Shown here piece after piece: positions 1 to 64,000 of a stretch of 64,000 bases of DNA (positions are counted from its first letter, which is position 1; the number at the start of each line of letters is the position of its first letter). The stretch comes from an uncultured Desulfospira sp. (lineage in GTDB: Bacteria > Desulfobacterota > Desulfobacteria > Desulfobacterales > Desulfobacteraceae), in contig OY760175.1 of the NCBI GenBank assembly GCA_963663165.1, positions 3,776,001-3,840,000 of the forward strand, given 5' to 3'. The notes under the pieces were generated by a model. That model made no database searches and was not told the origin of the DNA. It saw only the letters and a list, made by a program, of their open reading frames with translations. A program made the translations under genes and the position numbers.

Positions 1-2
1 AT

Positions 3-860
3 CCGGTAAAAATCAAGCTTAAGCTAAGATCAGCGGAAGATTACCTGGGCGAAAGTTTTGGTGACAGGCAGATCCTGTGCGTCTATCGACCCAGTGCAGC
101 CAATAAGAAATCTGGATGTACGGAAGATTTCAACAACACGGTGGCCCATGAATTGGGCCATATGTTCAACCAGACGCCGAAACCGGCGGCCAAACCGCCT
201 TCATTAAAAGACCACCCATTCCAGTACGTGGGCCACGGCGGCTCAGGCTCCCATTGCCGGAACAACGCCCAGGCAGGGGCCACCGGCGGCGTAGGCGTCT
301 ACAGCCGGAATTTTAAATCCAAGATTACGTCAAAACATAACGGAACCACTTATCTATTGGCGGATACCAGCGGATTTATTAAAGGGCATGAGGTAAAGGT
401 GAACGGCGTGATAAAGACCATAAAGACCGTGTATAATGATGGGCTGGAATTTGATGGGCCAAATTTTGACGCACCTGTAGACTCAGTCGTTGAACAAAAA
501 TTTGATGAAGGTCTGGCAACAGGCAAGGCCCAGACAACCATCACCCATGCCGGTGCCAATACCAGTACACACCGGGTGGCCAATTCAAGGCACTTTGCCG
601 TGGGCGAAACCGTTCAGATCGGGGCTGAAGAAAGGGTCATAGCGTCCAAGCCGAGCAATACCCAAATCAAATTCACCGCCCCCATCACAACCGCTGTTAA
701 TGCAAAGGTGGTGTCCAAGACAGACTGGAACAATCCAAGGCAGAACTACCCAAGGCCACTAGACGGGGATTGTATTATGTACCACTCATTCAGCGAGAAA
801 TGTTCAAACAAATTCTGCGACACCTGTAAACCATACCTGCAACTTCAGGAAATGACATAA
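3..860 (+). CDS. C-terminal part of a zinc metallopeptidase-like protein (5'-truncated by window edge)
   Basis: Frame open from position 3 (PVKIKLKLRSAEDYLG...). Contains AHELGHMF (HExxH) and C-terminal CIMY...FCDTC (Met-turn and CxxC, as in archaemetzincin-like proteins). Confidence 0.65.
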   Translation, partial: PVKIKLKLRSAEDYLGESFGDRQILCVYRPSAANKKSGCTEDFNNTVAHELGHMFNQTPKPAAKPPSLKDHPFQYVGHGGSGSHCRNNAQAGATGGVGVYSRNFKSKITSKHNGTTYLLADTSGFIKGHEVKVNGVIKTIKTVYNDGLEFDGPNFDAPVDSVVEQKFDEGLATGKAQTTITHAGANTSTHRVANSRHFAVGETVQIGAEERVIASKPSNTQIKFTAPITTAVNAKVVSKTDWNNPRQNYPRPLDGDCIMYHSFSEKCSNKFCDTCKPYLQLQEMT

Positions 861-939
861 AAGCCCCCTGTAATTCATGGTGCCCGGTTAAAACCGGATA
901 AAGATAAAACAAAACCCCAAAACAGAACAAGGACAATAT

Positions 940-1968
940 ATGGCCACTGCAAATGATATCATTGAAAAAATATTGGGCTTTGAAGAAAAGGATTTCTACG
1001 AGGATGACCCGCCGGGTATGGAAATGCGCGAAGAGCAGCTGCTTGACCTGGATTTTTTCGGGGTAGCGGTCAATGCCCCGTCCCGGATCGAGACCCTGGA
1101 AAAGGGAGACCTGCCCCTGATCTTGGCCGCCCGCTATAGCGGTGACCGGGACTGGGAGACACCCCTTGACCGCAATTGTATCCTGTTTGGCACCAACATG
1201 CACGACGGCACGGTAGCGTTTGCCAAGGCCTTTGTCGATGAAAAAGCGCTTCAAGACCGCGGCATAAAAGAGATCGGCCCCAAAGGGCCAAAACCGCCGG
1301 GCCTGGCCACGGCAGCCGTCCAGCTGACCCGGCTGGCCCCCAAGGACCGTCTTGGCATTGCCTGGGACACCGGGATCTGGGCTCTGGGCGTTATCAACTA
1401 CGACTGGCCTTCCAATACCGTGACCGTGGAACTTGCGGGAGAGGGGGAGCCAAAACCGATATTTGCCAAACCCGTTTCCCCGGAACCTGATCCAAGAGGA
1501 GAAGACCATTTCCCCTGCTACCTGCCGGTTTCCGACACCCCAAAACCGCCGGAGTCCGGCCTGTCGGTTGCGGTTGAATTTTACGAACGGGAGGGGCGCC
1601 AGCATCTGGACCTGACAGGGGCTTTTGGGGTAACCATCCGAGAGCTTCACCTGCCTGAAATTCCGATTGAACAACCCTATGCCAAGGGGGGGGAAAAAAC
1701 CGTGGCCGCGGTGGTTCCTTTGACCCTGGCTGTTTTGGGAGCCAACTGGGATGAGCCCCTGCAATTTAACTGGGCTGTCCCTGTTTACGGCAGTTCCCTT
1801 GAGGTTGGAAAACAGGCTTCAGGGTACTTTGCCCTGAATGCCCTGGCCGGGGCCCGACCCCTTAATCCGGGAAAACACCTTTGCTACCTTTTCCTGGACG
1901 GCGGGATATACGGCCCTTATGGCTTCACTGTGCCGGAAATACCGAGTTTGCCAAAGGTAAACCGCTAA
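940..1968 (+). CDS. hypothetical protein (342 aa), possible partner/immunity protein of the upstream peptidase
   Basis: Long ORF with AAGGA RBS; acidic and Pro-rich; no recognisable family. Confidence 0.7.
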   Translation: MATANDIIEKILGFEEKDFYEDDPPGMEMREEQLLDLDFFGVAVNAPSRIETLEKGDLPLILAARYSGDRDWETPLDRNCILFGTNMHDGTVAFAKAFVDEKALQDRGIKEIGPKGPKPPGLATAAVQLTRLAPKDRLGIAWDTGIWALGVINYDWPSNTVTVELAGEGEPKPIFAKPVSPEPDPRGEDHFPCYLPVSDTPKPPESGLSVAVEFYEREGRQHLDLTGAFGVTIRELHLPEIPIEQPYAKGGEKTVAAVVPLTLAVLGANWDEPLQFNWAVPVYGSSLEVGKQASGYFALNALAGARPLNPGKHLCYLFLDGGIYGPYGFTVPEIPSLPKVNR

Positions 1969-1993
1969 AAAATTAACCATAGGGGGGCCGGCA

Positions 1994-3484
1994 ATGGCCC
2001 GGACACGTCCGGTAAAAATCATTTTTTTGATCCTGGGTCTCATTCTCTGGTTTCCCGGGGAGGGGCATGTGAGCGGATCTTTCAGTACAACCTGGGGCGA
2101 CCGGTATTTCATTATTCATTTTGATAACCAGCGCCATAAAATCTACCGCCCGGAAACGGATGTGGACGGTTTGTACCGGCAGTTTCAAAAGAATTTTCTG
2201 TCAATGGTTGAGGAACAGTCCTCTAAAAGAGATAATCTGTTTGAACAGGCCGGTGCCAGAAAAATCCCCGTAACCGAGATCCGGCTTAAGTGGCCGGAAA
2301 TGGTGCTGCTCTCCCCCGATGACATTGAACTGATCAACCCGGCCTCTTATCCGCTGCTGTTGTGCCTGCCGGTCCAGCCGGATAACGGCAGGGGGCTGTA
2401 TCATTTTAAACTGGCATTGACCGGACCTGTCCCTGCCCGCGATCTGGAATGGCTCCACAAAGAGTTGACCCAAATGGTGTCGAAAAACGATTCCTGTCCG
2501 GACGATGATGAGATACCGCTAAACACCATTGACCTGGACGATTACCCCTATGTCAATGTGATACAAACCTATACCGGACATGCCCTTTACGCGGGCACGT
2601 TATTCCATGTGGCCCGGGACCAGACCGATTTTTTCCGGGACCAGCTCACGGCATGGATGGATCGCATCGGCCCTGAGCTGAATCGGGAAGTGAGCTGCCC
2701 CGCATTTGAAAAAGAGACCGGGGCCCACCTTATTTCGATGGACGCTGTATTTGGAAAAGACCAGGGCCTTTGTTCCGGAAACTTTAATCCCTGGGGGCCC
2801 ATTCAGGATGAAGCCCAGGGAATATCTTTTTTCCGGCCCCGGGCGCAAAGCCCCAATACCATTGTTACAGCCCTGTTTGCGGCAAAAACGGATCAATGGG
2901 GGGGACTTTCCGAACGGATCACAGGGCTTTTAGAAAAACTGACCCAGGCCAACCCGGAACAGTGGCGATCGGTCAGGACCGACCTTATGATCATGCAGCT
3001 GAACGGCAAGATTGAGGGATCACCCTACTATTTTGAGCCGGACGTTCTGGATAAAGGCCGGATGGAAAGCGCGTTGTCAACCCTGCTGAACAACAGCCAG
3101 AAAACCAAGGAAGCCCAACGGAACGCCATGGACCAGCTGGCTTATCTGGTGGACCAGAGAACAACCGGCCAGACCATCCAGGCCATTGTCCAATACTTTG
3201 CATCCCCCAAAAACGAATATTCAGACCTGGCCCAGGTCATCCAGGTGCTGGGAAAAATCCGTTCCACCCCGTCGGCCAGGGCCCTGATCGGCCTTTATCT
3301 CGACAGGCCCTTGTCCGACAGCGGGGATACTTACTTCCTGCGCCAGGATATCCTCACCGCCTTAAAATCCACCGGTCTTCCGGCCATAACGCTTATAGAA
3401 GAGGCCCTTGCCCGGGAAAGCATCCAGCAACAACCCTTGCGTGTTGAGGAGCTGACCGCCGTGCTTAAAGCCCTTACCCGTTAG
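1994..3484 (+). CDS. exported hypothetical protein with C-terminal HEAT-like helical repeats
   Basis: 496 aa; N-terminal basic + hydrophobic signal/anchor (KIIFLILGLILWF); C-terminal VIQVLGKI...ARALIGL...ILTALKSTG.PAI pattern. Confidence 0.65.
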   Translation: MARTRPVKIIFLILGLILWFPGEGHVSGSFSTTWGDRYFIIHFDNQRHKIYRPETDVDGLYRQFQKNFLSMVEEQSSKRDNLFEQAGARKIPVTEIRLKWPEMVLLSPDDIELINPASYPLLLCLPVQPDNGRGLYHFKLALTGPVPARDLEWLHKELTQMVSKNDSCPDDDEIPLNTIDLDDYPYVNVIQTYTGHALYAGTLFHVARDQTDFFRDQLTAWMDRIGPELNREVSCPAFEKETGAHLISMDAVFGKDQGLCSGNFNPWGPIQDEAQGISFFRPRAQSPNTIVTALFAAKTDQWGGLSERITGLLEKLTQANPEQWRSVRTDLMIMQLNGKIEGSPYYFEPDVLDKGRMESALSTLLNNSQKTKEAQRNAMDQLAYLVDQRTTGQTIQAIVQYFASPKNEYSDLAQVIQVLGKIRSTPSARALIGLYLDRPLSDSGDTYFLRQDILTALKSTGLPAITLIEEALARESIQQQPLRVEELTAVLKALTR

Positions 3485-3485
3485 T

Positions 3486-5495
3486 TTACCCCGCCAGAAC
3501 ATGATCCACCATATCCTTTAATTCCCCGGCGGTCAGAATTTGGATGTTCCGTTTAAACACAGGGTTGATGGCGTCCAGGTCGGCCTTGTTTTTTTCCGGA
3601 AAAATCACGGTTTTAATCCCGGCCATTTTGGCGGCCAGCACTTTTTCCTTGATCCCGCCCACGGGCAGAATCCGGCCGCTTAAGGTCAACTCCCCGGTCA
3701 TGGCCGTATCCCTGCGGCAGGGGATCCCCTTTAGCAGGGACAACAATGCCATGGCAATGGTCAGGCCGGCTGACGGTCCGTCTTTGGGGATGGCCCCGGC
3801 CGGCACATGGATATGGATATCCTGCCCGCTGAAAAAATCTTCAAAAAGGCCAAAATCCGTTGTATGGCTTCTGATATAGCTCAAAGCCGCCTGGGCTGAC
3901 TCTTTCATGACATCTCCCAAAGAGCCGGTGAGAATCAGCTGGTTGGTTCCGGCCATTTTCGTGGTTTCAATAAAAATAATTTCGCCGCCGGTTTCGGTCC
4001 AGGCAAGCCCTGTGGCACACCCGATCCGGTCTTTTGCCCCGGCAATTTCGAAAAAGTAACGGCCTGCGCCCAACAGCTCTTCAACCATCTTCTCGGTAAT
4101 GGTGATCTCGGTGTCCGTGGACAGGACCTGCTTGATAATCTGCCGGGTGATTTTCCGGCACACGGCATATATTTTTCTTTCCAGTTCCCTTAAACCGGCC
4201 TCCCTTGTATGCTCGCGAATAATTTTTTTTAAGGCATCTTCCTCAAAAACAACCTGAAACGAACCTAAGCCGGAATCATCAATGGCCCTGGGAATCAAGT
4301 GCCTCTTGGCGATATTGACCTTTTCCCCTACGGTGTATCCGGACATATGAATTACTTCAAACCGGTCCAGCAAGGGCCTTGGGATCCGGGCCACGGTATT
4401 GGCCGTTGCAATAAACATGACCTTTGACAGGTCATAAGGAACATCCAGGTAGTGGTCCATAAACCCTGAATTCTGGTGGGGGTCCAGCACCTCAAGAAGG
4501 GCTGAGGCCGGATCTCCCTTAAAGTCCTGGCCGATTTTATCAATTTCATCGAGCATGAACACCGGATTGCCCGATTCTGCCCGCCGGATTTCCTGGATAA
4601 TCCGTCCCGAAAGGGCCCCCACATAGCTTCTCCTGTGCCCCCTGATATCGGCTTCATCCTTCATGCCGGCAAGAGAGATGCGGACAAACTTTCGCTTAAG
4701 GCTCCTTGCAATGGATTTGCCAAGAGAGGTTTTCCCGATGCCGGGAGGGCCGGTAAAGCAAAGGACCGGGCTTTTGGCATCCACCACCCCGGTTTTTTTA
4801 TCCAGGGCCAGCTTGACCGTCGAACGGACCTCGTCCAGTTTCAGGGGCTTGGCCAGAAAATGAAAAGACCCCCTTTTGATGGCGTCCACAGCCGTCAAGA
4901 CCGTTGCATAGCCGGTGATGATGATGACCTCGGTGGACGGGCTTAATTTTTTAACCCGGTCCAGCAGGGTCAGGCCGTCAATCTTATCCATTTTCAGGTC
5001 TGTGATCACCAGGTCAAAATGCTCTTTTTCAAGGAGATCTAAAGCCTCGCTGCCGCTGTCCGCACTGCTGACCTCATACCCTTCTTTTGACAGCACATGG
5101 GTCAGGTTCCGCCGGGTCATCTGCTCATCATCAACGATGAGAATATTGTTTTTGGCTGAGAGCTTCATCAACCGGACCGCCAGATGTTCCAGGATCCTTT
5201 CCTTGATTTCTTCAAGCCCGTAGTGATCTTTGTTGAGGACATCCTCTGCCCTGGCCATATCCAGATTATCTTCGGTATAGGCATTCCACGGCAGGGTGGT
5301 CAGATAATCAATATAGTTGATGCCAATGGTATACTCCGCCGATGAGGGACTGATTTTGGACAGCTTGTCCACTTCCTTGAGAACCAGCTTTTCCACAGCC
5401 TCAGGCATCTTTTTGTCCATGACATTCTGCCGGATTTCTTCAACTTCCGACGGTTCCGGTTCCTGGTCTGTATCTCGTTTGAAAATTCCCTTCAC
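3486..5495 (-). CDS. lon: Lon (endopeptidase La) lacking the N-domain, with an inserted response-regulator receiver domain
   Basis: GTG start with AAGGA RBS; DHYGLEEIKERILE; Walker A GPPGIGKTS; RGHRRSYVGA; Walker B MLDEIDK; KDGPSAG (Ser) and VGGIKEK (Lys) dyad; REC at aa ~117-232 (ILIVDDE, LVITDLKM, ITGYA, AKP). Confidence 0.93.
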   Translation of the reverse strand: MKGIFKRDTDQEPEPSEVEEIRQNVMDKKMPEAVEKLVLKEVDKLSKISPSSAEYTIGINYIDYLTTLPWNAYTEDNLDMARAEDVLNKDHYGLEEIKERILEHLAVRLMKLSAKNNILIVDDEQMTRRNLTHVLSKEGYEVSSADSGSEALDLLEKEHFDLVITDLKMDKIDGLTLLDRVKKLSPSTEVIIITGYATVLTAVDAIKRGSFHFLAKPLKLDEVRSTVKLALDKKTGVVDAKSPVLCFTGPPGIGKTSLGKSIARSLKRKFVRISLAGMKDEADIRGHRRSYVGALSGRIIQEIRRAESGNPVFMLDEIDKIGQDFKGDPASALLEVLDPHQNSGFMDHYLDVPYDLSKVMFIATANTVARIPRPLLDRFEVIHMSGYTVGEKVNIAKRHLIPRAIDDSGLGSFQVVFEEDALKKIIREHTREAGLRELERKIYAVCRKITRQIIKQVLSTDTEITITEKMVEELLGAGRYFFEIAGAKDRIGCATGLAWTETGGEIIFIETTKMAGTNQLILTGSLGDVMKESAQAALSYIRSHTTDFGLFEDFFSGQDIHIHVPAGAIPKDGPSAGLTIAMALLSLLKGIPCRRDTAMTGELTLSGRILPVGGIKEKVLAAKMAGIKTVIFPEKNKADLDAINPVFKRNIQILTAGELKDMVDHVLAG

Positions 5496-5589
5496 TTGGT
5501 ATCTTCCTTTGGATTTTAACTGTTAGCGGTTAGCCATTAGCTGTCAGCTGTTCTCAATATTCTGCTGTTACCAGCTTGAATCAAAGGTC

Positions 5590-5605
5590 TGCAATTAGTG
5601 TGCCC
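5590..5605 (-). promoter_or_regulatory. sigma-54 (-24/-12) promoter for lon
   Basis: Minus strand GGGCACACTAATTGCA = GG-N10-GC, near-consensus TGGCAC-N5-TTGCW, about 95 nt upstream of the lon start. Confidence 0.75.
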
Positions 5606-5742
5606 GGCAAGAAACAAGAAGCAAGAGACAGGAGACAAGAGATGGGAAGGGAGAAAGACCGGCTGGTTGTGTTTTGGATTAAACCCCACATAAATCCCAT
5701 CAGCCATACCCGTTGCAAATACACGTAAAGGGACAGGCGGCT

Positions 5743-5843
5743 ATTTCATTTTGCAACAGACTATTGTTAACTGCAATACACCGGTACCTGCCCAAATTTT
5801 AAGGGAAACTCAAGGTTCTGCAACACCCGTTACAATCTGCAAC
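5743..5843. promoter_or_regulatory. enhancer-binding-protein sites, two pairs of GTTGCA-N3-TGCAAC-like palindromes
   Basis: ATTTCA-TTT-TGCAAC (5743), ATTGTT-AAC-TGCAAT (5763), half site TGCAAC (5819), GTTACA-ATC-TGCAAC (5829). Pairs are 19-20 bp apart, between two divergent sigma-54 promoters. Confidence 0.6.
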
Positions 5844-5931
5844 AAACCCAAGCGGCCCGTTTTCACCCCCCCATTCATCTGGACAAGAAAAAATATTTTG
5901 AATTCAGCGTGTTAGAGAGATATAAAGCCAC

Positions 5932-5947
5932 TGGTATACATCTTGCT
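5932..5947 (+). promoter_or_regulatory. sigma-54 (-24/-12) promoter for the USP-like/permease operon
   Basis: TGGTATACATCTTGCT = GG-N10-GC; an AT-rich IHF-like segment lies upstream (~5887-5914). Confidence 0.75.
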
Positions 5948-5997
5948 CAAAGGTTGGAGAGAAAATAAAATCAACCTGAACCTTAAGGAGACTGATC

Positions 5998-6549
5998 ATG
6001 GCATTTTTTACCGCACTAAAAGACAAAGTAATCAGCTTGAACAAAAAAATGGACGACTGCCAGGAAGCCATCACCTTTTCCATGGCCGGCGTGGACCAGG
6101 ATACCGACCATATGCTTTCCTGCAAGGAAGACCAGGGGAGGAACCTGGTGGTGGCCACCCAGGAGAGCCGGTTTACGGAGGATATGATTACCTATGCCTT
6201 AGAAATGGCCCAGCGCATGGACTACAATATCATTGCGGTGAATGCGGCCAACCTCACCCATGAGGTCACAGAGTTCTTTTCCAGCACCCAGGAGAACCTT
6301 TATAAAGAATTTATCCAGACAGCCAATGAAAAAATCCTGGATTTTAAGGAAAGGGCTGAGGCTTTGGGAATTAAATTTGCACATTCCACCCATTTTTCGA
6401 ACACGGATCATGCCATTGACGAAATTTCCAAACAATGCGGCCAGGTGGAATTCATCATTACGGAAAACAGGGAAAAAGCCCCCCTGCGCAATGAAGTTGA
6501 AAATACCCAGCGCATTGCCCAGCGCCTGTGCGTCTACTCGGTCAACTAA
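5998..6549 (+). CDS. universal-stress-protein-like (USP fold) hypothetical protein
   Basis: AAGGAG RBS; RNLVVA...ITYALEMAQRMDYNIIAVN...FKERAEALGIKF...HAIDEISK...VEFII matches USP secondary-structure pattern. Confidence 0.65.
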   Translation: MAFFTALKDKVISLNKKMDDCQEAITFSMAGVDQDTDHMLSCKEDQGRNLVVATQESRFTEDMITYALEMAQRMDYNIIAVNAANLTHEVTEFFSSTQENLYKEFIQTANEKILDFKERAEALGIKFAHSTHFSNTDHAIDEISKQCGQVEFIITENREKAPLRNEVENTQRIAQRLCVYSVN

Positions 6550-6639
6550 CGGCCACGGGCCGTCTTGGTTATCCAACCAAGAACCGCCCACAACAAATAA
6601 TGAAAGTCTTCTCAGGAGGTTAGTGAGACTTTCATATAA
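6547..6639 (+). repeat. 90-bp two-hairpin repeat, copy 1
   Basis: TAACGGCCACGGGCCG...GAGACTTTCATATAA; near-identical to 39515-39697 (x2) and 52847-52939 (reverse). Confidence 0.9.
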
Positions 6640-6718
6640 AAAAAGCAAAAAGGCAAATATCCACCAGCTAATTGCTAAAAGCTAATAGCTAACAGCTAAT
6701 TAAAAAAGGAATTTCACC

Positions 6719-6805
6719 ATGAACGCCCATTTTTATTTCAGCCTTGCCATGATTCTGGTCATGGCGGTTCTGTGCTTTATTTACAGGAATGAAGACGAAA
6801 AGTAA
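6719..6805 (+). CDS. small single-pass membrane protein (28 aa)
   Basis: AAGGA RBS at 6706-6710; MNAHFYFSLAMILVMAVLCFIYRNEDEK; lies in-operon just before the permease. Confidence 0.55.
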   Translation: MNAHFYFSLAMILVMAVLCFIYRNEDEK

Positions 6806-6827
6806 CTCATACGGAGACCCCTAACCA

Positions 6828-8641
6828 ATGACACCTGAGATGATTATAACCATGCTGGTCCTCGTTTTTGTTATCTGCCTGTTTATTTTTGAATGGGTCC
6901 GGGTAGACGTGGTCGGCATTATGATGATGGTCCTGCTCCCCCTGATCGGAGTTATCAGCCCCAAAGAGGCCTTTGTGGGCTTAAGCAGTAACGCGGTATG
7001 CTCCATTATTGCCGTTATTATTATTGGCGCCGGATTAGACAAGACCGGTGTGATGAACAAAGTGGCCAAACCCATCCTGGCCCTGGCCGGAAAAAGCGAA
7101 AAGAAAATCATGGTACTGGTGGCCGGCACCGTCGGGGTGATTTCCAGCATGATGCAGAACATTGGCGCAGCCGCCCTGTTCCTGCCAGCCACCCAGCGGA
7201 TATCCAAGCGGATCGGCATCCCCACCTCCCGGATTCTGATGCCCATGGGATTTTGCGCCATTATCGGCGGCACCCTGACCCTGGTCGGGGCAAGCCCCAC
7301 CATCCTGCTCAATGACCTTATGGTCCTGGGCGGCGAAAAACTCGAACCCTTTGGGCTGTTTACCCAGACCCCCATCGGGATCTGCCTGATCCTGACCGCC
7401 TTGATTTATTTTGTGGTTTTCGGCCGGTTTGTCCTCCCCTCAAGCTCGGGAGACCAGGGCAAAGGCGCCACGGAAGTCCTGATTAAAGAGTACCAGGGGG
7501 TCAACAGCATTGTGGAAATGCATATCCCCAAAGAAAACAGCACCACAGGTATTCTTGACGATCTGAACATCCGGCCCCGGTTCCTGGTCACCGTTATCGC
7601 CATCAGTTCCCCCACCGAACGGACCACCTCCCATGTCCCCCACAGCTATGAAAAAATCCGCCCCGGGGATGACATTGCCGTGGTGGGCAGAAAAGAACAC
7701 ATCGAACAGCTGGCAAAGGATTACGGCTGGCAGGTCAAAGACAGCCTTGAGACCTTTGCCGAAAGCCTGGCCAACACCAACGCGGGAATGGCGGAAACCG
7801 TTGTCTCCCCCCGCTCGGAACTGATCGGCAAGACCTTAAACGAAGTGGATTTCAAAGAGCTGTTCGGGTTAAACCCCCTGGTGCTGTTCAAGAACAACCG
7901 AAAGTACTACAGCGGCCTGACCAATATCCGTCTGGATATGGGGGACACCCTGTTGCTCCAGGGGCCCTGGGAAAAATTTCACATATTAAAGAACCGGCCC
8001 CAGCCCAGGGCGCTGATCTTTGCCTCCCCGCTGGAAGGCGAAATTTTAAGGCCCAAGAAAGCGGCCCTGGCGCTGGTCTGGCTGGCCATTGCCCTGCTTC
8101 AGATTATCGTATTCAAGGTTCAGTTGTCTGTGGCCCTGATGTCCGGGGCACTTGGCATGATCATTACCGGGGTTCTCACCATTGACGAAGCCTACCAGTC
8201 CGTTGACTGGATGACGGTGTTTCTGCTGGCCGGGCTGATACCATTGGGCATTGCCTTTGAGAAAACCGGAACCGCTGCCTTTATTGCCAAAACGGTTCTG
8301 GGACTGATCGGCACGCCCTCGCCCATTATGCTTTTGGCCGTAATCGGCATCATGACATCCTTTTTTACCCTTGTCATTTCCAATGTCGGGGCAACCGTCC
8401 TGCTGGTGCCGTTGTGCATGAACATGGCGGTCATGGCCGGGGGGGATCCGAGAATGGCGGCCCTTGTGGTGGGGCTGTCCGCATCCAACACCTTGTTTTG
8501 CCCACCCACCAGGTCAATGCCCTGATCATGAGGCCTGGCGGATACCGGACCGTGGACTATGCCAGGGCAGGGGCCGTCATGACGGTTCTGTTCCTTACGG
8601 TGGAATTGACGGTGATCTACTTTTTCTACGGAATAGGATAA
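6828..8641 (+). pseudogene. SLC13/DASS-family permease with two TrkA-C domains, frameshifted near the 3' end (real or sequencing error)
   Basis: GGTLTLVGASPTILL motif, central TrkA-C pair, ISNVGATVLL. At ~8493 acc-ttg-ttt-tgc lacks one T; the conserved end LPTHQVNALIMRPGGYRTVDYARAG is in another frame ending at 8641. Confidence 0.85.
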
Positions 8642-8724
8642 GGTAAATAGTCTAAACCCCTTCAGCCTAATCCCCTAAATTCCTTAACTTGCATGATACC
8701 GGTAAAGACTGTAAAGTATTTTCA

Positions 8725-10170
8725 ATGAAACTCAAACTCAGACAAAAAATATTCCTTCATTTTTTGATTTTTATGGCAGTGAACGGCGCCATATGGCTTT
8801 TCAACTATTACAGCAACTCCCAGATCAACCAGAAACTGATCATCATTGAAAAAAAGAAAGACCTGTTAGACACCATCCTTGAAGCCCGGCGGTACGAAAA
8901 AAACTTTTTTTTAAGAAAAGACACCAAAGACCTGGCCCAGGCCCTGGTGTATATTGATAAAACCGCTCAAAAACAACAGGCCATTGAAAGTAATTTTGCT
9001 GAGCTGCTCCTGGACCTGCCCTCTTTGACCCAGCGGACCCGGCTCATTGAAGAATACCGGAAAAACACCCAGATGCTTTACGATCTGTGCAGTGTTGATG
9101 CCGGCAGTTTTTCAGGGGAGGAAAAAATCAGCGAAATCCGGGAGGTGGTCACCCGGATCGGCCGCCAGCTGACCACGGATATCGAACAGGTGGAAAAAAA
9201 GGAAAAAGAGCAGGTCTACTATCTGCTCAATATTTCCCGAAAATACCTGGTGATCTCCCTTGTCTCCCTGGTTCTGCTCACGCTGCTCACCGTATTCTTC
9301 CTGGTCAGAAACGTGAACCGGCCTCTTAAAAGCATTGAAGAGGGGATCCAGCGCATTGCCGACGGGGAGTTTGACCAGATCCCCAAACTGATGACCGGAG
9401 ACGAATTCGAGTCCCTTTCCGACAGCCTCAACCACATGATCCAGGAGCTGGATAAAAGACGGGACCAGCTGGTCCAGGCGGAAAAGATGTCATCCCTCGG
9501 GACCCTGACCTCGGGGGTGGCCCATGAGCTGAACAACCCGTTAAATAATATTTCCACCTCCATCCAGATCATCAAAGAAGAAATCCATGATCCGGATATT
9601 GAGTTTAAAGTCAATTTGCTTTCCGATGTGGAAGAGCAGGTGGACCGGGCAAGGGATATTATCCGGGCCCTGCTCGAATTTTCCAGGCAAAGTGAATTTT
9701 CAACGGAACCGGTGTTGTTTAAAAACCTGGTGGGCAGCACCATGCACCTGATCTCAAGTGAAATTCCGCCGGATATAGACGTGGTCATTGATGTGCCAAA
9801 GGACCTGGAAGGGAACATGGATCCCCGGCGGGTCCAGCAGGTCCTTTTAAACCTGATCATCAACGCCGTCTATGCCATGGAACAAGGCGGCACCCTGACC
9901 ATTTCCGCCCATAAAGAAGAGACGGGTGCCTTTGTCCTTTCGGTGGCAGACACGGGCCAGGGAATCCCCAAAGACCACCTGGCCAAAATATTTGATCCGT
10001 TTTTCACCACCCGGGATGTGGGCAAGGGGTCGGGCTTAGGACTTTCCATCATTCATGGTATTATTGAACAGCATGGTGGCATCATCGACGTTGAAAGCAA
10101 CGAGGGAAAGGGAACCGTCTTTACCATTCACCTTCCCCCTGCCGGCCACAGGGAGCAGCCGGATTGTTAA
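8725..10170 (+). CDS. membrane sensor histidine kinase (2 TM, HAMP, HisKA, HATPase)
   Basis: H-box [11 protein letters not shown]-box [29 protein letters not shown]. Confidence 0.95.
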
Positions 10171-10260
10171 AAGTGCCCCAAAACAAACCAATAAAAACAA
10201 TGAAGCCTGTGGAATGGGCCCGTTTCATCCTTCAGCCTTCAGCCTTCAGCCTTACCTAAC

Positions 10261-11613
10261 ATGGCTTACCACATTCTGATCATAGAAGATGAAAAAATAG
10301 CACGGACCAACCTTGAGCATATCTTTGTCAAAGAAGGGTACCGGGTCACGGCCACAGAAAGCGGGGTCAAGGGGCTGAACCTGATCAAATCCAAAAGTTT
10401 TGACCTGATCATCACGGATTTTAAAATGAAGCAGGTGGACGGCATGCAGATTTTAGAGCAGAGCCGCCAGCTTCAGCCATACACCGAAGTCATCATGATC
10501 ACGGGATATGCCACGGTGGACAATGCCGTAAAGGCCATGAAAGAAGGGGCCTATCATTACATCGCCAAGCCCTATAAAATTGACGAGGTCCGGCAGACCG
10601 CAAAGGAAGCCCTGCTCAAGCGCTCTTTACAGCTTGAAAACATTGAACTGAAAAACGCCATGAGAAAGGAAGGCCTGTTTCCCCGCATCATCGGCAACAG
10701 CCCGGCCATGGAAGAGGTCAAAAAGACCATCCGGCAGGTGGCAACAACAGATATCAGCGTCCTGATCCTTGGGGAAAGCGGAACCGGGAAAGAGCTGGTG
10801 GCCAAGGCCATTCACAACTTAAGCCACCGACACAAAAATGAAATAGTGGCCTTTAACTGCGGGTCATTTTCAGAAGACCTCATGGCCAATGAACTGTTCG
10901 GCCATGAAAAAGAAGCCTTTACCGGGGCGGCCAGGGCCAAAAAAGGGCTGTTTGAAACTGCAGACAAGGGAACGGTGTTTTTTGATGAAATCGGAGACAT
11001 GCCCCTTTCCATGCAGGTCAAAGTGCTGAGGGTAATCCAGGAAAAAGAACTTATGCGGGTGGGCGGCACCCATAACATTCCCATAGACCTGCGCTTCCTG
11101 GCCGCCACCCACCGGGATTTAAAGCATGAGGTGGACAAGGGCCGTTTCCGCCAGGACCTGTATTTCAGACTGAATGTGGTCACCATTCAGCTGCCGCCTC
11201 TGACAGAGCGCCATGGGGACATTCCGTTGCTGGCCTACCATTTTTTAGGCAAAAAAAACCGGGAAATGGGAAAAGACATTAAACAGATCGATAAAACCGC
11301 CATGGATTTTCTGGTCCGGTACGGCTGGCCCGGCAATGTCCGGGAACTTGAAAATATCATTGAACGGGCCGTGGCCATGGAAAACGCCGACACCATTTTT
11401 CCTGAAGCCCTGCCCGGCCATATCACCCAGCTGGCCGTTGAAACTTACCGGGAAGCCCCGGACGGCAACATTCCCACCATGAAAGAGCAGGAAAAGAAAT
11501 ATATTTTATGGGTATTGGAAAAAACCAACTGGAACAAAACAAAGGCCGCCGAAATCATGGCCATTGACCGGGTCTCCCTGTGGCGTAAAATTAAGGCTTA
11601 TAAGCTGGAATAG
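10261..11613 (+). CDS. sigma-54-dependent response regulator (NtrC/ZraR family)
   Basis: REC; GESGTGKE; ELFGHEKEAFTGA (GAFTGA-like loop); FRQDLYFRL; WPGNVREL; Fis-type HTH. Confidence 0.95.
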   Translation: MAYHILIIEDEKIARTNLEHIFVKEGYRVTATESGVKGLNLIKSKSFDLIITDFKMKQVDGMQILEQSRQLQPYTEVIMITGYATVDNAVKAMKEGAYHYIAKPYKIDEVRQTAKEALLKRSLQLENIELKNAMRKEGLFPRIIGNSPAMEEVKKTIRQVATTDISVLILGESGTGKELVAKAIHNLSHRHKNEIVAFNCGSFSEDLMANELFGHEKEAFTGAARAKKGLFETADKGTVFFDEIGDMPLSMQVKVLRVIQEKELMRVGGTHNIPIDLRFLAATHRDLKHEVDKGRFRQDLYFRLNVVTIQLPPLTERHGDIPLLAYHFLGKKNREMGKDIKQIDKTAMDFLVRYGWPGNVRELENIIERAVAMENADTIFPEALPGHITQLAVETYREAPDGNIPTMKEQEKKYILWVLEKTNWNKTKAAEIMAIDRVSLWRKIKAYKLE

Positions 11614-11708
11614 CTTTTTAGGCTGAAGGTTGATAGACTGAAGACTGAAAGTTGTCCGACCTCAGCCTTTTTAACCCAACCCCCTTGCAGGAGCATCGAC
11701 ACTCTCCC

Positions 11709-13475
11709 ATGGCCTCCATTTTTAGAAAAGCTGCTCCGGTTCATGCGGGCCCTTCAGGAATCAGGATATTTCCCTTTCTTGCCTGGATGAACCGGCTCAA
11801 TGCCGGCAGTCTTAAAGCAGACCTGTTAGCCGGATTGACCGGTGCCTTTATTGTGCTTCCCCAGGGGGTTTCCTTTGCTATGATTGCCGGGCTTCCGGCA
11901 GAATACGGCCTTTATGCCGCCATTGTTCCGCCGATTATGGCCGCCCTGTTCGGCTCATCCAGGCACCTGGTGTCCGGCCCCACCACGGCCATATCCATTA
12001 TTGTCTTTTCCACCTTAAGCCCCCTGGCAGAACCCGGCTCAGCCGACTATATCCGGCTTGCCCTGACCCTGACTTTTATGGCCGGATTTTTCCAGCTGAT
12101 GTTCGGCCTGATCCGGCTGGGCACCCTGATCAATTTTGTTTCCCACTCGGTGGTGGTGGGGTTTACCGCAGGCGCGGCCCTGCTCATTGCCACATCCCAG
12201 CTCAAGCATGCCCTGGGGATCCCCATCCCGGGAGGCACGTCTTTTGTCAGCACCTGGGTGCTGATCTTTAAATCCGCCGCCCATATCAGCCCTTATGAAA
12301 CCGGGATTGCCCTGGTCTCTCTTACCTGTGCCGTGGTGTTCAAAATTTTAAAGCCCCGGTGGCCGGGGCTGCTGTTCGCCCTGGTGGCCGGGAGTCTTGT
12401 CAGCATCGCCATTAACGCACCGGACCATGGGGCAAGGCTTTTGGGAGAACTGCCCGGGCGGCTTCCCCCGGTGTCCTGCCCGGATTTTACCATGGATACC
12501 TTGGGAATGATGGCCCCGGGGGCCTTGGCTGTAGCCTTCTTAGGCCTGATTGAAGCCCTGTCCATTGCCCGGGCCATTACGGTCCAGTCCGGCCAGCATA
12601 TCAACGGCAACCAGGAATTTATCGGCCAGGGCCTGTCCAACATGGCCGGCGCCTTTTTTTCAGGATATGCCGCCTCCGGCTCCTTTACCCGGTCCGGGGT
12701 CAACTACGATGCCGGGGCCGTCACCCCCCTGGCCGCCATCTTTTCAGCCCTGTTCCTGGCCGGAATTATCCTGCTGGTTGCCCCTTTGACGGCCTTTTTG
12801 CCTTTATCCGCAATGGGCGGGGTGATCTTATTTGTTGCCTTTAAGCTCATCGACGTTGCCCACATCAAAGAAATTCTTAAGAGCAGCTGGCCGGACACCC
12901 TGGTGCTGGCCGTTACCTTTGCCGGAACCCTGTTTTTCCCCATTGAATTTGCCATTTACACCGGGGTTTTGCTATCCCTTGCCATATACCTGACCCGGAC
13001 CTCCCATCCCCATGTCACCGTCCTGACCCCTTCCAAAAATGAACTGGTCAATGCCAAAGAAACCCCATCGGCCCAATGCCCCCAGACCACCTTTGTCCAA
13101 ATCAACGGCTCCTTGTTTTTCGGGGCGGCAAGCCATGTGGCCGAAGCCCTGGAAGAGATTGACAAGGAAGATCCGGGCCACCTGATCATCGTGGGGTACG
13201 GCATTAACTTCATAGACATTTCCGGGGCCATGGTCCTGGTTCAGGAGGCCGGCCGGCGGCGCAAAATGGGAAAAACCCTTTTCCTTTGCCGGATCAACCC
13301 GGAGGTAAAAGCGTTTCTTTTACACGGGGATTTCATGAACGAAATCGGGGAAGACCATCTGGTTGACACAGAGCGCCAGGCCATTGAAGCCTTGTTCAGC
13401 CAGCTGGACCCACAGGTCTGCTTCGGCTGCTCAAAAAAAATTTTTAAACAATGCAACTCTTTGGGCTCACCCTGA
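11709..13475 (+). CDS. SulP/SLC26 anion (sulfate) transporter with STAS domain
   Basis: DLLAGLTGAFIVLPQGVSFAMIAG, PAEYGLY, GSSRHLVSGPT, NQEFIGQG, STAS (GSLFFG, FIDISG). Confidence 0.93.
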   Translation: MASIFRKAAPVHAGPSGIRIFPFLAWMNRLNAGSLKADLLAGLTGAFIVLPQGVSFAMIAGLPAEYGLYAAIVPPIMAALFGSSRHLVSGPTTAISIIVFSTLSPLAEPGSADYIRLALTLTFMAGFFQLMFGLIRLGTLINFVSHSVVVGFTAGAALLIATSQLKHALGIPIPGGTSFVSTWVLIFKSAAHISPYETGIALVSLTCAVVFKILKPRWPGLLFALVAGSLVSIAINAPDHGARLLGELPGRLPPVSCPDFTMDTLGMMAPGALAVAFLGLIEALSIARAITVQSGQHINGNQEFIGQGLSNMAGAFFSGYAASGSFTRSGVNYDAGAVTPLAAIFSALFLAGIILLVAPLTAFLPLSAMGGVILFVAFKLIDVAHIKEILKSSWPDTLVLAVTFAGTLFFPIEFAIYTGVLLSLAIYLTRTSHPHVTVLTPSKNELVNAKETPSAQCPQTTFVQINGSLFFGAASHVAEALEEIDKEDPGHLIIVGYGINFIDISGAMVLVQEAGRRRKMGKTLFLCRINPEVKAFLLHGDFMNEIGEDHLVDTERQAIEALFSQLDPQVCFGCSKKIFKQCNSLGSP

Positions 13476-13574
13476 TCCGGCCCCGGGATCACTGAACCCG
13501 CCGCGGCCCGGTTAAACCTGCCGGGCTTTATTCTCCCCAAAACGGTATGCCGCTAAAAGCGGATTAATTCTTCC

Positions 13575-13721
13575 TTGACAGTCTCCAAGAATGTGTGTTT
13601 AAACAGCCAAAACAGCGTCAGAAGACGCATTAAGCAAAATAGAACACCAATAACAGCATAAGGCCAAGAAGGTCAGCCGCCGGAAGTCCCGGTGTGCTCA
13701 ATTCTTGGCCTTTTTTATTTT
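13575..13721 (+). promoter_or_regulatory. promoter plus putative attenuator leader RNA (copy A)
   Basis: TTGACA at 13575; GCGTC-AGAA-GACGC hairpin; GGCC-AAGAA-GGTC hairpin overlapping the terminator arm GGCCAAGAA...TTCTTGGCC-T7. Confidence 0.65.
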
Positions 13722-13788
13722 CATGGCACAGCGGCCCCGGTAGCGGCAGTCATGGAACAGGCTCAAAAAAATATAAAAAGGAACCATC

Positions 13789-15276
13789 ATGCTGAATAAA
13801 GAGGAACGAGACCAAAGATGGGCAAACGGGCAGGGGTATAACCGCTATATAACCGGAGAACTCAACTCCTTCCGGAAACAGGCATGGAAACAGATGATAT
13901 GCCGCCATTTTCAAAAGGAACTTTCTTTAGATGTTCTGGATATTGGAACAGGTCCGGGTTTTTTTGCGTGTATCCTGTCTGAAGAGGGGCACCGCGTTAC
14001 CGGGATAGATGCCTCAGAAGGAATGCTTGGCTGTGCTAGAAACAATGCAAAGCTGCTTGGTGTTGGCCCTGAATTTTTAGAAATGGATGTTAACCACCTT
14101 GATTTTCCGGATAATCGTTTCGATGTCCTTGTCACCAGAAATGTCACCTGGACACTGGAGTTCCCGGAAAATGTCTATACGGAGTTCAAACGAATCCTGC
14201 GGCCAAACGGTCTGCTCCTTATATATGATGCAAACTGGCACATGCACTATTTTGATGAAGAGCTGATGAAAAGGGTACGAAAAAGAGAACAGAACCATTT
14301 TGAAAGATATGGTAAAAAAGAAATTGTGTGCAATGATGATACCGATTATTTTGGCTGCCTTCCCTTATCAAATACATTGCGGCCCCAGTGGGATATGAAG
14401 GTTCTGGGACGGCTTGGATTTACCGTGTCTGTAGAGGAAAACGTTGGAAAAGATGTATACGAGGATTGGGAAAAACAGCTATACGGCGAATCTCCTTTGT
14501 TTGAAATCTGCGCTGTCAATAATGAAATGAGCCTGGAGAAAACCAGGATTCAAAACTACTGGCAGACCCGGTCCTCAACATTTGGATTCACCAAGTCGGC
14601 CGAAGAAATAAAAGGATGGCAGGAACGCATCTCAACGTATCTGCCTGAGGGCCGGCTCAAGATATTGGATGCCGGCACCGGCACCGGCTTTCTGGCCATT
14701 GCCACAGCGCTGATGGGTCATGACGTGACAGGGATTGATATGTGTTCCAACATGATTCAAAAAGCCAAAGAAAATGCCGTAAAACATAAAACCGATATCA
14801 CGTTCTTTTGTACAGATGCCGGTGAGATGCCCTTCGAAGATGAGACCTTTGATGTTGTGATTTCACGCAACCTTATCTGGGCATTGATGAACCCGGAAGA
14901 GGTGCTGGTTCAATGGAAACGGATATTAAAGCCAGGTGGACTGTTGATGTATTTTGACGGGAATCATTATACCTATCTCTTTAATGAAGAAGACCGCAAA
15001 GCCCGGGAAAAATATGTTTCCATTACAGGAAACGCCCACCGGGGAGACCCGGGCGGGGTGAATTATGAAGAGATGGACGATGCAGCCCTGGCCCTGCCCC
15101 TTTCAAAGCTTGACCGGCCCCATGAATGGGATGATAAAGTGCTTCCTAAAATGGGGTACAACATTATTGCCAAAGAGGTGGAACGTCCCCAGGAGCTGTT
15201 AAGCCAGGAAATTGCCGAAGGGTATTACACAGTGTTTTTGATTGTTGCTCAAAAGTCCCATAACAACACCAACTAG
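13789..15276 (+). CDS. tandem (double-domain) class I SAM-dependent methyltransferase
   Basis: Two motif-I copies (VLDIGTGPGF; ILDAGTGTGF), each followed by FDV(L/V)(V/I)(T/S)RN..W and KRIL(R/K)P.G. Confidence 0.9.
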   Translation: MLNKEERDQRWANGQGYNRYITGELNSFRKQAWKQMICRHFQKELSLDVLDIGTGPGFFACILSEEGHRVTGIDASEGMLGCARNNAKLLGVGPEFLEMDVNHLDFPDNRFDVLVTRNVTWTLEFPENVYTEFKRILRPNGLLLIYDANWHMHYFDEELMKRVRKREQNHFERYGKKEIVCNDDTDYFGCLPLSNTLRPQWDMKVLGRLGFTVSVEENVGKDVYEDWEKQLYGESPLFEICAVNNEMSLEKTRIQNYWQTRSSTFGFTKSAEEIKGWQERISTYLPEGRLKILDAGTGTGFLAIATALMGHDVTGIDMCSNMIQKAKENAVKHKTDITFFCTDAGEMPFEDETFDVVISRNLIWALMNPEEVLVQWKRILKPGGLLMYFDGNHYTYLFNEEDRKAREKYVSITGNAHRGDPGGVNYEEMDDAALALPLSKLDRPHEWDDKVLPKMGYNIIAKEVERPQELLSQEIAEGYYTVFLIVAQKSHNNTN

Positions 15277-15286
15277 TGATCGTGGT

Positions 15287-16255
15287 ATGCTGAAATATAT
15301 CCTAAAACGGATACTTTACCTGATCCCGATCATGTTCCTGATCTCTTTTATATCTTTTTTCCTTATATATTTGTCTCCCGGAGACCCGGCTCAAATATTT
15401 CTTTCTCAGAAAGGGGATGTGCCCAGTGCCGAAGCCATCTCAGCGCTGCGCAGCCAATTAGGGCTTGATAAACCGATTACGGAACAATATGTGACCTGGC
15501 TTGTGGATATATGCCACGGTGATTTTGGCAACTCAATATCTACAGGCACGGCTGTTTTAAGCCAGATAAAAAAATATTTCCCAAACACCTTGAAACTGAC
15601 GGCCCTGGCAATGCTGATAACATTGATTGTCTCCATCCCTTTAGGGATTTTATCTGCCATCCGGGAGAACCGGCTCACAGACAACATCATCCGGGTATGC
15701 ACCTTTACCAGCAATTCACTGCCCGGCTTTTTTGCCGCCCTTTTGCTGATTTACCTGCTTGCCGTTAAACTCCGGTGGCTGCCCACCATCAGCTCAGGGT
15801 CCAAGAATGGGATTGTCATTCCGGCATTGACCCTTGCGCTGACCATGTCGGCTGTCTATATACGCCAAATCCGGGCCGTATTAATTAACGAATTGCAGGA
15901 AGACTATATCCGCATGCAACGGGCCCGGGGCATCCATGAAAGGACCATCCTTTTCAAAGGTGCCTTAAAAAGCATCCTGCCTTCCATCTTAACCATCGCC
16001 GGTATCAATGTCGGGCAATTGCTGGGCGGGACCGCCATTATTGAGATTGTCTGCACCTATCCGGGTATTGGACGACTTGCGGTGGAGTCTATCACCAACA
16101 GGGACTATCCCATGGTTCAGGGTTACGTCCTTTTGATGGCTTTGATTTATGTATGGGTCAATTTGGCGGTTGATGTGCTGCATGCAATTTCAGACCCCCG
16201 TGTCAGGCATCATATTCTGACCGGGCAAAGCTTCCGGCCGGTTCATGAAAAATAG
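15287..16255 (+). CDS. Ni/peptide ABC transporter permease (NikB/DppB-like)
   Basis: PGDPA, LGLDKP, GDFGNS, EAA-like QEDYIRMQRARG, NRDYPMVQG. Confidence 0.9.
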   Translation: MLKYILKRILYLIPIMFLISFISFFLIYLSPGDPAQIFLSQKGDVPSAEAISALRSQLGLDKPITEQYVTWLVDICHGDFGNSISTGTAVLSQIKKYFPNTLKLTALAMLITLIVSIPLGILSAIRENRLTDNIIRVCTFTSNSLPGFFAALLLIYLLAVKLRWLPTISSGSKNGIVIPALTLALTMSAVYIRQIRAVLINELQEDYIRMQRARGIHERTILFKGALKSILPSILTIAGINVGQLLGGTAIIEIVCTYPGIGRLAVESITNRDYPMVQGYVLLMALIYVWVNLAVDVLHAISDPRVRHHILTGQSFRPVHEK

Positions 16256-17087
16256 ACCGTACAGCCACAATAGCGCAAAACAACGGTTTTATTTCTGGTC
16301 AGCCGTTGTCATGGGGGTGCTCATTTTTGCCGTCATCGGACCGGCATTAACCGAACATGATCCTTTTTTAGTGGACCTGACACAGGTGAACCAGCCCCCG
16401 AGCCGTGAATATATCATGGGAACCGACTATATTGGCCGGTGTGTTTTCAGCCGTCTGGTCAAGGGCGCTGTCCGCTCCATTTACGCGGCGGTTCTGGTAG
16501 TGGCCATCACCTTTGCCATTGGAACCTTGATCGGGGTCCTGTGTGGATATTTCAGCGGAAAACTGGACGCCCTTTTAATGCGCTTTGTGGATGGTGTTCA
16601 GTCGTTTCCAGAGTTGGTGTTTACCATTGCCGTCGCAGGCATGCTGGGTAACGGCATGGTAAACTGCATCATTGCCATGGCGGCGGTGGGCTGGACAGGG
16701 TACGCAAGGCTTGCCAGAAGCCAGGTCCTTTCCATAAAAAAAAAGACCTTTGTCAGCGCGGCCAGACTGACGGGAATGTCAACAGGAGAAATTTTAATCA
16801 AAACCGTATTGCCCAACTGCTTAAGCCCTATGGTGGTTTATGCGAGCATGCATGTGGGAAGCGCCATTTTAGGATTTGCCGGGCTTTCATACTTAGGCCT
16901 GGGAACTTCGCCGCCGTATCCGGAATGGGGCGCCATGCTTAATGACGGAAGAACCAGACTCCAGATTGCCCCATGGGGTGTGCTTTTTCCAGGCCTTGCG
17001 ATTCTGATTGTTGTAATGATCATGAGCATGTTTGGCGACAGTGTAAATGAAATACTCAACCCTCAGCATAAAGAGACCAAACGATAA
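16245..17087 (+). CDS. Ni/peptide ABC transporter permease (NikC/DppC-like)
   Basis: MGTDYIGRCVFSRL, FVSAARLTG, LSYLGLG, PEWGAML. Confidence 0.9.
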   Translation: MKNRPYSHNSAKQRFYFWSAVVMGVLIFAVIGPALTEHDPFLVDLTQVNQPPSREYIMGTDYIGRCVFSRLVKGAVRSIYAAVLVVAITFAIGTLIGVLCGYFSGKLDALLMRFVDGVQSFPELVFTIAVAGMLGNGMVNCIIAMAAVGWTGYARLARSQVLSIKKKTFVSAARLTGMSTGEILIKTVLPNCLSPMVVYASMHVGSAILGFAGLSYLGLGTSPPYPEWGAMLNDGRTRLQIAPWGVLFPGLAILIVVMIMSMFGDSVNEILNPQHKETKR

Positions 17088-18691
17088 TGGCAGACCATAT
17101 ACCGGCAATACCTTCCAGTCAATTTATAATTGAATGCCAACCAATGAAAGGCAAACAAATAAAACAGTGGAAAAGGATGTGCCTCCTTATCCCTGCCGTA
17201 TTGCTGTTATGCACGCTGTTTGCCGGCTGCTCAACCCGGGACAACGACGATCAGACAACCCTGACCTTTGTCTCTGACACCAATACCCATGGGATATCTT
17301 TAGATCCCGCCATTGATTACTGCGGTTCGAGAAATGTCAGTATCGGGACATGTGAAACGCTTTTTAAACTCAACAATGACACCCTTGATGTTGAAGCCCA
17401 TCTGGCCGGCTATTATACCCGGGCCGATGACCACACCTGGCAGATTAATATCCGGGATGACATTGTTTTCTCTAATGGAAAAAAGCTGACAGCGGCGGCT
17501 GTAAAGAAAGCTTTGGCCTATGATTTCAATGGAATAGTCCGCCTTTCCACAATGCTGGACATTGATTCCATGCAGGCTGATGGCCAGGTTTTGACCATCA
17601 AGACCAAATCCGTTGTCGCAACCCTTCCCAGAATTCTAACAGACCCGGGTGCCCTGATTTTTGACACGGAAGGGACAACAGATTACTCAAAAGGCGTTAT
17701 CGGAACCGGTCCTTATATATTGGAAAGCATGGATGAAGAGGGCAACTGCAAGCTAATAAGAAATGAAACGTACTGGCAGGGGGTGCCGGGGGCTGACAAG
17801 GTACATACCAAATTTATTTCAGAGGCATCGGCCATCACCATAGCGCTGCAGGCGGGCGAACTTGATTTTGCAAAGATAGAGCCCTCTGACATTTCCCTTT
17901 TTGAGAGCAGTGACGAATATGAGGTCATGGGGTATGAGACCGGGCGGGTTTATTTTTTGTATCTCAACCCGGAATATGCCGCCACAAAAGATCCGGCTTT
18001 GAGAAAAGCCCTGACCTATGCCTTTGACCGGCAAGCCTATCTAGATGCCATATATGACGGACGGGGAAAAACGACCACCACCATTTTTCCGGTCTGGTCA
18101 GGGTTCTCTGTCAACGATGTTTCCCAGGTAAAATATAACCCTGATAAGGCCAGACAGATCCTGGCGGATGCCGGTTACAGGGATGGTGACGGTGACGGTA
18201 TTCTCGAAAAAAATGGTGAAACCATTTCACTTACAATTGCCTGCTATGCCAATAATGGGTTCTCGGTTTTGAGTGAGGTTCTTCAGGCGTCTTTGCTCAA
18301 GCTGGGGATTAACTCCCATATCATGGTTTCGGATGCCATTGTGGCGGATTTAAAAAAAGGACATTTCAATGTGGCCACATATGGATATACAACCCTGACC
18401 ATGGGAGATTGTTTTAACTTTCTAGAACCGGTATTCCGGACAGGGGCTTTTGCTAACTTTGCCCATTTTTCCAGCACAACTGTCGATTCCCTGCTAACTA
18501 AACTGAAAGCCACATCCGATGTGGCCGCCCGAAAGCAGCTGGCCATTGAAATTCAAAAAAACATCTACGCTGAAGATGACCATGTGTTTCTCATTCATAT
18601 CAGCACATACAACGTCGTTAGAAAAGGTGTAAAAAATGTCACCCCGGATCTTGGCAACTCTTTTAATTTATGGAAGATAACAAAGGAATGA
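17087..18691 (+). CDS. ABC substrate-binding lipoprotein, family 5 (NikA/DppA-like); true start probably 17144 or later
   Basis: Lipobox LFAGC; SLDPA; IRDDIVFSNGKKLTA; IGTGPY. Confidence 0.88.
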   Translation: MADHIPAIPSSQFIIECQPMKGKQIKQWKRMCLLIPAVLLLCTLFAGCSTRDNDDQTTLTFVSDTNTHGISLDPAIDYCGSRNVSIGTCETLFKLNNDTLDVEAHLAGYYTRADDHTWQINIRDDIVFSNGKKLTAAAVKKALAYDFNGIVRLSTMLDIDSMQADGQVLTIKTKSVVATLPRILTDPGALIFDTEGTTDYSKGVIGTGPYILESMDEEGNCKLIRNETYWQGVPGADKVHTKFISEASAITIALQAGELDFAKIEPSDISLFESSDEYEVMGYETGRVYFLYLNPEYAATKDPALRKALTYAFDRQAYLDAIYDGRGKTTTTIFPVWSGFSVNDVSQVKYNPDKARQILADAGYRDGDGDGILEKNGETISLTIACYANNGFSVLSEVLQASLLKLGINSHIMVSDAIVADLKKGHFNVATYGYTTLTMGDCFNFLEPVFRTGAFANFAHFSSTTVDSLLTKLKATSDVAARKQLAIEIQKNIYAEDDHVFLIHISTYNVVRKGVKNVTPDLGNSFNLWKITKE

Positions 18692-19620
18692 GCCCCCTGA
18701 TTTCCATTGAGCATCTAAATGTAAATTATGGGGATGTCCCTGCCTTAAGGGACATCTGCCTGACGGTTCAGGATAATCAGATTATAGGGATTGTGGGAGA
18801 ATCCGGATGCGGCAAAAGCGCCATCATCTGTTCGGCCATGGGGATTTTAGGGAACGGCGGCCATGTTTCCGGCGGTGATATTTTGTACCGGGGCACCTCT
18901 CTTTTGTCACTTTCAGCAAAAAGATTTCGCCGACTGAGAGGCAAGGAAATTGCCCTGATTGCACAAAATCCCATAGCTGCTTTTCATCCCACCCGAAAAA
19001 TCGGCAGCCAGCTGCATGAACTTGTCCGCAGCCACAAAGGCCTCACCTGCACCGAAGCGGACCTGCGAATCCTTGAGCTGTTTAAGCAAATGAACCTTAA
19101 GGAAGGGAAACAGCTTTTAAACCGGTATGCCTTTGAGTTAAGCGGCGGAATGTGCCAGCGGGTTTCCATTGCCATGGCCATGGTTTTACGGCCGCAGCTG
19201 TTGTTTGCCGATGAGCCGACGAGCGCTCTGGACGTTATCACACAAGCACAGGTCGTCAAAGAGCTGATGAAAATAAGGGAAAATTTCGGAACATCCATTG
19301 TTATGGTATCTCATAATATGGGGGTGATCTCCCGCATGGCAGAAGAAATTGTTGTGATGTATGACGGTATTATTGTGGAACGTGGTAAAAAAACACATAT
19401 TCTCTGTCATCCATTTCATGTCTATACACAAAATCTGATCAAAGCGATTCCGCGACTTCATGCCCCTGCCGCCCATGGGGTGCAGACATTTGACAAAACC
19501 GGGATAGCCCCCGGGTGCCCCTTTGGAAACAGGTGCGCCAAACGCAGCAAAATTTGTATGGACCAAATGCCGCCGCTCAGGCATATCAAAAACAAACACT
19601 GGGTGAGATGCTGGAATTGA
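18688..19620 (+). CDS. ABC ATP-binding protein (DppD/OppD-like)
   Basis: GESGCGKS, LSGGMCQR, DEPTSALD, C-terminal GCPF..RC; ATGA overlap with the SBP stop. Confidence 0.92.
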   Translation: MSPLISIEHLNVNYGDVPALRDICLTVQDNQIIGIVGESGCGKSAIICSAMGILGNGGHVSGGDILYRGTSLLSLSAKRFRRLRGKEIALIAQNPIAAFHPTRKIGSQLHELVRSHKGLTCTEADLRILELFKQMNLKEGKQLLNRYAFELSGGMCQRVSIAMAMVLRPQLLFADEPTSALDVITQAQVVKELMKIRENFGTSIVMVSHNMGVISRMAEEIVVMYDGIIVERGKKTHILCHPFHVYTQNLIKAIPRLHAPAAHGVQTFDKTGIAPGCPFGNRCAKRSKICMDQMPPLRHIKNKHWVRCWN

Positions 19621-19638
19621 CATCCAAAAGGGAAAACC

Positions 19639-20397
19639 ATGAACCTGCTTGATATCCACAATCTGGATAAATGGTATTATTCTGTAAAAGAAGGCCAGAC
19701 CGTTCATGCGGTCGACCATGTGAGTTTTTCAATGGCCCAAGGGGAATTTTGCGCCCTTATCGGAGAAAGCGGTTGCGGGAAAAGTACGGTTGCAAAGCTT
19801 ATTACAGGACTTTTAACACCCGATGCCGGAGACATTCTGTTTGAAGGCAAATTGCTGACAGCGCCATACCCTAAAAGCATATATAAAAGGCTTCAAATGG
19901 TTTTTCAAGTGCCTTGGGATTCTTTTGATCCGCGCAAAACCATTGGCAACAGTTTAATTGCCATGCAACGCAATTTTGGATCATCAAAGCAGGACGCCAT
20001 AATGAAATCCGAACAGGCTCTTGAAAAAGTCGGTCTAGAAAAAAAAATAATGACCCGGTACCCGGGCCAGATCAGCGGCGGAGAATGCCAGAGGGCTGCC
20101 ATTGCCCGATCACTGACAATTTCGCCTAAATTAATCATCTGTGATGAGATAACAAGTGCCCTGGATGTCAGTGTGCAGGCCCAGATAGTGGAGTTGCTGC
20201 AAACCCTTAGGACCGAATTTGATTTGTCATTATTGTTTATCTCCCATGATCTGGCACTGGTACAGGGACTATGTGACAACATCATGGTGATGCGGGATGG
20301 CGTCATTGTTGAAAAAGCAGCAACCAAAGAACTGCTTGAAAACCCCCGGAATGATTATACCATTGAACTTTTTTCCTCAGCCTTTGACATATCTTGA
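19639..20397 (+). CDS. ABC ATP-binding protein (NikE/DppF-like)
   Basis: GESGCGKS, ISGGECQR, DEITSALD. Confidence 0.92.
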   Translation: MNLLDIHNLDKWYYSVKEGQTVHAVDHVSFSMAQGEFCALIGESGCGKSTVAKLITGLLTPDAGDILFEGKLLTAPYPKSIYKRLQMVFQVPWDSFDPRKTIGNSLIAMQRNFGSSKQDAIMKSEQALEKVGLEKKIMTRYPGQISGGECQRAAIARSLTISPKLIICDEITSALDVSVQAQIVELLQTLRTEFDLSLLFISHDLALVQGLCDNIMVMRDGVIVEKAATKELLENPRNDYTIELFSSAFDIS

Positions 20398-20667
20398 ATA
20401 GCCTGCCGGTTCAGTCAACAAACACCTTTGAACTTCCTTTGCAGCAAAAAATTGGCCATGGTGCCGGTTAGGCATATCAATTTGTCTTAGCCCCATAAAT
20501 GCCTATAGATTTTATAGAATGGATTTCTGATTTAGGATTTTTTTTTCAATAGATAAACATTTTAATATCGGCACCAAAAAGCCCAGGCCTTTGAAGCTCT
20601 AAAGCCGGACAAAATTGGCCTTAATTTCTAACCCGATAAAAGGCAGGAAAATACCTAAAAATCCTCT

Positions 20668-20822
20668 TGACAAGCCTATCTGGATACTATTAGATCGGGT
20701 GCTAATCGCCATCGCAGAAGCATGGTGAGTAAAAAGTTCAACCCATATTTAACTTAAAGGCCAAGAAGGCATTATTGACGGACACACCCGTGTCCTTTCA
20801 TGCCTCTTGGCCTTTTTTATTT
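20668..20822 (+). promoter_or_regulatory. promoter plus putative attenuator leader RNA (copy B)
   Basis: TTGACA; CGCCATCGC-AGAA-GCATGGTG; GCC-AAGAA-GGC overlapping terminator AAAGGCCAAGAAGGCAT...ATGCCTCTTGGCC-T6. Confidence 0.65.
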
Positions 20823-20849
20823 AGAGGAAAAGGAGAGGAAAAGGAAAAG

Positions 20850-22937
20850 ATGAAACGTGTATTGATTATGTTAAGTGTGCTGCTGCTGTTGATTCCTTCA
20901 TGGGGGTTCGCAGAAGAAACAGACAAGGCAAAAACCAACGCCGAAAATAATGATTCGTCTGTTATTCAATCAGGGACCGAAACCGAGGCAGAACGGGACA
21001 AGGTCTATATGAAAATAGGCGAAATTACGGTTACAGGGAAAGCAGATTACCTGACCACAGCCGATGCCCCGGCCTCGGTGGATGTCATTGGAGCCGATCA
21101 GATAGAGGCTGAAAATGTGGACTTCAGCATGGAACTGCTCAAAAAAGTACCGGGATTTTACTACGGGGACTGGAACCAGGGGGTGACCTCAGCCATGGCC
21201 TCTTTGCGGGGATTTGACAACAACCATGATTCACCCGTCAGCCTGATTGTGGACGGCATCCCCCACAACCCCGGCGGCAGCATGGATATCCAACCCTTTT
21301 TCCCCCTGGAAATCGAGCGGATTGAGGTGGTCAAGGGAACCAGCGATCCCCGTTACGGTTTGCTGAACATTGCCGGTAACATCAACCTGCACACCAAACA
21401 GGGGGGCAATTTCACCAAGGCCAAACTGTTGACCGGCAGTTATGAGACCTATGATGCCAGCCTGATCACAAGCCGGGAGGATGGCGGATTCAGCCAGACT
21501 TACTTTGTTGGGTATCGGGAAACCGAAGGATATCGGGACCACTCAGACGTTCAGAAAGGGGCCGCCTCGGGCAAATGGTTCTATACCAGTAAAGACCAGA
21601 ATTTTTCCATTGGCGCCATTGCAAGGGTTTTTAGCATGGATGCCAATGCACCGGGCTATATCAGTAAAGAAGACGCTGAAAACGATCCCACCAAAGTGGC
21701 GGAGTGGGCCTATTCCGACGGTGGGGAACGGGAGAACCAACACATCAGCACCCACCTTGACTATGCCTTTTCAGACCAGTTGACCTGGTCTTTTAAGACC
21801 TATTATCAGCACCGGGAAAACACCCGGTGGTGCCGGTGGAGTCTTGCGGGCAGCCAGCAGGAACGGTATGCCGACAATGACCAGTACGGGGCTATTTCCA
21901 CCCTCTCTTATGAACTTGTGGATACCTTTATCCCCAGACTCACCCTCAACTGGGGCATGGATTACCAGCACTCGGATGACATCTCCGCGACCTGGTACTC
22001 CGACGACCGGATCCGCCGGGCCGGCGATCCTAGAAATTATTACGACCAGACCTGGTATTACTGGGGCAGCTATGTCCAGGCGGATGGCGATATCAATGAC
22101 TGGCTCCGCTTGACCGCCGGTCTGCGCGTGGATAGTTTTGACGGGGAAATGACCAGCGGGATCACCGGGCTGACCACGGACATGGTGGATATGGATTATA
22201 TCTGGCAGCCCAAGGCCGGATTTATCATCACCCCTGTTGATGGTTACAACTTTTACGGCAACTATGGCCGGTCTTTTCAGACACCGGGCTCTCCGACCCT
22301 GTATGGACAGAGTACGGCAGGCACCGCCATTTCCAGCGATGTTACCTATTCCAAGAACGACGGATGGGAGCTGGGCATTAAAGCCTCTCCGAAGAACTGG
22401 TTAGCCTTCCGTTTAGACTACTGGCAGATGACCGCTTCCGACGAAGTCCGGGAAAAAGGCGACGGCTCACTGGATCTTATCAATGCCGGCAAAACCGAGC
22501 GCAAAGGATGGGACTTTTCCCTCAGTGTCCGTCCCCATAAATGGATTTCGGTGTGGGGTTCATACTCCATTGTTGATGCCACGTATACGGATCCCGGTCC
22601 CACCAATGCCGCCATTAAGGGCAATGAAATCGAGAACGTACCGGAATTCACCTCAAAGGTTGGCGTGGATTTTACCCACCCTTCAGGTTTCTTCTCCAAT
22701 TTCTGGCTGGAGATGCAGGGCGATTACTATGTTGACTCTGCCAATACGGTGGAAAAGGACGGGGGCTACAATATCCTTAACGGCTCTATCGGATTCAAGT
22801 GGAAAAAGGCCACCATCGGCATAGATGTCAAAAACGTATTTGATACCAATTACTGCTCCTTTGTCTGGTTTAACGAGAACGGATACAACCCCGGAGACGG
22901 TAGAAGCGCCTATTTGTGGGTATCTTTAGACTTTTAA
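20850..22937 (+). CDS. TonB-dependent receptor
   Basis: Signal peptide; plug (GEITVTG, SLRGF, LIVDGIP, IERIEVVKG); barrel ending in terminal Phe (VSLDF). Confidence 0.93.
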   Translation: MKRVLIMLSVLLLLIPSWGFAEETDKAKTNAENNDSSVIQSGTETEAERDKVYMKIGEITVTGKADYLTTADAPASVDVIGADQIEAENVDFSMELLKKVPGFYYGDWNQGVTSAMASLRGFDNNHDSPVSLIVDGIPHNPGGSMDIQPFFPLEIERIEVVKGTSDPRYGLLNIAGNINLHTKQGGNFTKAKLLTGSYETYDASLITSREDGGFSQTYFVGYRETEGYRDHSDVQKGAASGKWFYTSKDQNFSIGAIARVFSMDANAPGYISKEDAENDPTKVAEWAYSDGGERENQHISTHLDYAFSDQLTWSFKTYYQHRENTRWCRWSLAGSQQERYADNDQYGAISTLSYELVDTFIPRLTLNWGMDYQHSDDISATWYSDDRIRRAGDPRNYYDQTWYYWGSYVQADGDINDWLRLTAGLRVDSFDGEMTSGITGLTTDMVDMDYIWQPKAGFIITPVDGYNFYGNYGRSFQTPGSPTLYGQSTAGTAISSDVTYSKNDGWELGIKASPKNWLAFRLDYWQMTASDEVREKGDGSLDLINAGKTERKGWDFSLSVRPHKWISVWGSYSIVDATYTDPGPTNAAIKGNEIENVPEFTSKVGVDFTHPSGFFSNFWLEMQGDYYVDSANTVEKDGGYNILNGSIGFKWKKATIGIDVKNVFDTNYCSFVWFNENGYNPGDGRSAYLWVSLDF

Positions 22938-22956
22938 GGAATAAAAAGGAAAAATC

Positions 22957-23727
22957 ATGAGAACTAAAATAACGTTGTTTTTGTCTTTGATGCTGTTCGC
23001 ATTGGGTTCCCAGGCCTTTGGCCATGAACTCTGGGTCAATGCCCTGCCGCCGGAAAACGGACTGATCCGGGCGGATATCGGGTATGGGCATGACTTTCCC
23101 ACGGCCGAGACCATTGCTGATGACCGGTTGCACATATTCAAACCCCTGGTACTGGTAACCCCGGAAAAACAGATAGAGATGGTCCAGTCCGGAGAAAACT
23201 ATGCCTACCAGGTAAAAATGGACCTGAAAAAGGAAACCTGCATGGTTCTGGGATTCTACCGCCCGACCTTCTGGTCCAGAGGGGAGTCCGGCTGGGCACA
23301 GACAGACCGGATTCAGCGTCCGGATGCGGATTACGTTGAGGAGGCCGTAATGTACGGCAAAACCATTTTAAACATCAACGGGGCCGCTGACGATGCCCTG
23401 ATCAAAAAGCCTGTTGGAATGCGCCTTGAAATTGTCCCGCTGGTCAATCCCGCCACGGTAAAGGCGGGGGATAAATTTCCCATGCAGGTCCTGTGCGACG
23501 GAAAACCGGCCCGAGTGGTACGGGTCGTTGGATGTTTTGCCGGGTTCTCGGACAAAGGATATATGGCCTTCTCCGGAGAGACAGATGTCAAAGGCATGAT
23601 TGATTTTATCCCGCTTAAAGCCGGATACTGGATTGTTAAAACCAGAGAGACCCTAAAGAACAAGGACAAAACACGGGCAGACGAGGTGGTCTTGGCGTCC
23701 ACCCTGACCTTTACCATCCAGGAATAG
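22957..23727 (+). CDS. DUF4198 periplasmic protein (Ni/Co uptake-associated)
   Basis: Signal peptide then HELWV; GYGHDF; RLEIVPLVNP; C-terminal STLTF. Confidence 0.85.
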   Translation: MRTKITLFLSLMLFALGSQAFGHELWVNALPPENGLIRADIGYGHDFPTAETIADDRLHIFKPLVLVTPEKQIEMVQSGENYAYQVKMDLKKETCMVLGFYRPTFWSRGESGWAQTDRIQRPDADYVEEAVMYGKTILNINGAADDALIKKPVGMRLEIVPLVNPATVKAGDKFPMQVLCDGKPARVVRVVGCFAGFSDKGYMAFSGETDVKGMIDFIPLKAGYWIVKTRETLKNKDKTRADEVVLASTLTFTIQE

Positions 23728-23748
23728 AAAAGCTATACCCAAAGCCCT

Positions 23749-23779
23749 GCAAGGGAACAGCGAACCGCTGTTCCCTTGC
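23749..23779 (+). terminator. perfect 14-bp hairpin after the DUF4198 gene
   Basis: GCAAGGGAACAGCG-AAC-CGCTGTTCCCTTGC (no strong U-tract). Confidence 0.5.
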
Positions 23780-24024
23780 GGGAAGCCGGGCCCCATTCAA
23801 ACCAGACAACATGGTGCGATCCCGGCCAAATTTCGCGCCGATCAGGTAAACTTCAGTACCGGTGCCACGGTATTTATCGGCCCAGGCTTTTTGTTTGATC
23901 ATGGGTTAAGGCGGCTTGCGATATTTTTTCAATGTCCGCCACTTTGAAGTTAAGGCCCGAAGCCTGAAATAATCACCCCAAGGGTGGCCGCGGCCGGCCC
24001 AAACGGCCTATCCTGCATCAATCC

Positions 24025-25248
24025 TCAATCCTCTGAAACAAAATAATCACAATTAATGACTTGCACATCAGAACCCAGAGGCCAGGGGTTGGGGGATCTT
24101 GCAATAATATGCTTTTTCCCGGCTAAGGTGAGAACCCTGGTATTTTTTTCTTTCAGATCATCATAAACCGCATTCATGGTTTTGGCATCTTTATGATCCG
24201 GATTTGTTTTCCATTTTACTTCAAACAGATCCAGTTTTCCGCCTGATTCAACCAGAAAATCAACTTCTCTGGCCCTGTTGTCCCGGTAAAACCAGAGGTG
24301 CGCATTGATATTCTGGTTCCTGATCCATTTTCTAAACTCTGCAAAGATAAATGTTTCCCATATATTTCCCATAAAAGCAGATGTCTGCACACTTCTGGAA
24401 TCCAGACCAAGCAGAAAACAAAGCATGCCGACCTCGCTGAAATATAATTTGGGAGATTTCACCACCCGCTTCCCCGTGCTCCCGAAATACGGTTCAAGAA
24501 AAGATATCTGGTTGCATGCCTCCAGGACACTTAACCACTGGTTGATGGTGTTTAATGTGACACCAACATCTTTTGAAATATCGGTTTTATTTAACAACTG
24601 GCCGTTTCTGGAAGCACAAACCCGGATAAACCGTTCAAAATCCCTTAAATTACCGACATTTACTATTTGCCGGACATCCCTTTCCAGGTAGGTCGCAAGA
24701 TATGTTCTGTAATAATCATGGGCATCCATTTCGGGTTTTTGCCATAGCTCGGGCAGACTTCCCCGGATAAATCCATTGAACAACTGTGGTAAATCATGAT
24801 GGTTAAACCCGTTTGAAGATAGTTCGAAGATGCTCAAACCTTCCAGTTCCAGCCATACGGCACGCCCGGCCAGGCTGTCCGATACCTCTTTCATCAGGTT
24901 AAATTTCTGGGAACCTGTCAAGATATACTGACCTGGAATATCACGATTTTGGTCAACAACCCGTTTTAAATGCCTGAACAGGCCCGGTGCATATTGGGCT
25001 TCGTCAACAATAAGCGGCGAGGGGTTCTGGAAAAGAAACTGCTGGGGATCAACTTCGGCCTGCTCGGCCAGTGAGGGAAGATCGAGACTTATATAATTGA
25101 AATCCGGGAAAACGGTTTTTAAAAGCGTTGTTTTCCCGGTCTGCCTTGCACCGGTTAAAACGATTACCGAAAATTGTTTCGATAAATTTTGAATCTTTTC
25201 AGAAATTTTTCTATAATAATAGATACTTGACAATTTTATTAATCCCAC
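24025..25248 (-). CDS. AAA_14/DUF4143 ATPase (COG1373)
   Basis: LTGARQTGKTT, IVDEAQ, ILTGSQ, YLERDVR, KSPKLYF, EVDFLV..FEVK; start uncertain. Confidence 0.9.
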   Translation of the reverse strand: MGLIKLSSIYYYRKISEKIQNLSKQFSVIVLTGARQTGKTTLLKTVFPDFNYISLDLPSLAEQAEVDPQQFLFQNPSPLIVDEAQYAPGLFRHLKRVVDQNRDIPGQYILTGSQKFNLMKEVSDSLAGRAVWLELEGLSIFELSSNGFNHHDLPQLFNGFIRGSLPELWQKPEMDAHDYYRTYLATYLERDVRQIVNVGNLRDFERFIRVCASRNGQLLNKTDISKDVGVTLNTINQWLSVLEACNQISFLEPYFGSTGKRVVKSPKLYFSEVGMLCFLLGLDSRSVQTSAFMGNIWETFIFAEFRKWIRNQNINAHLWFYRDNRAREVDFLVESGGKLDLFEVKWKTNPDHKDAKTMNAVYDDLKEKNTRVLTLAGKKHIIARSPNPWPLGSDVQVINCDYFVSED

Positions 25249-25322
25249 TCTGATATTGTCAGTTTCTAATTATTTACAATAAAAGAAGTATATTGTCAAT
25301 TTTTTCCTATAGAAGCGGTGGA

Positions 25323-26687
25323 TTATCCCGGTTTAATTATTTTCCTGAACCGCATCCACCATAAAGACGGACGGCCCAGATTTTTTAGCGCCTCCCGGAC
25401 CTGCCGGACCTGGGCGCAGGAAAGCTTCCGGCCGCCATAGAGTTCAAGTTCAAACGCCTTAAGAATCAAGCGAATCTGGGGCTGCACTGGGGAAAAACAA
25501 AGGCAAAGCCGGGCCGCATATTCAGCCGGTGTTTCGCCGGTTCGCTGTTTTACCCCGCTTCTTTTTCCCCACAACACCAGGCCCTGGTATACCTGTCCTG
25601 CGGTCTGGATCTTTTTAAAAACGGTTGAAAACCAGTTTTTAATCCGCCTGAACCAAATGGCCGGACGCCAAAAAGAAAATGGAAAAAACCTTGGCCGGGA
25701 AGCTTTTTGAGATGGCTGCCGGGAAAAAAGGTATTGAACAGCCAAATACAGCAGCCAGCCCATTACCAGGATCAGCATAAGAATCAGAAGGCCTGCCAGG
25801 CCATATCCAACCAGGATTTCCAGCCACCCGGCTTCCCCGCCGTCCGTGATCGGGTTTACCCCCGAAGGGGGCCCATTCCCGGAAAGGGGTGCCCCCTTGG
25901 CTTGCATACCACGGGGTGCAAATAAGAATCTGAGGATGGCCACAAGGGGCGGCCCTAAAGGAGAAAGCCCCTGCTTTAAAAGGGTGTAGCCCGTACCGGC
26001 AAATGAAGCCATCAGCGGTCTGTACAGAAACACCAGGCCGGCCCCTGCGGCAAGGATAAGGACTATGGCCGTCAACAGGGGACCGACCAGTTGAAATCCA
26101 CTGGAGAATTCTTTTTTGGACCCCGAAGGGCTCCCCGCCAGGAACAAGGCCGTTGAACCGGAAAGGAAAAACAGGAAAATGGCGTTCAGGGTCAAGGGAG
26201 AAGGGAACACAGGGCCTGCCTTGATGTGAATCAGCAGCCGGATAAACAGCAACGCGAACAATAAAGAGAATCCGGCATCAAAATGGTTGCAGCAGGAATA
26301 ATAGGTCCATTTGCGCCGGCCAAGGCTTCTTCCCCTGATCCAGAACAGACCGGTTCCGGTAAAAAAGAGAACCGCCTCATACCACTGGATGGGTGTCTGG
26401 GGGTAAAACAGGAGATTTGCCGACCGGAAAACCGTCACACACATCAGGCCAAATCCTGACAAGTGGCCCAGCAGGGGCCATATTCGCCGCCCTCCCCTGG
26501 CTTTGAAGAAAAAGGTCACCAACACGGCCGCCCCGTAAGCTGCGATGAAGCTTTTTAACGGAACCCCCCGGCCGGTGGTTGCAACAACGATAAAGTGAAA
26601 CAGGGGACACAGCCAGCACAGATCCATGACAGCCCCGAGAAAAACAATGCGGCCGGAAGCCTGGGTGACATTTTCAGTTGAACTCAT
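25323..26687 (-). CDS. polytopic membrane protein with C-terminal DUF4129
   Basis: Multiple TMs; C-terminal GETPAEYAARL...FELELYG; downstream of DUF58. Confidence 0.8.
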   Translation of the reverse strand: MSSTENVTQASGRIVFLGAVMDLCWLCPLFHFIVVATTGRGVPLKSFIAAYGAAVLVTFFFKARGGRRIWPLLGHLSGFGLMCVTVFRSANLLFYPQTPIQWYEAVLFFTGTGLFWIRGRSLGRRKWTYYSCCNHFDAGFSLLFALLFIRLLIHIKAGPVFPSPLTLNAIFLFFLSGSTALFLAGSPSGSKKEFSSGFQLVGPLLTAIVLILAAGAGLVFLYRPLMASFAGTGYTLLKQGLSPLGPPLVAILRFLFAPRGMQAKGAPLSGNGPPSGVNPITDGGEAGWLEILVGYGLAGLLILMLILVMGWLLYLAVQYLFSRQPSQKASRPRFFPFSFWRPAIWFRRIKNWFSTVFKKIQTAGQVYQGLVLWGKRSGVKQRTGETPAEYAARLCLCFSPVQPQIRLILKAFELELYGGRKLSCAQVRQVREALKNLGRPSLWWMRFRKIIKPG

Positions 26688-26690
26688 TCT

Positions 26691-27875
26691 TTATACCCTA
26701 AGGCTGTCAAGGGTCCGGACCCGGCACGGTACGGCAGGGTCTTCCGGTCTTCCGCTTTCCAGGGTTGCCGCAATGAGCTGGAGCGGCATTCTTTTGGGCA
26801 GCAGGGCTTTTTGGAGTTTCAGATTGCCGGCATCCGGTTTATACACAAGCAAAAGGCAATTGGTCCCCCAAAGTCCCGTGGCATGCTGCTGTATGGTCTC
26901 GAAAAAAGGGGCTTTTGGGTTCATCTGCATCCTGGCAAGGACTTCAAGGATATCCGAAAGGTTCCGGCTGTTGTTCCCTAAGGGGATAAAGCCGGTGCCG
27001 TTACCGGTGATGCCGGCATTGGTCAGAAAACCGACGGCACTGCCTTTTTGCTCAAAACATACGGCCATACCGGCTGCCGCTTCAAGCATTTGTTCAAACA
27101 GTTCCGGCTGCCGGTCAGAACAGAACCCCTCAACGTCTATGCAGATCAGAATTTTTTCCTGGACAGACGGCTCACAGATTTTTTCCTGGAGCTTGCCCAT
27201 GCGGGCGCTGGCTTTCCACTGGATGTGCCGGGCCGGGGTTTCATACCGGTACTCCCGGGTCCCCAGGATATAGACCGGATCACGCACCGGGCTTTTTTCA
27301 CCGGGCATGCCGAAAAAATGCTGTTCCGGCATTGAAAAGGGGCGGATGGTTTTCAACTTAGGAAAAATCAGCACGGGTGTACCGTGGGAGCGTCTCTTTT
27401 TTTGGGGAAAAAAATTAAACAGATCCGATGCCGTGACATAGGGCGCCCCCATCTGCACGCACCCTCTTTTGCATGCGGTCAGTTCCCAGGTAAAGGTCGT
27501 TTTCTGATACCACAACAGGAAACCGGAAGTGGTGCCGGGCGAATTTTCGCTAAAGAAGGCATTATCAAAGAAAGGAAGGATTTCAACCCGGACCGGTAGC
27601 AGTTTTCCATTGGATAAGGTCATGGACAGCACCAGGGTTTCACCGGGAAAAACCTTGGTCCTGTCAATGGTAAATTCAATATCCAGATGTGAGAAGGCAT
27701 ACCGGCTCCAGATCCAGGCCGATCCCACCATGGCGAATAATAACACCAGAAGCAGTGTCATTTCGTCCTGATGATTCAATAAGGCGGCCACAAGGAAACA
27801 AAAGGCAATTAAAAGCACCAGGCGGGAGGTAAAAATGCTGGTCAGATGATATGGCGCCTGCCCGTCTTCGGCCAT
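26691..27875 (-). CDS. DUF58 protein
   Basis: GTREYRYETPARHIQWKASARMG motif; adjacent to MoxR. Confidence 0.88.
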   Translation of the reverse strand: MAEDGQAPYHLTSIFTSRLVLLIAFCFLVAALLNHQDEMTLLLVLLFAMVGSAWIWSRYAFSHLDIEFTIDRTKVFPGETLVLSMTLSNGKLLPVRVEILPFFDNAFFSENSPGTTSGFLLWYQKTTFTWELTACKRGCVQMGAPYVTASDLFNFFPQKKRRSHGTPVLIFPKLKTIRPFSMPEQHFFGMPGEKSPVRDPVYILGTREYRYETPARHIQWKASARMGKLQEKICEPSVQEKILICIDVEGFCSDRQPELFEQMLEAAAGMAVCFEQKGSAVGFLTNAGITGNGTGFIPLGNNSRNLSDILEVLARMQMNPKAPFFETIQQHATGLWGTNCLLLVYKPDAGNLKLQKALLPKRMPLQLIAATLESGRPEDPAVPCRVRTLDSLRV

Positions 27876-27883
27876 AACGGTTT

Positions 27884-28825
27884 TTACCCCGCCGCCCTGT
27901 CCGGTACAGGGGTCTGGTTAACGATACCCCATAGGATGTCCCGGGCCCGCTCCCCCCTGAGCCGTTCATTTTCATTGATAATCAGACGGTGGGACAGAAC
28001 CGGTTCTGCCAGGGCCTTGACATCGTCGGGAAGCACATAATCGCGGTTTTCCATGGCGGCCCGTGCCTGGGCGGCGCGCATCAATGCCATGGCCCCCCTG
28101 GGGCTGGCGCCGTAACGGATCTTGTCATGATGCCGGGTGGCCGCAACAAGGGTTGTGATATATTCCCGGACAGCCCCTGAGACGAGGATCTGCTTTCTGG
28201 CCTGCTGCATGGCCAAAATCTGTTCAGGTGACGCCACGGAGGATAATCCGGCAAGGGGATCATCAACCTGAAAGCGCTTTAAAATTTCCATTTCCTCTTC
28301 TTTTTTGGGATACCCCATGTCGACTTTAAGCAGAAAACGGTCCAGCTGGGCTTCAGGCAACGGGAAGGTGCCTTCCAGTTCAACGGGATTCTGGGTGGCG
28401 ATGACAAAAAAGGGGGCGGGCAAGGGGTAGGTTTGGCCGTCCACCGTCACCTGGCGTTCTTCCATGCTCTCAAGAAGGCTGGACTGTGTCCGGGGAATGG
28501 TGCGGTTGATTTCATCGGCCAGCAGGATGTTTGTCATTACAGGGCCTCGCTGAAATTGGAAACAGCCCTTGTGCTGGACGTAGATATTGTACCCGGTAAT
28601 ATCCGAGGGCAACAGATCCGGGGTGAACTGGACCCGCCGGTACTGCCCGTCGATGGATTTTGCCAGGGCCCTGGCCAGCATGGTCTTTCCCACCCCCGGA
28701 ACATCTTCGAGCAGCACATGGCCCTCAGCCAAAAGCCCCACGATCATCAGCCGGATGCAGGTCGTTTTGCCGACAATGACCCTGGAGATGTTATCTATTA
28801 TGTCGTTGCACAGGTCAAAATCCAA
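27884..28825 (-). CDS. MoxR-family AAA+ ATPase
   Basis: HVLLEDVPGVGKT, RVQFTPDLLPSDITG, LADEINR, TQNPVE.EGTFPLPEAQLDRF. Confidence 0.95.
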   Translation of the reverse strand: MDFDLCNDIIDNISRVIVGKTTCIRLMIVGLLAEGHVLLEDVPGVGKTMLARALAKSIDGQYRRVQFTPDLLPSDITGYNIYVQHKGCFQFQRGPVMTNILLADEINRTIPRTQSSLLESMEERQVTVDGQTYPLPAPFFVIATQNPVELEGTFPLPEAQLDRFLLKVDMGYPKKEEEMEILKRFQVDDPLAGLSSVASPEQILAMQQARKQILVSGAVREYITTLVAATRHHDKIRYGASPRGAMALMRAAQARAAMENRDYVLPDDVKALAEPVLSHRLIINENERLRGERARDILWGIVNQTPVPDRAAG

Positions 28826-29109
28826 AACAAAAGTTCCTTTACCAGATGGCTAAAAAAAAATGGTGCCGTCTTTCACAAGGCAGCATCCTATCCTCAATTG
28901 CCGGGCATTTCAATGGGATTCTTTGCGCCTGTTCAGGGCAATCCCAGCGCCGCCGGCATAAATTTTCAACGGCGTGACAAGCCGCCATGCCCACTGGTCA
29001 AGATATCCGGATGAACCGATAGGGTCGTTTGGGATACTCTCTCAACAGAAAACAAAGTACATCCTGAAAGACCGGCCGCACCATCAGATATGGATGAATT
29101 TATAATGTC

Positions 29110-29155
29110 ATAATCAAGGTTTGACCCCGAACGTCCGATGACCCCGAACGTCCGA
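29110..29155. repeat. TGACCCC-type element end with adjacent 17-bp tandem duplication
   Basis: ATAATCAAGGTTTGACCCC is identical to 37438-37456; TGACCCCGAACGTCCGA occurs twice. Confidence 0.75.
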
Positions 29156-29239
29156 AAATTTTCTTTTCATTTTCCCCAAAAAAATTTATCGTCAAATAAC
29201 GCTGAAAATTTGAGATTTATCCATAAAAGGAGGATCATC

Positions 29240-32200
29240 ATGAAAATATTTTTACGATATGGAATGGTTCTGGTCACGGCATTGCTGTGCGTTTATATTC
29301 AGAATGTTCAATCAGACAGCCTTTGGAGCGACGATGTTGACTCGGTTTATTCTCCCGAGGCCCCCCTGGGTACCCTCTGGGTTGAAGCCGGCGCCCTTTT
29401 GTCTGTTTCAGCTGCGGAGGATGATCAATGGCGAATACTGAACATAGGGACCCTTTATGACTGGACCAACGCCAACGGCCTTTCTTTTGATTATGAAGGC
29501 ATTCCTTACGGTGCCCTGGCAGGCCGGATCGGTGAGGATGGCGACTGGTTTTTCATTGGAAGCGATTTTTGCCAGACCGCCTCCCAAAGTGGTACGCTTT
29601 ACCTGGCCTGCTGGGAGCCTTCCGGCAATTTTTCGGATAACTCGGATGCCATCACTGTTACGGCCAGCCTGGCATCCTTTGACCCGGCCGACCTGGACCA
29701 GGACTATGACGTGGACGGAAAGGACCTGTTCCGATATCTCCAGGACCTGTCGGCCCTGGACCTGGAAAGTTTTGCCGCTATTTTCGGATGGGTCGATACC
29801 CCGGCCACCGCAGACCTTCAAACCCTGTCGGTTTCACCGGGCCGGCTTGCCTCGGTTTTTTCGGCCGACCAGAGCGATTATCTGGTGGAGGTGGAAAATG
29901 AAACCAGCGAAATCCAGGTGACCGCCCTTCCAGCAGATCCTCTGGCAACGGTCTGGATCAGCGATACCCTGGTTGATCCCGGCACCCCGTTTGCCGTATC
30001 TCTGGACCTGGGAGCCAACTATATCCCTGTGCGGGTGGTCTCCCAGAACAACCGCACTGAAAAGACATATTCCCTGCTGGTGGCCCGAAAGGGTACGGCC
30101 GGTCTTTCCGGTCTGTCCGCAGAAGGATATGATCTGATCCCGGCATTTTCACCGGACACTGCCGTTTATACCATTTATGCGGCATCAGATACCACAGAGG
30201 TCCAGCTGAATCTGGAACCCGGGGACGGGTCCGACCAGATTCAGGTCAACGGTACCCTCCTGGATGACCCGGCCCTTCCGGTTTACATCCCTTTAGAAAG
30301 CGAAATGACCGAAGCTCAAATCCTGGTTGCGGCCTCAGACGGATCAGAATTTGCTTATTTTGTTTATATTAAAAGGAATGCCGCGCCGTCCCAAACGGCA
30401 TTTGTCAAGGACGACGCCGTTGAAGCCAATGAGTTTGAATCATTGCCTGAAGCCGTTGCGTATCTGAACACCAATCTGTTATCCGGGCAGACCGGGGAGA
30501 TCAGGATTCAGACCTCCTCTGCCATGGTTGTAGACACCCTGGATCTGACCCGGAATATTATTTTGACTGTGGAACCCGGGGCCTCCAATGTTATTTTTGG
30601 GCCTTCAACCTATCCGCTGATCATTAATACATGGGCCGGTGCCGATATTTCCGGACTTTGCTTTACCGGGTCGCCGGCATTCACCATCAACTCCGGGGCC
30701 GGGCTTTGTGTTGCCGGAAGTTCTTTCTCCTCAGACACCACTGTCAACATAGAGGATTCCGTATCATCCACCGAGGCCAAGGGCGGCGGATATTACAGCC
30801 AGTTTTTAAATTTTGTGGGAAACCACCTGTCCGGTGACCTGAATATCATGATGTCCGGTTCAGCTGACACGGATTTTGTCACATCCGGAAACCAGGCCGA
30901 AAGCATCCAGTTCGCCGGAACGGGTGAATTCTCAGGGGATGCCAACCTCAAGTTTAAAGCCAATCTCACAGATGATTTGAGCATCATGGCCACAATGAAG
31001 GGAAATACCCATGCCAGTGTTACAGGGCACCGGAACGTCGTCAATACGGATATCGGCATCACCATGGAAGACGATGCCCGGATCAGCCTGGAACAGCATA
31101 CCTCGGCCTCTGTGGGATTAAATTTCATGGGGTTGAATGGAAAGATACAACTGGACAACGTCACCACCGTCAATGCGGCCTATAAAATGGACATGGCAAA
31201 AGCCCAGTACACGGGCAGGTCCAACGCTATCACCAATTTTAATGCTTCCTTGTTATACAGCCATGGGGACAGTATCTACGGCATCACCCAGGAGGGCGGA
31301 AAATTCCTGCAAAATTATTCGATCAAGGCAGCAGGGGCCGGGCTGAACGCTACGCTGACCCTGGGGCTGGACGGTGTTAATATTTACGGAAAATATAATC
31401 TGATTGCCGGCGGGAATGTGACCGCCAAATTTAATAACAACACGACCATTTCCCTGGATGCATACATGAAACTGCCGGGCAAGCTTGCTTCCCTGGATTT
31501 TGACCATATGACCTGCTATGGGAAATTGTCCGTGGAGCTGCCTGAATCCGGGGTCGAGGTGTATCTGAACGCACAATATGGCATCCTGGAAGAGGGGTTA
31601 CTCATAAATTTTACGGACCTTGGCGGTGTCAGCGGCACCCTGGACCATATTGTCACCGTTACCGGCGGTTTAATCCTGCGCTTTGGCGCCGAGGAGCCCC
31701 CGACCCCGGAAAACAAGGCCGCGGCCTTAACCAAAGGAAACACCCTGGTTCTTAAAAACCTGGAAATTAAAGACACCAATGGACTGCCCGGCCTCTATCT
31801 GGAAAAAATCAACACGGCGGTCACCATCCAGGACAGCACCATTGAAAGCCAGAACTGGGCCATTTACTGTGCGGGCATTAATGCGGCCGTCACCATCAAG
31901 GACAACGCCAATCTGACGGGGGGCATCTTTCTTAACGGGGATCCCGACGGCACAGGGGTCTTGATTGATCAGCCCCATGAGGTCAGCGCCAACACCATCA
32001 CCCAGACCATGGCCGGCGGCGCTTGCCTCTGGTCCCATTCCATACGAAATGTCCAGGTGAGCGGCAATACCATGACCGCCGCAGCCGGTGCCCACGGGAT
32101 TATGGTCAGCGGCGGAAAGCTTGTGGTAGACGGGGGCAGCATCATTGCCCCGGGGGCTTATACCAGCGCGGCTCTTGGCGCCGGCCCCTCATCCGGCGGA

Positions 32201-32530
32201 ACCGTTGGGTTTCTGGATGTCAGCAATATGGAACTGATCTCCGGAGCGGTCAACCCGGGGGATGACGGATACATCAAGCTGACCGGCAACACATTCTCCA
32301 ATGCAACCGTCCATGACGTGGAGGCCGGCCGGCTGATCAATGATCCCATGGACAACGGTAACAGCGGGCTGAACCCTGATGAGGATATTGTGGGCTGTCT
32401 CATCGACTGGAATGAGGATGACCACCATTGTCCGGATTATCCGCCTGATTGCGACCAGTGGGATGAAGACGAGAAAGAGTGCGGGTGCGGGCAGGACGGA
32501 ATCGCACCGCCCAGCGAGCCGGGAATTTAA
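29240..32530 (+). CDS. large secreted multidomain protein (LecA-like lectin, EF-hand/dockerin-like, 2x cadherin-like beta-sandwich, beta-helix)
   Basis: AGGAGG RBS, signal peptide; GALAGRIG..FFIG..SGTLYL..DNS; DLDQDYDVDGKDL; L..LSV...F....Y repeats; Cys/Asp-rich tail. Confidence 0.75.
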   Translation: MKIFLRYGMVLVTALLCVYIQNVQSDSLWSDDVDSVYSPEAPLGTLWVEAGALLSVSAAEDDQWRILNIGTLYDWTNANGLSFDYEGIPYGALAGRIGEDGDWFFIGSDFCQTASQSGTLYLACWEPSGNFSDNSDAITVTASLASFDPADLDQDYDVDGKDLFRYLQDLSALDLESFAAIFGWVDTPATADLQTLSVSPGRLASVFSADQSDYLVEVENETSEIQVTALPADPLATVWISDTLVDPGTPFAVSLDLGANYIPVRVVSQNNRTEKTYSLLVARKGTAGLSGLSAEGYDLIPAFSPDTAVYTIYAASDTTEVQLNLEPGDGSDQIQVNGTLLDDPALPVYIPLESEMTEAQILVAASDGSEFAYFVYIKRNAAPSQTAFVKDDAVEANEFESLPEAVAYLNTNLLSGQTGEIRIQTSSAMVVDTLDLTRNIILTVEPGASNVIFGPSTYPLIINTWAGADISGLCFTGSPAFTINSGAGLCVAGSSFSSDTTVNIEDSVSSTEAKGGGYYSQFLNFVGNHLSGDLNIMMSGSADTDFVTSGNQAESIQFAGTGEFSGDANLKFKANLTDDLSIMATMKGNTHASVTGHRNVVNTDIGITMEDDARISLEQHTSASVGLNFMGLNGKIQLDNVTTVNAAYKMDMAKAQYTGRSNAITNFNASLLYSHGDSIYGITQEGGKFLQNYSIKAAGAGLNATLTLGLDGVNIYGKYNLIAGGNVTAKFNNNTTISLDAYMKLPGKLASLDFDHMTCYGKLSVELPESGVEVYLNAQYGILEEGLLINFTDLGGVSGTLDHIVTVTGGLILRFGAEEPPTPENKAAALTKGNTLVLKNLEIKDTNGLPGLYLEKINTAVTIQDSTIESQNWAIYCAGINAAVTIKDNANLTGGIFLNGDPDGTGVLIDQPHEVSANTITQTMAGGACLWSHSIRNVQVSGNTMTAAAGAHGIMVSGGKLVVDGGSIIAPGAYTSAALGAGPSSGGTVGFLDVSNMELISGAVNPGDDGYIKLTGNTFSNATVHDVEAGRLINDPMDNGNSGLNPDEDIVGCLIDWNEDDHHCPDYPPDCDQWDEDEKECGCGQDGIAPPSEPGI

Positions 32531-32772
32531 AAACTTCGTAAAATATCCGGAATAGACTGCTGGGGGCCATGTCCCCAATTTCTGTTTATTCTCCATGCGC
32601 TGGTTGACAAAAAGGATGTTCCTATCCTACATTGGATTTAATGTTTGACTGCCAATCGACCTTATGCATCTTGGAAATTGAACGGGTAAGGAAATCACAA
32701 GGTCCTTTCATGCCATAGGTTTTCGCAGAGGAAGCAGGACAGGATTCGCCTTCCAAACTCAAGGAGGATTTT

Positions 32773-33357
32773 ATGAGAAAAAGAATGGTTTCCGTTGCAC
32801 TGATTTTTTTTATTGGATTATCGCTTACCGGGTGTCCTAAACAGTCAAGCACATCGACAGCCACGAAAAGCGCACTTGAAAGTCAGATCAAAAGCATTAA
32901 ACAGATGCTCACCGAGATTAAGGCGGAAATTGCCAAGCACCAAAACAATATCGAGAATATGAGAAACATACTGAGAAACGCGCAGCAAACCGGCACGACA
33001 CCGAACGTCGGCGGCTTGAAAGAGTATGCCAATGCCGCCGGGGAACGGACCCCAGCTTACCACCAGGCGCCGCCCTGGAAGCAGGATCTGATCGATAAAT
33101 TTGAAAATATGCACGTGTTTAATGCGATGGATGCTGCAGCCCTGGGTGCCGCGACAACGGATGGTAATGTTGAGGAAGTATATATTAAGGTTGAGATTAG
33201 GCGGACCAGCAGGTTTATCAGAATGCTTGAAGTGCTGGCAACACGGCAGGGAGAGGTCCTGGCACAGGCTGAAGCAGACCTCCAGCGCATCAACGAAACG
33301 GCAGCCCCATCTTCCACAACGACGGCTGACGAGGGGTTAAGCGATGGCGGATATTAG
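32773..33357 (+). CDS. coiled-coil lipoprotein, hypothetical
   Basis: AAGGAGG RBS; lipobox LTGC; heptad-rich helices. Confidence 0.75.
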   Translation: MRKRMVSVALIFFIGLSLTGCPKQSSTSTATKSALESQIKSIKQMLTEIKAEIAKHQNNIENMRNILRNAQQTGTTPNVGGLKEYANAAGERTPAYHQAPPWKQDLIDKFENMHVFNAMDAAALGAATTDGNVEEVYIKVEIRRTSRFIRMLEVLATRQGEVLAQAEADLQRINETAAPSSTTTADEGLSDGGY

Positions 33358-33481
33358 GGTGCATCTTGGGGGCTCATGGCATAGCAGGCTGATCAGCGGC
33401 TGGAAAAGGCACCTGGACTTCGCCGCCGGATGGGTTTTCACTATCTGCCCACGATTAAATCATTTTCAAAGCGAGGAGAAT

Positions 33482-34093
33482 ATGAAGGGCTTTAAGGTCT
33501 TGATCCTGTTGATGTGTATCGCCTTTATGGCCATACCGGGTGTGCAGGCCGAACCCGGGTGGCAGATGCAATCAATTGCTGACTTTAACGTTGCATTTTG
33601 CCGAAAAGCGGATGCCTCAGGCCTCAGCGTCTACTTTACCCCTTCGGGCGCGGTCTGGGTGTGTGTGATATTGCCGGAAGGGACAGAAAAAGTTGATCTT
33701 TCCCGGCCCATTGAGGTGCGGGTGGATCAAAGCGAACCCTTTTTAAGCTCACAAGATGCTCTGCAGCCTGAGCAGACGGCGGTGGCCTGGCAGATTAAAG
33801 AACCGGGAAGCGGCATCATCAACGGATCGCTCCTGGATCACCTGATGAAAGGCAGCTTAGCCCATGTAAGCGGCCATGTCTCTGGCGGGCACAGGGTTAA
33901 GATGACGGTCCCGCTTAACGGGTCAAGGGATGCCATTGAGAGCCTGTTGTCCATGCGGATGAAGAACCAGTTTTCTGATGTTCCTGCTACCAATGTTTCT
34001 CCTCCTGCCAATATTTCTCCACCGCCGGCTACGCCCGTTGTGCCCCCTAATGCTTCCCGTGTTCGCCGCATGCCAAGGGCGGGGAATCTCTGA
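33482..34093 (+). CDS. periplasmic hypothetical protein with Pro-rich tail
   Basis: GAGGAG RBS; signal peptide ending VQA; VPLNGSRDAI C-terminal pattern. Confidence 0.7.
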   Translation: MKGFKVLILLMCIAFMAIPGVQAEPGWQMQSIADFNVAFCRKADASGLSVYFTPSGAVWVCVILPEGTEKVDLSRPIEVRVDQSEPFLSSQDALQPEQTAVAWQIKEPGSGIINGSLLDHLMKGSLAHVSGHVSGGHRVKMTVPLNGSRDAIESLLSMRMKNQFSDVPATNVSPPANISPPPATPVVPPNASRVRRMPRAGNL

Positions 34094-34097
34094 AATA

Positions 34098-34151
34098 AAA
34101 AAAGCACCCCCCGACAGGCACAACACATTGCGCCTGTCGGGGGCATATTTC
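34098..34151. terminator. bidirectional terminator hairpin
   Basis: A6-GCACCCCCGACAGGC...GCCTGTCGGGGGC between convergent genes. Confidence 0.65.
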
Positions 34152-34200
34152 AAATATGATAACTTCCCGTTATCCGTAGAATAGAAAAAATATCCCCGTA

Positions 34201-34953
34201 CTAATCTGATTTTAAGGCATCCATGTTAAAGGTTAAGGATGTCCCGTACCAGATGATCTGCCTGTCTTTTACCGGCACCTCGATTTTAGCACTGATTAAC
34301 TGGAAATTTTTATCAGACAGTGTAACGGAAAAACGGTCATCGGTCTTTACCGTTGTGAGTTTCTGGGCACCGCTGGCCTGGGTCAGGGCGGCCTCATGTA
34401 TCTGCTGCCCCATAAAATAAAGCCGGACCTGCAGAGACTCGCCCTTGGCCAGTGCTGCCGGATTTTTTAACGGCACGATTTCAAACCGTTGATTCAACGG
34501 TTCCGTGACCCACGGATGCCAGCTCTCTATATGTTTCATGAACTTATAGGAGTGGCCCTCTTTGACCACATCCTTCAGGCCGGTGATTCTTTTGTTTTGC
34601 CAGCCCTGGGTTGTGTGCATCCAGTATTTGTTATAAACCAGGGCCGTTAAAACGCTGAAGGGCTGCTGAACTTCCAGATAGGCTCCGGCACTTTCCGGCT
34701 TCCATCCAATGCTGACGGGAAGCCATTTTTTGTTTTCAAGGTGTCCGGCCGCCTGAACAACCCGCTCCGGCTCATAGGGGTCGCCTTGGGCAACCCCTTC
34801 CACCATGTGCCCCATCACAATTTCGAACCCTTTTTCCTGTGACCCGTCCAGCCACCAGTCATGGGCCATGGCCGCCGGCACGGATAAACACAGCAGAGCC
34901 GAAACCATTACCGGGATCACAACGGCTTGAAACAAACCATTCTTATTTTTCAT
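34201..34953 (-). CDS. DUF4198 periplasmic protein (second paralog)
   Basis: Signal AMA then HDWW; MGH; RFEIVPLKNP; TSLTF. Confidence 0.8.
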   Translation of the reverse strand: MKNKNGLFQAVVIPVMVSALLCLSVPAAMAHDWWLDGSQEKGFEIVMGHMVEGVAQGDPYEPERVVQAAGHLENKKWLPVSIGWKPESAGAYLEVQQPFSVLTALVYNKYWMHTTQGWQNKRITGLKDVVKEGHSYKFMKHIESWHPWVTEPLNQRFEIVPLKNPAALAKGESLQVRLYFMGQQIHEAALTQASGAQKLTTVKTDDRFSVTLSDKNFQLISAKIEVPVKDRQIIWYGTSLTFNMDALKSD

Positions 34954-34975
34954 GATTCCACCTAATTTTTGAGTA

Positions 34976-37036
34976 TCAGAATGTATACTTAACGGTCAGT
35001 TGAAGATATCTGCCATCGCTGCCTGAGTATTGATTGTACCCGCTCCAGTTGCTGACATATTCTGAATAGGTTTCATCAAACAGGTTTTTCACATCAAACG
35101 AAATGGTCCACTGATCGGAAAACGTATGGGCGATTTTAAGGTCAACCACATCGTATCCCCCGTAACTATCGGTATTATCACTTCGGGTATACCATTTTCC
35201 CACCTTGTTATACCAGACGCGCAACGAGGTGTTGGTGGGGAATATATACTCAACCCCCAGCTTTAAGATTGATTCCGGTATGGCAGAGACATGGTTGCCG
35301 TAATATGATTTGCTATCATCTTCATAGGTGGCTTCCTGGTAGGTATAGGCCCCGAAAAACTGGAGATTTTCCAACGGCATCAGGTTTATCTCGATTTCGT
35401 GCCCTTTCCGGACCGTTTCCCCCTGGTAGCTATAGCCCCATTCGTTGGCGATGCTGTCATAAGTACCGGTGATTTCATCATCATTTACACTGTAAAAATA
35501 AGCATAACGAATCATAATCTGTTCAATGGGGCTGGCCTTGATTCCGCCTTCATACTGGATAAAATTGCTTTCATCGGGTGCGTCTGAGGCATATTTGGCT
35601 TCATTTTTGGGCAGCTGAAACCCAGTCCCGACATTAGCGTATATGCTGTAATTGGGCAAAAATGTATAAATCACGCCCGCGCTGTATGTCCAGATATTAT
35701 AATCGCTGAGGTCCATGGAGATGTCTGTCAGCCGGTTGGTGAAATCACCGTCAAATGTGTCAAAACGGCCCCCCGCAAACAGGCGCAGCATCTCAGACGG
35801 ATCCCAGTTGGCCTTGGCGTATATCCCGAAATTGAAAAGGTTGTAATCGTAATCCCTGGACTGAGAATCCCGGTGCTGGCTGGTGGTATTGTATTTTGTT
35901 TCATCCGTGTCATAATTTCTGTAATCAAATCCAACATCAAACCGCAGGTTCTGGCCTTGTGCCATGGGCATATCATACCCGAGGTTCATCAAGGCACCAT
36001 AAACGTTGTGTTCAAAATGGCCTTCGGTCTGATTGCCGCCGTATGTTGAGAACCGGCTGTAGTCCACATCCTGATACCAGAATTTGAACGTCAGGGGCGT
36101 GTTCTCATTGATATCCCAGTCCGCATGCAGCTGAATTTCAGCCATATCCGTATATCCGCCGTCATCATCCATTACCGACTGGGTGGGATCGGCCTCCCAC
36201 TCAGGTTCCGTCAGGTATCCGGCAGCATCCCAGTCCGCAGAAAACGCATGGGCGATCAGGCCGATCTGAAGGTCCTGGCTTGGGCGGTAGAACCACTTGC
36301 CGTATATATTCTGACGTTCATAGTCGCTGCTATCCCGGTATCCTTCCGTATCATAGGCCTCCACGACATAAACCTGGTTGAATTTGTTATCAAAATGTTC
36401 GGAACCAATGCTGGCAAATCCCTTTTTGGTATCAAAACTGCCATAGGCCAGTTTGGCTGTTCCAAAATCTCCGCGCTTGCGGGTGTTGAAGTGAACGCTG
36501 CCAGCCCTGCACCAGTTACCGTATTGGGCGTCAATGGGGCCTTTAACAACTTCAATGCTTTCAATGTCGTCAACACTTAGCTGGGTTAAATCCGCAGCAC
36601 CATCGGCCGGGCCGAACGGATAGTTGTAGGGAATTCCGTCAATGGTGATCAGGGTATGCTGCCCGTGTCCGCCGGTACCAAAGCCCCTCATGGTAAACCC
36701 ATTTGGAACGCTCCCCGAATTGTAATCCCCGACTGCAAATCCGGGAACGATCCGCAAAATATCCAGCGCAGTATCGGCTTCCTGTTTAGCGATTTCATCC
36801 TCTCCGATGATATCCACTGAACCGGGCAGGTCCGCAGAATGGTTAACTTTCTTTGCTTTTACCGTCATGTCGCCGATATTCATGATCACCTGGTTTTTTT
36901 CCTCATCCGTGTCCAAGGCCTCCTGAGCCTGGCTGGTTGAAGTATCTTCAGCAGCTACCGCAAAAGGACCGGCAACAAGAATACCTGCAATAATTAAAAT
37001 CCACATCCGCAGCAACCAGCTAGCTGTACCTTTCAT
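34976..37036 (-). CDS. TonB-dependent receptor (second paralog)
   Basis: AAAGGAG RBS; GDMTVKA, TMRGF, ITIDGIP, IESIEVVKG; terminal VKYTF. Confidence 0.93.
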   Translation of the reverse strand: MKGTASWLLRMWILIIAGILVAGPFAVAAEDTSTSQAQEALDTDEEKNQVIMNIGDMTVKAKKVNHSADLPGSVDIIGEDEIAKQEADTALDILRIVPGFAVGDYNSGSVPNGFTMRGFGTGGHGQHTLITIDGIPYNYPFGPADGAADLTQLSVDDIESIEVVKGPIDAQYGNWCRAGSVHFNTRKRGDFGTAKLAYGSFDTKKGFASIGSEHFDNKFNQVYVVEAYDTEGYRDSSDYERQNIYGKWFYRPSQDLQIGLIAHAFSADWDAAGYLTEPEWEADPTQSVMDDDGGYTDMAEIQLHADWDINENTPLTFKFWYQDVDYSRFSTYGGNQTEGHFEHNVYGALMNLGYDMPMAQGQNLRFDVGFDYRNYDTDETKYNTTSQHRDSQSRDYDYNLFNFGIYAKANWDPSEMLRLFAGGRFDTFDGDFTNRLTDISMDLSDYNIWTYSAGVIYTFLPNYSIYANVGTGFQLPKNEAKYASDAPDESNFIQYEGGIKASPIEQIMIRYAYFYSVNDDEITGTYDSIANEWGYSYQGETVRKGHEIEINLMPLENLQFFGAYTYQEATYEDDSKSYYGNHVSAIPESILKLGVEYIFPTNTSLRVWYNKVGKWYTRSDNTDSYGGYDVVDLKIAHTFSDQWTISFDVKNLFDETYSEYVSNWSGYNQYSGSDGRYLQLTVKYTF

Positions 37037-37120
37037 CACATAGATCTCCTTTTCTAAAAAAAATCGCATTTGAATAACTTTAACGGAGTAACTGTTTGAA
37101 AATAAGCCCTTTTCCACAAA

Positions 37121-37271
37121 TAAAAAAAAGCCATAAAGATCAACAGGATTCAGCCTGCCTGTTACCTTCATGGCTTTTTGAATATACGGATTCTACGCTT
37201 ATTTTATGATTTTACTTCTTCTTCGTGAAGAGAATTGGCCCCCGTTTAGCCAATAGTTTTTACTTTGTCAA
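37121..37271 (-). promoter_or_regulatory. promoter plus putative attenuator leader RNA (copy C)
   Basis: Minus strand: TTGACA; CTTC-ACGAA-GAAG; GCC-ATGAA-GGT overlapping terminator AAAAAGCCATGAAGG...TCTTTATGGC-T8. Confidence 0.65.
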
Positions 37272-37282
37272 TACATTTTGTC

Positions 37283-37470
37283 AGAGTAGGGGGTCAAGAG
37301 TAGGGGGTCAAACCTTGATTATAGCATTATGTGTCAGAGTAGGGGGTCAAACCTTGATTATAGCATTATGTGCCGACATGGATTATAAATGGGGGCTATT
37401 ACTGCTCGCATACATATGCGGCTAATGCCAAAGGACAATAATCAAGGTTTGACCCCTTCTCACTTCTCAC
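37283..37470. mobile_element. non-autonomous element with GGGGTCAAACCTTGATTAT terminal inverted repeats and duplicated ends
   Basis: Left IR at 37304 and 37343 (39-bp tandem duplication), right IR 37438-37456, AGAGTAGGGGGTCA x3, CTTCTCA x2. Confidence 0.7.
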
Positions 37471-37473
37471 TGC

Positions 37474-38361
37474 TTAGAAAGAGCCTTCTTCCCAGGCCAC
37501 CAGCCTTACGAATCCGCCGTCAGCCATTTCACAGCGGAAGGGGAATGCGGCAATGATCATCCGTTTGCCGGTCACCGCATCAATATCGCCGCCTGCGTTC
37601 TCAACGGTAATCACGCCGGCCTGCATGTACATCCGGTGGCAGGGTTCATAATCGGGGAATTCCACATCCGGGTCTTTGCCGGTTGCTTTGCGGTATGCCT
37701 TGTCCAGCCACGGCATCTGCTCTTTGAGGGGGTAGTGCCAGAGCGGAGAATCTGTGGCGCCCCAGGTGCCTGAGATCCCTTTGATTTTCTTGTCATGGAT
37801 CAGGTATTCGGCAATTTCAGGCCCCATGCCGGGATAGTAGTTGTAATATTTATCGTTATTGATTCTCCAATAATCTTGGAAACCGGTGTTGATCACCACC
37901 CAGTCATTTTCCCGGATATCCAGGCCGTCTTTTGCACAGGCTTTGTCCACATCTTCGGGCATGATGATTTTCCACAAATCGGGTTCAAAACCGGTTTTCC
38001 AGGTCGCCTCAAACTCCTCTTTTAAATGACGCATATCCAGAATGACGCCGGTCCCCACGCAGTACTCTAACGGCAGCTCATTGAGTGAATACCCGTTGCG
38101 CTCACGGTCCACTTCCTCTTCATGGAGGACATGGTTGGGGGCATCCATATGGGTGCCGGCATGGAGGGTGCCGGTATAGGTCATGGTCCGCTTATGGAAA
38201 CGGCCCAGATACTGTCCTCTCGGGAATGCAAGGTCCTGGCGAGGTCCGGGGAAAGGCCATAACGGCGTATCAACTCCCCAGGGTTGAGAAAGATCATAAA
38301 TCTTGGTCATTTTGTTTTTGTCAAGGTACATTCTGCTTTTATCTAGCGGCATATATGCCAT
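37474..38361 (-). CDS. cyclase-family metal-dependent hydrolase (KynB/isatin hydrolase-like)
   Basis: HAGTHMDAPNH motif, YDLSQP, TVEN, AFP...G.F.R. Confidence 0.9.
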   Translation of the reverse strand: MAYMPLDKSRMYLDKNKMTKIYDLSQPWGVDTPLWPFPGPRQDLAFPRGQYLGRFHKRTMTYTGTLHAGTHMDAPNHVLHEEEVDRERNGYSLNELPLEYCVGTGVILDMRHLKEEFEATWKTGFEPDLWKIIMPEDVDKACAKDGLDIRENDWVVINTGFQDYWRINNDKYYNYYPGMGPEIAEYLIHDKKIKGISGTWGATDSPLWHYPLKEQMPWLDKAYRKATGKDPDVEFPDYEPCHRMYMQAGVITVENAGGDIDAVTGKRMIIAAFPFRCEMADGGFVRLVAWEEGSF

Positions 38362-38585
38362 GGCTTCTGTCTCCTTTTATTTTATTCTAGTTGAAACCGG
38401 CCAAAGCCGGCGGCCAAGAAGATACGGTTTTGTATATATTGTGGGCCGGTATTTCATATTCTCAAATATATAGGACGGAAATATATGTCAAGAAAAAAAA
38501 CATTTTTGTGCAAAATTTATGGTTTTAGGCCAAAAATTTAGAAAAATTAATTGACATATTACCGATAATTTGCAACATTGCGCCA

Positions 38586-39503
38586 ATGAATAATACTGAT
38601 CTAAAATTGATGAAAGAACTCCAAAAAAATGGGGCGGTTAGCTACTCAGAACTGTCCACCATACTTGGGGTTACCCCGAAAACTGTGGGCAAACGGGTTG
38701 AAAAGCTGATCCAGTCGAGGATCATATCGGTCAGGGCACAGCCGAACCCTTACAAACTCGGGCTGTCCGCCTGTGCCATTGTGGCCATTAAAGCCAATGC
38801 CACCGCCGTTGAAGGAATATGTGATCATCTGGCCGGCTTCTTTCATGTTAATCTGGTTCAGGTCTTTTTCGGAAGATTTGATATCATGGCCATTGTCTAT
38901 TTTCCCGATTTTGAGATGCTGCATCAGTTTATTGATAATGAGTTGTATACCATCGAAGGCGTCACCCAGCTCGAACTATTCTTTGTCCATGAAATTTTCA
39001 AACGGTATGATCGTTTTTTTAAAAAAGAACCGTTCCAGAAAGAACCGGTAAAATTATCCCAGAACGACTGGGAGCTTATTTCAGAACTGTCCAAAGACGG
39101 GCGTTTAAACCCTTCTGTCCTGGCTGAAAAACTCGGCATCCATGTAACCACGGTCTACCGCAGAATCTCGGCTTTAACCGAAGGGGATATTATTAAAATA
39201 AGCGGGGTGCCCAACCCGCTGAAGTTTGCTTACTCGGCCAGTGCTTATATAATGTTGGACGTCAATCCCAATAATGTACAGCAGATCTGTAAAAAACTGC
39301 TCCCTTATAAGGAAGTTCATTTCATCATGACACTGGGCAGGCGGTCAGGAATGATTATCTGTGTTCATTCCACGGATACGGCATCGCTGCATCAGTTTCT
39401 TCAAAAGGTGATCATCCCCTTAGACGGTATCATTGATACGGAAACCTTAATCGGGGCATCGGTGAAAAAAACATATTACGGATGGCTGATCGGAATCGGA
39501 TAG
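38586..39503 (+). CDS. tandem (double) Lrp/AsnC transcriptional regulator
   Basis: Two HTH-AsnC + RAM units (ELQKNG..SYSELS..LGV; ELSKDGR..LAEKLGIH.TTVYRR). Confidence 0.9.
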   Translation: MNNTDLKLMKELQKNGAVSYSELSTILGVTPKTVGKRVEKLIQSRIISVRAQPNPYKLGLSACAIVAIKANATAVEGICDHLAGFFHVNLVQVFFGRFDIMAIVYFPDFEMLHQFIDNELYTIEGVTQLELFFVHEIFKRYDRFFKKEPFQKEPVKLSQNDWELISELSKDGRLNPSVLAEKLGIHVTTVYRRISALTEGDIIKISGVPNPLKFAYSASAYIMLDVNPNNVQQICKKLLPYKEVHFIMTLGRRSGMIICVHSTDTASLHQFLQKVIIPLDGIIDTETLIGASVKKTYYGWLIGIG

Positions 39504-39514
39504 GCGGCCCTGCA

Positions 39515-39697
39515 TAACGGCCACGGGCCGCCTTGGTTATCCAACCGAGAGCCGCCCACAACGAATAAGGAAAGTCTTCTCAGGACGTTAGTGAGACTTT
39601 TATATAACGGCCACGGGCCGTCTTGGTTATCCAACCAAGAACCGCCCACAACAAATATTGAAAGTCTTATCAGGATGTTAGTGAGACTTTCATATAA
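39515..39697 (+). repeat. 90-bp two-hairpin repeat, head-to-tail dimer (copies 2 and 3)
   Basis: TAAC at 39515 and 39605; exact 90-bp period. Confidence 0.92.
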
Positions 39698-39810
39698 AAC
39701 GAAATACCGGCGTCTGCATTTTTTTAAGGCAGATGCCCAGGCTATAGACAAGCCCCGGCAGGGGTTAATTTTAATTAACAGAATGCAAATGACTAGGAGG
39801 CTTAAGGAAT

Positions 39811-40137
39811 ATGAAAGTTGTCAAAAATGCACAAGGTACGCCTTACGAAGCGCCTAAACATTTTGGTGTTTACGGAATTCAAAAATTTGTAGAAGAATCA
39901 AAACGGGTCAAGGTATTTTACTCATACTTTCAACCCAACGGCGGGGCTGACATGTCCGGGTCCCCCACCGAAAAAATATACTATCTGGTCAGCGGCAGTA
40001 TTACCGTAAAAGGCACATCAGAAGAACACGTTATGAACCAGGGCGATATCATTTTTATCGACGCCGGCGAAGAACGTGAAATCACCATCAACGACGGCAA
40101 ACCGGCCGAGCTGCTGGTGTTTATTATCACGCCTTAA
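39811..40137 (+). CDS. cupin domain protein
   Basis: EKIYYLVSGSITV...GDIIFIDAGEER; AGGAGG upstream. Confidence 0.85.
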   Translation: MKVVKNAQGTPYEAPKHFGVYGIQKFVEESKRVKVFYSYFQPNGGADMSGSPTEKIYYLVSGSITVKGTSEEHVMNQGDIIFIDAGEEREITINDGKPAELLVFIITP

Positions 40138-40188
40138 CAGAGGTTTAACAAAGCGTAACCATTCAACAAATATTGAAAAGGATGACCA

Positions 40189-40956
40189 ATGACAGATATA
40201 TTCAGATTAGACAATAAAGTCGCTGTGGTTATCGGTGGGGCCGGCGGAATCGGAGAAGCCTGTTCTGTTGGACTGGCAAAACAGGGCGCCACCACCATTA
40301 TTGCCAGCCGGAACCTGGAAAAGGTTCAGGCCGTTGCCGATGACATCGCATCCAAAACCGGGGCCACAACCGGCGCCTTTCAGGTGGATGCCACGGATGA
40401 AGCCAGCGTCACCAAGCTGGCCGCAGATATTGCCGAAAAATACGGCAAAATAGACATCCTGGTCAACACCCACGGCATGAACAAAAAAGGCGCGCCCCTG
40501 GAATTTGACATGAATGACTGGGACCACTTGTTTTCCGTCAACGTCAAAGGGGTCATGATGGCCTGCCGGGCCTTTGCCAAATACATGATTGACCAGGGAA
40601 AAGGCAAAATCATTAACATGTCCTCTGTCCGGGGCATCCGGGGCACCGGCGGCGGCAATGTGGCCTATGGTGCCACCAAAGGCGCCGTAGACATGATCAC
40701 CCGTATGCTGGCTGCCGAATGGGCACCGTACAACATCAATGTCAATGCCATGGCCCCCTCTCTGGTCCTGACAGACACCATTAAAAAAGCCGTGGCCCCG
40801 GACCGCCTGGAAATGCTGGCCAAAAGCAGCCTTTTCAAACGCCTGGGCACCCCGGAGGAAATGGCAGGGGCCTGTGTGTTCCTGGCCTCTGAGGCATCAG
40901 ATTTCATGACCGGCCAGATTCTTTATGTAGACGGCGGACTGACAGCTGTGGGATAG
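40189..40956 (+). CDS. SDR-family NAD(P)-dependent oxidoreductase
   Basis: GGAGGIG, YGATK, GQILYVDGG. Confidence 0.93.
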   Translation: MTDIFRLDNKVAVVIGGAGGIGEACSVGLAKQGATTIIASRNLEKVQAVADDIASKTGATTGAFQVDATDEASVTKLAADIAEKYGKIDILVNTHGMNKKGAPLEFDMNDWDHLFSVNVKGVMMACRAFAKYMIDQGKGKIINMSSVRGIRGTGGGNVAYGATKGAVDMITRMLAAEWAPYNINVNAMAPSLVLTDTIKKAVAPDRLEMLAKSSLFKRLGTPEEMAGACVFLASEASDFMTGQILYVDGGLTAVG

Positions 40957-40989
40957 AAACACACCTGCCTTGCGTAACTTAAGTTCTTA

Positions 40990-41053
40990 ACCATTGTCCT
41001 GATTGCCCCATGGGTTGGTAAAATTCAACCCCCAGGGTCATCAGGACAATGGT
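40990..41053. terminator. long intergenic hairpin between SDR and MFS genes
   Basis: ACCATTGTCCTGAT...ATCAGGACAATGGT. Confidence 0.5.
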
Positions 41054-41092
41054 GTTGCATTGGACAATCTTATAATATAAGGAGAAGGGTTC

Positions 41093-42292
41093 ATGCGCTT
41101 CCGGGTTACGGCCATTATCATTGCAGGGTTTACCACTATATTTGCCGCCTTCGGCATCCGGTATTCATACGGTGTCTTACTGCCGGAAATGCTTTCCTCT
41201 CTGGCCATCTCCAACACCGAGGCCGGTATCATCTACTCTTCCTATTTTCTGATCTATACCTTGAGTTCTCCCGTGCTGGGGTTGATGGTGGACCGGACCA
41301 ATGCACGGGTTCTGCTGACTGTTTTTGTCGCTCTGCTGGGCCTTGGCGGCTGCCTGATGTCAACGGCATCAACCGTTTTAACGGCCAGTTTCTTTTTTGC
41401 CATTGCCGGGCTTGGCCATTCCGCATGCTGGGCCCCCGTGGTCACCGTGGTCATGCGATGGGTAAGCCGGGAAAGAAGGGGAATCGTTCTGTCCGTCGTC
41501 GACCTGGGAAGCGCCAGCAGCATCGCCTTCTGGAGCTTTTTGATTCCCATTATCATCGGTTCATTCGAGTGGCGGCTGGTCTGGGTTTTACTCGGGTTAA
41601 CCGCCCTGATGGCGGCGGGGTTGAACTTTTTTGCCATCAAGGACCGGCCTTCCTGCCCCACCGGACCTGAAGAAACATTGAAAAAGCCCAGTGCCTCCAT
41701 CCGGGATACCTACCGGATCATTTTTTCATACCGTAGCTTTCACCTGATTGCCCTGTCCTACATGATGATCAGTTTTGCCATCCTCATTCCCTTTACCTTT
41801 TTGACCGCCTACAGCACCCAGAAGCTCAATATTCCTTATTCATCGGCAGCCCTTCTCATAGCGGTCATCGGCATTTCAGGATCTGTGGGCAAACTGATTC
41901 TCGGCTATGTCTCCGATCAGGTCGGCCGCATCCGGATCATGATGCTTTGCGGTGTCCTGGTGGGGTTAGGGGGGGTGGGGCTGGCGTTTGTACAGAATTT
42001 TTCCCTGCTGGTGATATCAACCATCATTTTCGGTGCCGGATACGGGACCATCTGGCCCCAGTACGCCGCTGCGGCCAGGGATTTGTTTTCCGAAGAATAC
42101 TCGGGCAGCGTCATCGGCCTTTGGACACTGTACCATGGCTTTGGCTCCGTACTGGCCCCGATCATTGCCGGCTGGAGCATCGATGCCACCGGGACCTACT
42201 TTTATGCCTTTATCATGACCATTGCCAGCGCGGTCCTTGCCCTGGTGCTGCTGCTGCCGCTAAGTGCCGGCAAAACAGCCGTAAACAAATGA
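41093..42292 (+). CDS. MFS transporter (OFA/MCT-like)
   Basis: 12 TM pattern; GLMVDRTNAR and GYVSDQVGR motif-A. Confidence 0.9.
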   Translation: MRFRVTAIIIAGFTTIFAAFGIRYSYGVLLPEMLSSLAISNTEAGIIYSSYFLIYTLSSPVLGLMVDRTNARVLLTVFVALLGLGGCLMSTASTVLTASFFFAIAGLGHSACWAPVVTVVMRWVSRERRGIVLSVVDLGSASSIAFWSFLIPIIIGSFEWRLVWVLLGLTALMAAGLNFFAIKDRPSCPTGPEETLKKPSASIRDTYRIIFSYRSFHLIALSYMMISFAILIPFTFLTAYSTQKLNIPYSSAALLIAVIGISGSVGKLILGYVSDQVGRIRIMMLCGVLVGLGGVGLAFVQNFSLLVISTIIFGAGYGTIWPQYAAAARDLFSEEYSGSVIGLWTLYHGFGSVLAPIIAGWSIDATGTYFYAFIMTIASAVLALVLLLPLSAGKTAVNK

Positions 42293-42358
42293 AAAGCACT
42301 GATGAACAGTTACGGGTCCTGATTTTTGCTCATTTTTCAGCATCAGCTGAATAGTCAC
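42282..42358 (+). mobile_element. truncated copy (right half) of the 152-bp GTAAC MITE
   Basis: AAGCACTGATGAACAGTTACGG...CAGCATCAGCTGAATAGTCAC matches ~61350-61425. Confidence 0.8.
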
Positions 42359-42366
42359 AAAACCGG

Positions 42367-42939
42367 TTAAGTTTCAGAAGGAATCATGATGTCATAATAA
42401 TTTTTGTCCTTGGAAGTTTTTTTATAGCTTGCCTCTCCCTTTAATGCATCTATGGCCGCTTGAAATTCATCTCCCAGTCCGGCCGGGTCAGAAATAGAAT
42501 CAGAGTCCCGGTAAATGATACAAAGATGAGACTGCAGCATGGATGTATTGATATAAATAACGGGGCCGCTTCCATTGTCCGTAATAGAGCTTTGAACCAG
42601 GCTTTTGATAAGTTTGAAAACCTTATCGTAATTCCCCTTGAATGCCTCTCCGCTGGGGTTTGAAAAGGATGTTTTAAGATTGTATCTGCTAAACCGGCGC
42701 TCTATGTTGGATAACAATTCCTCAATGTCAATGGGGCCGGGTTTGAACGGCACCCGGTTTTCCCCATACAGGGCATCTATCATGTCTTCCTCAAATTCAA
42801 AAATTTTTGTACTGAGCGAATCAGGGATGACCATGATGTCTTTGTTCTCGTCATCAAGAGACCCCATTGTCAGTGTTCCCTGCTGTTCCTTGATCCAGAT
42901 ACCCCTTTTTAATAATGAGGGATTTTGGTTGTTATCCAT
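42367..42939 (-). CDS. hypothetical protein with a degenerate HATPase-like fold
   Basis: GGAG RBS; IDIEELL...FKGNYDKVFKLIKSLVQSS...IIYRD resembles a kinase CA domain without N/G boxes. Confidence 0.6.
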   Translation of the reverse strand: MDNNQNPSLLKRGIWIKEQQGTLTMGSLDDENKDIMVIPDSLSTKIFEFEEDMIDALYGENRVPFKPGPIDIEELLSNIERRFSRYNLKTSFSNPSGEAFKGNYDKVFKLIKSLVQSSITDNGSGPVIYINTSMLQSHLCIIYRDSDSISDPAGLGDEFQAAIDALKGEASYKKTSKDKNYYDIMIPSET

Positions 42940-42967
42940 GCGTTATCTCCCAAGGTCAATAATTTAT

Positions 42968-43101
42968 GAAAAGCCACCCATCTGCTGCGTTTCAGAAAAA
43001 TTTGTAATCCTCAAACCCTTTATGGTTGCTCCGCTTGCAAATTTTTCTGCGCCTTGAATCTGGGCAACTTTTCACCCAAACACGGGTTTTCGCTCAGGCA
43101 C
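42968..43101. repeat. palindromic intergenic element (MITE-like, single copy here)
   Basis: CAGAAAAATTTGTAA...TTGCAAATTTTTCTG inner stem; GAAAAG...CTTTTC outer stem. Confidence 0.45.
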
Positions 43102-43274
43102 AAATTAGGTGAGCCAAATCTGATGTCTTAATCCAAATGTTTTTAAAATCTATCTGTTATTTAAAAGAATCGCAAGAATTTTATCCATGGCCACGCAAGA
43201 AGGTTGGATGGATATAAAGAAATACCGATCCAAGGGCAGAATCCGGGCCGCCGGGGTTATCCTCCTTTTTTTGG

Positions 43275-44951
43275 CTATCTGCCCGTCCCGCTGGAAAAAT
43301 CAATGGACAACAGATAGGACCTTAAATTTTTCTTTTTGTTTTTGATCCCGAGCTTCTTTCTTAAATTGTGGCGATGGATCTGAATGGTGTTTACCGACAG
43401 GTTCATCAGGTCGGCAATATCTTTGTTGGTTTTGCCTTCCCGGACCAGGGCGGCGACCTCGATTTCCCTGGCGGTCATGTCCGGATGATCCGTTACCACC
43501 CGCCTCATGAAGGGTGTAATGATATCATTGAGGTGGGATTCAAGAATCTCAAGGTAGTTCAGCTGGTTCATGTTCAGGCCCATTTTTTTGAGCTGGTATA
43601 CATAGGGAAGGGCCAGCTCCTTGACGTTCATGATGATTCGCCTTTCCATCTCTTTTTGATCGTCCTCCCGCTGGGCCAGCAGCACCTTTAAAGCGGTATT
43701 GGTTTCTTCTAAGCGAATAGATTTTCTTTCAAGCTCAGCCTCCCTTGATTCAAGCTCTTTCTCGGCCAGTTTTCTGGCCGTATGGTCCATGGAGATCATC
43801 CCGACCACCAGGCGATTCCGGGTATCCCGCAAAGGAAATTTAACCGTATGAAAATAGTGGAACCCGCCGGGGAAATTCATGGTTTCTTCCAGCTCCAGTG
43901 ATTTTCCCTGCCTGAGGATTTCCTGATTGGACCGGCTGATTTTTTGAGCGGTTTCAGATGAGAAGATATCTTCAAATCGTTTCCCCAGAACCAGATCCGC
44001 TTTTAACCCCACCAGGTTTTCCCATGCCGGATTGACCAGTTCAATGGTTCCGTCGGCACTGAAGACACTGATGGGCGCCGGCAGATTTTTTAAAAAAGAA
44101 TGGAGGTATTCATGGGTTTGCCGGTAATTTTGCTCAATCTTGCGCTGCTGGGTAATATTCAAGGTGATGAAAACCACCCCCTGGACCCTGCCATCCTCAT
44201 CTTTCACAGGGCTTGCCACTTCAATAAATGTCCTGCCGTCCTCCAGGAGGGTTTCCTTTTTTTTAACTTCGCCGGCCTTAAAGGTTTCCAGAGGAGAGCA
44301 CTCTTTTATGCACGGGGTGGACCGCCCCCAGATCAATTCATAGCAATATGGGTGGATGGGGCTTTCAGAACGGCTCCGGCCCAGCAAACCGGCGTTATCC
44401 CAAACGATACGGCGATCCGGGTCCAGGTACTTGATGTCGACCAGCCCTTCCAGTGCGTCCAGGATCGCCTGCTTTTCAGATTCTGACTGTTTCAGGGCCT
44501 GCAGGGCGGCCTGGTGTCCGGAGAGCTGTTCTTCTTGTTGTTCTTTTTCCCGGGTAATGTCCAGAAGAATACCGGCCACGGTCTGCAAGGGGTTGCGATC
44601 GCTGCGCTTAACCATGGCAAAGCGATCCCGGACCCAGCGAAATCCTTTGTTTTTCAACTTTACCCGGTATTCGATTTCACAGGGTTGATTTTCAAGGTCT
44701 GTACAATGGGTTATGATCTCGGGGGTTATGATTTTGGCAACCCGTTCCCTATCGTCTTTATGGATCATTTTTTTCCACGTGGAACGGCTGTATTGAACGC
44801 TTCCCGGTGTTTCTTCCAGCATCCCTGAACAATCATCAAAAATCATCATCCCGGTTGCCACATCCCACTCATAAACCGTTAGTCCTGTGCCACAGACAGC
44901 CTGGAATACTCTTTTTCTGGCCTTGGAATCGACCTGGTTAATGGATACCAT
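43275..44951 (-). CDS. multi-PAS, LuxR-HTH transcriptional regulator
   Basis: Three PAS-like segments; LEETNTALKVLL coiled coil; MTAREIEVAALVREGKTNKDIA...HRHNLRKKLG. Confidence 0.92.
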   Translation of the reverse strand: MVSINQVDSKARKRVFQAVCGTGLTVYEWDVATGMMIFDDCSGMLEETPGSVQYSRSTWKKMIHKDDRERVAKIITPEIITHCTDLENQPCEIEYRVKLKNKGFRWVRDRFAMVKRSDRNPLQTVAGILLDITREKEQQEEQLSGHQAALQALKQSESEKQAILDALEGLVDIKYLDPDRRIVWDNAGLLGRSRSESPIHPYCYELIWGRSTPCIKECSPLETFKAGEVKKKETLLEDGRTFIEVASPVKDEDGRVQGVVFITLNITQQRKIEQNYRQTHEYLHSFLKNLPAPISVFSADGTIELVNPAWENLVGLKADLVLGKRFEDIFSSETAQKISRSNQEILRQGKSLELEETMNFPGGFHYFHTVKFPLRDTRNRLVVGMISMDHTARKLAEKELESREAELERKSIRLEETNTALKVLLAQREDDQKEMERRIIMNVKELALPYVYQLKKMGLNMNQLNYLEILESHLNDIITPFMRRVVTDHPDMTAREIEVAALVREGKTNKDIADLMNLSVNTIQIHRHNLRKKLGIKNKKKNLRSYLLSIDFSSGTGR

Positions 44952-45260
44952 TGAATAGGTCCTGTTTAGATTTTCTACTATAAAACAGCTATATTTATTA
45001 GCTGTTTTTTTAATGTTGAATCAATATATTCAGTTAAGATAAGTATAACTACACTGAGCAAGAGATAATGGCAAGACAATTTACGTTTGATTGGTAAGCA
45101 CCATACCATGTTCCAAAGCACTTAAACGGGGCCATCACAGCGGAAGGCAGGCCGATGCCGATTTTTTAACAGACGATGAGAAATGCGGCCTTATATTCAA
45201 ATTATTCAGGAATAAGACCGGGTCAGCAATAAAAACCGTTTTAGCAAAAGGAGATTGAGT

Positions 45261-46274
45261 ATGAGCAAAACAGTTAAAGTATTCATGTGTGTCTTGTTGT
45301 CCATCGGCTTTGTTTCGTCAAGCGCGTTTTGCGGCCCCATGGTTATAAAAGGCATAACTGCCTTTCCCAAAAACCATCTGTCCAATGATCCGGTCCACAT
45401 TTTCGTAGAAAAAATAAACCAGCGGGCCCAGGGGAAATTAAAAATAGACTGGGTAGGGGGGCCTGAAGTTCTGAAGTCCTTTGATCAGATTCACGCCCTG
45501 AAAGCCGGAACCATTGATATGCTGTTATATTATCCCTTTCCTTATATGAAGTCCCTGGTGCCGGTGGCTGAGGCCAAAGCGTTAAGCGAACTCACCCAGT
45601 GGGAAGAACGCGAATCCGGCGCTTTTGACCTGTTAAGTGAAATCCTGGCGAAAAAGGCCAATGCAAAATATATCGGCAGCCCTCACAGTTTTCTGGGCTA
45701 CCATATTTACACCAATAAAAAAATCCTGAGCATTGATGATTTCAAAGGCTTAAAAATCCGGGCTCAGCCCCTTTATGTCCCGTTGCTCAAGGCCCTTGGG
45801 GCCACCCCCCTGACCATGCCGGCACCGGAAATATACACAGCCATGGAACGGGGTGTGGTGGACGGGTTTATGTGGCCCAAAGTCGGCATGATCAGCTGGG
45901 GCCTCCAGGAGGTCACCAAGTACGTGGTTGAGCCGTCTATTTTTCGTATGGGCCAGGCCGTTCTCATGAACATGGACAAATGGAACAAGCTGCCCAAAGA
46001 TATGCAGGACCTTTTCAGCGAGGTGATGCAGGATATTGAATACATTGGGACCATGAGAAACATCATGATCGGCGAATATGAAGACAACGTCCGAAGACAG
46101 GCCGGGATGGAATATCTTAAACTCTCACCGGCCGATGCTGAAACGTTCGTTAAGACAGCTTATGAAAAAACATGGGAACTGGTATTGAAAAAAGCACCCG
46201 AATACGGCCCAAAGCTTCAACAGCTGTCTTCAAAACAGGCCGTGCCCAAAGGCAAATTTCCCTGGAAAAACTAA
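45261..46274 (+). CDS. dctP: TRAP transporter substrate-binding protein
   Basis: Signal peptide; DFKGLKIR; ALGATP..EIYTAMERGVVDG. Confidence 0.92.
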   Translation: MSKTVKVFMCVLLSIGFVSSSAFCGPMVIKGITAFPKNHLSNDPVHIFVEKINQRAQGKLKIDWVGGPEVLKSFDQIHALKAGTIDMLLYYPFPYMKSLVPVAEAKALSELTQWEERESGAFDLLSEILAKKANAKYIGSPHSFLGYHIYTNKKILSIDDFKGLKIRAQPLYVPLLKALGATPLTMPAPEIYTAMERGVVDGFMWPKVGMISWGLQEVTKYVVEPSIFRMGQAVLMNMDKWNKLPKDMQDLFSEVMQDIEYIGTMRNIMIGEYEDNVRRQAGMEYLKLSPADAETFVKTAYEKTWELVLKKAPEYGPKLQQLSSKQAVPKGKFPWKN

Positions 46275-46440
46275 TCCTCCCCCCTGCCAAAGCCGGTCTC
46301 CCTGACGGGTTTGGCAGGCAATGCATTCTGGTTATTTACCGGAAAGCCCAAAACAGCCCCTTGCAGGGGATTTGAAACATTTATGACGGATGGTTTGGAT
46401 TTTATACCCCAAGGGATGGACTGTTTACGAAAGGTGACTC

Positions 46441-46929
46441 ATGAAGCAAAAATTCTTTGATCCAATTATCAATTTCATGGCGTTTCTGGCCGGAACCGCT
46501 CTGGTTGCGGCGGTAGTGATTGTCTGTTTTGAAATCTGCATGCGGTACTTTTTTCACCGGCCCCAGATATGGACCGTTGAAGTCTGTGAGTATATCCTTT
46601 TTGGCATGACGTTTCTGGGTGCTCCCTGGCTGCTTAAAACCGGGGGCCACGTCAACATTGACGTTGTCATGTCCCAATTTGGGGCCAGGGGCCAGGCCGG
46701 TTTTAAGCTGTTCTATTCGGGCATGGGGATTTTAACCTGTCTTATCATCAGCTGGTTTTCCATTGCAACAGCCATTGAGTGCTATGAATCATCTGTTCTG
46801 ATCATTAAAGCCTTAAGCCTGCCCAAGCATTATTTCATCATATTAATGGCCGTGAGCTATTTTTTACTTTTTGTTGAATTTACAGGAACGTTCCTGGACA
46901 GCCTGAAACAGATAAGAAAGGACATTTAA
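46441..46929 (+). CDS. dctQ: TRAP small permease
   Basis: MRYFFHRPQIWTVEV, GHVNID, 4 TM. Confidence 0.9.
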   Translation: MKQKFFDPIINFMAFLAGTALVAAVVIVCFEICMRYFFHRPQIWTVEVCEYILFGMTFLGAPWLLKTGGHVNIDVVMSQFGARGQAGFKLFYSGMGILTCLIISWFSIATAIECYESSVLIIKALSLPKHYFIILMAVSYFLLFVEFTGTFLDSLKQIRKDI

Positions 46930-48237
46930 ATGGAATGGTGGTTGATTCTCCTGTTGATCGTCGGTGGATTCTTGTGTCTTCTGGCATCGGGCATGCCGGT
47001 ATTTCTTGCGTTTACCCTCATTGATATTCTTGGCATCTATTTTTTATGGGGCGGCAGTGCAGGCCTGGGCCAGCTGATCCACTCCATTTTCTCTTCCACG
47101 TGCAGTTTTGTTTTACTGCCGGTCCCTTTGTTCGTCCTGATGGGAGAACTACTGTTCTATTCGGGCGCCTTTATCCGGGCCATTGACACCCTGGACAAAT
47201 GGATGGGACGGCTGCCGGGCAGGCTGTGCATTCTCAGCGTGGGAGGGGCCACTATTTTTTCAACCCTGAGCGGATCAAGCATGGGAACGGCTGCCATGCT
47301 GGGCTCTTTGCTGCTTCCGGATATGATGGAAAGGGGATATCACAAGCACATTTCCATTGGCGCCTGCATGAGCGGCTCCCTGGCCATGATTATCCCGCCG
47401 AGCGCCCTGGCAGTCATTTTAGGGTCCCTGGCCGAGGTATCCATCGGGAAGCTGCTGATTTCCGGGATTGTACCGGGACTGCTCATCGCCTCCCTGTATA
47501 TTGCCTATATCGTCATCCGGTGCATGATTCAGCCCCACCTGGCGCCGGCCTATGAAACCGAAAAAGTCCCCTGGCCGGAAAAAATCACCTCTTTGATGAA
47601 AAATGTGATGCCCTTTACCATTATTATATTTATTGTCACCGGCCTGATCTTTGCCGGCCTTGCAACACCGACAGAATCGGCGGCCATGGGGGTTGTGGCC
47701 ACCATAGCCGTCATTTTTTTCTACGGCAGACTGACCATGGATGTTTTAAAGAAATCCATCATTGCCACCCTTAAAATAACGGTGATGATGCTGATGATTT
47801 TAACCGGATCTACCGCTTTCAGCCAAATTCTGGCATTTACCGGTGCCGGCCGGGGGCTTGTGGAGCTGGTGGTCGGTTTTCAGATGCCGGACCTGTCCAT
47901 TATTATCATGATGCAGCTGATGATGATTCTTCTGGGAACCTTTATGGAACAGGTCTCCATCATGATGATCACCTTCCCGATTTTCATGCCCATTGTTCTG
48001 GCTTTGGGATTTGACCCGGTCTGGTTCGGACTGCTGGTTCTGATCAATATGCAGATCGGAATGACAACCCCGCCTTTCGGGTTATGCCTGTTTGTCATGA
48101 GAGGGGTGGCCCCGCCCGGAATTCAGATGATGGATATTTATAAATCGGTCCTGCCCTTTATCACCATTGATATGATGACCATGCTGCTGATCATGTTTTT
48201 CCCCGGGATTGCTTTGTTTTTAACTCATTTCATGTGA
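46930..48237 (+). CDS. dctM: TRAP large permease
   Basis: PLFVLMGE, SGSS, IIPPS, TPTES, TPPFG. Confidence 0.93.
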   Translation: MEWWLILLLIVGGFLCLLASGMPVFLAFTLIDILGIYFLWGGSAGLGQLIHSIFSSTCSFVLLPVPLFVLMGELLFYSGAFIRAIDTLDKWMGRLPGRLCILSVGGATIFSTLSGSSMGTAAMLGSLLLPDMMERGYHKHISIGACMSGSLAMIIPPSALAVILGSLAEVSIGKLLISGIVPGLLIASLYIAYIVIRCMIQPHLAPAYETEKVPWPEKITSLMKNVMPFTIIIFIVTGLIFAGLATPTESAAMGVVATIAVIFFYGRLTMDVLKKSIIATLKITVMMLMILTGSTAFSQILAFTGAGRGLVELVVGFQMPDLSIIIMMQLMMILLGTFMEQVSIMMITFPIFMPIVLALGFDPVWFGLLVLINMQIGMTTPPFGLCLFVMRGVAPPGIQMMDIYKSVLPFITIDMMTMLLIMFFPGIALFLTHFM

Positions 48238-48293
48238 ACCGCTTCTAAACTGATGAAGATAAGCGTTTAAGCCATTTTTTTAAATTTTAACCG

Positions 48294-50447
48294 ATGGGTA
48301 TAAGGAATATGCGAAACCGCACAATAACCACAAATGACCTGATCAAAGCCAAAATTCCCGGAAAGGATACCGGGATTGATATCCGGCCGACCAACTGCGC
48401 CATCTGCACCCAGAACTGCGGCATTAATGCCTATGTCAAAGACGGTATGGTGGTTAAAATTGAAGGGACCCCTGAAAACAGCGCCACCGGGGGAAAACTC
48501 TGCTGCAAAGGCGCGGCAAACCGGCAGTATATCTACCATAACGACCGCATCCGATCCCCCATGTTAAGGAAGGGGAAATCCGGTACGTTAACAGCCGTCT
48601 CCTGGGATGAGGCCATGGATTTTTTTGCCCGGAACCTGCTGAAAATCAAGGCAGAATCCGGACCTGAATCCGTGGTTTTCTTCGCCGGATATCCCAAGCG
48701 GTTCCGGCCTTTTCTAAAAAGGCTTGCCCTTGGGTTCGGCAGTCCCAATTACTGTTCAGAGTCCAGCACCTGCTTTTTTGCAACGGTCATGGCCAATAAA
48801 CTCAACTACGGCATGGGCGGCGGGCCGGATATGGCCCATACCCAGTGTCTGATGGTCTGGAGCGCCAATCCCTTTCATTCTAAAACATCGGCAGCCAAAA
48901 GCCTGGTCACCGCCATTGAAAACGGCCTGAAAATCATAGAGGTCGGGCCAATGATCACCCCGATCTCCCGCCACGCACAGTTTCATCTTAAGCTGCGGCC
49001 CGGCACATCCGGGGCATTGGCCCTGGGGATGGCCCATGTGATCATGGAAGAAAATCTCTATGACCGCGACTTCATTGAGAACTGGACCGTTGGGTTTGAT
49101 GAGTTTAAAGCCTATGCCAAAGAATTTACCCCGGCGGCTGTCCAACAGATCACATCGGTCCCGGCCAAGGATATCATCGGGGCGGCACGGCTTTTTGCCA
49201 CCGTAAAACCCGCGGCCATCCTGAGTGGGGCCAGCCCCACGGTTCACCACACCAATGGCGTCCAGAATCACCGGGCCATCACGGCCCTCATCGGCCTGAC
49301 CGGGAATTTTGACCGGCCCGGCGGCAATCACCCGGTTCCCACATCCTATTATCACCAGCCCACAGGCCTGGTCACCCGGGAACATGAATTTGAACAGGTC
49401 CGGCCCTTTGAAGAGATGCCGCCGAGAATCGGCCAGGATGTTCATCCGGTCTGGTGTAAACTGGTCCACGAAGCCCAGTCCATGCATATCCCCTTTCAGA
49501 TCAACAGCCAAAAGCCCTATCCCATCAAGGCCATGGTGGGGTTTGGCTTGAATTACCGCATGTGGCCCGGCTCTGATCATATGCGGGACAGCCTGAAAAA
49601 ACTGGATTTTCTGGTGGTCACAGACCTTTTCATGACCGATACGGCAAAGCTTGCGGACCTGGTGCTTCCGGCATGCAGCTCTTTTGAAAAAAGTGATCTT
49701 CGCATCTGGCCCAACCGGTACGCCCTCTGGTCCCAGCCGGCCATTGATCCGGTAGGAGAATCCCGGCCCGACGCGGATATCATTATTGAAATGGCGGACC
49801 GGCTCGGCCTGAAGGATGAGCTGATGCAAAAGGGCCCAGAGGCCTGTCTGGACTGGATGTTTAAACCTTCGGGCATCACCGTTGAACAGATCCGAAAACA
49901 CCCCAAAGGGTGTCAGATCGACCGCCCCATGCCAGGGTATGAAAAATACAAAAAAACCGGCTTTCCCACCCCCTCGGGGAAGATGGAATTTTCATCGTCC
50001 ATTCTCAAAGAGGCCGGGGTTGACCCCCTTCCCACATATACGGAGCCCAAGCACAGCCCGGTATCAACGCCTGACATTGCCCGGGATTTCCCCTTTATCC
50101 TGTCCACGGGCTCCCGGCTGCCCATGTTTGTCCACTCCAGAACCTTCCGGCTTTCCTCAACCCGGCGGCTTCGGCCGGACCCCATGGTGGACATCAATCC
50201 CACAGATGCCAAAGCCAAAGGGATATCCCAGGCAGATCCGGTGATATTGTCCACCCCCCGGGCTTCCATGACCGTGAAAGCCAACCTCACCCAACGGGTG
50301 CCGCCCGGGGTGCTGGCCATGCTTCACGGATACCCGGAAGCGGATATTAATGAGCTCATTGACCCGGACTACCGGGACCCTGTTTCAGGGTTTCCGGGAT
50401 TCAAGTCCCTGTTAGGCAATATTGAAAAGATAGAGAATGGAGAGTAA
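48294..50447 (+). CDS. cytoplasmic Mo/W-bisPGD oxidoreductase catalytic subunit (DMSO reductase superfamily)
   Basis: CAICTQNC...LCCKG FeS motif; LRPGTSGALA; DLFMTDTAKLADLVLP; FPTPSGK; no twin-arginine leader. Alternative start at 48309. Confidence 0.92.
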   Translation: MGIRNMRNRTITTNDLIKAKIPGKDTGIDIRPTNCAICTQNCGINAYVKDGMVVKIEGTPENSATGGKLCCKGAANRQYIYHNDRIRSPMLRKGKSGTLTAVSWDEAMDFFARNLLKIKAESGPESVVFFAGYPKRFRPFLKRLALGFGSPNYCSESSTCFFATVMANKLNYGMGGGPDMAHTQCLMVWSANPFHSKTSAAKSLVTAIENGLKIIEVGPMITPISRHAQFHLKLRPGTSGALALGMAHVIMEENLYDRDFIENWTVGFDEFKAYAKEFTPAAVQQITSVPAKDIIGAARLFATVKPAAILSGASPTVHHTNGVQNHRAITALIGLTGNFDRPGGNHPVPTSYYHQPTGLVTREHEFEQVRPFEEMPPRIGQDVHPVWCKLVHEAQSMHIPFQINSQKPYPIKAMVGFGLNYRMWPGSDHMRDSLKKLDFLVVTDLFMTDTAKLADLVLPACSSFEKSDLRIWPNRYALWSQPAIDPVGESRPDADIIIEMADRLGLKDELMQKGPEACLDWMFKPSGITVEQIRKHPKGCQIDRPMPGYEKYKKTGFPTPSGKMEFSSSILKEAGVDPLPTYTEPKHSPVSTPDIARDFPFILSTGSRLPMFVHSRTFRLSSTRRLRPDPMVDINPTDAKAKGISQADPVILSTPRASMTVKANLTQRVPPGVLAMLHGYPEADINELIDPDYRDPVSGFPGFKSLLGNIEKIENGE

Positions 50448-50449
50448 CC

Positions 50450-50974
50450 ATGGCCCAACTGACCTTTACATTTGATTTTTCAAGGTGTTCCGGATGCTAT
50501 GCCTGTGTGACGGCCTGTCAGGACCAGAATGATTTTACGGGCAATGAAACGGCCTTCAGACATGTGACCGCTTTAGAAACTGGGGAGTTCCCCGATGCCC
50601 GGATTTCATATTTTTCCATATCCTGTCTGCATTGCGGAGACCCCCAGTGTCTTACGGTCTGCCCGGTGAATGCCATTTATAAAGATGAAAAGAACGGCAT
50701 TGTCCGGGTAGAGCGGGATCTGTGCATCGGATGCCGCAGCTGTGAGCTGGTCTGTCCTTTCGGGGCGCCCAAGTTTGCCCATGACCGGCTGATGGCAAAG
50801 TGTGACATGTGTACCCTGAGAATGAAACACAACCTGGCCCCGGCCTGTGTTCGTGCCTGCCCCACAGAAGCGTTGGGCATCCAGGCCGTTGATGATGCAT
50901 CAGAACAAAAGGCGGAATCGGCATCCATCCAGATCCTCAAAGCGGCGGCGGCCGGCACCCTGGGGAAAGACTAA
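50450..50974 (+). CDS. 4x[4Fe-4S] electron-transfer subunit (DmsB-like)
   Basis: CSGCYACVTAC, CLHCGDPQCLTVCP, CIGCRSCELVCP, KCDMC..PACVRACP. Confidence 0.93.
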   Translation: MAQLTFTFDFSRCSGCYACVTACQDQNDFTGNETAFRHVTALETGEFPDARISYFSISCLHCGDPQCLTVCPVNAIYKDEKNGIVRVERDLCIGCRSCELVCPFGAPKFAHDRLMAKCDMCTLRMKHNLAPACVRACPTEALGIQAVDDASEQKAESASIQILKAAAAGTLGKD

Positions 50975-50975
50975 A

Positions 50976-52199
50976 ATGGAATCACACGGCCCCATGGTCA
51001 TCATCGGGAACGGCGGTGCCGGGATAGCGGCCGTTAAGGCGTTGCGGTCCGCCGGGTTTTCAGGCGAGATCTGTATGGTGTCCAACACAAAGGGACCGGC
51101 CTTTAACCCCATGCTGGCACCGTATTTTTTAAAAGGGGCCATTCCCTGGGACAGGTGTTTCCCCTTAGCAAAGGATTTTTATAACACATACCAGGTCAAT
51201 TGCTGCTTTGGCAACCCCGTCAGCCACATGGATACTACGGCCAATGTTATTTTTCTGGCCGACAATTCAGTTGTGCCATATGGCAAATGCCTGATTGCCA
51301 CCGGGGCTAACCCTGTGATCCCCCCGGTGCCCGGGCTTGCTGAATCTTCAAAGGCCTTTGCCTTGCGCACCGCAGCCCATACCCGGGTCCTTGGAAAAGA
51401 GATGGCATCAGCCAAAACCGTGGTGATCATGGGGGCCTCCCTTGTGGGCCTTAAGCTTGCCGAAATCCTGACCAAAAGAAAGATCAGGGTGATCTTAGTG
51501 GATATTGCGCCCCAAATGTTTGCTCAAGGGGCCCACCCCGAAACGGCGGCGCACCTTGAAACCTATTTTAAACAGCACGGGGTAGATACCCGATTGGGAT
51601 GCGGCATTGACCAGCTTGAAGATACCCCCAAAGGGGTTATCTGTTCCATCTGCGAAGAGGCGGTTGCGGCGGATTTGGTGGCGGTCTGCACGGGCATTCG
51701 CCCCAATATGGACTTTTTAAGCGATTCGTCCCTGGTTACGGAACAGGCCATCTGTGTGGATGAAAGCATGCAGACCAGTATTCAGGGAATATATGCGGCC
51801 GGGGATGTCTGCCAGGGCAATCACCTTCTTTCCGGCGAGAGCCAATGGCTCGGGACTTGGGGAAACGCCTGTCTCCAGGGCCGAACGGCCGGCTTGAACA
51901 TGGCCGGAGCCGATAAAAAATATTTTGGCAACATCCCCCAGCATATCAGCCCGATTTTTGACTGGAACTATGCCCAGATGGGACAGGTGAATTTCAAAAC
52001 CGACGATGTTGAACTCATCCGCCGGGGAAATCCCTTTAAGGGCCCCTACTACCTGCTGGCATTCCTAAACCATGTCCTGGTCGGTGCCAATCTCATCAAC
52101 TGCACCCATCAGGCCGGTATCATCCGGGGGCTGATCCTGCGACAGGAAAGCTTTCACAAGAGGGATAAACAAACATTTTTTCAGCGTCTGTTCAGCTGA
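50976..52199 (+). CDS. NAD(P)/FAD-dependent oxidoreductase (pyridine nucleotide-disulfide family)
   Basis: GNGGAG, IATGA, GASLVG, TSIQGIYAAGD. Confidence 0.9.
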   Translation: MESHGPMVIIGNGGAGIAAVKALRSAGFSGEICMVSNTKGPAFNPMLAPYFLKGAIPWDRCFPLAKDFYNTYQVNCCFGNPVSHMDTTANVIFLADNSVVPYGKCLIATGANPVIPPVPGLAESSKAFALRTAAHTRVLGKEMASAKTVVIMGASLVGLKLAEILTKRKIRVILVDIAPQMFAQGAHPETAAHLETYFKQHGVDTRLGCGIDQLEDTPKGVICSICEEAVAADLVAVCTGIRPNMDFLSDSSLVTEQAICVDESMQTSIQGIYAAGDVCQGNHLLSGESQWLGTWGNACLQGRTAGLNMAGADKKYFGNIPQHISPIFDWNYAQMGQVNFKTDDVELIRRGNPFKGPYYLLAFLNHVLVGANLINCTHQAGIIRGLILRQESFHKRDKQTFFQRLFS

Positions 52200-52207
52200 C
52201 AGCAAAT

Positions 52208-52290
52208 GGGATCAAAATGGGGCCGCTAAGAGTAGTTTTGGCAAATGATGAAAGGTTTTTAACATACTTGGTTCGACCCTGTTTTAAAAC
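52208..52290. mobile_element. 83-bp MITE (ATCAAAATGGGGCCG end family) with 9-bp target duplication
   Basis: ACAGCAAAT at 52199-52207 and 52291-52299; left end homologous to 63655-63700. Confidence 0.6.
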
Positions 52291-52309
52291 ACAGCAAATT
52301 GTGCACAGG

Positions 52310-52642
52310 TTCATGCAAATACCCTAACCTTAATTTTTTTTCATTTTGCATTGCCTGCCATAAATCATACTGAGTTTGTTGGATAAGCCAGCTTTCTGCG
52401 CTTCCGCCAAAAGCCTTGGAAAGCCTTATGGCCATTTCCGGTGAAATCCCTGCATGACCATTAAGCAAAGCGGATGGTGAAGCCTCAATCCCGGCAAATC
52501 CATATCATCAGTACATTGGCTTGCGTCCAATCTTGCAAGGATAATTCTCAATCGATTCGCATATTCCGGATTAATCCCCTGGTGATTTCCAGCCTGATAA
52601 AATTTTTTAAGTCCGTCCGGGAATGAGAAATTAAGGATAATC
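52310..52642 (-). pseudogene. higBA: higBA toxin-antitoxin remnant (internal deletion)
   Basis: HigB N-part GLKKFY..G...RLRIILARLD..DMDLPGLRLH joined at ~52476 to HigA C-part SALLNGHAGISPEMAIRLSKAFG.SAESWL..Q..YDLW. Confidence 0.8.
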
Positions 52643-52652
52643 TCCAAAAAAT

Positions 52653-52737
52653 TGGACTTGGGACTTGGGATATGGGACTTGGGGATTGCAGTATCCACGG
52701 CCTACCCAAGTCCCATATCCCATATCCCAAGTCCCCA
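52653..52737. repeat. inverted heptamer arrays (GGGACTT/GGGATAT)n forming a hairpin
   Basis: GGACTTGGGACTTGGGATATGGGACTTGGG...CCCAAGTCCCATATCCCATATCCCAAGTCCC. Confidence 0.85.
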
Positions 52738-52846
52738 TTTTATACATTATTATCCTTATCATCGAAATTGAAATCACCGGCAGGCAAGTTACGTGCGATC
52801 ACCCTGGCGTTTAACTGATCAAGGATTCTATTCCGTATCTTTTTAT

Positions 52847-52939
52847 TTATATGAAAGTCTCACTAAGGTCCTGAAAAGACTTTCAATATTTGTTGTGGGC
52901 GGCTCTTGGTTGGATAACCAAAGCGGCCCGTGGCCGTTA
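52847..52939 (-). repeat. 90-bp two-hairpin repeat, copy 4 (reverse)
   Basis: Reverse complement of 6547-6639; TTATATGA occurs at both ends. Confidence 0.9.
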
Positions 52940-53071
52940 TATGATAGACAATTGATTTCATGAGGGTTAAACGGTGAGGTTTCACCATGTCGTCTTCCCA
53001 AGAGTTTTCTACAAAACAATCGGTAAATATACTACTTGATAAAATCCGACTAAACTGAAAAACTATCCGGC

Positions 53072-55867
53072 ATGAAAACCGAACAACAGACAAGAGCACA
53101 GTTGATTGACAAGCAGCTTGAAAGGGCAGGATGGAATATTGATGACCCTGCTCAGGTTGTACAGGAATACGATATCCTTGTTGATCTTCCTGAAGGCGTT
53201 GCCGAGGCCCAAACACCATACCAGGGCCATCAGTTCAGCGACTATGTTCTTTTAGGGAAAAACGGCAAACCTCTGGCTGTTGTGGAAGCAAAAAAAACCA
53301 GTAAAAATGCTAGAATTGGCAGGGAGCAGGCAAAACAGTACTGCTACAATATCCAGAAGCGAACCGGTGGCTCTTTGCCTTTCTGTTTTTATACAAACGG
53401 ATTGGAAACTTATTTCTGGGACCTTGAGAACTATCCCCCCCGGAAAGTGGTCGGCTACCCCACATTGGATGATCTGGAGCGGCTGAATTATATCCGGCAG
53501 AATCGTAAACCGCTGACCCGGGAATTGATCAACACCGATATTGCCGGACGGGACTATCAGATCCGGGCCATCCGTTCCGTTCTTGAAGGGATGGAAAGAA
53601 AGAGACGATCGTTTCTGCTGGTCATGGCCACCGGAACCGGGAAAACCCGGACCAGCATTGCGCTGGTCGATGCCCTGATGCGTGCCGGCCATGCGGAAAG
53701 AATCCTGTTTCTCGTGGATCGTATCGCATTGCGGGAGCAGGCATTAAATGCCTTTAAAGAGCATCTGCCCAACGAACCCAGATGGCCTAATGTGGGTGAG
53801 AAGCTGATCCGTGTGGATCGCAGAATTTATGTCTCCACATATCCCGGCATGCTCAACATCATCCGCAATGAGAGCCGGTATTTATCCCCCTATTTTTTTG
53901 ATTTTATTTTTATTGATGAAAGCCATCGCTCCATTTACAACACCTACGGCGAAATCCTGGACTATTTCAAGACCATTCACTTAGGGATGACAGCAACCCC
54001 CACAAGTCTCATTGATCACAACACCTTTTCCCTGTTTGATTGTGAGGATGGACTGCCGACATTTGCCTATACATTTGAAGAGGCTGTCAACAACACGCCC
54101 CCGTACCTGAGCAACTTCCAGGTGATGAAAATCCAGACCAGATTCCAGGCGGACGGTATCAGTAAGCGAACCATTGCCCTGGAGGACCAGAAAAAACTGA
54201 TGCTGGACGGGGTGGATATCGAAGAGATCAATTTTGAAGGCACCCAGCTTGAGAAAAAGGTGATCAACCGGGGAACCAACACCCTGATTGTAAAAGAATT
54301 CATGGAAGAATGCATCAAAGATCAAAACGGAGTGCTGCCGGGCAAGACCATCTTCTTTTGCTCTTCAAAAGCCCATGCCCGGCGCATGGAAGAGGTGTTT
54401 GATGCCCTTTTCCCGCAATATAACGGGGAACTTGCCAAGGTCATGGTGTCTGATGACCCCAGGGTGTACGGCAAAGGAGGGCTGTTAGACCAGTTCACCA
54501 ACCAGGATATGCCCCGGGTTGCCATCAGTGTGGATATGCTGGACACAGGCATTGATGTCCGGGAGATCGTCAATCTCTGTTTTGCCAAACCAGTCTATTC
54601 CTACACCAAATTCTGGCAGATGATCGGCCGGGGCACCCGTCTTCTGGAACCTGCCAAAGCCAAGCCCTGGTGCATTGAAAAGCAGCTCTTTTTGATCATG
54701 GACTGCTGGGATAATTTTGAGTATTTCAAGCTGACGCCGGACGGCAAACAAATTGATCCGGGCCTGCCGCTGCCGGTCAGGCTGTTCGGTATCAGGCTGG
54801 ACAAGATTGAAACAGCCATGCACCTTGCCGAAGAAGATATTACCCAAAAAGAGATTAAGGCCCTTCGCGGGCAAGTCGATCAACTGCCGGCCTCCTCTGT
54901 GGTCATTAAAGAGGCGGCAGAGCCATTGGATCGCCTGGCAGAAGACAATTTCTGGATTCATCTGGATCAGGAGAAATTTGAATTTCTGCGCACCCGTATC
55001 AAACCGCTGTTCAGAACCGTTTCCGATACGGACTTCAAGGCCATGCGGTTTGAAAAGGATGTGCTTGAGGTCTCCATTGCCCGGCTTTCAAACGACAAAA
55101 AACGGTTTGAGGCCTTAAGATCCGGTGTCATCGCCCAGATCGGTGAACTGCCTTTGTCCGTACATATTGTAAGAAGGCAACAGGCATTGATTGAAAAATC
55201 CCAGAAAGAAAGCTTCTGGGCCGATGTCTCTGACGGCGCACTGGATCTTCTTGTGGAAAAGCTTGGCCCTTTGATGAAGTTCAGGGAAAAGGAGAACCCT
55301 TCTTCCCCCATTGAACTGGATCTCAAAGACAAGGTAAAGCAAAAAGAGTATGTTGAATTCGGGCCCCAGCATGAAGCCGTCAGCATTACCCGGTATAAGG
55401 AGATGGTGGAAGCCGGAATCCTGGCTTTGATGGAAAACAACCCGGTGCTGTTGAAAATTAAGGAAAACAAACCGGTTTCCCCAACCGATATCCAGACCCT
55501 GGCCGAGGTTCTGACCAACACCCATCCCCACATTACCGAAGCGTTGTTGAAAAAAGTGTATCAGCGGCCCAATGCCAGATTTATCCAGTTCATCCGCCAT
55601 ATCTTGGGGGTGGAACACCTTGAATCCTTCTCCCACACCGTTACAAAAGCCTTTGATCAGTTCATTCATTCCCACTCGGATTTGAACTCCAGGCAACTGG
55701 AATTTTTAAGGCTGCTCAAGGAGTTCATCCTTGAACGGGAAAAAGTAGAGAAAAAAGATTTGATCCAGTCTCCTTTTACCGTGATTCATCCCCAGGGTAT
55801 CCGGGGGGTATTCAGTCCGGCCGTTATCAATGAGATCCTGGCACTGACCCGGGAGCTGGCCGCATGA
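53072..55867 (+). CDS. hsdR: type I restriction enzyme R subunit (EcoAI/EcoEI-like)
   Basis: SDYVL..VVEAKK nuclease motif; MATGTGKT; DESH; MLDTGID; QMIGRGTR. Confidence 0.93.
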   Translation: MKTEQQTRAQLIDKQLERAGWNIDDPAQVVQEYDILVDLPEGVAEAQTPYQGHQFSDYVLLGKNGKPLAVVEAKKTSKNARIGREQAKQYCYNIQKRTGGSLPFCFYTNGLETYFWDLENYPPRKVVGYPTLDDLERLNYIRQNRKPLTRELINTDIAGRDYQIRAIRSVLEGMERKRRSFLLVMATGTGKTRTSIALVDALMRAGHAERILFLVDRIALREQALNAFKEHLPNEPRWPNVGEKLIRVDRRIYVSTYPGMLNIIRNESRYLSPYFFDFIFIDESHRSIYNTYGEILDYFKTIHLGMTATPTSLIDHNTFSLFDCEDGLPTFAYTFEEAVNNTPPYLSNFQVMKIQTRFQADGISKRTIALEDQKKLMLDGVDIEEINFEGTQLEKKVINRGTNTLIVKEFMEECIKDQNGVLPGKTIFFCSSKAHARRMEEVFDALFPQYNGELAKVMVSDDPRVYGKGGLLDQFTNQDMPRVAISVDMLDTGIDVREIVNLCFAKPVYSYTKFWQMIGRGTRLLEPAKAKPWCIEKQLFLIMDCWDNFEYFKLTPDGKQIDPGLPLPVRLFGIRLDKIETAMHLAEEDITQKEIKALRGQVDQLPASSVVIKEAAEPLDRLAEDNFWIHLDQEKFEFLRTRIKPLFRTVSDTDFKAMRFEKDVLEVSIARLSNDKKRFEALRSGVIAQIGELPLSVHIVRRQQALIEKSQKESFWADVSDGALDLLVEKLGPLMKFREKENPSSPIELDLKDKVKQKEYVEFGPQHEAVSITRYKEMVEAGILALMENNPVLLKIKENKPVSPTDIQTLAEVLTNTHPHITEALLKKVYQRPNARFIQFIRHILGVEHLESFSHTVTKAFDQFIHSHSDLNSRQLEFLRLLKEFILEREKVEKKDLIQSPFTVIHPQGIRGVFSPAVINEILALTRELAA

Positions 55868-57267
55868 TCCACAGGAAAACAACGCCTGAAGAACTGGCCC
55901 TGGTGCTTGAAGAAGGGGAAGGCTACACCCTGGAATTCAAACAGAATGTAAACGCTGATCTGGCAAAGGAACTTGTGGCCTTTGCCAATGCCTCCGGCGG
56001 CCGGATTTTGATCGGTGTCAATGACGACAACCGGATTGTGGGCTGCAAATTCTCAAATGTCCTTTTTTCCAATATCGAAACCATGGCAGCGGCCTGCGAT
56101 CCGCCGGTGACCATCTTCATTGAAAAACTGCCGGATCAAAAAATCATTGTCATCCATGTACCCGAAGGGGCCAACCGCCCCCACCGGTGCACCAAGGGGT
56201 TTTATCTAAGAAACGGGGCCAGTTCCCATAAGATGAGTACCGCCGACATCACCGCTTTTATCCAGTCCGAAGGAAAGGTCCGGTTTGATCAGCAGCTAAG
56301 GATGGACCTGGATTGGAAAGAGGTGCTTGACCCATCCCGCCTGGAACACTTTTTGTCCCTCACCGGCATTACCCAGAGAACAGGTGCTCAAAACCTGCTG
56401 TTCAATCTGGGGGCGGGTGATGAAAAAGAGGGACAGTTCTACCTGAACCAAACCGGCATTCTCTTTTTTGCCAAAGATCCGGCCGCAAGACAGCCCTTTG
56501 TCAATGTGGTCTGTGCCCTGTTTAAAGGCACCACCAAAGCCTATATCCTGGACCGTAAGGAACTTGCCGGCAATATCCTTGAAAATGTTGAAGATGCCCT
56601 GCTGTTTTTAAAAAAGCATCTCCAGCTTCGATGGGAGATCACCAGCGACAGCCCCCGCCGCCGGGAGATCCTGGAGCTGCCGGAAGTGGCCCTGCGAGAA
56701 GCCGTGGTCAATGCTGTCTGCCACCGGGATTATTTTGAGCAGGGTGCCCAGGTCATGGTGGAGATTTTTGATGACCGGGTGGAGATCCACAACCCCGGCG
56801 GTCTGCCAAGGGGGTTGCCGGAAAAGGATTTCGGCAAACGAAGTGTCTGCCGCAACCCCAATATCGCAGCCCTGCTGTTGCGGTGCGACTATATTGAAAA
56901 GATGGGCACCGGCATTGAGCGCATCTATGACGCCCTTAAAAATGAAAACTGCCCCCCGGTAAAAATCGAATACGACAGGTTGTTTTCCCTTGTATTTTCA
57001 AGGCCAAGTTATATAACCCCACGGGATGCGGAAAAAACTAGGGACAAACCTGGGGAGACCCCCCGGGAGAAAACTAGGAAGAAAACCCGGGAGATCATTC
57101 TTGAGTTAATCCGCAAAACGCCGGATATCACCATGGCCCGGCTGGCTGAACAGACCGGGTTGACACCCAAGGGCATCGAATGGCAGATTGCACAGCTCAA
57201 AAAAAACGGTCTTCTTGAGCGGGTGGGGCCGGATAAAGGCGGGTACTGGAAAATAAAAGAGAGCTAA
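55864..57267 (+). CDS. AlbA_2 (Schlafen-like) + HATPase_c_4 + wHTH protein
   Basis: GEGYTLEFK..AFANASGG.ILIGV; ALREAVVNAVCHRDY; NPGG; RNPNIA; EKMGTGI; ERVGPDKGGYW. Confidence 0.9.
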   Translation: MIHRKTTPEELALVLEEGEGYTLEFKQNVNADLAKELVAFANASGGRILIGVNDDNRIVGCKFSNVLFSNIETMAAACDPPVTIFIEKLPDQKIIVIHVPEGANRPHRCTKGFYLRNGASSHKMSTADITAFIQSEGKVRFDQQLRMDLDWKEVLDPSRLEHFLSLTGITQRTGAQNLLFNLGAGDEKEGQFYLNQTGILFFAKDPAARQPFVNVVCALFKGTTKAYILDRKELAGNILENVEDALLFLKKHLQLRWEITSDSPRRREILELPEVALREAVVNAVCHRDYFEQGAQVMVEIFDDRVEIHNPGGLPRGLPEKDFGKRSVCRNPNIAALLLRCDYIEKMGTGIERIYDALKNENCPPVKIEYDRLFSLVFSRPSYITPRDAEKTRDKPGETPREKTRKKTREIILELIRKTPDITMARLAEQTGLTPKGIEWQIAQLKKNGLLERVGPDKGGYWKIKES

Positions 57268-57276
57268 GAAAACACC

Positions 57277-58944
57277 ATGCTTCGATATAATCCTGAGTTA
57301 AAATCACAGATCGACCAGCTCTGGAACAAGTTCTGGGCCGGCGGGATCTCCAATCCCCTCACCGCCATCGAACAGATCACCTATCTGTTGTTCATGAAAC
57401 GGCTGGATGAGATGGATTTGAAAAATCAATCTGATGCCGAATTTACCGGAGAGTCTTATAACTCCAGGTTTGAGGGCGACTGGGTGCCGCCCGAGCACAG
57501 GGACAAGCCTGAAGAGGATCAGGAACCCCATAAGGTGAACCGGAGCATTCTGCGCTGGAGCCATTTTAAGCGGATGAAAGCCGAAGAGATGCTGGCCCAT
57601 GTCCAGACAAAGGTCTTTCCGTTTTTAAAGGACATGAACGGGGCGGAGTCCGGCTTTACCCACCACATGAAAAATGCTGTGTTCATCATCCCCAAACCCA
57701 TGCTGCTGGTGGAAGCGGTCAAAACCATTGATGAGATTTTCCGGATCATGGAAAAGGATTCTTCGGACAAAGGCCAGGCCTTTCAGGATATCCAGGGGGA
57801 TGTCTATGAGTACCTGCTCTCTGAAATTGCATCAGCCGGGAAAAACGGGCAGTTTCGAACCCCCCGCCACATCATTAAATTGATCGCAGAACTGGTCCGG
57901 CCCCAACTTGGAAACCGGATCGGTGATCCGGCATGTGGCACGGCCGGCTTCCTTCTCGGCGCCTATCAATACATCGTGGCAGACCTGGCAATGAAAAAGG
58001 GGCGACAGGATCTAAAACCGGATGAGGACGGCTTTATCAGAACCTCGGTCAGTGCCGACTATGATCAGAAATCCAAAGAAGTTCTGGACCAGAGCCTTTA
58101 CGGCTATGATATCGACAGCACCATGATCCGTCTGGGCATGATGAACCTGATGATGCACGGCATTGACGAGCCGTTGCTGGATTATAAAGATACCCTGAGC
58201 AAAGGGTTTAACGAACCCAACCAGTACCAGATCATCATGGCCAACCCGCCTTTTACCGGCTCCATTGACAAGGGGGACATCAATGAGGCGTTAACCCTGT
58301 CCACCACCAAGACCGAACTCTTGTTTGTGGAAACCATGGTGCGGATGCTCAGAAAAGGGGGCACGGCCGGTGTCATTGTACCCCAGGGCGTGCTGTTCGG
58401 CTCGGGCAAAGCCTTTGTGGCGGCCAGGAAGATCTTGGTGGACCGCTGCGAACTCAAAGCCGTCATCACCATGCCCAGCGGGGTCTTCAAACCCTATGCC
58501 GGGGTCAGCACCGCCATCCTGGTCTTCACCAAGGTCTATGACAAGGAGGATAAAGTCACGGAACCCGCCACCCAGAATGTCTGGTTTTATGAAATGGAGT
58601 CAGACGGCTATTCCCTGGATGACAAACGAAACAAGCTTGATACTTCCGGCGATCTCCAGGATATCGTGGCTAAATTCAACGCCCGTGATCCTGAAACGGA
58701 CACGGACCGCAAAAATCCCAAAGGCTTTTTTGTCCCCTACCAGGAGATCAAGGATGAGAAGTATGATCTGTCTCCCAGCCGGTACAAGGAGATGGTTTTT
58801 GAAGAGATCGAATATGAAAAACCGTCCGTAATTCTGAACCGGCTGATTGCCAATGAAGTGGGGGAGATGGCTGAAAAGGATCTGGTCAAGGTAGAGAGTG
58901 GGATTGTGCGGGAGTTGTTGGAGTTGAAGGGGATGGTGGGGTGA
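57277..58944 (+). CDS. hsdM: type I N6-adenine methyltransferase M subunit
   Basis: GQFRTPRHII, DPACGTAGFL, NPPF, GVFKPYAGV. Confidence 0.95.
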   Translation: MLRYNPELKSQIDQLWNKFWAGGISNPLTAIEQITYLLFMKRLDEMDLKNQSDAEFTGESYNSRFEGDWVPPEHRDKPEEDQEPHKVNRSILRWSHFKRMKAEEMLAHVQTKVFPFLKDMNGAESGFTHHMKNAVFIIPKPMLLVEAVKTIDEIFRIMEKDSSDKGQAFQDIQGDVYEYLLSEIASAGKNGQFRTPRHIIKLIAELVRPQLGNRIGDPACGTAGFLLGAYQYIVADLAMKKGRQDLKPDEDGFIRTSVSADYDQKSKEVLDQSLYGYDIDSTMIRLGMMNLMMHGIDEPLLDYKDTLSKGFNEPNQYQIIMANPPFTGSIDKGDINEALTLSTTKTELLFVETMVRMLRKGGTAGVIVPQGVLFGSGKAFVAARKILVDRCELKAVITMPSGVFKPYAGVSTAILVFTKVYDKEDKVTEPATQNVWFYEMESDGYSLDDKRNKLDTSGDLQDIVAKFNARDPETDTDRKNPKGFFVPYQEIKDEKYDLSPSRYKEMVFEEIEYEKPSVILNRLIANEVGEMAEKDLVKVESGIVRELLELKGMVG

Positions 58945-60164
58945 TCAAAAAATACCATTTCCTTGATATCGTAACCGATATCACCTCAAAGTTTAAAAAA
59001 GTAAAAAATAGGGATTATTTATCTGAAGGGCAAATTAGAATCATTGATCAAGGTCAAGATCAAATAGCGGGCTATTCTGATGATGTATCTCTTGTTAGGC
59101 CCGAATTATCTCCAGTGATTATTTTTGGTGATCATACAAAAGTATTCAAATATGAAAAAGGTCCTCTGATATTAGGAGCAGATGGCACAAAAGCTCTTAA
59201 AGTAAATACAAATATAGCTCATGATTTGTATATCTATTACTTTTTGAAAACGATAATTTTTCAAGATGCTGGGTACTCAAGATATTTTAAATTTTTAAAA
59301 AAAATAAAAATACCAATTCCGGTGGATGGCGATGGTAAGCCGAAAATAGACGACCAAATCAGAATCGCCACCCTGCTCTCCAAAGTCGAATCCCTGATTG
59401 CCAAACGCAAAAAGAGCATCGCAGATCTGGATGAGCTGTTGAAAAGCACTTTTCTGGAGATGTTTGGTGATCCGGTTCGGAATGAAATGGGGTGGGAGAA
59501 AAAAATGCTTTCAAAAGTCGCCTCGTCAAGGCTTGGGAAAATGCGGGATAAAAAATTCATAACTGGAGCACACCTACGACCATATTTGGGAAATTCCAAT
59601 ATTATTTAGTTTGATTTCGTATTAGATGGTCTTCTGGAAATGGATTTCAATAAAAAAGATCGCAAGATATTTTCTTTACAATATGGGGACTTATTAGTCT
59701 GTGAAGGGGGAGAGATCGGGAGATGCGCTATTTGGAGAAATCAACTGGAAGAATGCTATTTTCAAAAAGCCCTTCATAGAGTCAGAGTCAAAGACTCATT
59801 AACGCCACAGTTTCTTCAATACGTATTTTGGTATTACGCACATTATGGCGGTTTTAAAAATGTTTCCAATCGGGCCACTGTTTTACACCTAACTGGCGAG
59901 AAATTAAAAGAAACCGAAATTCCAGTTCCTCCTATAGCTCTCCAAAATAAATTTGCTACCATTGTTGAAAAAGTTAGAACCCTTAAAGAAAAATATAAAA
60001 ACAGCCTCAAAGATCTTGAAACCCTGTATGGCGCACTGAGCCATAAAGCCTTTAAAGGCGAACTGGACCTCAGCCGGATTCCAATCACGGCGGAGTTGCA
60101 ACCAAAGGATATCATAACGGGCGTGCCTCAAGTCGGGGAACCGGTACTGACTTTATCTGAATGA
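58941..60164 (+). pseudogene. hsdS: type I specificity subunit split by an in-frame TAG (59607-59609); 3' extension truncated
   Basis: 58941-59609 and 59640-60164 are in the same frame; two low-GC TRDs; conserved DQIRIATLL...STFLEMFGDP and IPVPPIALQNKFA...AFKGELD. Confidence 0.88.
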
Positions 60165-60497
60165 AACCGTACCTCTTCCGGCTTCGGATGAGCCGATCAT
60201 CCGGTTTGAAGATCTGGCCCTGTTCAAACAAGGGGTGACTGATCCTGTTTATGCCAAATCTCTCTCCGACGGGGAACATCAATTCCTGCACACCCTGGGG
60301 ATATGCCTGCTGTTCAAAGATAAAAATGCACTGTTCCTGCTGGACGAGCCGGAAACCCATTTCAATCCGGACTGGCGGTCAAAGTTGATTTCACGGATCG
60401 GGGAGTGTTTTGCCTTGTCCCATCCAAAGACCATCCGGGAGATGCTGATCACCACCCATACCCCGTTTCTGATATCAGACAGCGAGCCTGAAAAAAT
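60151..60497 (+). pseudogene. internal fragment of a restriction-system-associated ABC/AAA ATPase
   Basis: LYLNETVPLPASDE...SLSDGEHQ...LLDEPETHFNPDWR...ITTHTPFLISD; no start and no Walker A. Confidence 0.8.
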
Positions 60498-61259
60498 GAA
60501 TTGTGATTCGGAAGGGTTGCCCTCATCGAAGATTAAAACTTGTTGCAAGGGCACTTTATCAAACTCTTTTTCAAGACGTTCCAAAGCGTTTTTAGTATAG
60601 TCCCAAAACCGATATTTGAGTTCCTCAAGCTGCCGTTCAAACCCTCCGGCATCAGGTTTATAATCCCACAAAAAGCCTTCTTTGTCGGGAACTCCGTGGT
60701 TTTTCCCCTGAACATATTCATGAGGTATGAGTTCTTTAATATAATCCTGGCCGTATTCGTCAAGTTTGGAATAAATATATCCGGAAGCCATGGTCAACCT
60801 AGCATAATAGAACTGCTTTTTGATCATCAAACGAGCCCAGATAAAATAAAGAGACCCTCTGTAAGCCTTTTTTTGGTAACCTTTGAGATCCTTTTCTTTG
60901 GCTTCCTGTTGGAACTGATGATCCTGGAAATCATAATCATAAAGCGTTTCAAAAGAAAGGAGGGTTTTGGATTCAGGGAAGTATTCATTCAGCCAAAAAT
61001 AATTCTCGCCAATACCCTGAAGGGGAAGTAGTGTGGCATTGAATTTTGTTGACTGGACATCAGTCAGATCGCCTTTTACCTCATCCATCTGGTCTTTATC
61101 GGTTACGGTGATATCGAAAAGTGCCTTCAGCAGGAACTGTTCGACCTTTAAGTAGTCTTGTTCGGGTATATTAACCCGGTATTGTTCCTGGCGGTCCTGA
61201 TCCCAGCTAAAATAATCGGGGAGATGTTTTATGATGGCCTGCTTTAGTTCCGGGAGCAT
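60279..61259 (-). pseudogene. hypothetical protein, probably 3'-truncated at ~60500 and reading through the antisense of the ATPase fragment
   Basis: Protein-like for ~250 aa; the last ~70 codons overlap the + strand ATPase remnant. Confidence 0.6.
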
Positions 61260-61273
61260 GTGTTATATTCTTT

Positions 61274-61425
61274 GTAACTGTTCAGCAGTGCCCCATCTTC
61301 GCTCATTCAGGCCTTCTCACATAGCAACAGTATGCTACGAAGTCCTGACTAAACAAATATGAAGCACTGATGAACAGTTACGGACCCTGGTTTTGCTTAG
61401 TTTTCAGCATTAGCTGAATAGTTAC
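61274..61425 (+). mobile_element. 152-bp MITE with GTAACTRTTCAGC TIRs and 8-bp TSD (IS66-like ends)
   Basis: TATTCTTT duplicated at 61266-61273 and 61426-61433. Confidence 0.9.
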
Positions 61426-61463
61426 TATTCTTTTTTTAATCTTTTGTTGAAAATAAAGAACGG

Positions 61464-61805
61464 TCATGCGGCTTCCAGCACAAAATTCACATGGATAGCG
61501 TCAAAAGGAAATTCTATTTGGCCGCTTTGCGTTTTTATCAAAATCCCGGCTTTTAAAAGCGCATGGACGTCACCATGGACGGCTTTAACATCCCGGCCCA
61601 ATCGTCTGGCTACCTCACGGATAGACAAAGATCCGGCCCCGGTCATGTTCTGAATAAGTTCCCACCGCTTGCCGGAAATAATTTTAAAAAGCAGAGCAGG
61701 GGTCTCAAAACTGATAAAAGCACCTTGAGCCTCGCCGTCAAAAGCGGCCAGAAACCGATTCTCAATTTCTTTTCGTGATGATATTCCTAATGTCACGGTT
61801 TTCAT
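61464..61805 (-). CDS. wHTH DNA-binding protein, putative antitoxin (HVO_A0114-like)
   Basis: SIREVARRLGRDVKAVHGDVHAL...IEFPFDAIHV. Confidence 0.8.
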   Translation of the reverse strand: MKTVTLGISSRKEIENRFLAAFDGEAQGAFISFETPALLFKIISGKRWELIQNMTGAGSLSIREVARRLGRDVKAVHGDVHALLKAGILIKTQSGQIEFPFDAIHVNFVLEAA

Positions 61806-61806
61806 T

Positions 61807-62088
61807 TTATCCCCTCCAGGCGTCTACATCTTTCCAAAAATCCTGAATTAAAATTTTTGGAGTTGTAAATTCATACGGCATTTCTTTATCTCCAATATGC
61901 TTATGATCCCCTTTGCCTGTTTCACTGTCGTATCGAAGAACACAGAGGCTCTCTACTATGAACGCCAGGCGATATTTAAAATTATATCTGCTCCCGGAAA
62001 GCGGTGTTGGCAGACGCCATACAATCAACTCCACAAAAGATGTTTCCGAGATTATATGACGGTCTTTTAATATCAATTCTGCTTTCAT
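61807..62088 (-). CDS. DUF6516-like protein, putative toxin
   Basis: IVWRLP..KYRL..VLRYD.E.GKGDHKH..LIQDF. Confidence 0.75.
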   Translation of the reverse strand: MKAELILKDRHIISETSFVELIVWRLPTPLSGSRYNFKYRLAFIVESLCVLRYDSETGKGDHKHIGDKEMPYEFTTPKILIQDFWKDVDAWRG

Positions 62089-62136
62089 GTTGGATATAAT
62101 ACCAACACCTATAGAGTGTTGTCAATGACACCAACA
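62088..62136 (-). promoter_or_regulatory. sigma-70 promoter overlapped by two TGTTG-N10-CAACA operators (likely leaderless TA transcript)
   Basis: Minus strand TTGACA (62125-62120)-N18-TATTAT (62101-62096), 7 nt before ATG; palindromes at 62088-62107 and 62117-62136. Confidence 0.65.
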
Positions 62137-62391
62137 TGACATTGTATTATTATTCACTCGCCAAAAATTGCTCCCTGAAAATCAGGGTGATGTTCTATAA
62201 AATGGGTTCTTGATTTTCAAAACAGACACCCCATATAGTGGCCGAATATTTTTCAAAAAATCGGACTTATAGACACCGTCAACGTTTTCTGATACCTTAT
62301 TACCCCTATGAATCTTAGGACTTTTCTCAAATCATCCTAAAAATGACTAACCGGAATATTTCATGAATTCTCGGGGTACAAAGAAAAAACA

Positions 62392-63465
62392 ATGAATTTT
62401 ACAATGGACCACTTGCTTTACCTTCTGGCCAAAATCGCACCCAACATCTATCTTCAAGCCGTTTTAATCATCATTCTGTTTATGTGTGCCGCAAAAACGG
62501 TAGATATTTTGATCAACCGCATTTTCAAAAAATGGACAGAAAAAACAAGACTGGATATTGACGACGATCTCCTTGATATCCTGCATCGACCGGTTTACAT
62601 CAGTATCATCCTATTCGGCCTCGGCCTTGCCACCCGGCGCATGGAATTTAAAGAAATCATCAATTTCATCACTATCGGCAGCCTGAAAACCATTGCCCTT
62701 GTCTACTGGGCCTTTGCGGCTGCCCGGTTTTTCCGATTGATTCTGAATGTCCTGAGCAATGACCGGACCCGGTTCAAAATTATCCAGGACCGTACCCTTC
62801 CCTTGTTTCAAAATCTTTTGATTATCATTGTCAGTGTCCTTTCCATTTACCTGATGTTTCTGGTATGGGATATCGATCTGACGGCGTGGGTCGCCTCGGC
62901 AGGGATTATTGGTCTTGCTGTGTCCTTTGCGGCCAAGGACACCCTGGCAAATCTGTTTTCCGGCGTATTCATCATGGCGGATGCACCATATCAGCTCGGG
63001 GACTATATCGTGCTTGAATCCGGTGAAAGAGGGGCCGTCACCAACATCGGAATCAGAAGTACCCGTCTTCTGACACGGGATGATATCGAAATCACCGTGC
63101 CCAACTCCATCATGGGGAATTCAAAAATTACAAATGAAGCCGGGGGAAGGCATGAAAAATACCGGATCAGGGTTAAAGTTGGGGTTTCCTACGGTTCAAA
63201 CATTGATCAAGTGCATCAGGTCCTGCTGGATATTGCAAAAAATTGCCAGGATGTATGTAAATATCCAGCACCACGGGTCAGATTCAGGGCTTTTGGGGAT
63301 TCAAGCCTTGACCATGAACTGCTCTGCTGGGTGGAGAGACCCGTGATGAGAGGCCGGGCCCTGCATTTGCTGAACTGTGAAGTTTACAAACGGTTTCAAG
63401 AAGAACAGATTGAAATACCGTTTCCCCAGCGTGATATACACATTCATACCGATAAACCTGTGTAA
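62392..63465 (+). CDS. mscS: small-conductance mechanosensitive channel family protein
   Basis: AGIIGLAVSFAAKDTLANLFSG, PYQLGD, IGIRST, VPNS, IEIPFPQRD. Confidence 0.93.
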   Translation: MNFTMDHLLYLLAKIAPNIYLQAVLIIILFMCAAKTVDILINRIFKKWTEKTRLDIDDDLLDILHRPVYISIILFGLGLATRRMEFKEIINFITIGSLKTIALVYWAFAAARFFRLILNVLSNDRTRFKIIQDRTLPLFQNLLIIIVSVLSIYLMFLVWDIDLTAWVASAGIIGLAVSFAAKDTLANLFSGVFIMADAPYQLGDYIVLESGERGAVTNIGIRSTRLLTRDDIEITVPNSIMGNSKITNEAGGRHEKYRIRVKVGVSYGSNIDQVHQVLLDIAKNCQDVCKYPAPRVRFRAFGDSSLDHELLCWVERPVMRGRALHLLNCEVYKRFQEEQIEIPFPQRDIHIHTDKPV

Positions 63466-63654
63466 TTCTGATCCGTTATGGGGTGACTATCCGGCGATCT
63501 TAAATTTTCAGCCAGGCATACCAGAACGGTGTCTCCCCCCTGTAAAATCGTGGGCACTGATTTTAGATAGACATCATCAACACGCGGATATTGAACATCT
63601 GCGGCTCGCCTGGACCAGGTTGCCCTTTATGGATTCTCTTAAACGGTCTATTTC

Positions 63655-63923
63655 GGCATCAAAATGGGGCCGCTAGGAGCATTTTCTGCAAACCATAAAA
63701 AAACTGTAACTATTCAGCTAATGCTGAAGACTAAGCAACAACAGGGTCCGTAACTGTTTATCAGTGTTTCATATTTGTTTAGTCAGGACTTCGTAGCATA
63801 CTTTTGCTATGTGAGAAGGCCTGAATGAGCGAAGATGGGGCACTGCTGAACAGTTACAAAAAACTTTACCATTTAAAAACAGTTGGCTGCAATGATATGC
63901 CAGGTCCGGCCCCATTTGATACC
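63655..63923. mobile_element. MITE with GGCATCAAAATGGGGCCG...CGGCCCCATTTGATACC ends, interrupted by the GTAAC MITE
   Basis: Terminal IR 63655-63672 / 63907-63923; homologous to 52208-52290. Confidence 0.6.
63706..63857 (-). mobile_element. 152-bp GTAAC MITE, second full copy (inverted)
   Basis: TSD AAAAAACT at 63698-63705 and 63858-63865; near-identical to 61274-61425. Confidence 0.9.
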
Positions 63924-64000
63924 CCCCATTCAATGTCATTAACTTAAGCGTTAATACAAGAAACTGGAAACAAGAGACAAGAGGGTGAAGCGCCGTTGGC

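Follow-up and report, generated by a model that had tools for sequence, protein, structure and literature searches.

To our knowledge, wherever two-component signalling has been linked to proteolysis, the link runs either through transcription or through separate adaptors. CpdR (for ClpXP) and RssB are receiver-type protease adaptors, separate proteins that deliver substrates, and among the Lon proteases archaeal LonB lacks an N-domain and is anchored to the membrane through an insert in its AAA+ domain. The closest described system is that of Nitratidesulfovibrio (Desulfovibrio) vulgaris Hildenborough, in which DVU3303-3305, a Lon protease, a kinase and a sigma54 regulator, were described as a "three-component system" with a proposed gating by phosphorylation (Rajeev 2011, PMC3333781). 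In Trotter 2023 (PMC10102598), mutants of DVU3303-3305 show a cofitness above 0.9 with the same sign, Lon, kinase and regulator all being detrimental in chlorate, and the transporter DVU3299 is needed in chlorate (fitness -2.3). Table S5 of the same paper gives a depth in the JW710 library of 0.19 for DVU3299 and 0.13 for DVU3300 with 1.4-1.6 for their neighbours, which is a hint only, being one library with no error estimate. Table 1 of Kazakov 2015 (PMC4641369) has the D. vulgaris Lon operon without a sigma54 promoter. These three papers and one preprint version are all that a search by locus tag returned for DVU3303, and the literature searched, with most subscription papers outside its coverage, held no biochemical assay of the phosphorylation or activity of such a protein.

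Here we describe a Lon gene with an inserted receiver (REC-Lon) in a window of 64,000 nucleotides from an uncultured Desulfospira sp. (GCA_963663165.1, contig OY760175.1, positions 3,776,001 to 3,840,000). It was originally predicted to be a protease that is itself a response regulator, and similar annotations were said to exist in Desulfovibrio genomes. This was right: DVU3303 (AAS97772.1, Q725X1, P0393; 702 aa) is orthologous, with 46% identity over 669 aa, collinear and without a gap at the insert. REC-Lon thus joins a family on record since 2011, when its gating by phosphorylation was also proposed, and what is added here is the conservation, the linker lengths, the shared REC clade, the N-terminal motif and the alternation of TauE and CitMHS transporters.

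A receiver within a LonA core

The gene starts with GTG, preceded by AAGGAAG, and encodes an N-terminal motif, a three-helix bundle, the REC insert, the AAA+ module and an S16 protease domain, in that order (Table 1). Pfam finds Response_reg at residues 118-227 (E 2.7e-30), AAA at 245-383, Lon_lid at 408-456 and Lon_C at 466-668, and the Lon N-domain model is absent from the 12 Pfam matches. The protein scores 722 bits against the lon model TIGR00763 (cut-off 608), split over two stretches, and 98.6 bits against TIGR00764, far under its cut-off of 516.6. When aligned with B. subtilis Lon (3m6a), residues 10-114 match 2-106 and residues 240-669 match 106-532; as the match breaks at a single point of the subject (residue 106) while some 126 residues of the query are skipped, the insertion is a clean one. 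The same length of 126 residues follows from a measurement of spacing: a conserved motif and the P-loop are 140 residues apart in 120/120 homologues and 14 apart in those two LonA paralogues of the same genome that the pattern could measure. This pattern misses 26 of the 51 loci considered below, and the linker lengths given there come from alignment instead. The insert lies just before Walker A, after the helix ending LAVR and before the strand running into that motif, which refines the predicted site.

The functional residues named in the prediction are likewise all in place. The receiver has the acidic pair D122 and D123, the phosphoacceptor D166 (nt 4998-5000), the switch residue T194, F213 and K216-P217; the AAA+ module has Walker A K255/T256, Walker B D316/E317, pore loop Y291, sensor 1 N366, Arg finger R378 and sensor 2 R436; and the Ser-Lys dyad S575/K618 stands in a PKDGPSAG context. 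An AF2 monomer model built on a 145-sequence alignment (pLDDT 82, pTM 0.71), which supersedes an earlier one from 32 sequences (pTM 0.44), can be laid over 516 residues of MtaLon 4ypl at 2.2 A, in keeping with a native Lon core, and its insert superposes on the NtrC1 receiver 1zy2 over 125 residues (Z 23.2, 1.8 A). REC-Lon shares the three-helix bundle, the AAA+ module and the Ser-Lys protease with the LonA enzymes of B. subtilis (3m6a), M. taiwanensis (4ypl) and E. coli (6u5z), but it lacks their N-terminal globular domain, long helix and tyrosine gate and carries the 126-residue receiver that they do not have. The insert itself has the fold and all the phospho-site residues of NtrC-family receivers (NtrC1 1zy2, AtoC, ZraR), although it is internal rather than terminal and sits on the AAA+ ring of a protease rather than of a sigma54 activator. 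Like archaeal LonB, REC-Lon has no N-domain and has an insert in its ATPase region; unlike LonB it is of the LonA type, its insert is a receiver and no transmembrane helix is predicted, no hydrophobic 19-mer of the protein exceeding the threshold.

An assembly chimera had been named as a possible refutation. Contigs of the runs X1 and X2, which come from the probable source sample, cover 3400-6571 with zero differences, and a contig from another study (X4) runs through 3778-5400, differing by 114 substitutions but free of gaps; since the contigs of two studies cross both junctions of the receiver, REC-Lon is not a chimera. Thus we confirm that it is a real LonA core with a complete receiver and without the N-domain. 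On the other side of the gene, positions 141-3484 of the window hold three plus-strand ORFs (239, 342 and 496 aa) without a Pfam match, convergent on the Lon stop.

Table 1. Features of the REC-Lon locus, with positions in the window
Feature	Position	Strand	Basis or remark
REC-Lon gene (DVU3303 orthologue)	3486..5495	-	669 aa; Pfam, TIGR00763, structure alignment
Lon protease domain	3489..4055	-	S575 (nt 3771-3773), K618 (nt 3642-3644)
AAA+ module (~residues 243-480)	4056..4769	-	Motifs invariant in 145 aligned sequences
Inserted NtrC-type receiver (residues 117-233)	4797..5147	-	Pfam, alignment, model match to 1zy2
Three-helix bundle of LonA, retained (~residues 17-67)	5295..5447	-	Model helices 17-28, 32-47, 53-67; superposes on 4ypn
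N-terminal aromatic-basic motif (residues 1-7), [FILW]-F-x?-[KR]	5475..5495	-	Marks the true start
Sigma54-like -24/-12 site facing the Lon gene	5591..5605	-	1 mismatch; weak alone
Predicted DVU3305-type regulator palindrome, GTTGC-N5-GCAAC	5829..5843		1 mismatch
Sigma54 -24/-12 site facing the USP-like/transporter/kinase/regulator operon	5932..5946	+	Exact pattern match
USP-like protein, probable DVU3301 counterpart	5998..6549	+	183 aa; size, gene order
CitMHS/SLC13-type anion transporter with TrkA-C domain	6828..8641	+	Pfam
Membrane sensor histidine kinase, DVU3304 counterpart	8689..10170	+	Two predicted TM helices, HAMP, HisKA, HATPase
Sigma54-dependent response regulator, DVU3305 counterpart	10261..11613	+	REC-AAA-HTH

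Distribution, conservation and the short N-terminus

At E<=1e-30 a search with the junction region picked up 1369 proteins out of 8000 candidates, and all 120 matches listed contain both receiver and AAA; absence of the insertion from homologues had been named as a possible refutation. REC-Lon is found in 18 of 61 related genomes and in 47 of 401 genomes of a sample of the phylum, one of which (G061; C19, C10) has two copies. A profile of the junction alignment run against 1.84 billion representatives was dominated by multi-receiver proteins and was excluded from the results, and a scan of viral contigs gave 11 pattern matches, none of them to a relative. From GTDB genomes 77 loci were taken; REC-Lon is present in 50 of these, and with the window added the set counted here comes to 51. 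By the titles of their records the loci belong mostly to Thermodesulfobacteriota (31) and Nitrospirota (9); six are labelled Deltaproteobacteria only and are Myxococcota by NCBI ranking. In one Nitrospirota MAG (L055:7013-9029) REC-Lon seems to be divided into two ORFs, split just past Walker A. In a quick tree with a small outgroup, a branch separates the 46 cores long enough to be used from the four other LonA of the Desulfospira genome (SH-aLRT 99), which is consistent with a single origin of the family.

The phosphoacceptor D166, whose loss from homologues would have counted against the prediction, is kept in 120/120, 30/30 and 120/120 proteins of three sets. D123, N130, D166, K216 and P217 are invariant in 145 aligned sequences, as are the Walker A and B residues, Y291, N366, R378, R436, S575 and K618; conservation is inflated in loci L031-L107, whose retrieval patterns contain phospho-Asp or TGYAT motifs. 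A second, Desulfovibrionales-centred set (n=120) has S575 in 115/120 (4 gaps, one Pro). Position 213 is Tyr or Phe in 120/120 proteins of the first of the three sets. Mean column agreement is 0.78 for the receiver versus 0.76 for the protease domain. The linkers on the two sides of the receiver are of nearly fixed length: L105-D123 has 18 residues in 145/145 and 120/120 sequences, and P217-G249 has 32 in 143/145 and 113/120.

The absence of the LON N-domain, also part of the original prediction, was followed beyond the gene itself. The N-domains of the four other Lon genes of the genome gave 0 matches in the window, in 107 loci and in 120 homologues (P0002-P0121), and the positive control gave 12 matches in the own genome; a split or frameshifted N-domain upstream of REC-Lon is ruled out by these searches. 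The four LonA used are full-length proteins with N-domains (790-821 aa), encoded near 1.617, 2.192, 3.462 and 5.620 Mb.

In place of the N-domain, the aromatic-basic motif of Table 1 opens the protein in 50/50 loci with an intact start, the same loci from which the pattern was derived, and is followed by a variable linker. Among database proteins it is found in 116/120 and 115/120 (the latter with a slightly wider window); the exceptions are for the most part proteins with short or incomplete starts, and the background is 7% of random 35-aa windows. Two readings of the motif are open. Short membrane anchors are known from proteins such as MinD and FtsY, and by analogy the motif may be an anchor of this kind, which six copies in a hexameric ring would reinforce. 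Alternatively, it may be a relic of the aromatic gate on the long helix of LonA: in the REC-Lon loci the aromatic pair stands 63-76 residues ahead of the xPW motif, a distance that reaches 91 among the proteins of the second set, and the gate pair of LonA stands 73-74 residues ahead of it. The gate is Y224-Y225, and Phe can replace Y224 (PMC8519571).

The start of REC-Lon falls near that of the engineered AAAP construct of MtaLon (242-793). MtaLon without residues 1-241 retains ATPase, peptidase and casein degradation and loses degradation of damaged proteins (PMC8087443). From this similarity we infer that REC-Lon should be a regulatory rather than a quality-control or housekeeping protease, which would degrade exposed or disordered tails and not misfolded proteins.

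Receiver type and possible control by the kinase

Kinase and regulator genes are both present in 41 of the 51 loci, and in 19 of the 22 loci flanked by at least 7 kb on each side; the other 3 of these 22 have no nearby copy. Among the receivers of the Desulfospira genome, the closest to that of Lon is the receiver of the neighbouring regulator (51% vs at most 45% for the others). Helix 1 of receivers is the surface that determines kinase specificity, and N130 in this helix, a residue absent from the patterns used for retrieval of the loci, is found in 51/51 Lon receivers and 42/42 partner receivers versus 1/185 other receivers of the genome. Likewise, position 170 is not Pro in 49/51 Lon and 39/42 partner receivers versus 14/185 others. 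In a quick tree of 120 columns, with the best-scoring 60 of the 185 own-genome receivers as background, Lon and partner receivers form one clade (SH-aLRT 95), and the Lon receivers alone are not resolved as one. The N130 signature and the common clade point to one shared kinase, and the simplest reading of these sequences is that the insert would be a relative of the partner's receiver that still reads the same kinase. Fine pairwise co-evolution left no signal, since the identity of Lon receivers to their own partner is barely above that to other partners (50.6% vs 48.6%) and the own partner is best in 2/42. The regulator of the window has EAFTGA instead of GAFTGA; of 40 partner regulators, 13 have the same Glu and another 5 have Asp in its place.

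We favor, as somewhat more probable than its competitors taken together, the reading that the kinase phosphorylates D166 and thereby switches on a narrow-specificity ATP-dependent Lon, which would be its second response regulator. REC-Lon has intact AAA+ and Ser-Lys sites and an intact receiver, and it has no N-domain. Very probably the kinase has two targets, the sigma54 regulator and Lon D166, since their receivers are closely related and have helix-1 residues in common at the kinase-contact surface. With a helix before it and the strand of Walker A after it, the receiver is probably fixed in place, so that phosphorylation would act allosterically, on ring assembly or on the ATPase, most likely turning proteolysis on; the linker after the receiver (235-239), with pLDDT <50 in the model, does not by itself establish a rigid coupling. 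The idea that phosphorylation may gate ATPase, assembly or substrate entry, also part of the original prediction, is not new for a Lon with a receiver, as Rajeev 2011 proposed the same. The direction of the switch is taken from the same-sign knockouts of D. vulgaris, which could be polar: the published coordinates place DVU3303 at the head of its operon, with a 4-nt overlap into DVU3304, so that the cofitness could be polarity, and the word "polar" is absent from the main text of Trotter 2023 (PMC10102598).

If the favored reading is true, a kinase controls a protease ring directly, via a receiver wired beside Walker A, and REC-Lon would offer a natural handle on how assembly and substrate entry of a LonA are gated without the N-domain. 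The testable predictions added here are the shared kinase, coupling by fixed geometry, the N-terminal motif and the transporter as a co-sensor (see below), for which D. vulgaris is a tractable host with the chlorate phenotype already there.

We consider it unlikely that the receiver is instead a built-in substrate adaptor or docking site, comparable to CpdR or RssB, in which phosphorylation alters binding and not the motor. REC-Lon resembles these adaptors in that receiver phosphorylation is predicted to be tied to ATP-dependent proteolysis, and differs from them in having the receiver within the protease chain itself. With the N-domain gone another recruiting surface would be needed, the receiver is conserved about as well as the protease domain, and the linker C-terminal to it is low in model confidence; however, the near-fixed linkers on both sides suit mechanical coupling better than a tethered adaptor, and the conserved surface is also found in the DNA-binding regulator, as a kinase contact would predict. 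Less plausible still, to our minds, is a role of the protease in negative feedback or as a phosphate sink, in which it drains phosphate from the kinase or degrades kinase or regulator, the shared phenotype in D. vulgaris being a polar artefact. The position of Lon first in that operon with the 4-nt overlap would allow this, and a regulator site that in several loci is very near the Lon start, together with the lack of a D. vulgaris sigma54 promoter in the published table could mean repression; on the other hand, a pure sink needs no invariant ATPase and protease sites, and all three knockouts are of one sign as published. It is highly improbable that a constitutive or vestigial truncated Lon carries the receiver as a passenger, or that the gene is an assembly chimera, in spite of the patchy presence and the four other Lon genes in the genome, as the phospho-site residues are invariant, the junction matches all join receiver and AAA in the 120 listed, and the contigs of two studies refute the chimera.

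Neighbouring genes and regulatory sites

The locus resembles that of DVU3303 in the identical insert site, the lack of the N-domain, the N-terminal motif, the linked kinase and sigma54 regulator, the divergent USP-like and transporter genes and the regulator palindrome. It differs in that Lon is transcribed alone and divergently, with kinase and regulator following the transporter, and in that a sigma54-like site faces Lon, whereas none is reported for DVU3303. The transporter probably differs too: here it is of the CitMHS/TrkA-C type, and DVU3299 is probably a TauE, judged from its size and from gene order in Desulfovibrionales loci.

The 450 bp ahead of REC-Lon contain the regulator palindrome, a motif taken from Table S7 of Rajeev 2011 (PMC3333781), in 32/46 loci, compared with 0/46 coding controls, and in L041, L048, L089 and L057 it lies at -31 to -50 of the Lon start; window-wide its count is at chance level (2 found, 2.36 expected). 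A sigma54 site facing the divergent operon is found in 24/45 loci versus 1/45 controls, and one facing Lon in 8/46 versus 0/46. Two Desulfobacter loci have a site like that of the window in a comparable place; the window-wide count of the sigma54 motif equals chance.

The USP-like gene is present in 47/51 REC-Lon loci, and its assignment is based on Atlas clusters with 13-20% Usp members and on weak Usp matches in relatives. The USP-like proteins of the window and of the CitMHS-type loci (L031-L034, L056, L079, L085, L095) have a conserved AxxFAEAG motif, and many of them have an aromatic-basic, amphipathic-looking N-terminus. The transporter is TauE in 29 of the 51 loci and CitMHS/TrkA-C in 14, with neither in 8 and both in 0, TauE being called by motif with Pfam confirmation on three examples. 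In the window the transporter appears frameshifted (565 vs 604 aa), which is an assembly error, as the X1, X2 and X4 contigs have an extra T at 8492.

We speculate that the substrates of REC-Lon may lie within its own module, namely the USP-like protein, the transporter, the kinase or the regulator, and that the aromatic-basic motif could help to position the protease at the membrane or the mouth of the pore. A joint reading, which we put forward tentatively and think rather doubtful as a whole, would combine the Lon ring as a direct allosteric output of the kinase with the transporter as an inhibitory co-sensor and an N-terminal peptide replacing the N-domain. Loss or challenge of the transporter would then make the kinase activate regulator and Lon ring together, Lon activity would be the costly output, and the peptide would either anchor the ring to the membrane at six points or be a flexible remnant of the aromatic gate on the long helix. 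This would explain the opposite knockout signs in D. vulgaris of the transporter versus Lon, kinase and regulator, for which a regulator that did no more than activate the transporter would hardly account.

Several further genes and elements accompany the locus. A cytidylate-kinase-like gene (PF13189; cluster of 13) is found in about one quarter of the loci (L034, L041, L044, L048-L050, L052, L071, L079, L085, L086, L089), and a small membrane protein lies ahead of TauE in 17/51. A SulP/STAS permease is encoded at 11652-13475, 3' of the regulator, and is not a core part, since a partial SulP match near REC-Lon occurs in one further locus of the 51 (L057) only. Multi-copy intergenic repeats lie at 6546-6642, 6660-6705 and 5520-5550, blastn matching the first two 280 and 49 times in the genome, and the X4 strain lacks the stretch 6550-6703.

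Follow-up and report, generated by a model that had tools for sequence, protein, structure and literature searches.

Many anaerobes need nickel enzymes and yet are without NikR. In a 64,000-nucleotide stretch of DNA from an uncultured Desulfospira sp. (the window), three uptake operons stand behind leaders with the same ordered set of small hairpins. We find that these leaders, here called A, B and C, are copies of a widespread cis-regulatory RNA, a stop-or-go switch unmatched by catalogued RNA families. The element offers a testable answer to the question of how such bacteria control their nickel supply, since it comes with 18 operons that form its regulon in a single genome, and with a candidate sensor pair.

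Architecture and folding of the leaders

Leader A, on the plus strand, opens with a -35 hexamer TTGACA (13575..13580), followed by hairpin P1 (13615..13628), in which five base pairs close an AGAA loop (13620-23). Hairpin P2, GCC-AAGAA-GGU (13663..13673), is the putative antiterminator and also provides the 5' arm of the intrinsic terminator (13662..13716), which has an internal variable hairpin and a U6 tail. Leader B, also on the plus strand, has the hexamer at 20667..20672, a P1 with one bulge and an AGAA loop (20716-19) at 20706..20728, P2 (GCC-AAGAA-GGC) at 20760..20770 and the terminator with a U6 tail at 20759..20818. In leader C, on the minus strand, the corresponding parts are the hexamer at 37266..37271, a five-base-pair P1 with an ACGAA loop (37226-22) at 37217..37231, P2 (GCC-AUGAA-GGU) at 37164..37174 and the terminator with a U8 tail at 37122..37175. 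Every element of the common architecture named in the initial annotation is present in the sequence, and the loop-to-loop distance, put there at about 46-55 nt, measures 46, 47 and 55 nt in leaders A, B and C. The TTGACA hexamer of the annotated promoters occurs at all three leaders (in leader B it starts at 20667, one nucleotide from the annotated position), but the -10 boxes are not canonical and a sigma-70 scan made no call at the leaders, so the promoters are assigned from the -35 hexamer alone. The annotated elements GCYAA and AGYAAAA are found in leaders A-C but are peculiarities of these three and not family features (GCYAA in 3/76, AGYAAA in 4/76 and both in 0/76). A leader peptide was rejected on reading leaders A-C, with a short ATG frame in B only; inspection by eye, which covered some of the promoters, did not bring out Fur or NikR operators.

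The terminators of A, B and C fold with z-scores of -6.5, -6.9 and -3.4 against 200 shuffles. Fold energies agree with the earlier view that the second hairpin and the terminator exclude each other: the P2 strands also form the terminator 5' arm, and the terminator reaches -29.0, -29.6 and -21.8 kcal/mol in A, B and C, compared with -18.6, -17.8 and -7.7 kcal/mol for the folds in which P2 is enforced. P2 by itself amounts to just -2 to -4 kcal/mol. Since this weak hairpin of 3-4 base pairs shares its strands with a far stabler terminator, termination is expected to be the default state.

Among 158 leaders that were defined by the P2 and terminator pattern only, 76 have an upstream hairpin of at least 5 bp with an (N)NGAA loop (100 shuffles: mean 1.75, max 4). 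The proposed twin-hairpin layout is therefore enriched far beyond shuffles, but this strict test detects a P1 in no more than about half of the members. Spacing between P1 and P2 ranges over 16-95 nt in these 76 leaders (median 52.5), and the upstream GAA loops comprise 51 pentaloops and 25 tetraloops, against about 1 in shuffles. A further (A)NGAA-loop hairpin, P3, lies inside the terminator insert in 32/158 leaders (shuffle 7.2, max 13), while 65/158 lack both P1 and P3 when the test is strict. Because most paired positions of the 57-sequence alignment (A3) were preset by the search pattern, covariation is quoted for the free pair only: this sole terminator pair left free is paired in 55/57 sequences, with 21 two-sided changes. 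An optional fourth P2 pair forms in 29/57 sequences, and informative covariation was not found for the P2 stem in this alignment.

The RNA had been called unrecognised, and comparison with Rfam agrees. The Rfam 15 covariance models gave no relevant match in the window (E<=5) and none for leaders A and B scanned singly (E<=10), nor did Rfam match 11 homologous loci or a GGA-loop variant leader. We found no description of the leader in the open literature covered, and the supplements of PMC5737381 and of PMC11109978, the latter on a Desulfobacteraceae genome, may contain the motif.

Genes under the leaders and distribution across genomes

Operon A (13789..20397, plus strand) encodes a tandem class I methyltransferase, two permeases, a NikA-like SBP_bac_5 protein and two ABC ATPases, and its first permease scores above the Opp2B nickel-permease cut-off. 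Operon B (20850..23727, plus strand) consists of a TonB-dependent receptor, with a likely start at 20850 as read from the sequence, and a DUF4198 protein. Operon C (34201..37036, minus strand) has the same two parts, with a likely receptor start at 37036, read in the same way, and a divergent DUF4198 (35.2 bits against a cut-off of 34). The uptake regulon suggested initially holds for these TonB, DUF4198 and Nik-type operons, but it is not confined to three of them: the whole genome (G000) contains 18 leaders of this type, 16 of which precede metal-uptake-type genes and two the [FeFe]-hydrogenase operon and maturase genes (HydF/HydE). In other genomes 71 of 107 downstream ORFs have a Pfam match, and 62 of these 71 are of Ni/Co-uptake type or associated with it; CbiM (6), DUF4198 (4) and DUF3842 (5) are among these 62. 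Further targets are FecCD/Peripla_BP_2 transporters, AraC regulators, ExbBD-TonB, TP_methylase genes and ECF S-components. For the FecCD, AraC and TonB targets a link to iron or cobalt is equally possible. NikR is absent from G000, as judged by a search that was positive in 5/14 genomes.

The strict P2 and terminator pattern occurs in 65/81 genomes of the family, with a single match in all for a reversed-pattern control, and in 51/301 genomes of the phylum. DUF3842 is encoded in 49 of these 51 leader-positive genomes and in 67/250 leader-negative ones, CooT in 50/51 (178/301 overall). NikR has the opposite distribution, with 5/51 leader-positive versus 137/250 leader-negative genomes, and 13/116 genomes with DUF3842 versus 129/185 without it. 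These counts include kin and are not independent, so co-occurrence p-values overstate. The covariance-model search proposed at the outset detected the leader in 44/67 further DUF3842 genomes versus 1/80 without DUF3842; among these 80, the genomes with CooT only gave 0/27 matches. Profiling for a co-occurring protein, which covered selected families, points to DUF3842.

Within-family contrasts between DUF3842 and the leader agree in seven families and disagree in one, and leader genomes from other phyla encode DUF3842 in 5/5 tested. No leader was detected in 23/116 DUF3842 genomes of the phylum, including 9/10 of one family (f22), and in two genomes (G139 and G216, 95% complete) leader and CooT are present and DUF3842 was not found. 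In Clostridia DUF3842 occurs in 68/200 genomes and the strict pattern in 3/201; a leader match was obtained in 13/40 genomes with DUF3842 versus 2/30 without, and those two are plain terminators. At 20 clostridial DUF3842 loci, the CooT start motif is adjacent in only three, and no covariance-model match was better than E 0.31. The leader is a multi-phylum family in anaerobic bacteria that are mostly without NikR.

Proposed mechanism, candidate proteins and rival readings

We consider it very probable that the leader is an attenuator for a nickel regulon. The initial annotation had offered a protein-dependent antitermination motif or a riboswitch; the attenuator is probably read by a protein, while a riboswitch is less likely in view of the variable spacing and the frequent lack of P1. 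Involvement of DUF3842 and CooT in attenuation appears somewhat favoured. The signal is most likely nickel, because the regulon resembles that of NikR, including [FeFe]-hydrogenase genes, and because the leader nearly excludes NikR. When nickel is scarce, a protein would bind the GAA loops during their transcription, with P1 recruiting it and P2 holding it. The bound protein would block the terminator, so that the nickel importers and the nickel-free hydrogenase are expressed, whereas with plentiful nickel the factor would be inactive and transcription would stop. This factor would most likely be DUF3842 and the sensor its gene neighbour CooT, a member of a nickel-binding family, and the system would replace NikR in lineages without it. 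On balance we favour a nickel-responsive, protein-dependent attenuator with DUF3842 as the most likely reader and CooT as the sensor, in which sensing and binding are both inferred.

The modelled DUF3842 fold is Rossmann-like and generic (best Z 9.2, rmsd 3.2, 98 aligned), with many enzymes tied; a solved homologue was not found by sequence, and the absence of RNA-binding families among the matches listed excludes nothing. Longer DUF3842 forms are six singletons, one of them joined to CooT (P0123). The CooT copies match PF10133, Cys2 is invariant in 33 rows that were selected on that motif, and the model superimposes on 6FAN with Z 12.4 and rmsd 0.8 over 60 aligned residues. The CooT family binds nickel, according to PMC6344411, which cites Timm et al. 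2017. Only CooT exceeds Z 8 in the fold search, and Hfq at Z 2.8 is uninformative. CooT alone as the reader was rejected, since it is acidic (net charge -2 to -10), far more widespread than the leader and accompanied by it in none of the 27 CooT-only genomes. A CooT2-DUF3842 complex is predicted with 0.47, compared with 0.14 for the best control, in runs of 0.47, 0.48 and 0.00, with a contact agreement of at least 0% and a partner pLDDT of at least 81. This mark is reached by 116/157 solved and 2/215 mismatched pairs, but at 0.60 or under it is reached by only 18/157 solved pairs and by both mismatches. The prediction lends weak support.

It is unlikely that another protein reads a nickel-responsive leader and that DUF3842 and CooT merely belong to the regulon as co-regulated proteins of nickel handling. 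In 5/107 cases the leader is followed directly by the DUF3842 gene, which may therefore be a regulated member rather than a regulator; the DUF3842 fold is enzyme-like, the protein is missing from the two leader genomes mentioned above, and the protein families considered were ANTAR, CsrA (G000 only), NikR, DUF3842 and CooT. However, the distribution of DUF3842 follows that of the leader in two phyla and inside families and nearly excludes NikR, which fits a regulator better than a chaperone. Rather improbable is the same mechanism with cobalt, iron or general trace-metal shortage as the signal. The FecCD/Peripla_BP_2, AraC, ExbBD-TonB, TP_methylase and ECF S-component targets would suit it, but the nickel permease above its cut-off, the DUF4198 and CbiM targets, the [FeFe]-hydrogenase and HydF/HydE operons, the exclusion with NikR and the linkage to CooT argue for nickel.

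In a protein-free riboswitch, nickel or cobalt would bind either the hairpins with GAA loops or a contact between two loops, and would shift the balance between P2 and the terminator. The gene context, the conserved loops and the terminator overlap do resemble metal riboswitches. Against this, the conserved sequence is small (about 11 nt in P2 and a loop of 4-5 nt), the spacing of P1 and P2 varies over tens of nucleotides where P1 exists at all, and there is neither a NiCo-like four-way junction nor an Rfam match. Moreover, an importer needs termination at high metal and a ligand that stabilises P2 gives the opposite, and it would not be explained why the leader co-occurs with a single protein family; we regard this reading as very improbable. 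We give the least credence to CsrA or an ANTAR protein as the reader, even though ANGAA differs from the CsrA-type ANGGA in a single base, GGA-loop variants exist (1/18 in G000, 2/30 loci viewed) and the layout is like that of ANTAR targets. The single csrA of G000 sits between flgL and fliW, and upstream GGA loops are not enriched over shuffles (5/158 versus mean 2.3, max 5), in line with the initial rejection of a CsrA-type element. The ANTAR type had been set aside as well, and indeed P2 is readable as a hexaloop in 0/158 leaders, the linkers are not short, and no ANTAR protein was found in G000 (one contig, 96.7% complete). ANTAR proteins occur in 24/55 leader genomes and are absent from 31/55, in a search positive in 31/71. 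Upstream AxxGxx hairpins number 28 versus 18.8 in shuffles (max 26) at >=4 bp and 6 versus 1.9 (max 6) at >=5 bp.

Returning to the DUF3842-CooT reading, we tentatively suggest that the pair could be an undescribed nickel-sensing RNA-binding antitermination system, in which a metallochaperone-type sensor controls a new (A)NGAA-reading RNA-binding fold. It would replace NikR in much of a sulfate-reducer phylum as well as in parts of the Clostridia, Nitrospirota and Spirochaetes. Under its control, cells would turn to importing nickel and to using the nickel-free [FeFe]-hydrogenase. If this is true, DUF3842 gains a function, many TonB receptors, methyltransferases, FmdE and ECF components become nickel-related, and nickel shortage becomes linked to the [FeFe]-hydrogenase as well as to an unusual cluster of maturases.

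Comparison with known systems

CsrA/RsmA proteins bind a consensus ANGGA-type loop. The leaders resemble such sites in having several copies of an A-N-G-x-A loop, each closed by a short stem, but carry GAA instead of GGA and overlap a terminator and not a ribosome-binding site. A candidate motif named NiCo-AnGGAG was reportedly described by Weinberg et al. 2017. The name does not appear in the main text of PMC5737381. Going by its name, it would be similar in having small hairpins with A-n-purine loops before Ni/Co transporter genes, and the two may overlap; loops here are almost always ANGAA and GGA is rare (by pattern, 15 GAA and 1 GGA in G000, and 5/5 GAA in clostridial matches though GGA was allowed). 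The NiCo (czcD) riboswitch (PMC11672702) is likewise a metal-related leader with a terminator in anaerobes, but it is a four-way-junction aptamer before czcABC-type genes, while the present leaders precede importers and have no junction.

The targets of ANTAR proteins such as EutV (PMC8934654) also have two small hairpins, the second within the terminator 5' arm, with sequence-specific purine-rich loops and weak stems that need a protein. In contrast to their A1/G4 hexaloops, the leaders here have tetraloops or pentaloops of the (A)NGAA type, their linkers are long and differ in length, and the targets are metal-uptake genes; in EutV antitermination, the same source states, 20 nt added to the linker abolish activity. 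The predicted delta-proteobacterial NikR regulon (PMC545781) comprises nikKMLQO and hydAB, and is like the present one in joining an Fe-only hydrogenase to operons for nickel transporters that include an additional periplasmic component. We equate NikK with DUF4198 here. However, NikR is a DNA-binding repressor, whereas here control is proposed to act at RNA termination, mostly in genomes without NikR.

Architecture of the GAA leader

All ordered elements that the initial annotation had claimed for three leaders are found in the window sequence. In leaders A (plus strand, from 13575), B (plus strand, from 20667) and C (minus strand, from 37271 downwards) a TTGACA box is followed by an upstream hairpin (P1), an A-rich linker, a second hairpin (P2), a variable internal hairpin, a complementary 3' arm and U6-8. 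The P1 loops are AGAA, AGAA and ACGAA, respectively, P2 reads GCC-ANGAA-GGY throughout, and none of the three putative promoters has a canonical -10 box. Folding of the full leaders A, B and C yields the intrinsic terminator (z -6.5, -6.9 and -3.4), while A and B form P2 when truncated 5' of the 3' arm. Termination is the default, since in all three the terminator is more stable than the P2 state by 10-14 kcal/mol. The leader C promoter is closely preceded by a direct repeat (window 37290-37400) with a unit of some 40 nt and a partial third copy. Elsewhere, the window holds a type I restriction-modification cluster (53072-60164), in which a Schlafen/AlbA_2-ATPase gene separates hsdR from hsdM, and a response-regulator receiver domain fused to the C-terminal part of Lon protease (3486-5495, minus strand).

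Distribution and regulon

A strict pattern was positive in 65 of 81 family genomes (control pattern, 1 match) and in 51 of 301 phylum genomes (control, 0 matches). A species collection contains at least 122 leader loci; the 80 matches listed are mostly of Desulfobacterales type, the remaining taxa being Clostridia, Sporomusa, Thermodesulfovibrio, Treponema and others. Among 158 distinct leaders chosen on P2 and terminator alone, 76 carry, further upstream, a hairpin with a stem of 5 bp or more and a loop ending in GAA (1.75 in shuffles; 0-4 for each of nine control endings), 32 have a third GAA hairpin inside the terminator insert (7.2 in shuffles) and 65 have neither. The P1 stem sequence is free to vary. 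GCYAA and AGYAAA (the latter first proposed as AGYAAAA), put forward as shared elements, occur in only 3 and 4 of the 76 leaders with P1 and are dropped as family features. The one free terminator pair, all others being dictated by the search pattern, covaries (paired in 55 of 57 sequences, 21 two-sided changes). Automatic selection gave 142 downstream ORFs, of which 31 short-locus fragments, 2 near-duplicates and 2 short ORFs were left out; of the 107 scanned, 71 matched Pfam (62 uptake-type or associated, 9 unrelated) and 36 did not. Three leaders of family f22 (L235, L236 and L237) contain GAA upstream of DUF4198, near the ribosome-binding site and with no clear U-tailed terminator, and may represent a form of the switch that acts on translation.

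The window belongs to a genome assembled as a single contig of 6.74 Mb (G000), in which the strict pattern finds 9 sites and misses copies A and B. Pattern scans together with a covariance model, trained on 57 P2/terminator sequences that included the three window copies, gave 22 matches and, after four opposite-strand shadows were dropped, 18 sites (17 with E<0.005, one with E 0.148). The three operons first noticed all carry the leader, but the regulon is larger. The first gene is a TonB receptor in seven cases; AraC with TonB next and FecCD ABC transporters follow two leaders each, and an SBP_bac_5 ABC transporter, a methyltransferase with Nik-type ABC, DUF3450-ExbBD-TonB, FmdE and a further methyltransferase one each. 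Another leader heads a [FeFe]-hydrogenase operon (G000:C1 3090978-3097217, minus strand; loci L001:269-5218 and L166:1227-2514) that encodes an unknown 277-aa gene, the large subunit, a Tat-type small subunit, a TonB receptor, a hydrogenase-protease-like gene, DUF3842 and CooT. The last lies 5' of an aspA-hydF-[NiFe-large-like]-hydE-nifH-like operon (G000:C1 about 1751900-1760700, plus strand; L230:1947-7352, L249:1849-5158), which is therefore tied to the regulon. This operon continues with an unknown gene and a nifE-like gene, its [NiFe]-large-subunit-like gene has an altered N-terminal cysteine motif, and hydG is absent from its annotated genes.

In 10 of the 18 leaders the upstream region has an (N)NGAA hairpin whose stem runs for 4 bp or more without a break, a count that leader B escapes because its P1 has a bulge; TTGAC is within 130 nt in 11, and one P2 has a GGA loop. 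TonB receptors under leaders at L007:4070-6220 and L009:3806-6013 resemble the FCYXU-motif family, scoring 857 (above) and 686 (below) against a cut-off of 825. At the pair of loci L010:654-5166 and L008:4553-6190, regulon members are broken: a TonB receptor is split by the insertion of two ORFs, and the gene for a substrate-binding protein consists of two pieces that overlap. One GAA leader is preceded, at a distance of about 1.3 kb, by a cobalamin riboswitch (L054:4348-4530, minus strand), whose conserved internal loop, GCC-A-[helix]-GAA-GGC, is like P2 with one base replacing the helix; this may be chance.

DUF3842 and CooT as candidate reader and sensor

The phylogenetic profiling suggested at the outset was applied to DUF3842, CooT, NikR and ANTAR; DUF3842 is present in 49 of 51 pattern-positive and 67 of the remaining 250 phylum genomes. 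The covariance model found leaders in 44 of these 67, and 25 of 30 such loci inspected have P2 and terminator by our own filter; among 80 DUF3842-negative phylum genomes, 27 of which carry CooT, it gave one weak match. Within families f16, f36, f39, f44, f49, f54 and f58, the DUF3842-negative member examined lacks the leader and DUF3842-positive kin have it; f28 (genome G139) does not fit this. DUF3842 was not found in G139 or G216, although both carry the leader, and in f22 it is present in 10 of 10 genomes with a leader in only one. DUF3842 is also present in all five leader-bearing genomes examined from outside the phylum. In Clostridia the model matched 13 of 40 genomes with DUF3842 versus 2 of 30 without; the latter two, and some of the 13, are plain terminators, while true clostridial variants keep the GAA loops and precede CbiM and ECF S-components. 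The majority of clostridial DUF3842 genes have neither CooT nor a leader nearby. G000 has two DUF3842 genes, each followed by CooT, and one pair closes a leader-headed operon. A single 384-aa record (P0123), possibly an assembly artefact, joins both domains in one chain. DUF3842 is the candidate reader and CooT the candidate sensor.

DUF3842 is modelled with confidence (pLDDT 94.6) as a small domain of Rossmann-like type that has a glycine-rich loop, and a structure search with it gave no standout match; CooT is acidic and matches solved CooT structures. A predicted CooT-dimer/DUF3842 complex scored 0.47 against 0.14 for the best control, with one of three runs at 0.00, a contact agreement of at least 0% and pLDDT of at least 81. 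Of 157 solved pairs 116 attained the score mark, as did 2 of 215 mismatched ones, but with a score of 0.60 or under there were just 18 of the 157 and both mismatches; we regard the predicted complex as weakly supported.

Mechanism, signal and known systems

The computed evidence behind the proposed mechanism consists of the two competing folds, the conservation of the GAA loops, the gene context and the co-occurrence. At low nickel, a factor would bind P1 and then P2 ahead of 3' arm synthesis, allowing read-through; the terminator insert would give it a binding window of roughly 20-35 nt, and nickel, probably via CooT, would turn it off. We conclude that the leader is real and probably a variant of protein-dependent antitermination with a putative factor. 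A metal riboswitch acting without protein is less likely, because the conserved core is too small for an aptamer and the regulatory logic would be inverted. As to known RNA-binding proteins, G000 has no ANTAR domain, nor do 31 of 55 leader genomes, and the sole CsrA of G000 sits in a flagellar context (flgL-csrA-fliW).

For delta-proteobacteria, PMC545781 predicts a nickel-sparing switch in which NikR, the usual nickel repressor, governs both nikKMLQO and hydAB, the Fe-only hydrogenase; the regulon under the leader matches this predicted one in composition. A profile search found no NikR in G000; NikR occurs in 5 of 51 leader-positive versus 137 of 250 other phylum genomes, and only 13 of 142 NikR genomes have DUF3842. 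Nickel is therefore the likeliest signal, with cobalt or iron less likely.

The Rfam search of the window and of leaders A and B alone gave no relevant match; the GAA leader belongs neither to the NiCo riboswitch nor to any other Rfam 15 family. It shares the working principle of the ANTAR leader, as described in PMC8934654, but differs in three of four membership features. The literature searched holds no description of it; since the supplements of PMC5737381 and PMC11109978 lay outside that search, the RNA may already have been described, e.g. as the candidate motif NiCo-AnGGAG, a name absent from the main text of PMC5737381. The present analysis adds a one-genome regulon with 18 members, its targets among [FeFe]-hydrogenase and maturase genes, and the two-way profiling of the leader against DUF3842, CooT, NikR and ANTAR.
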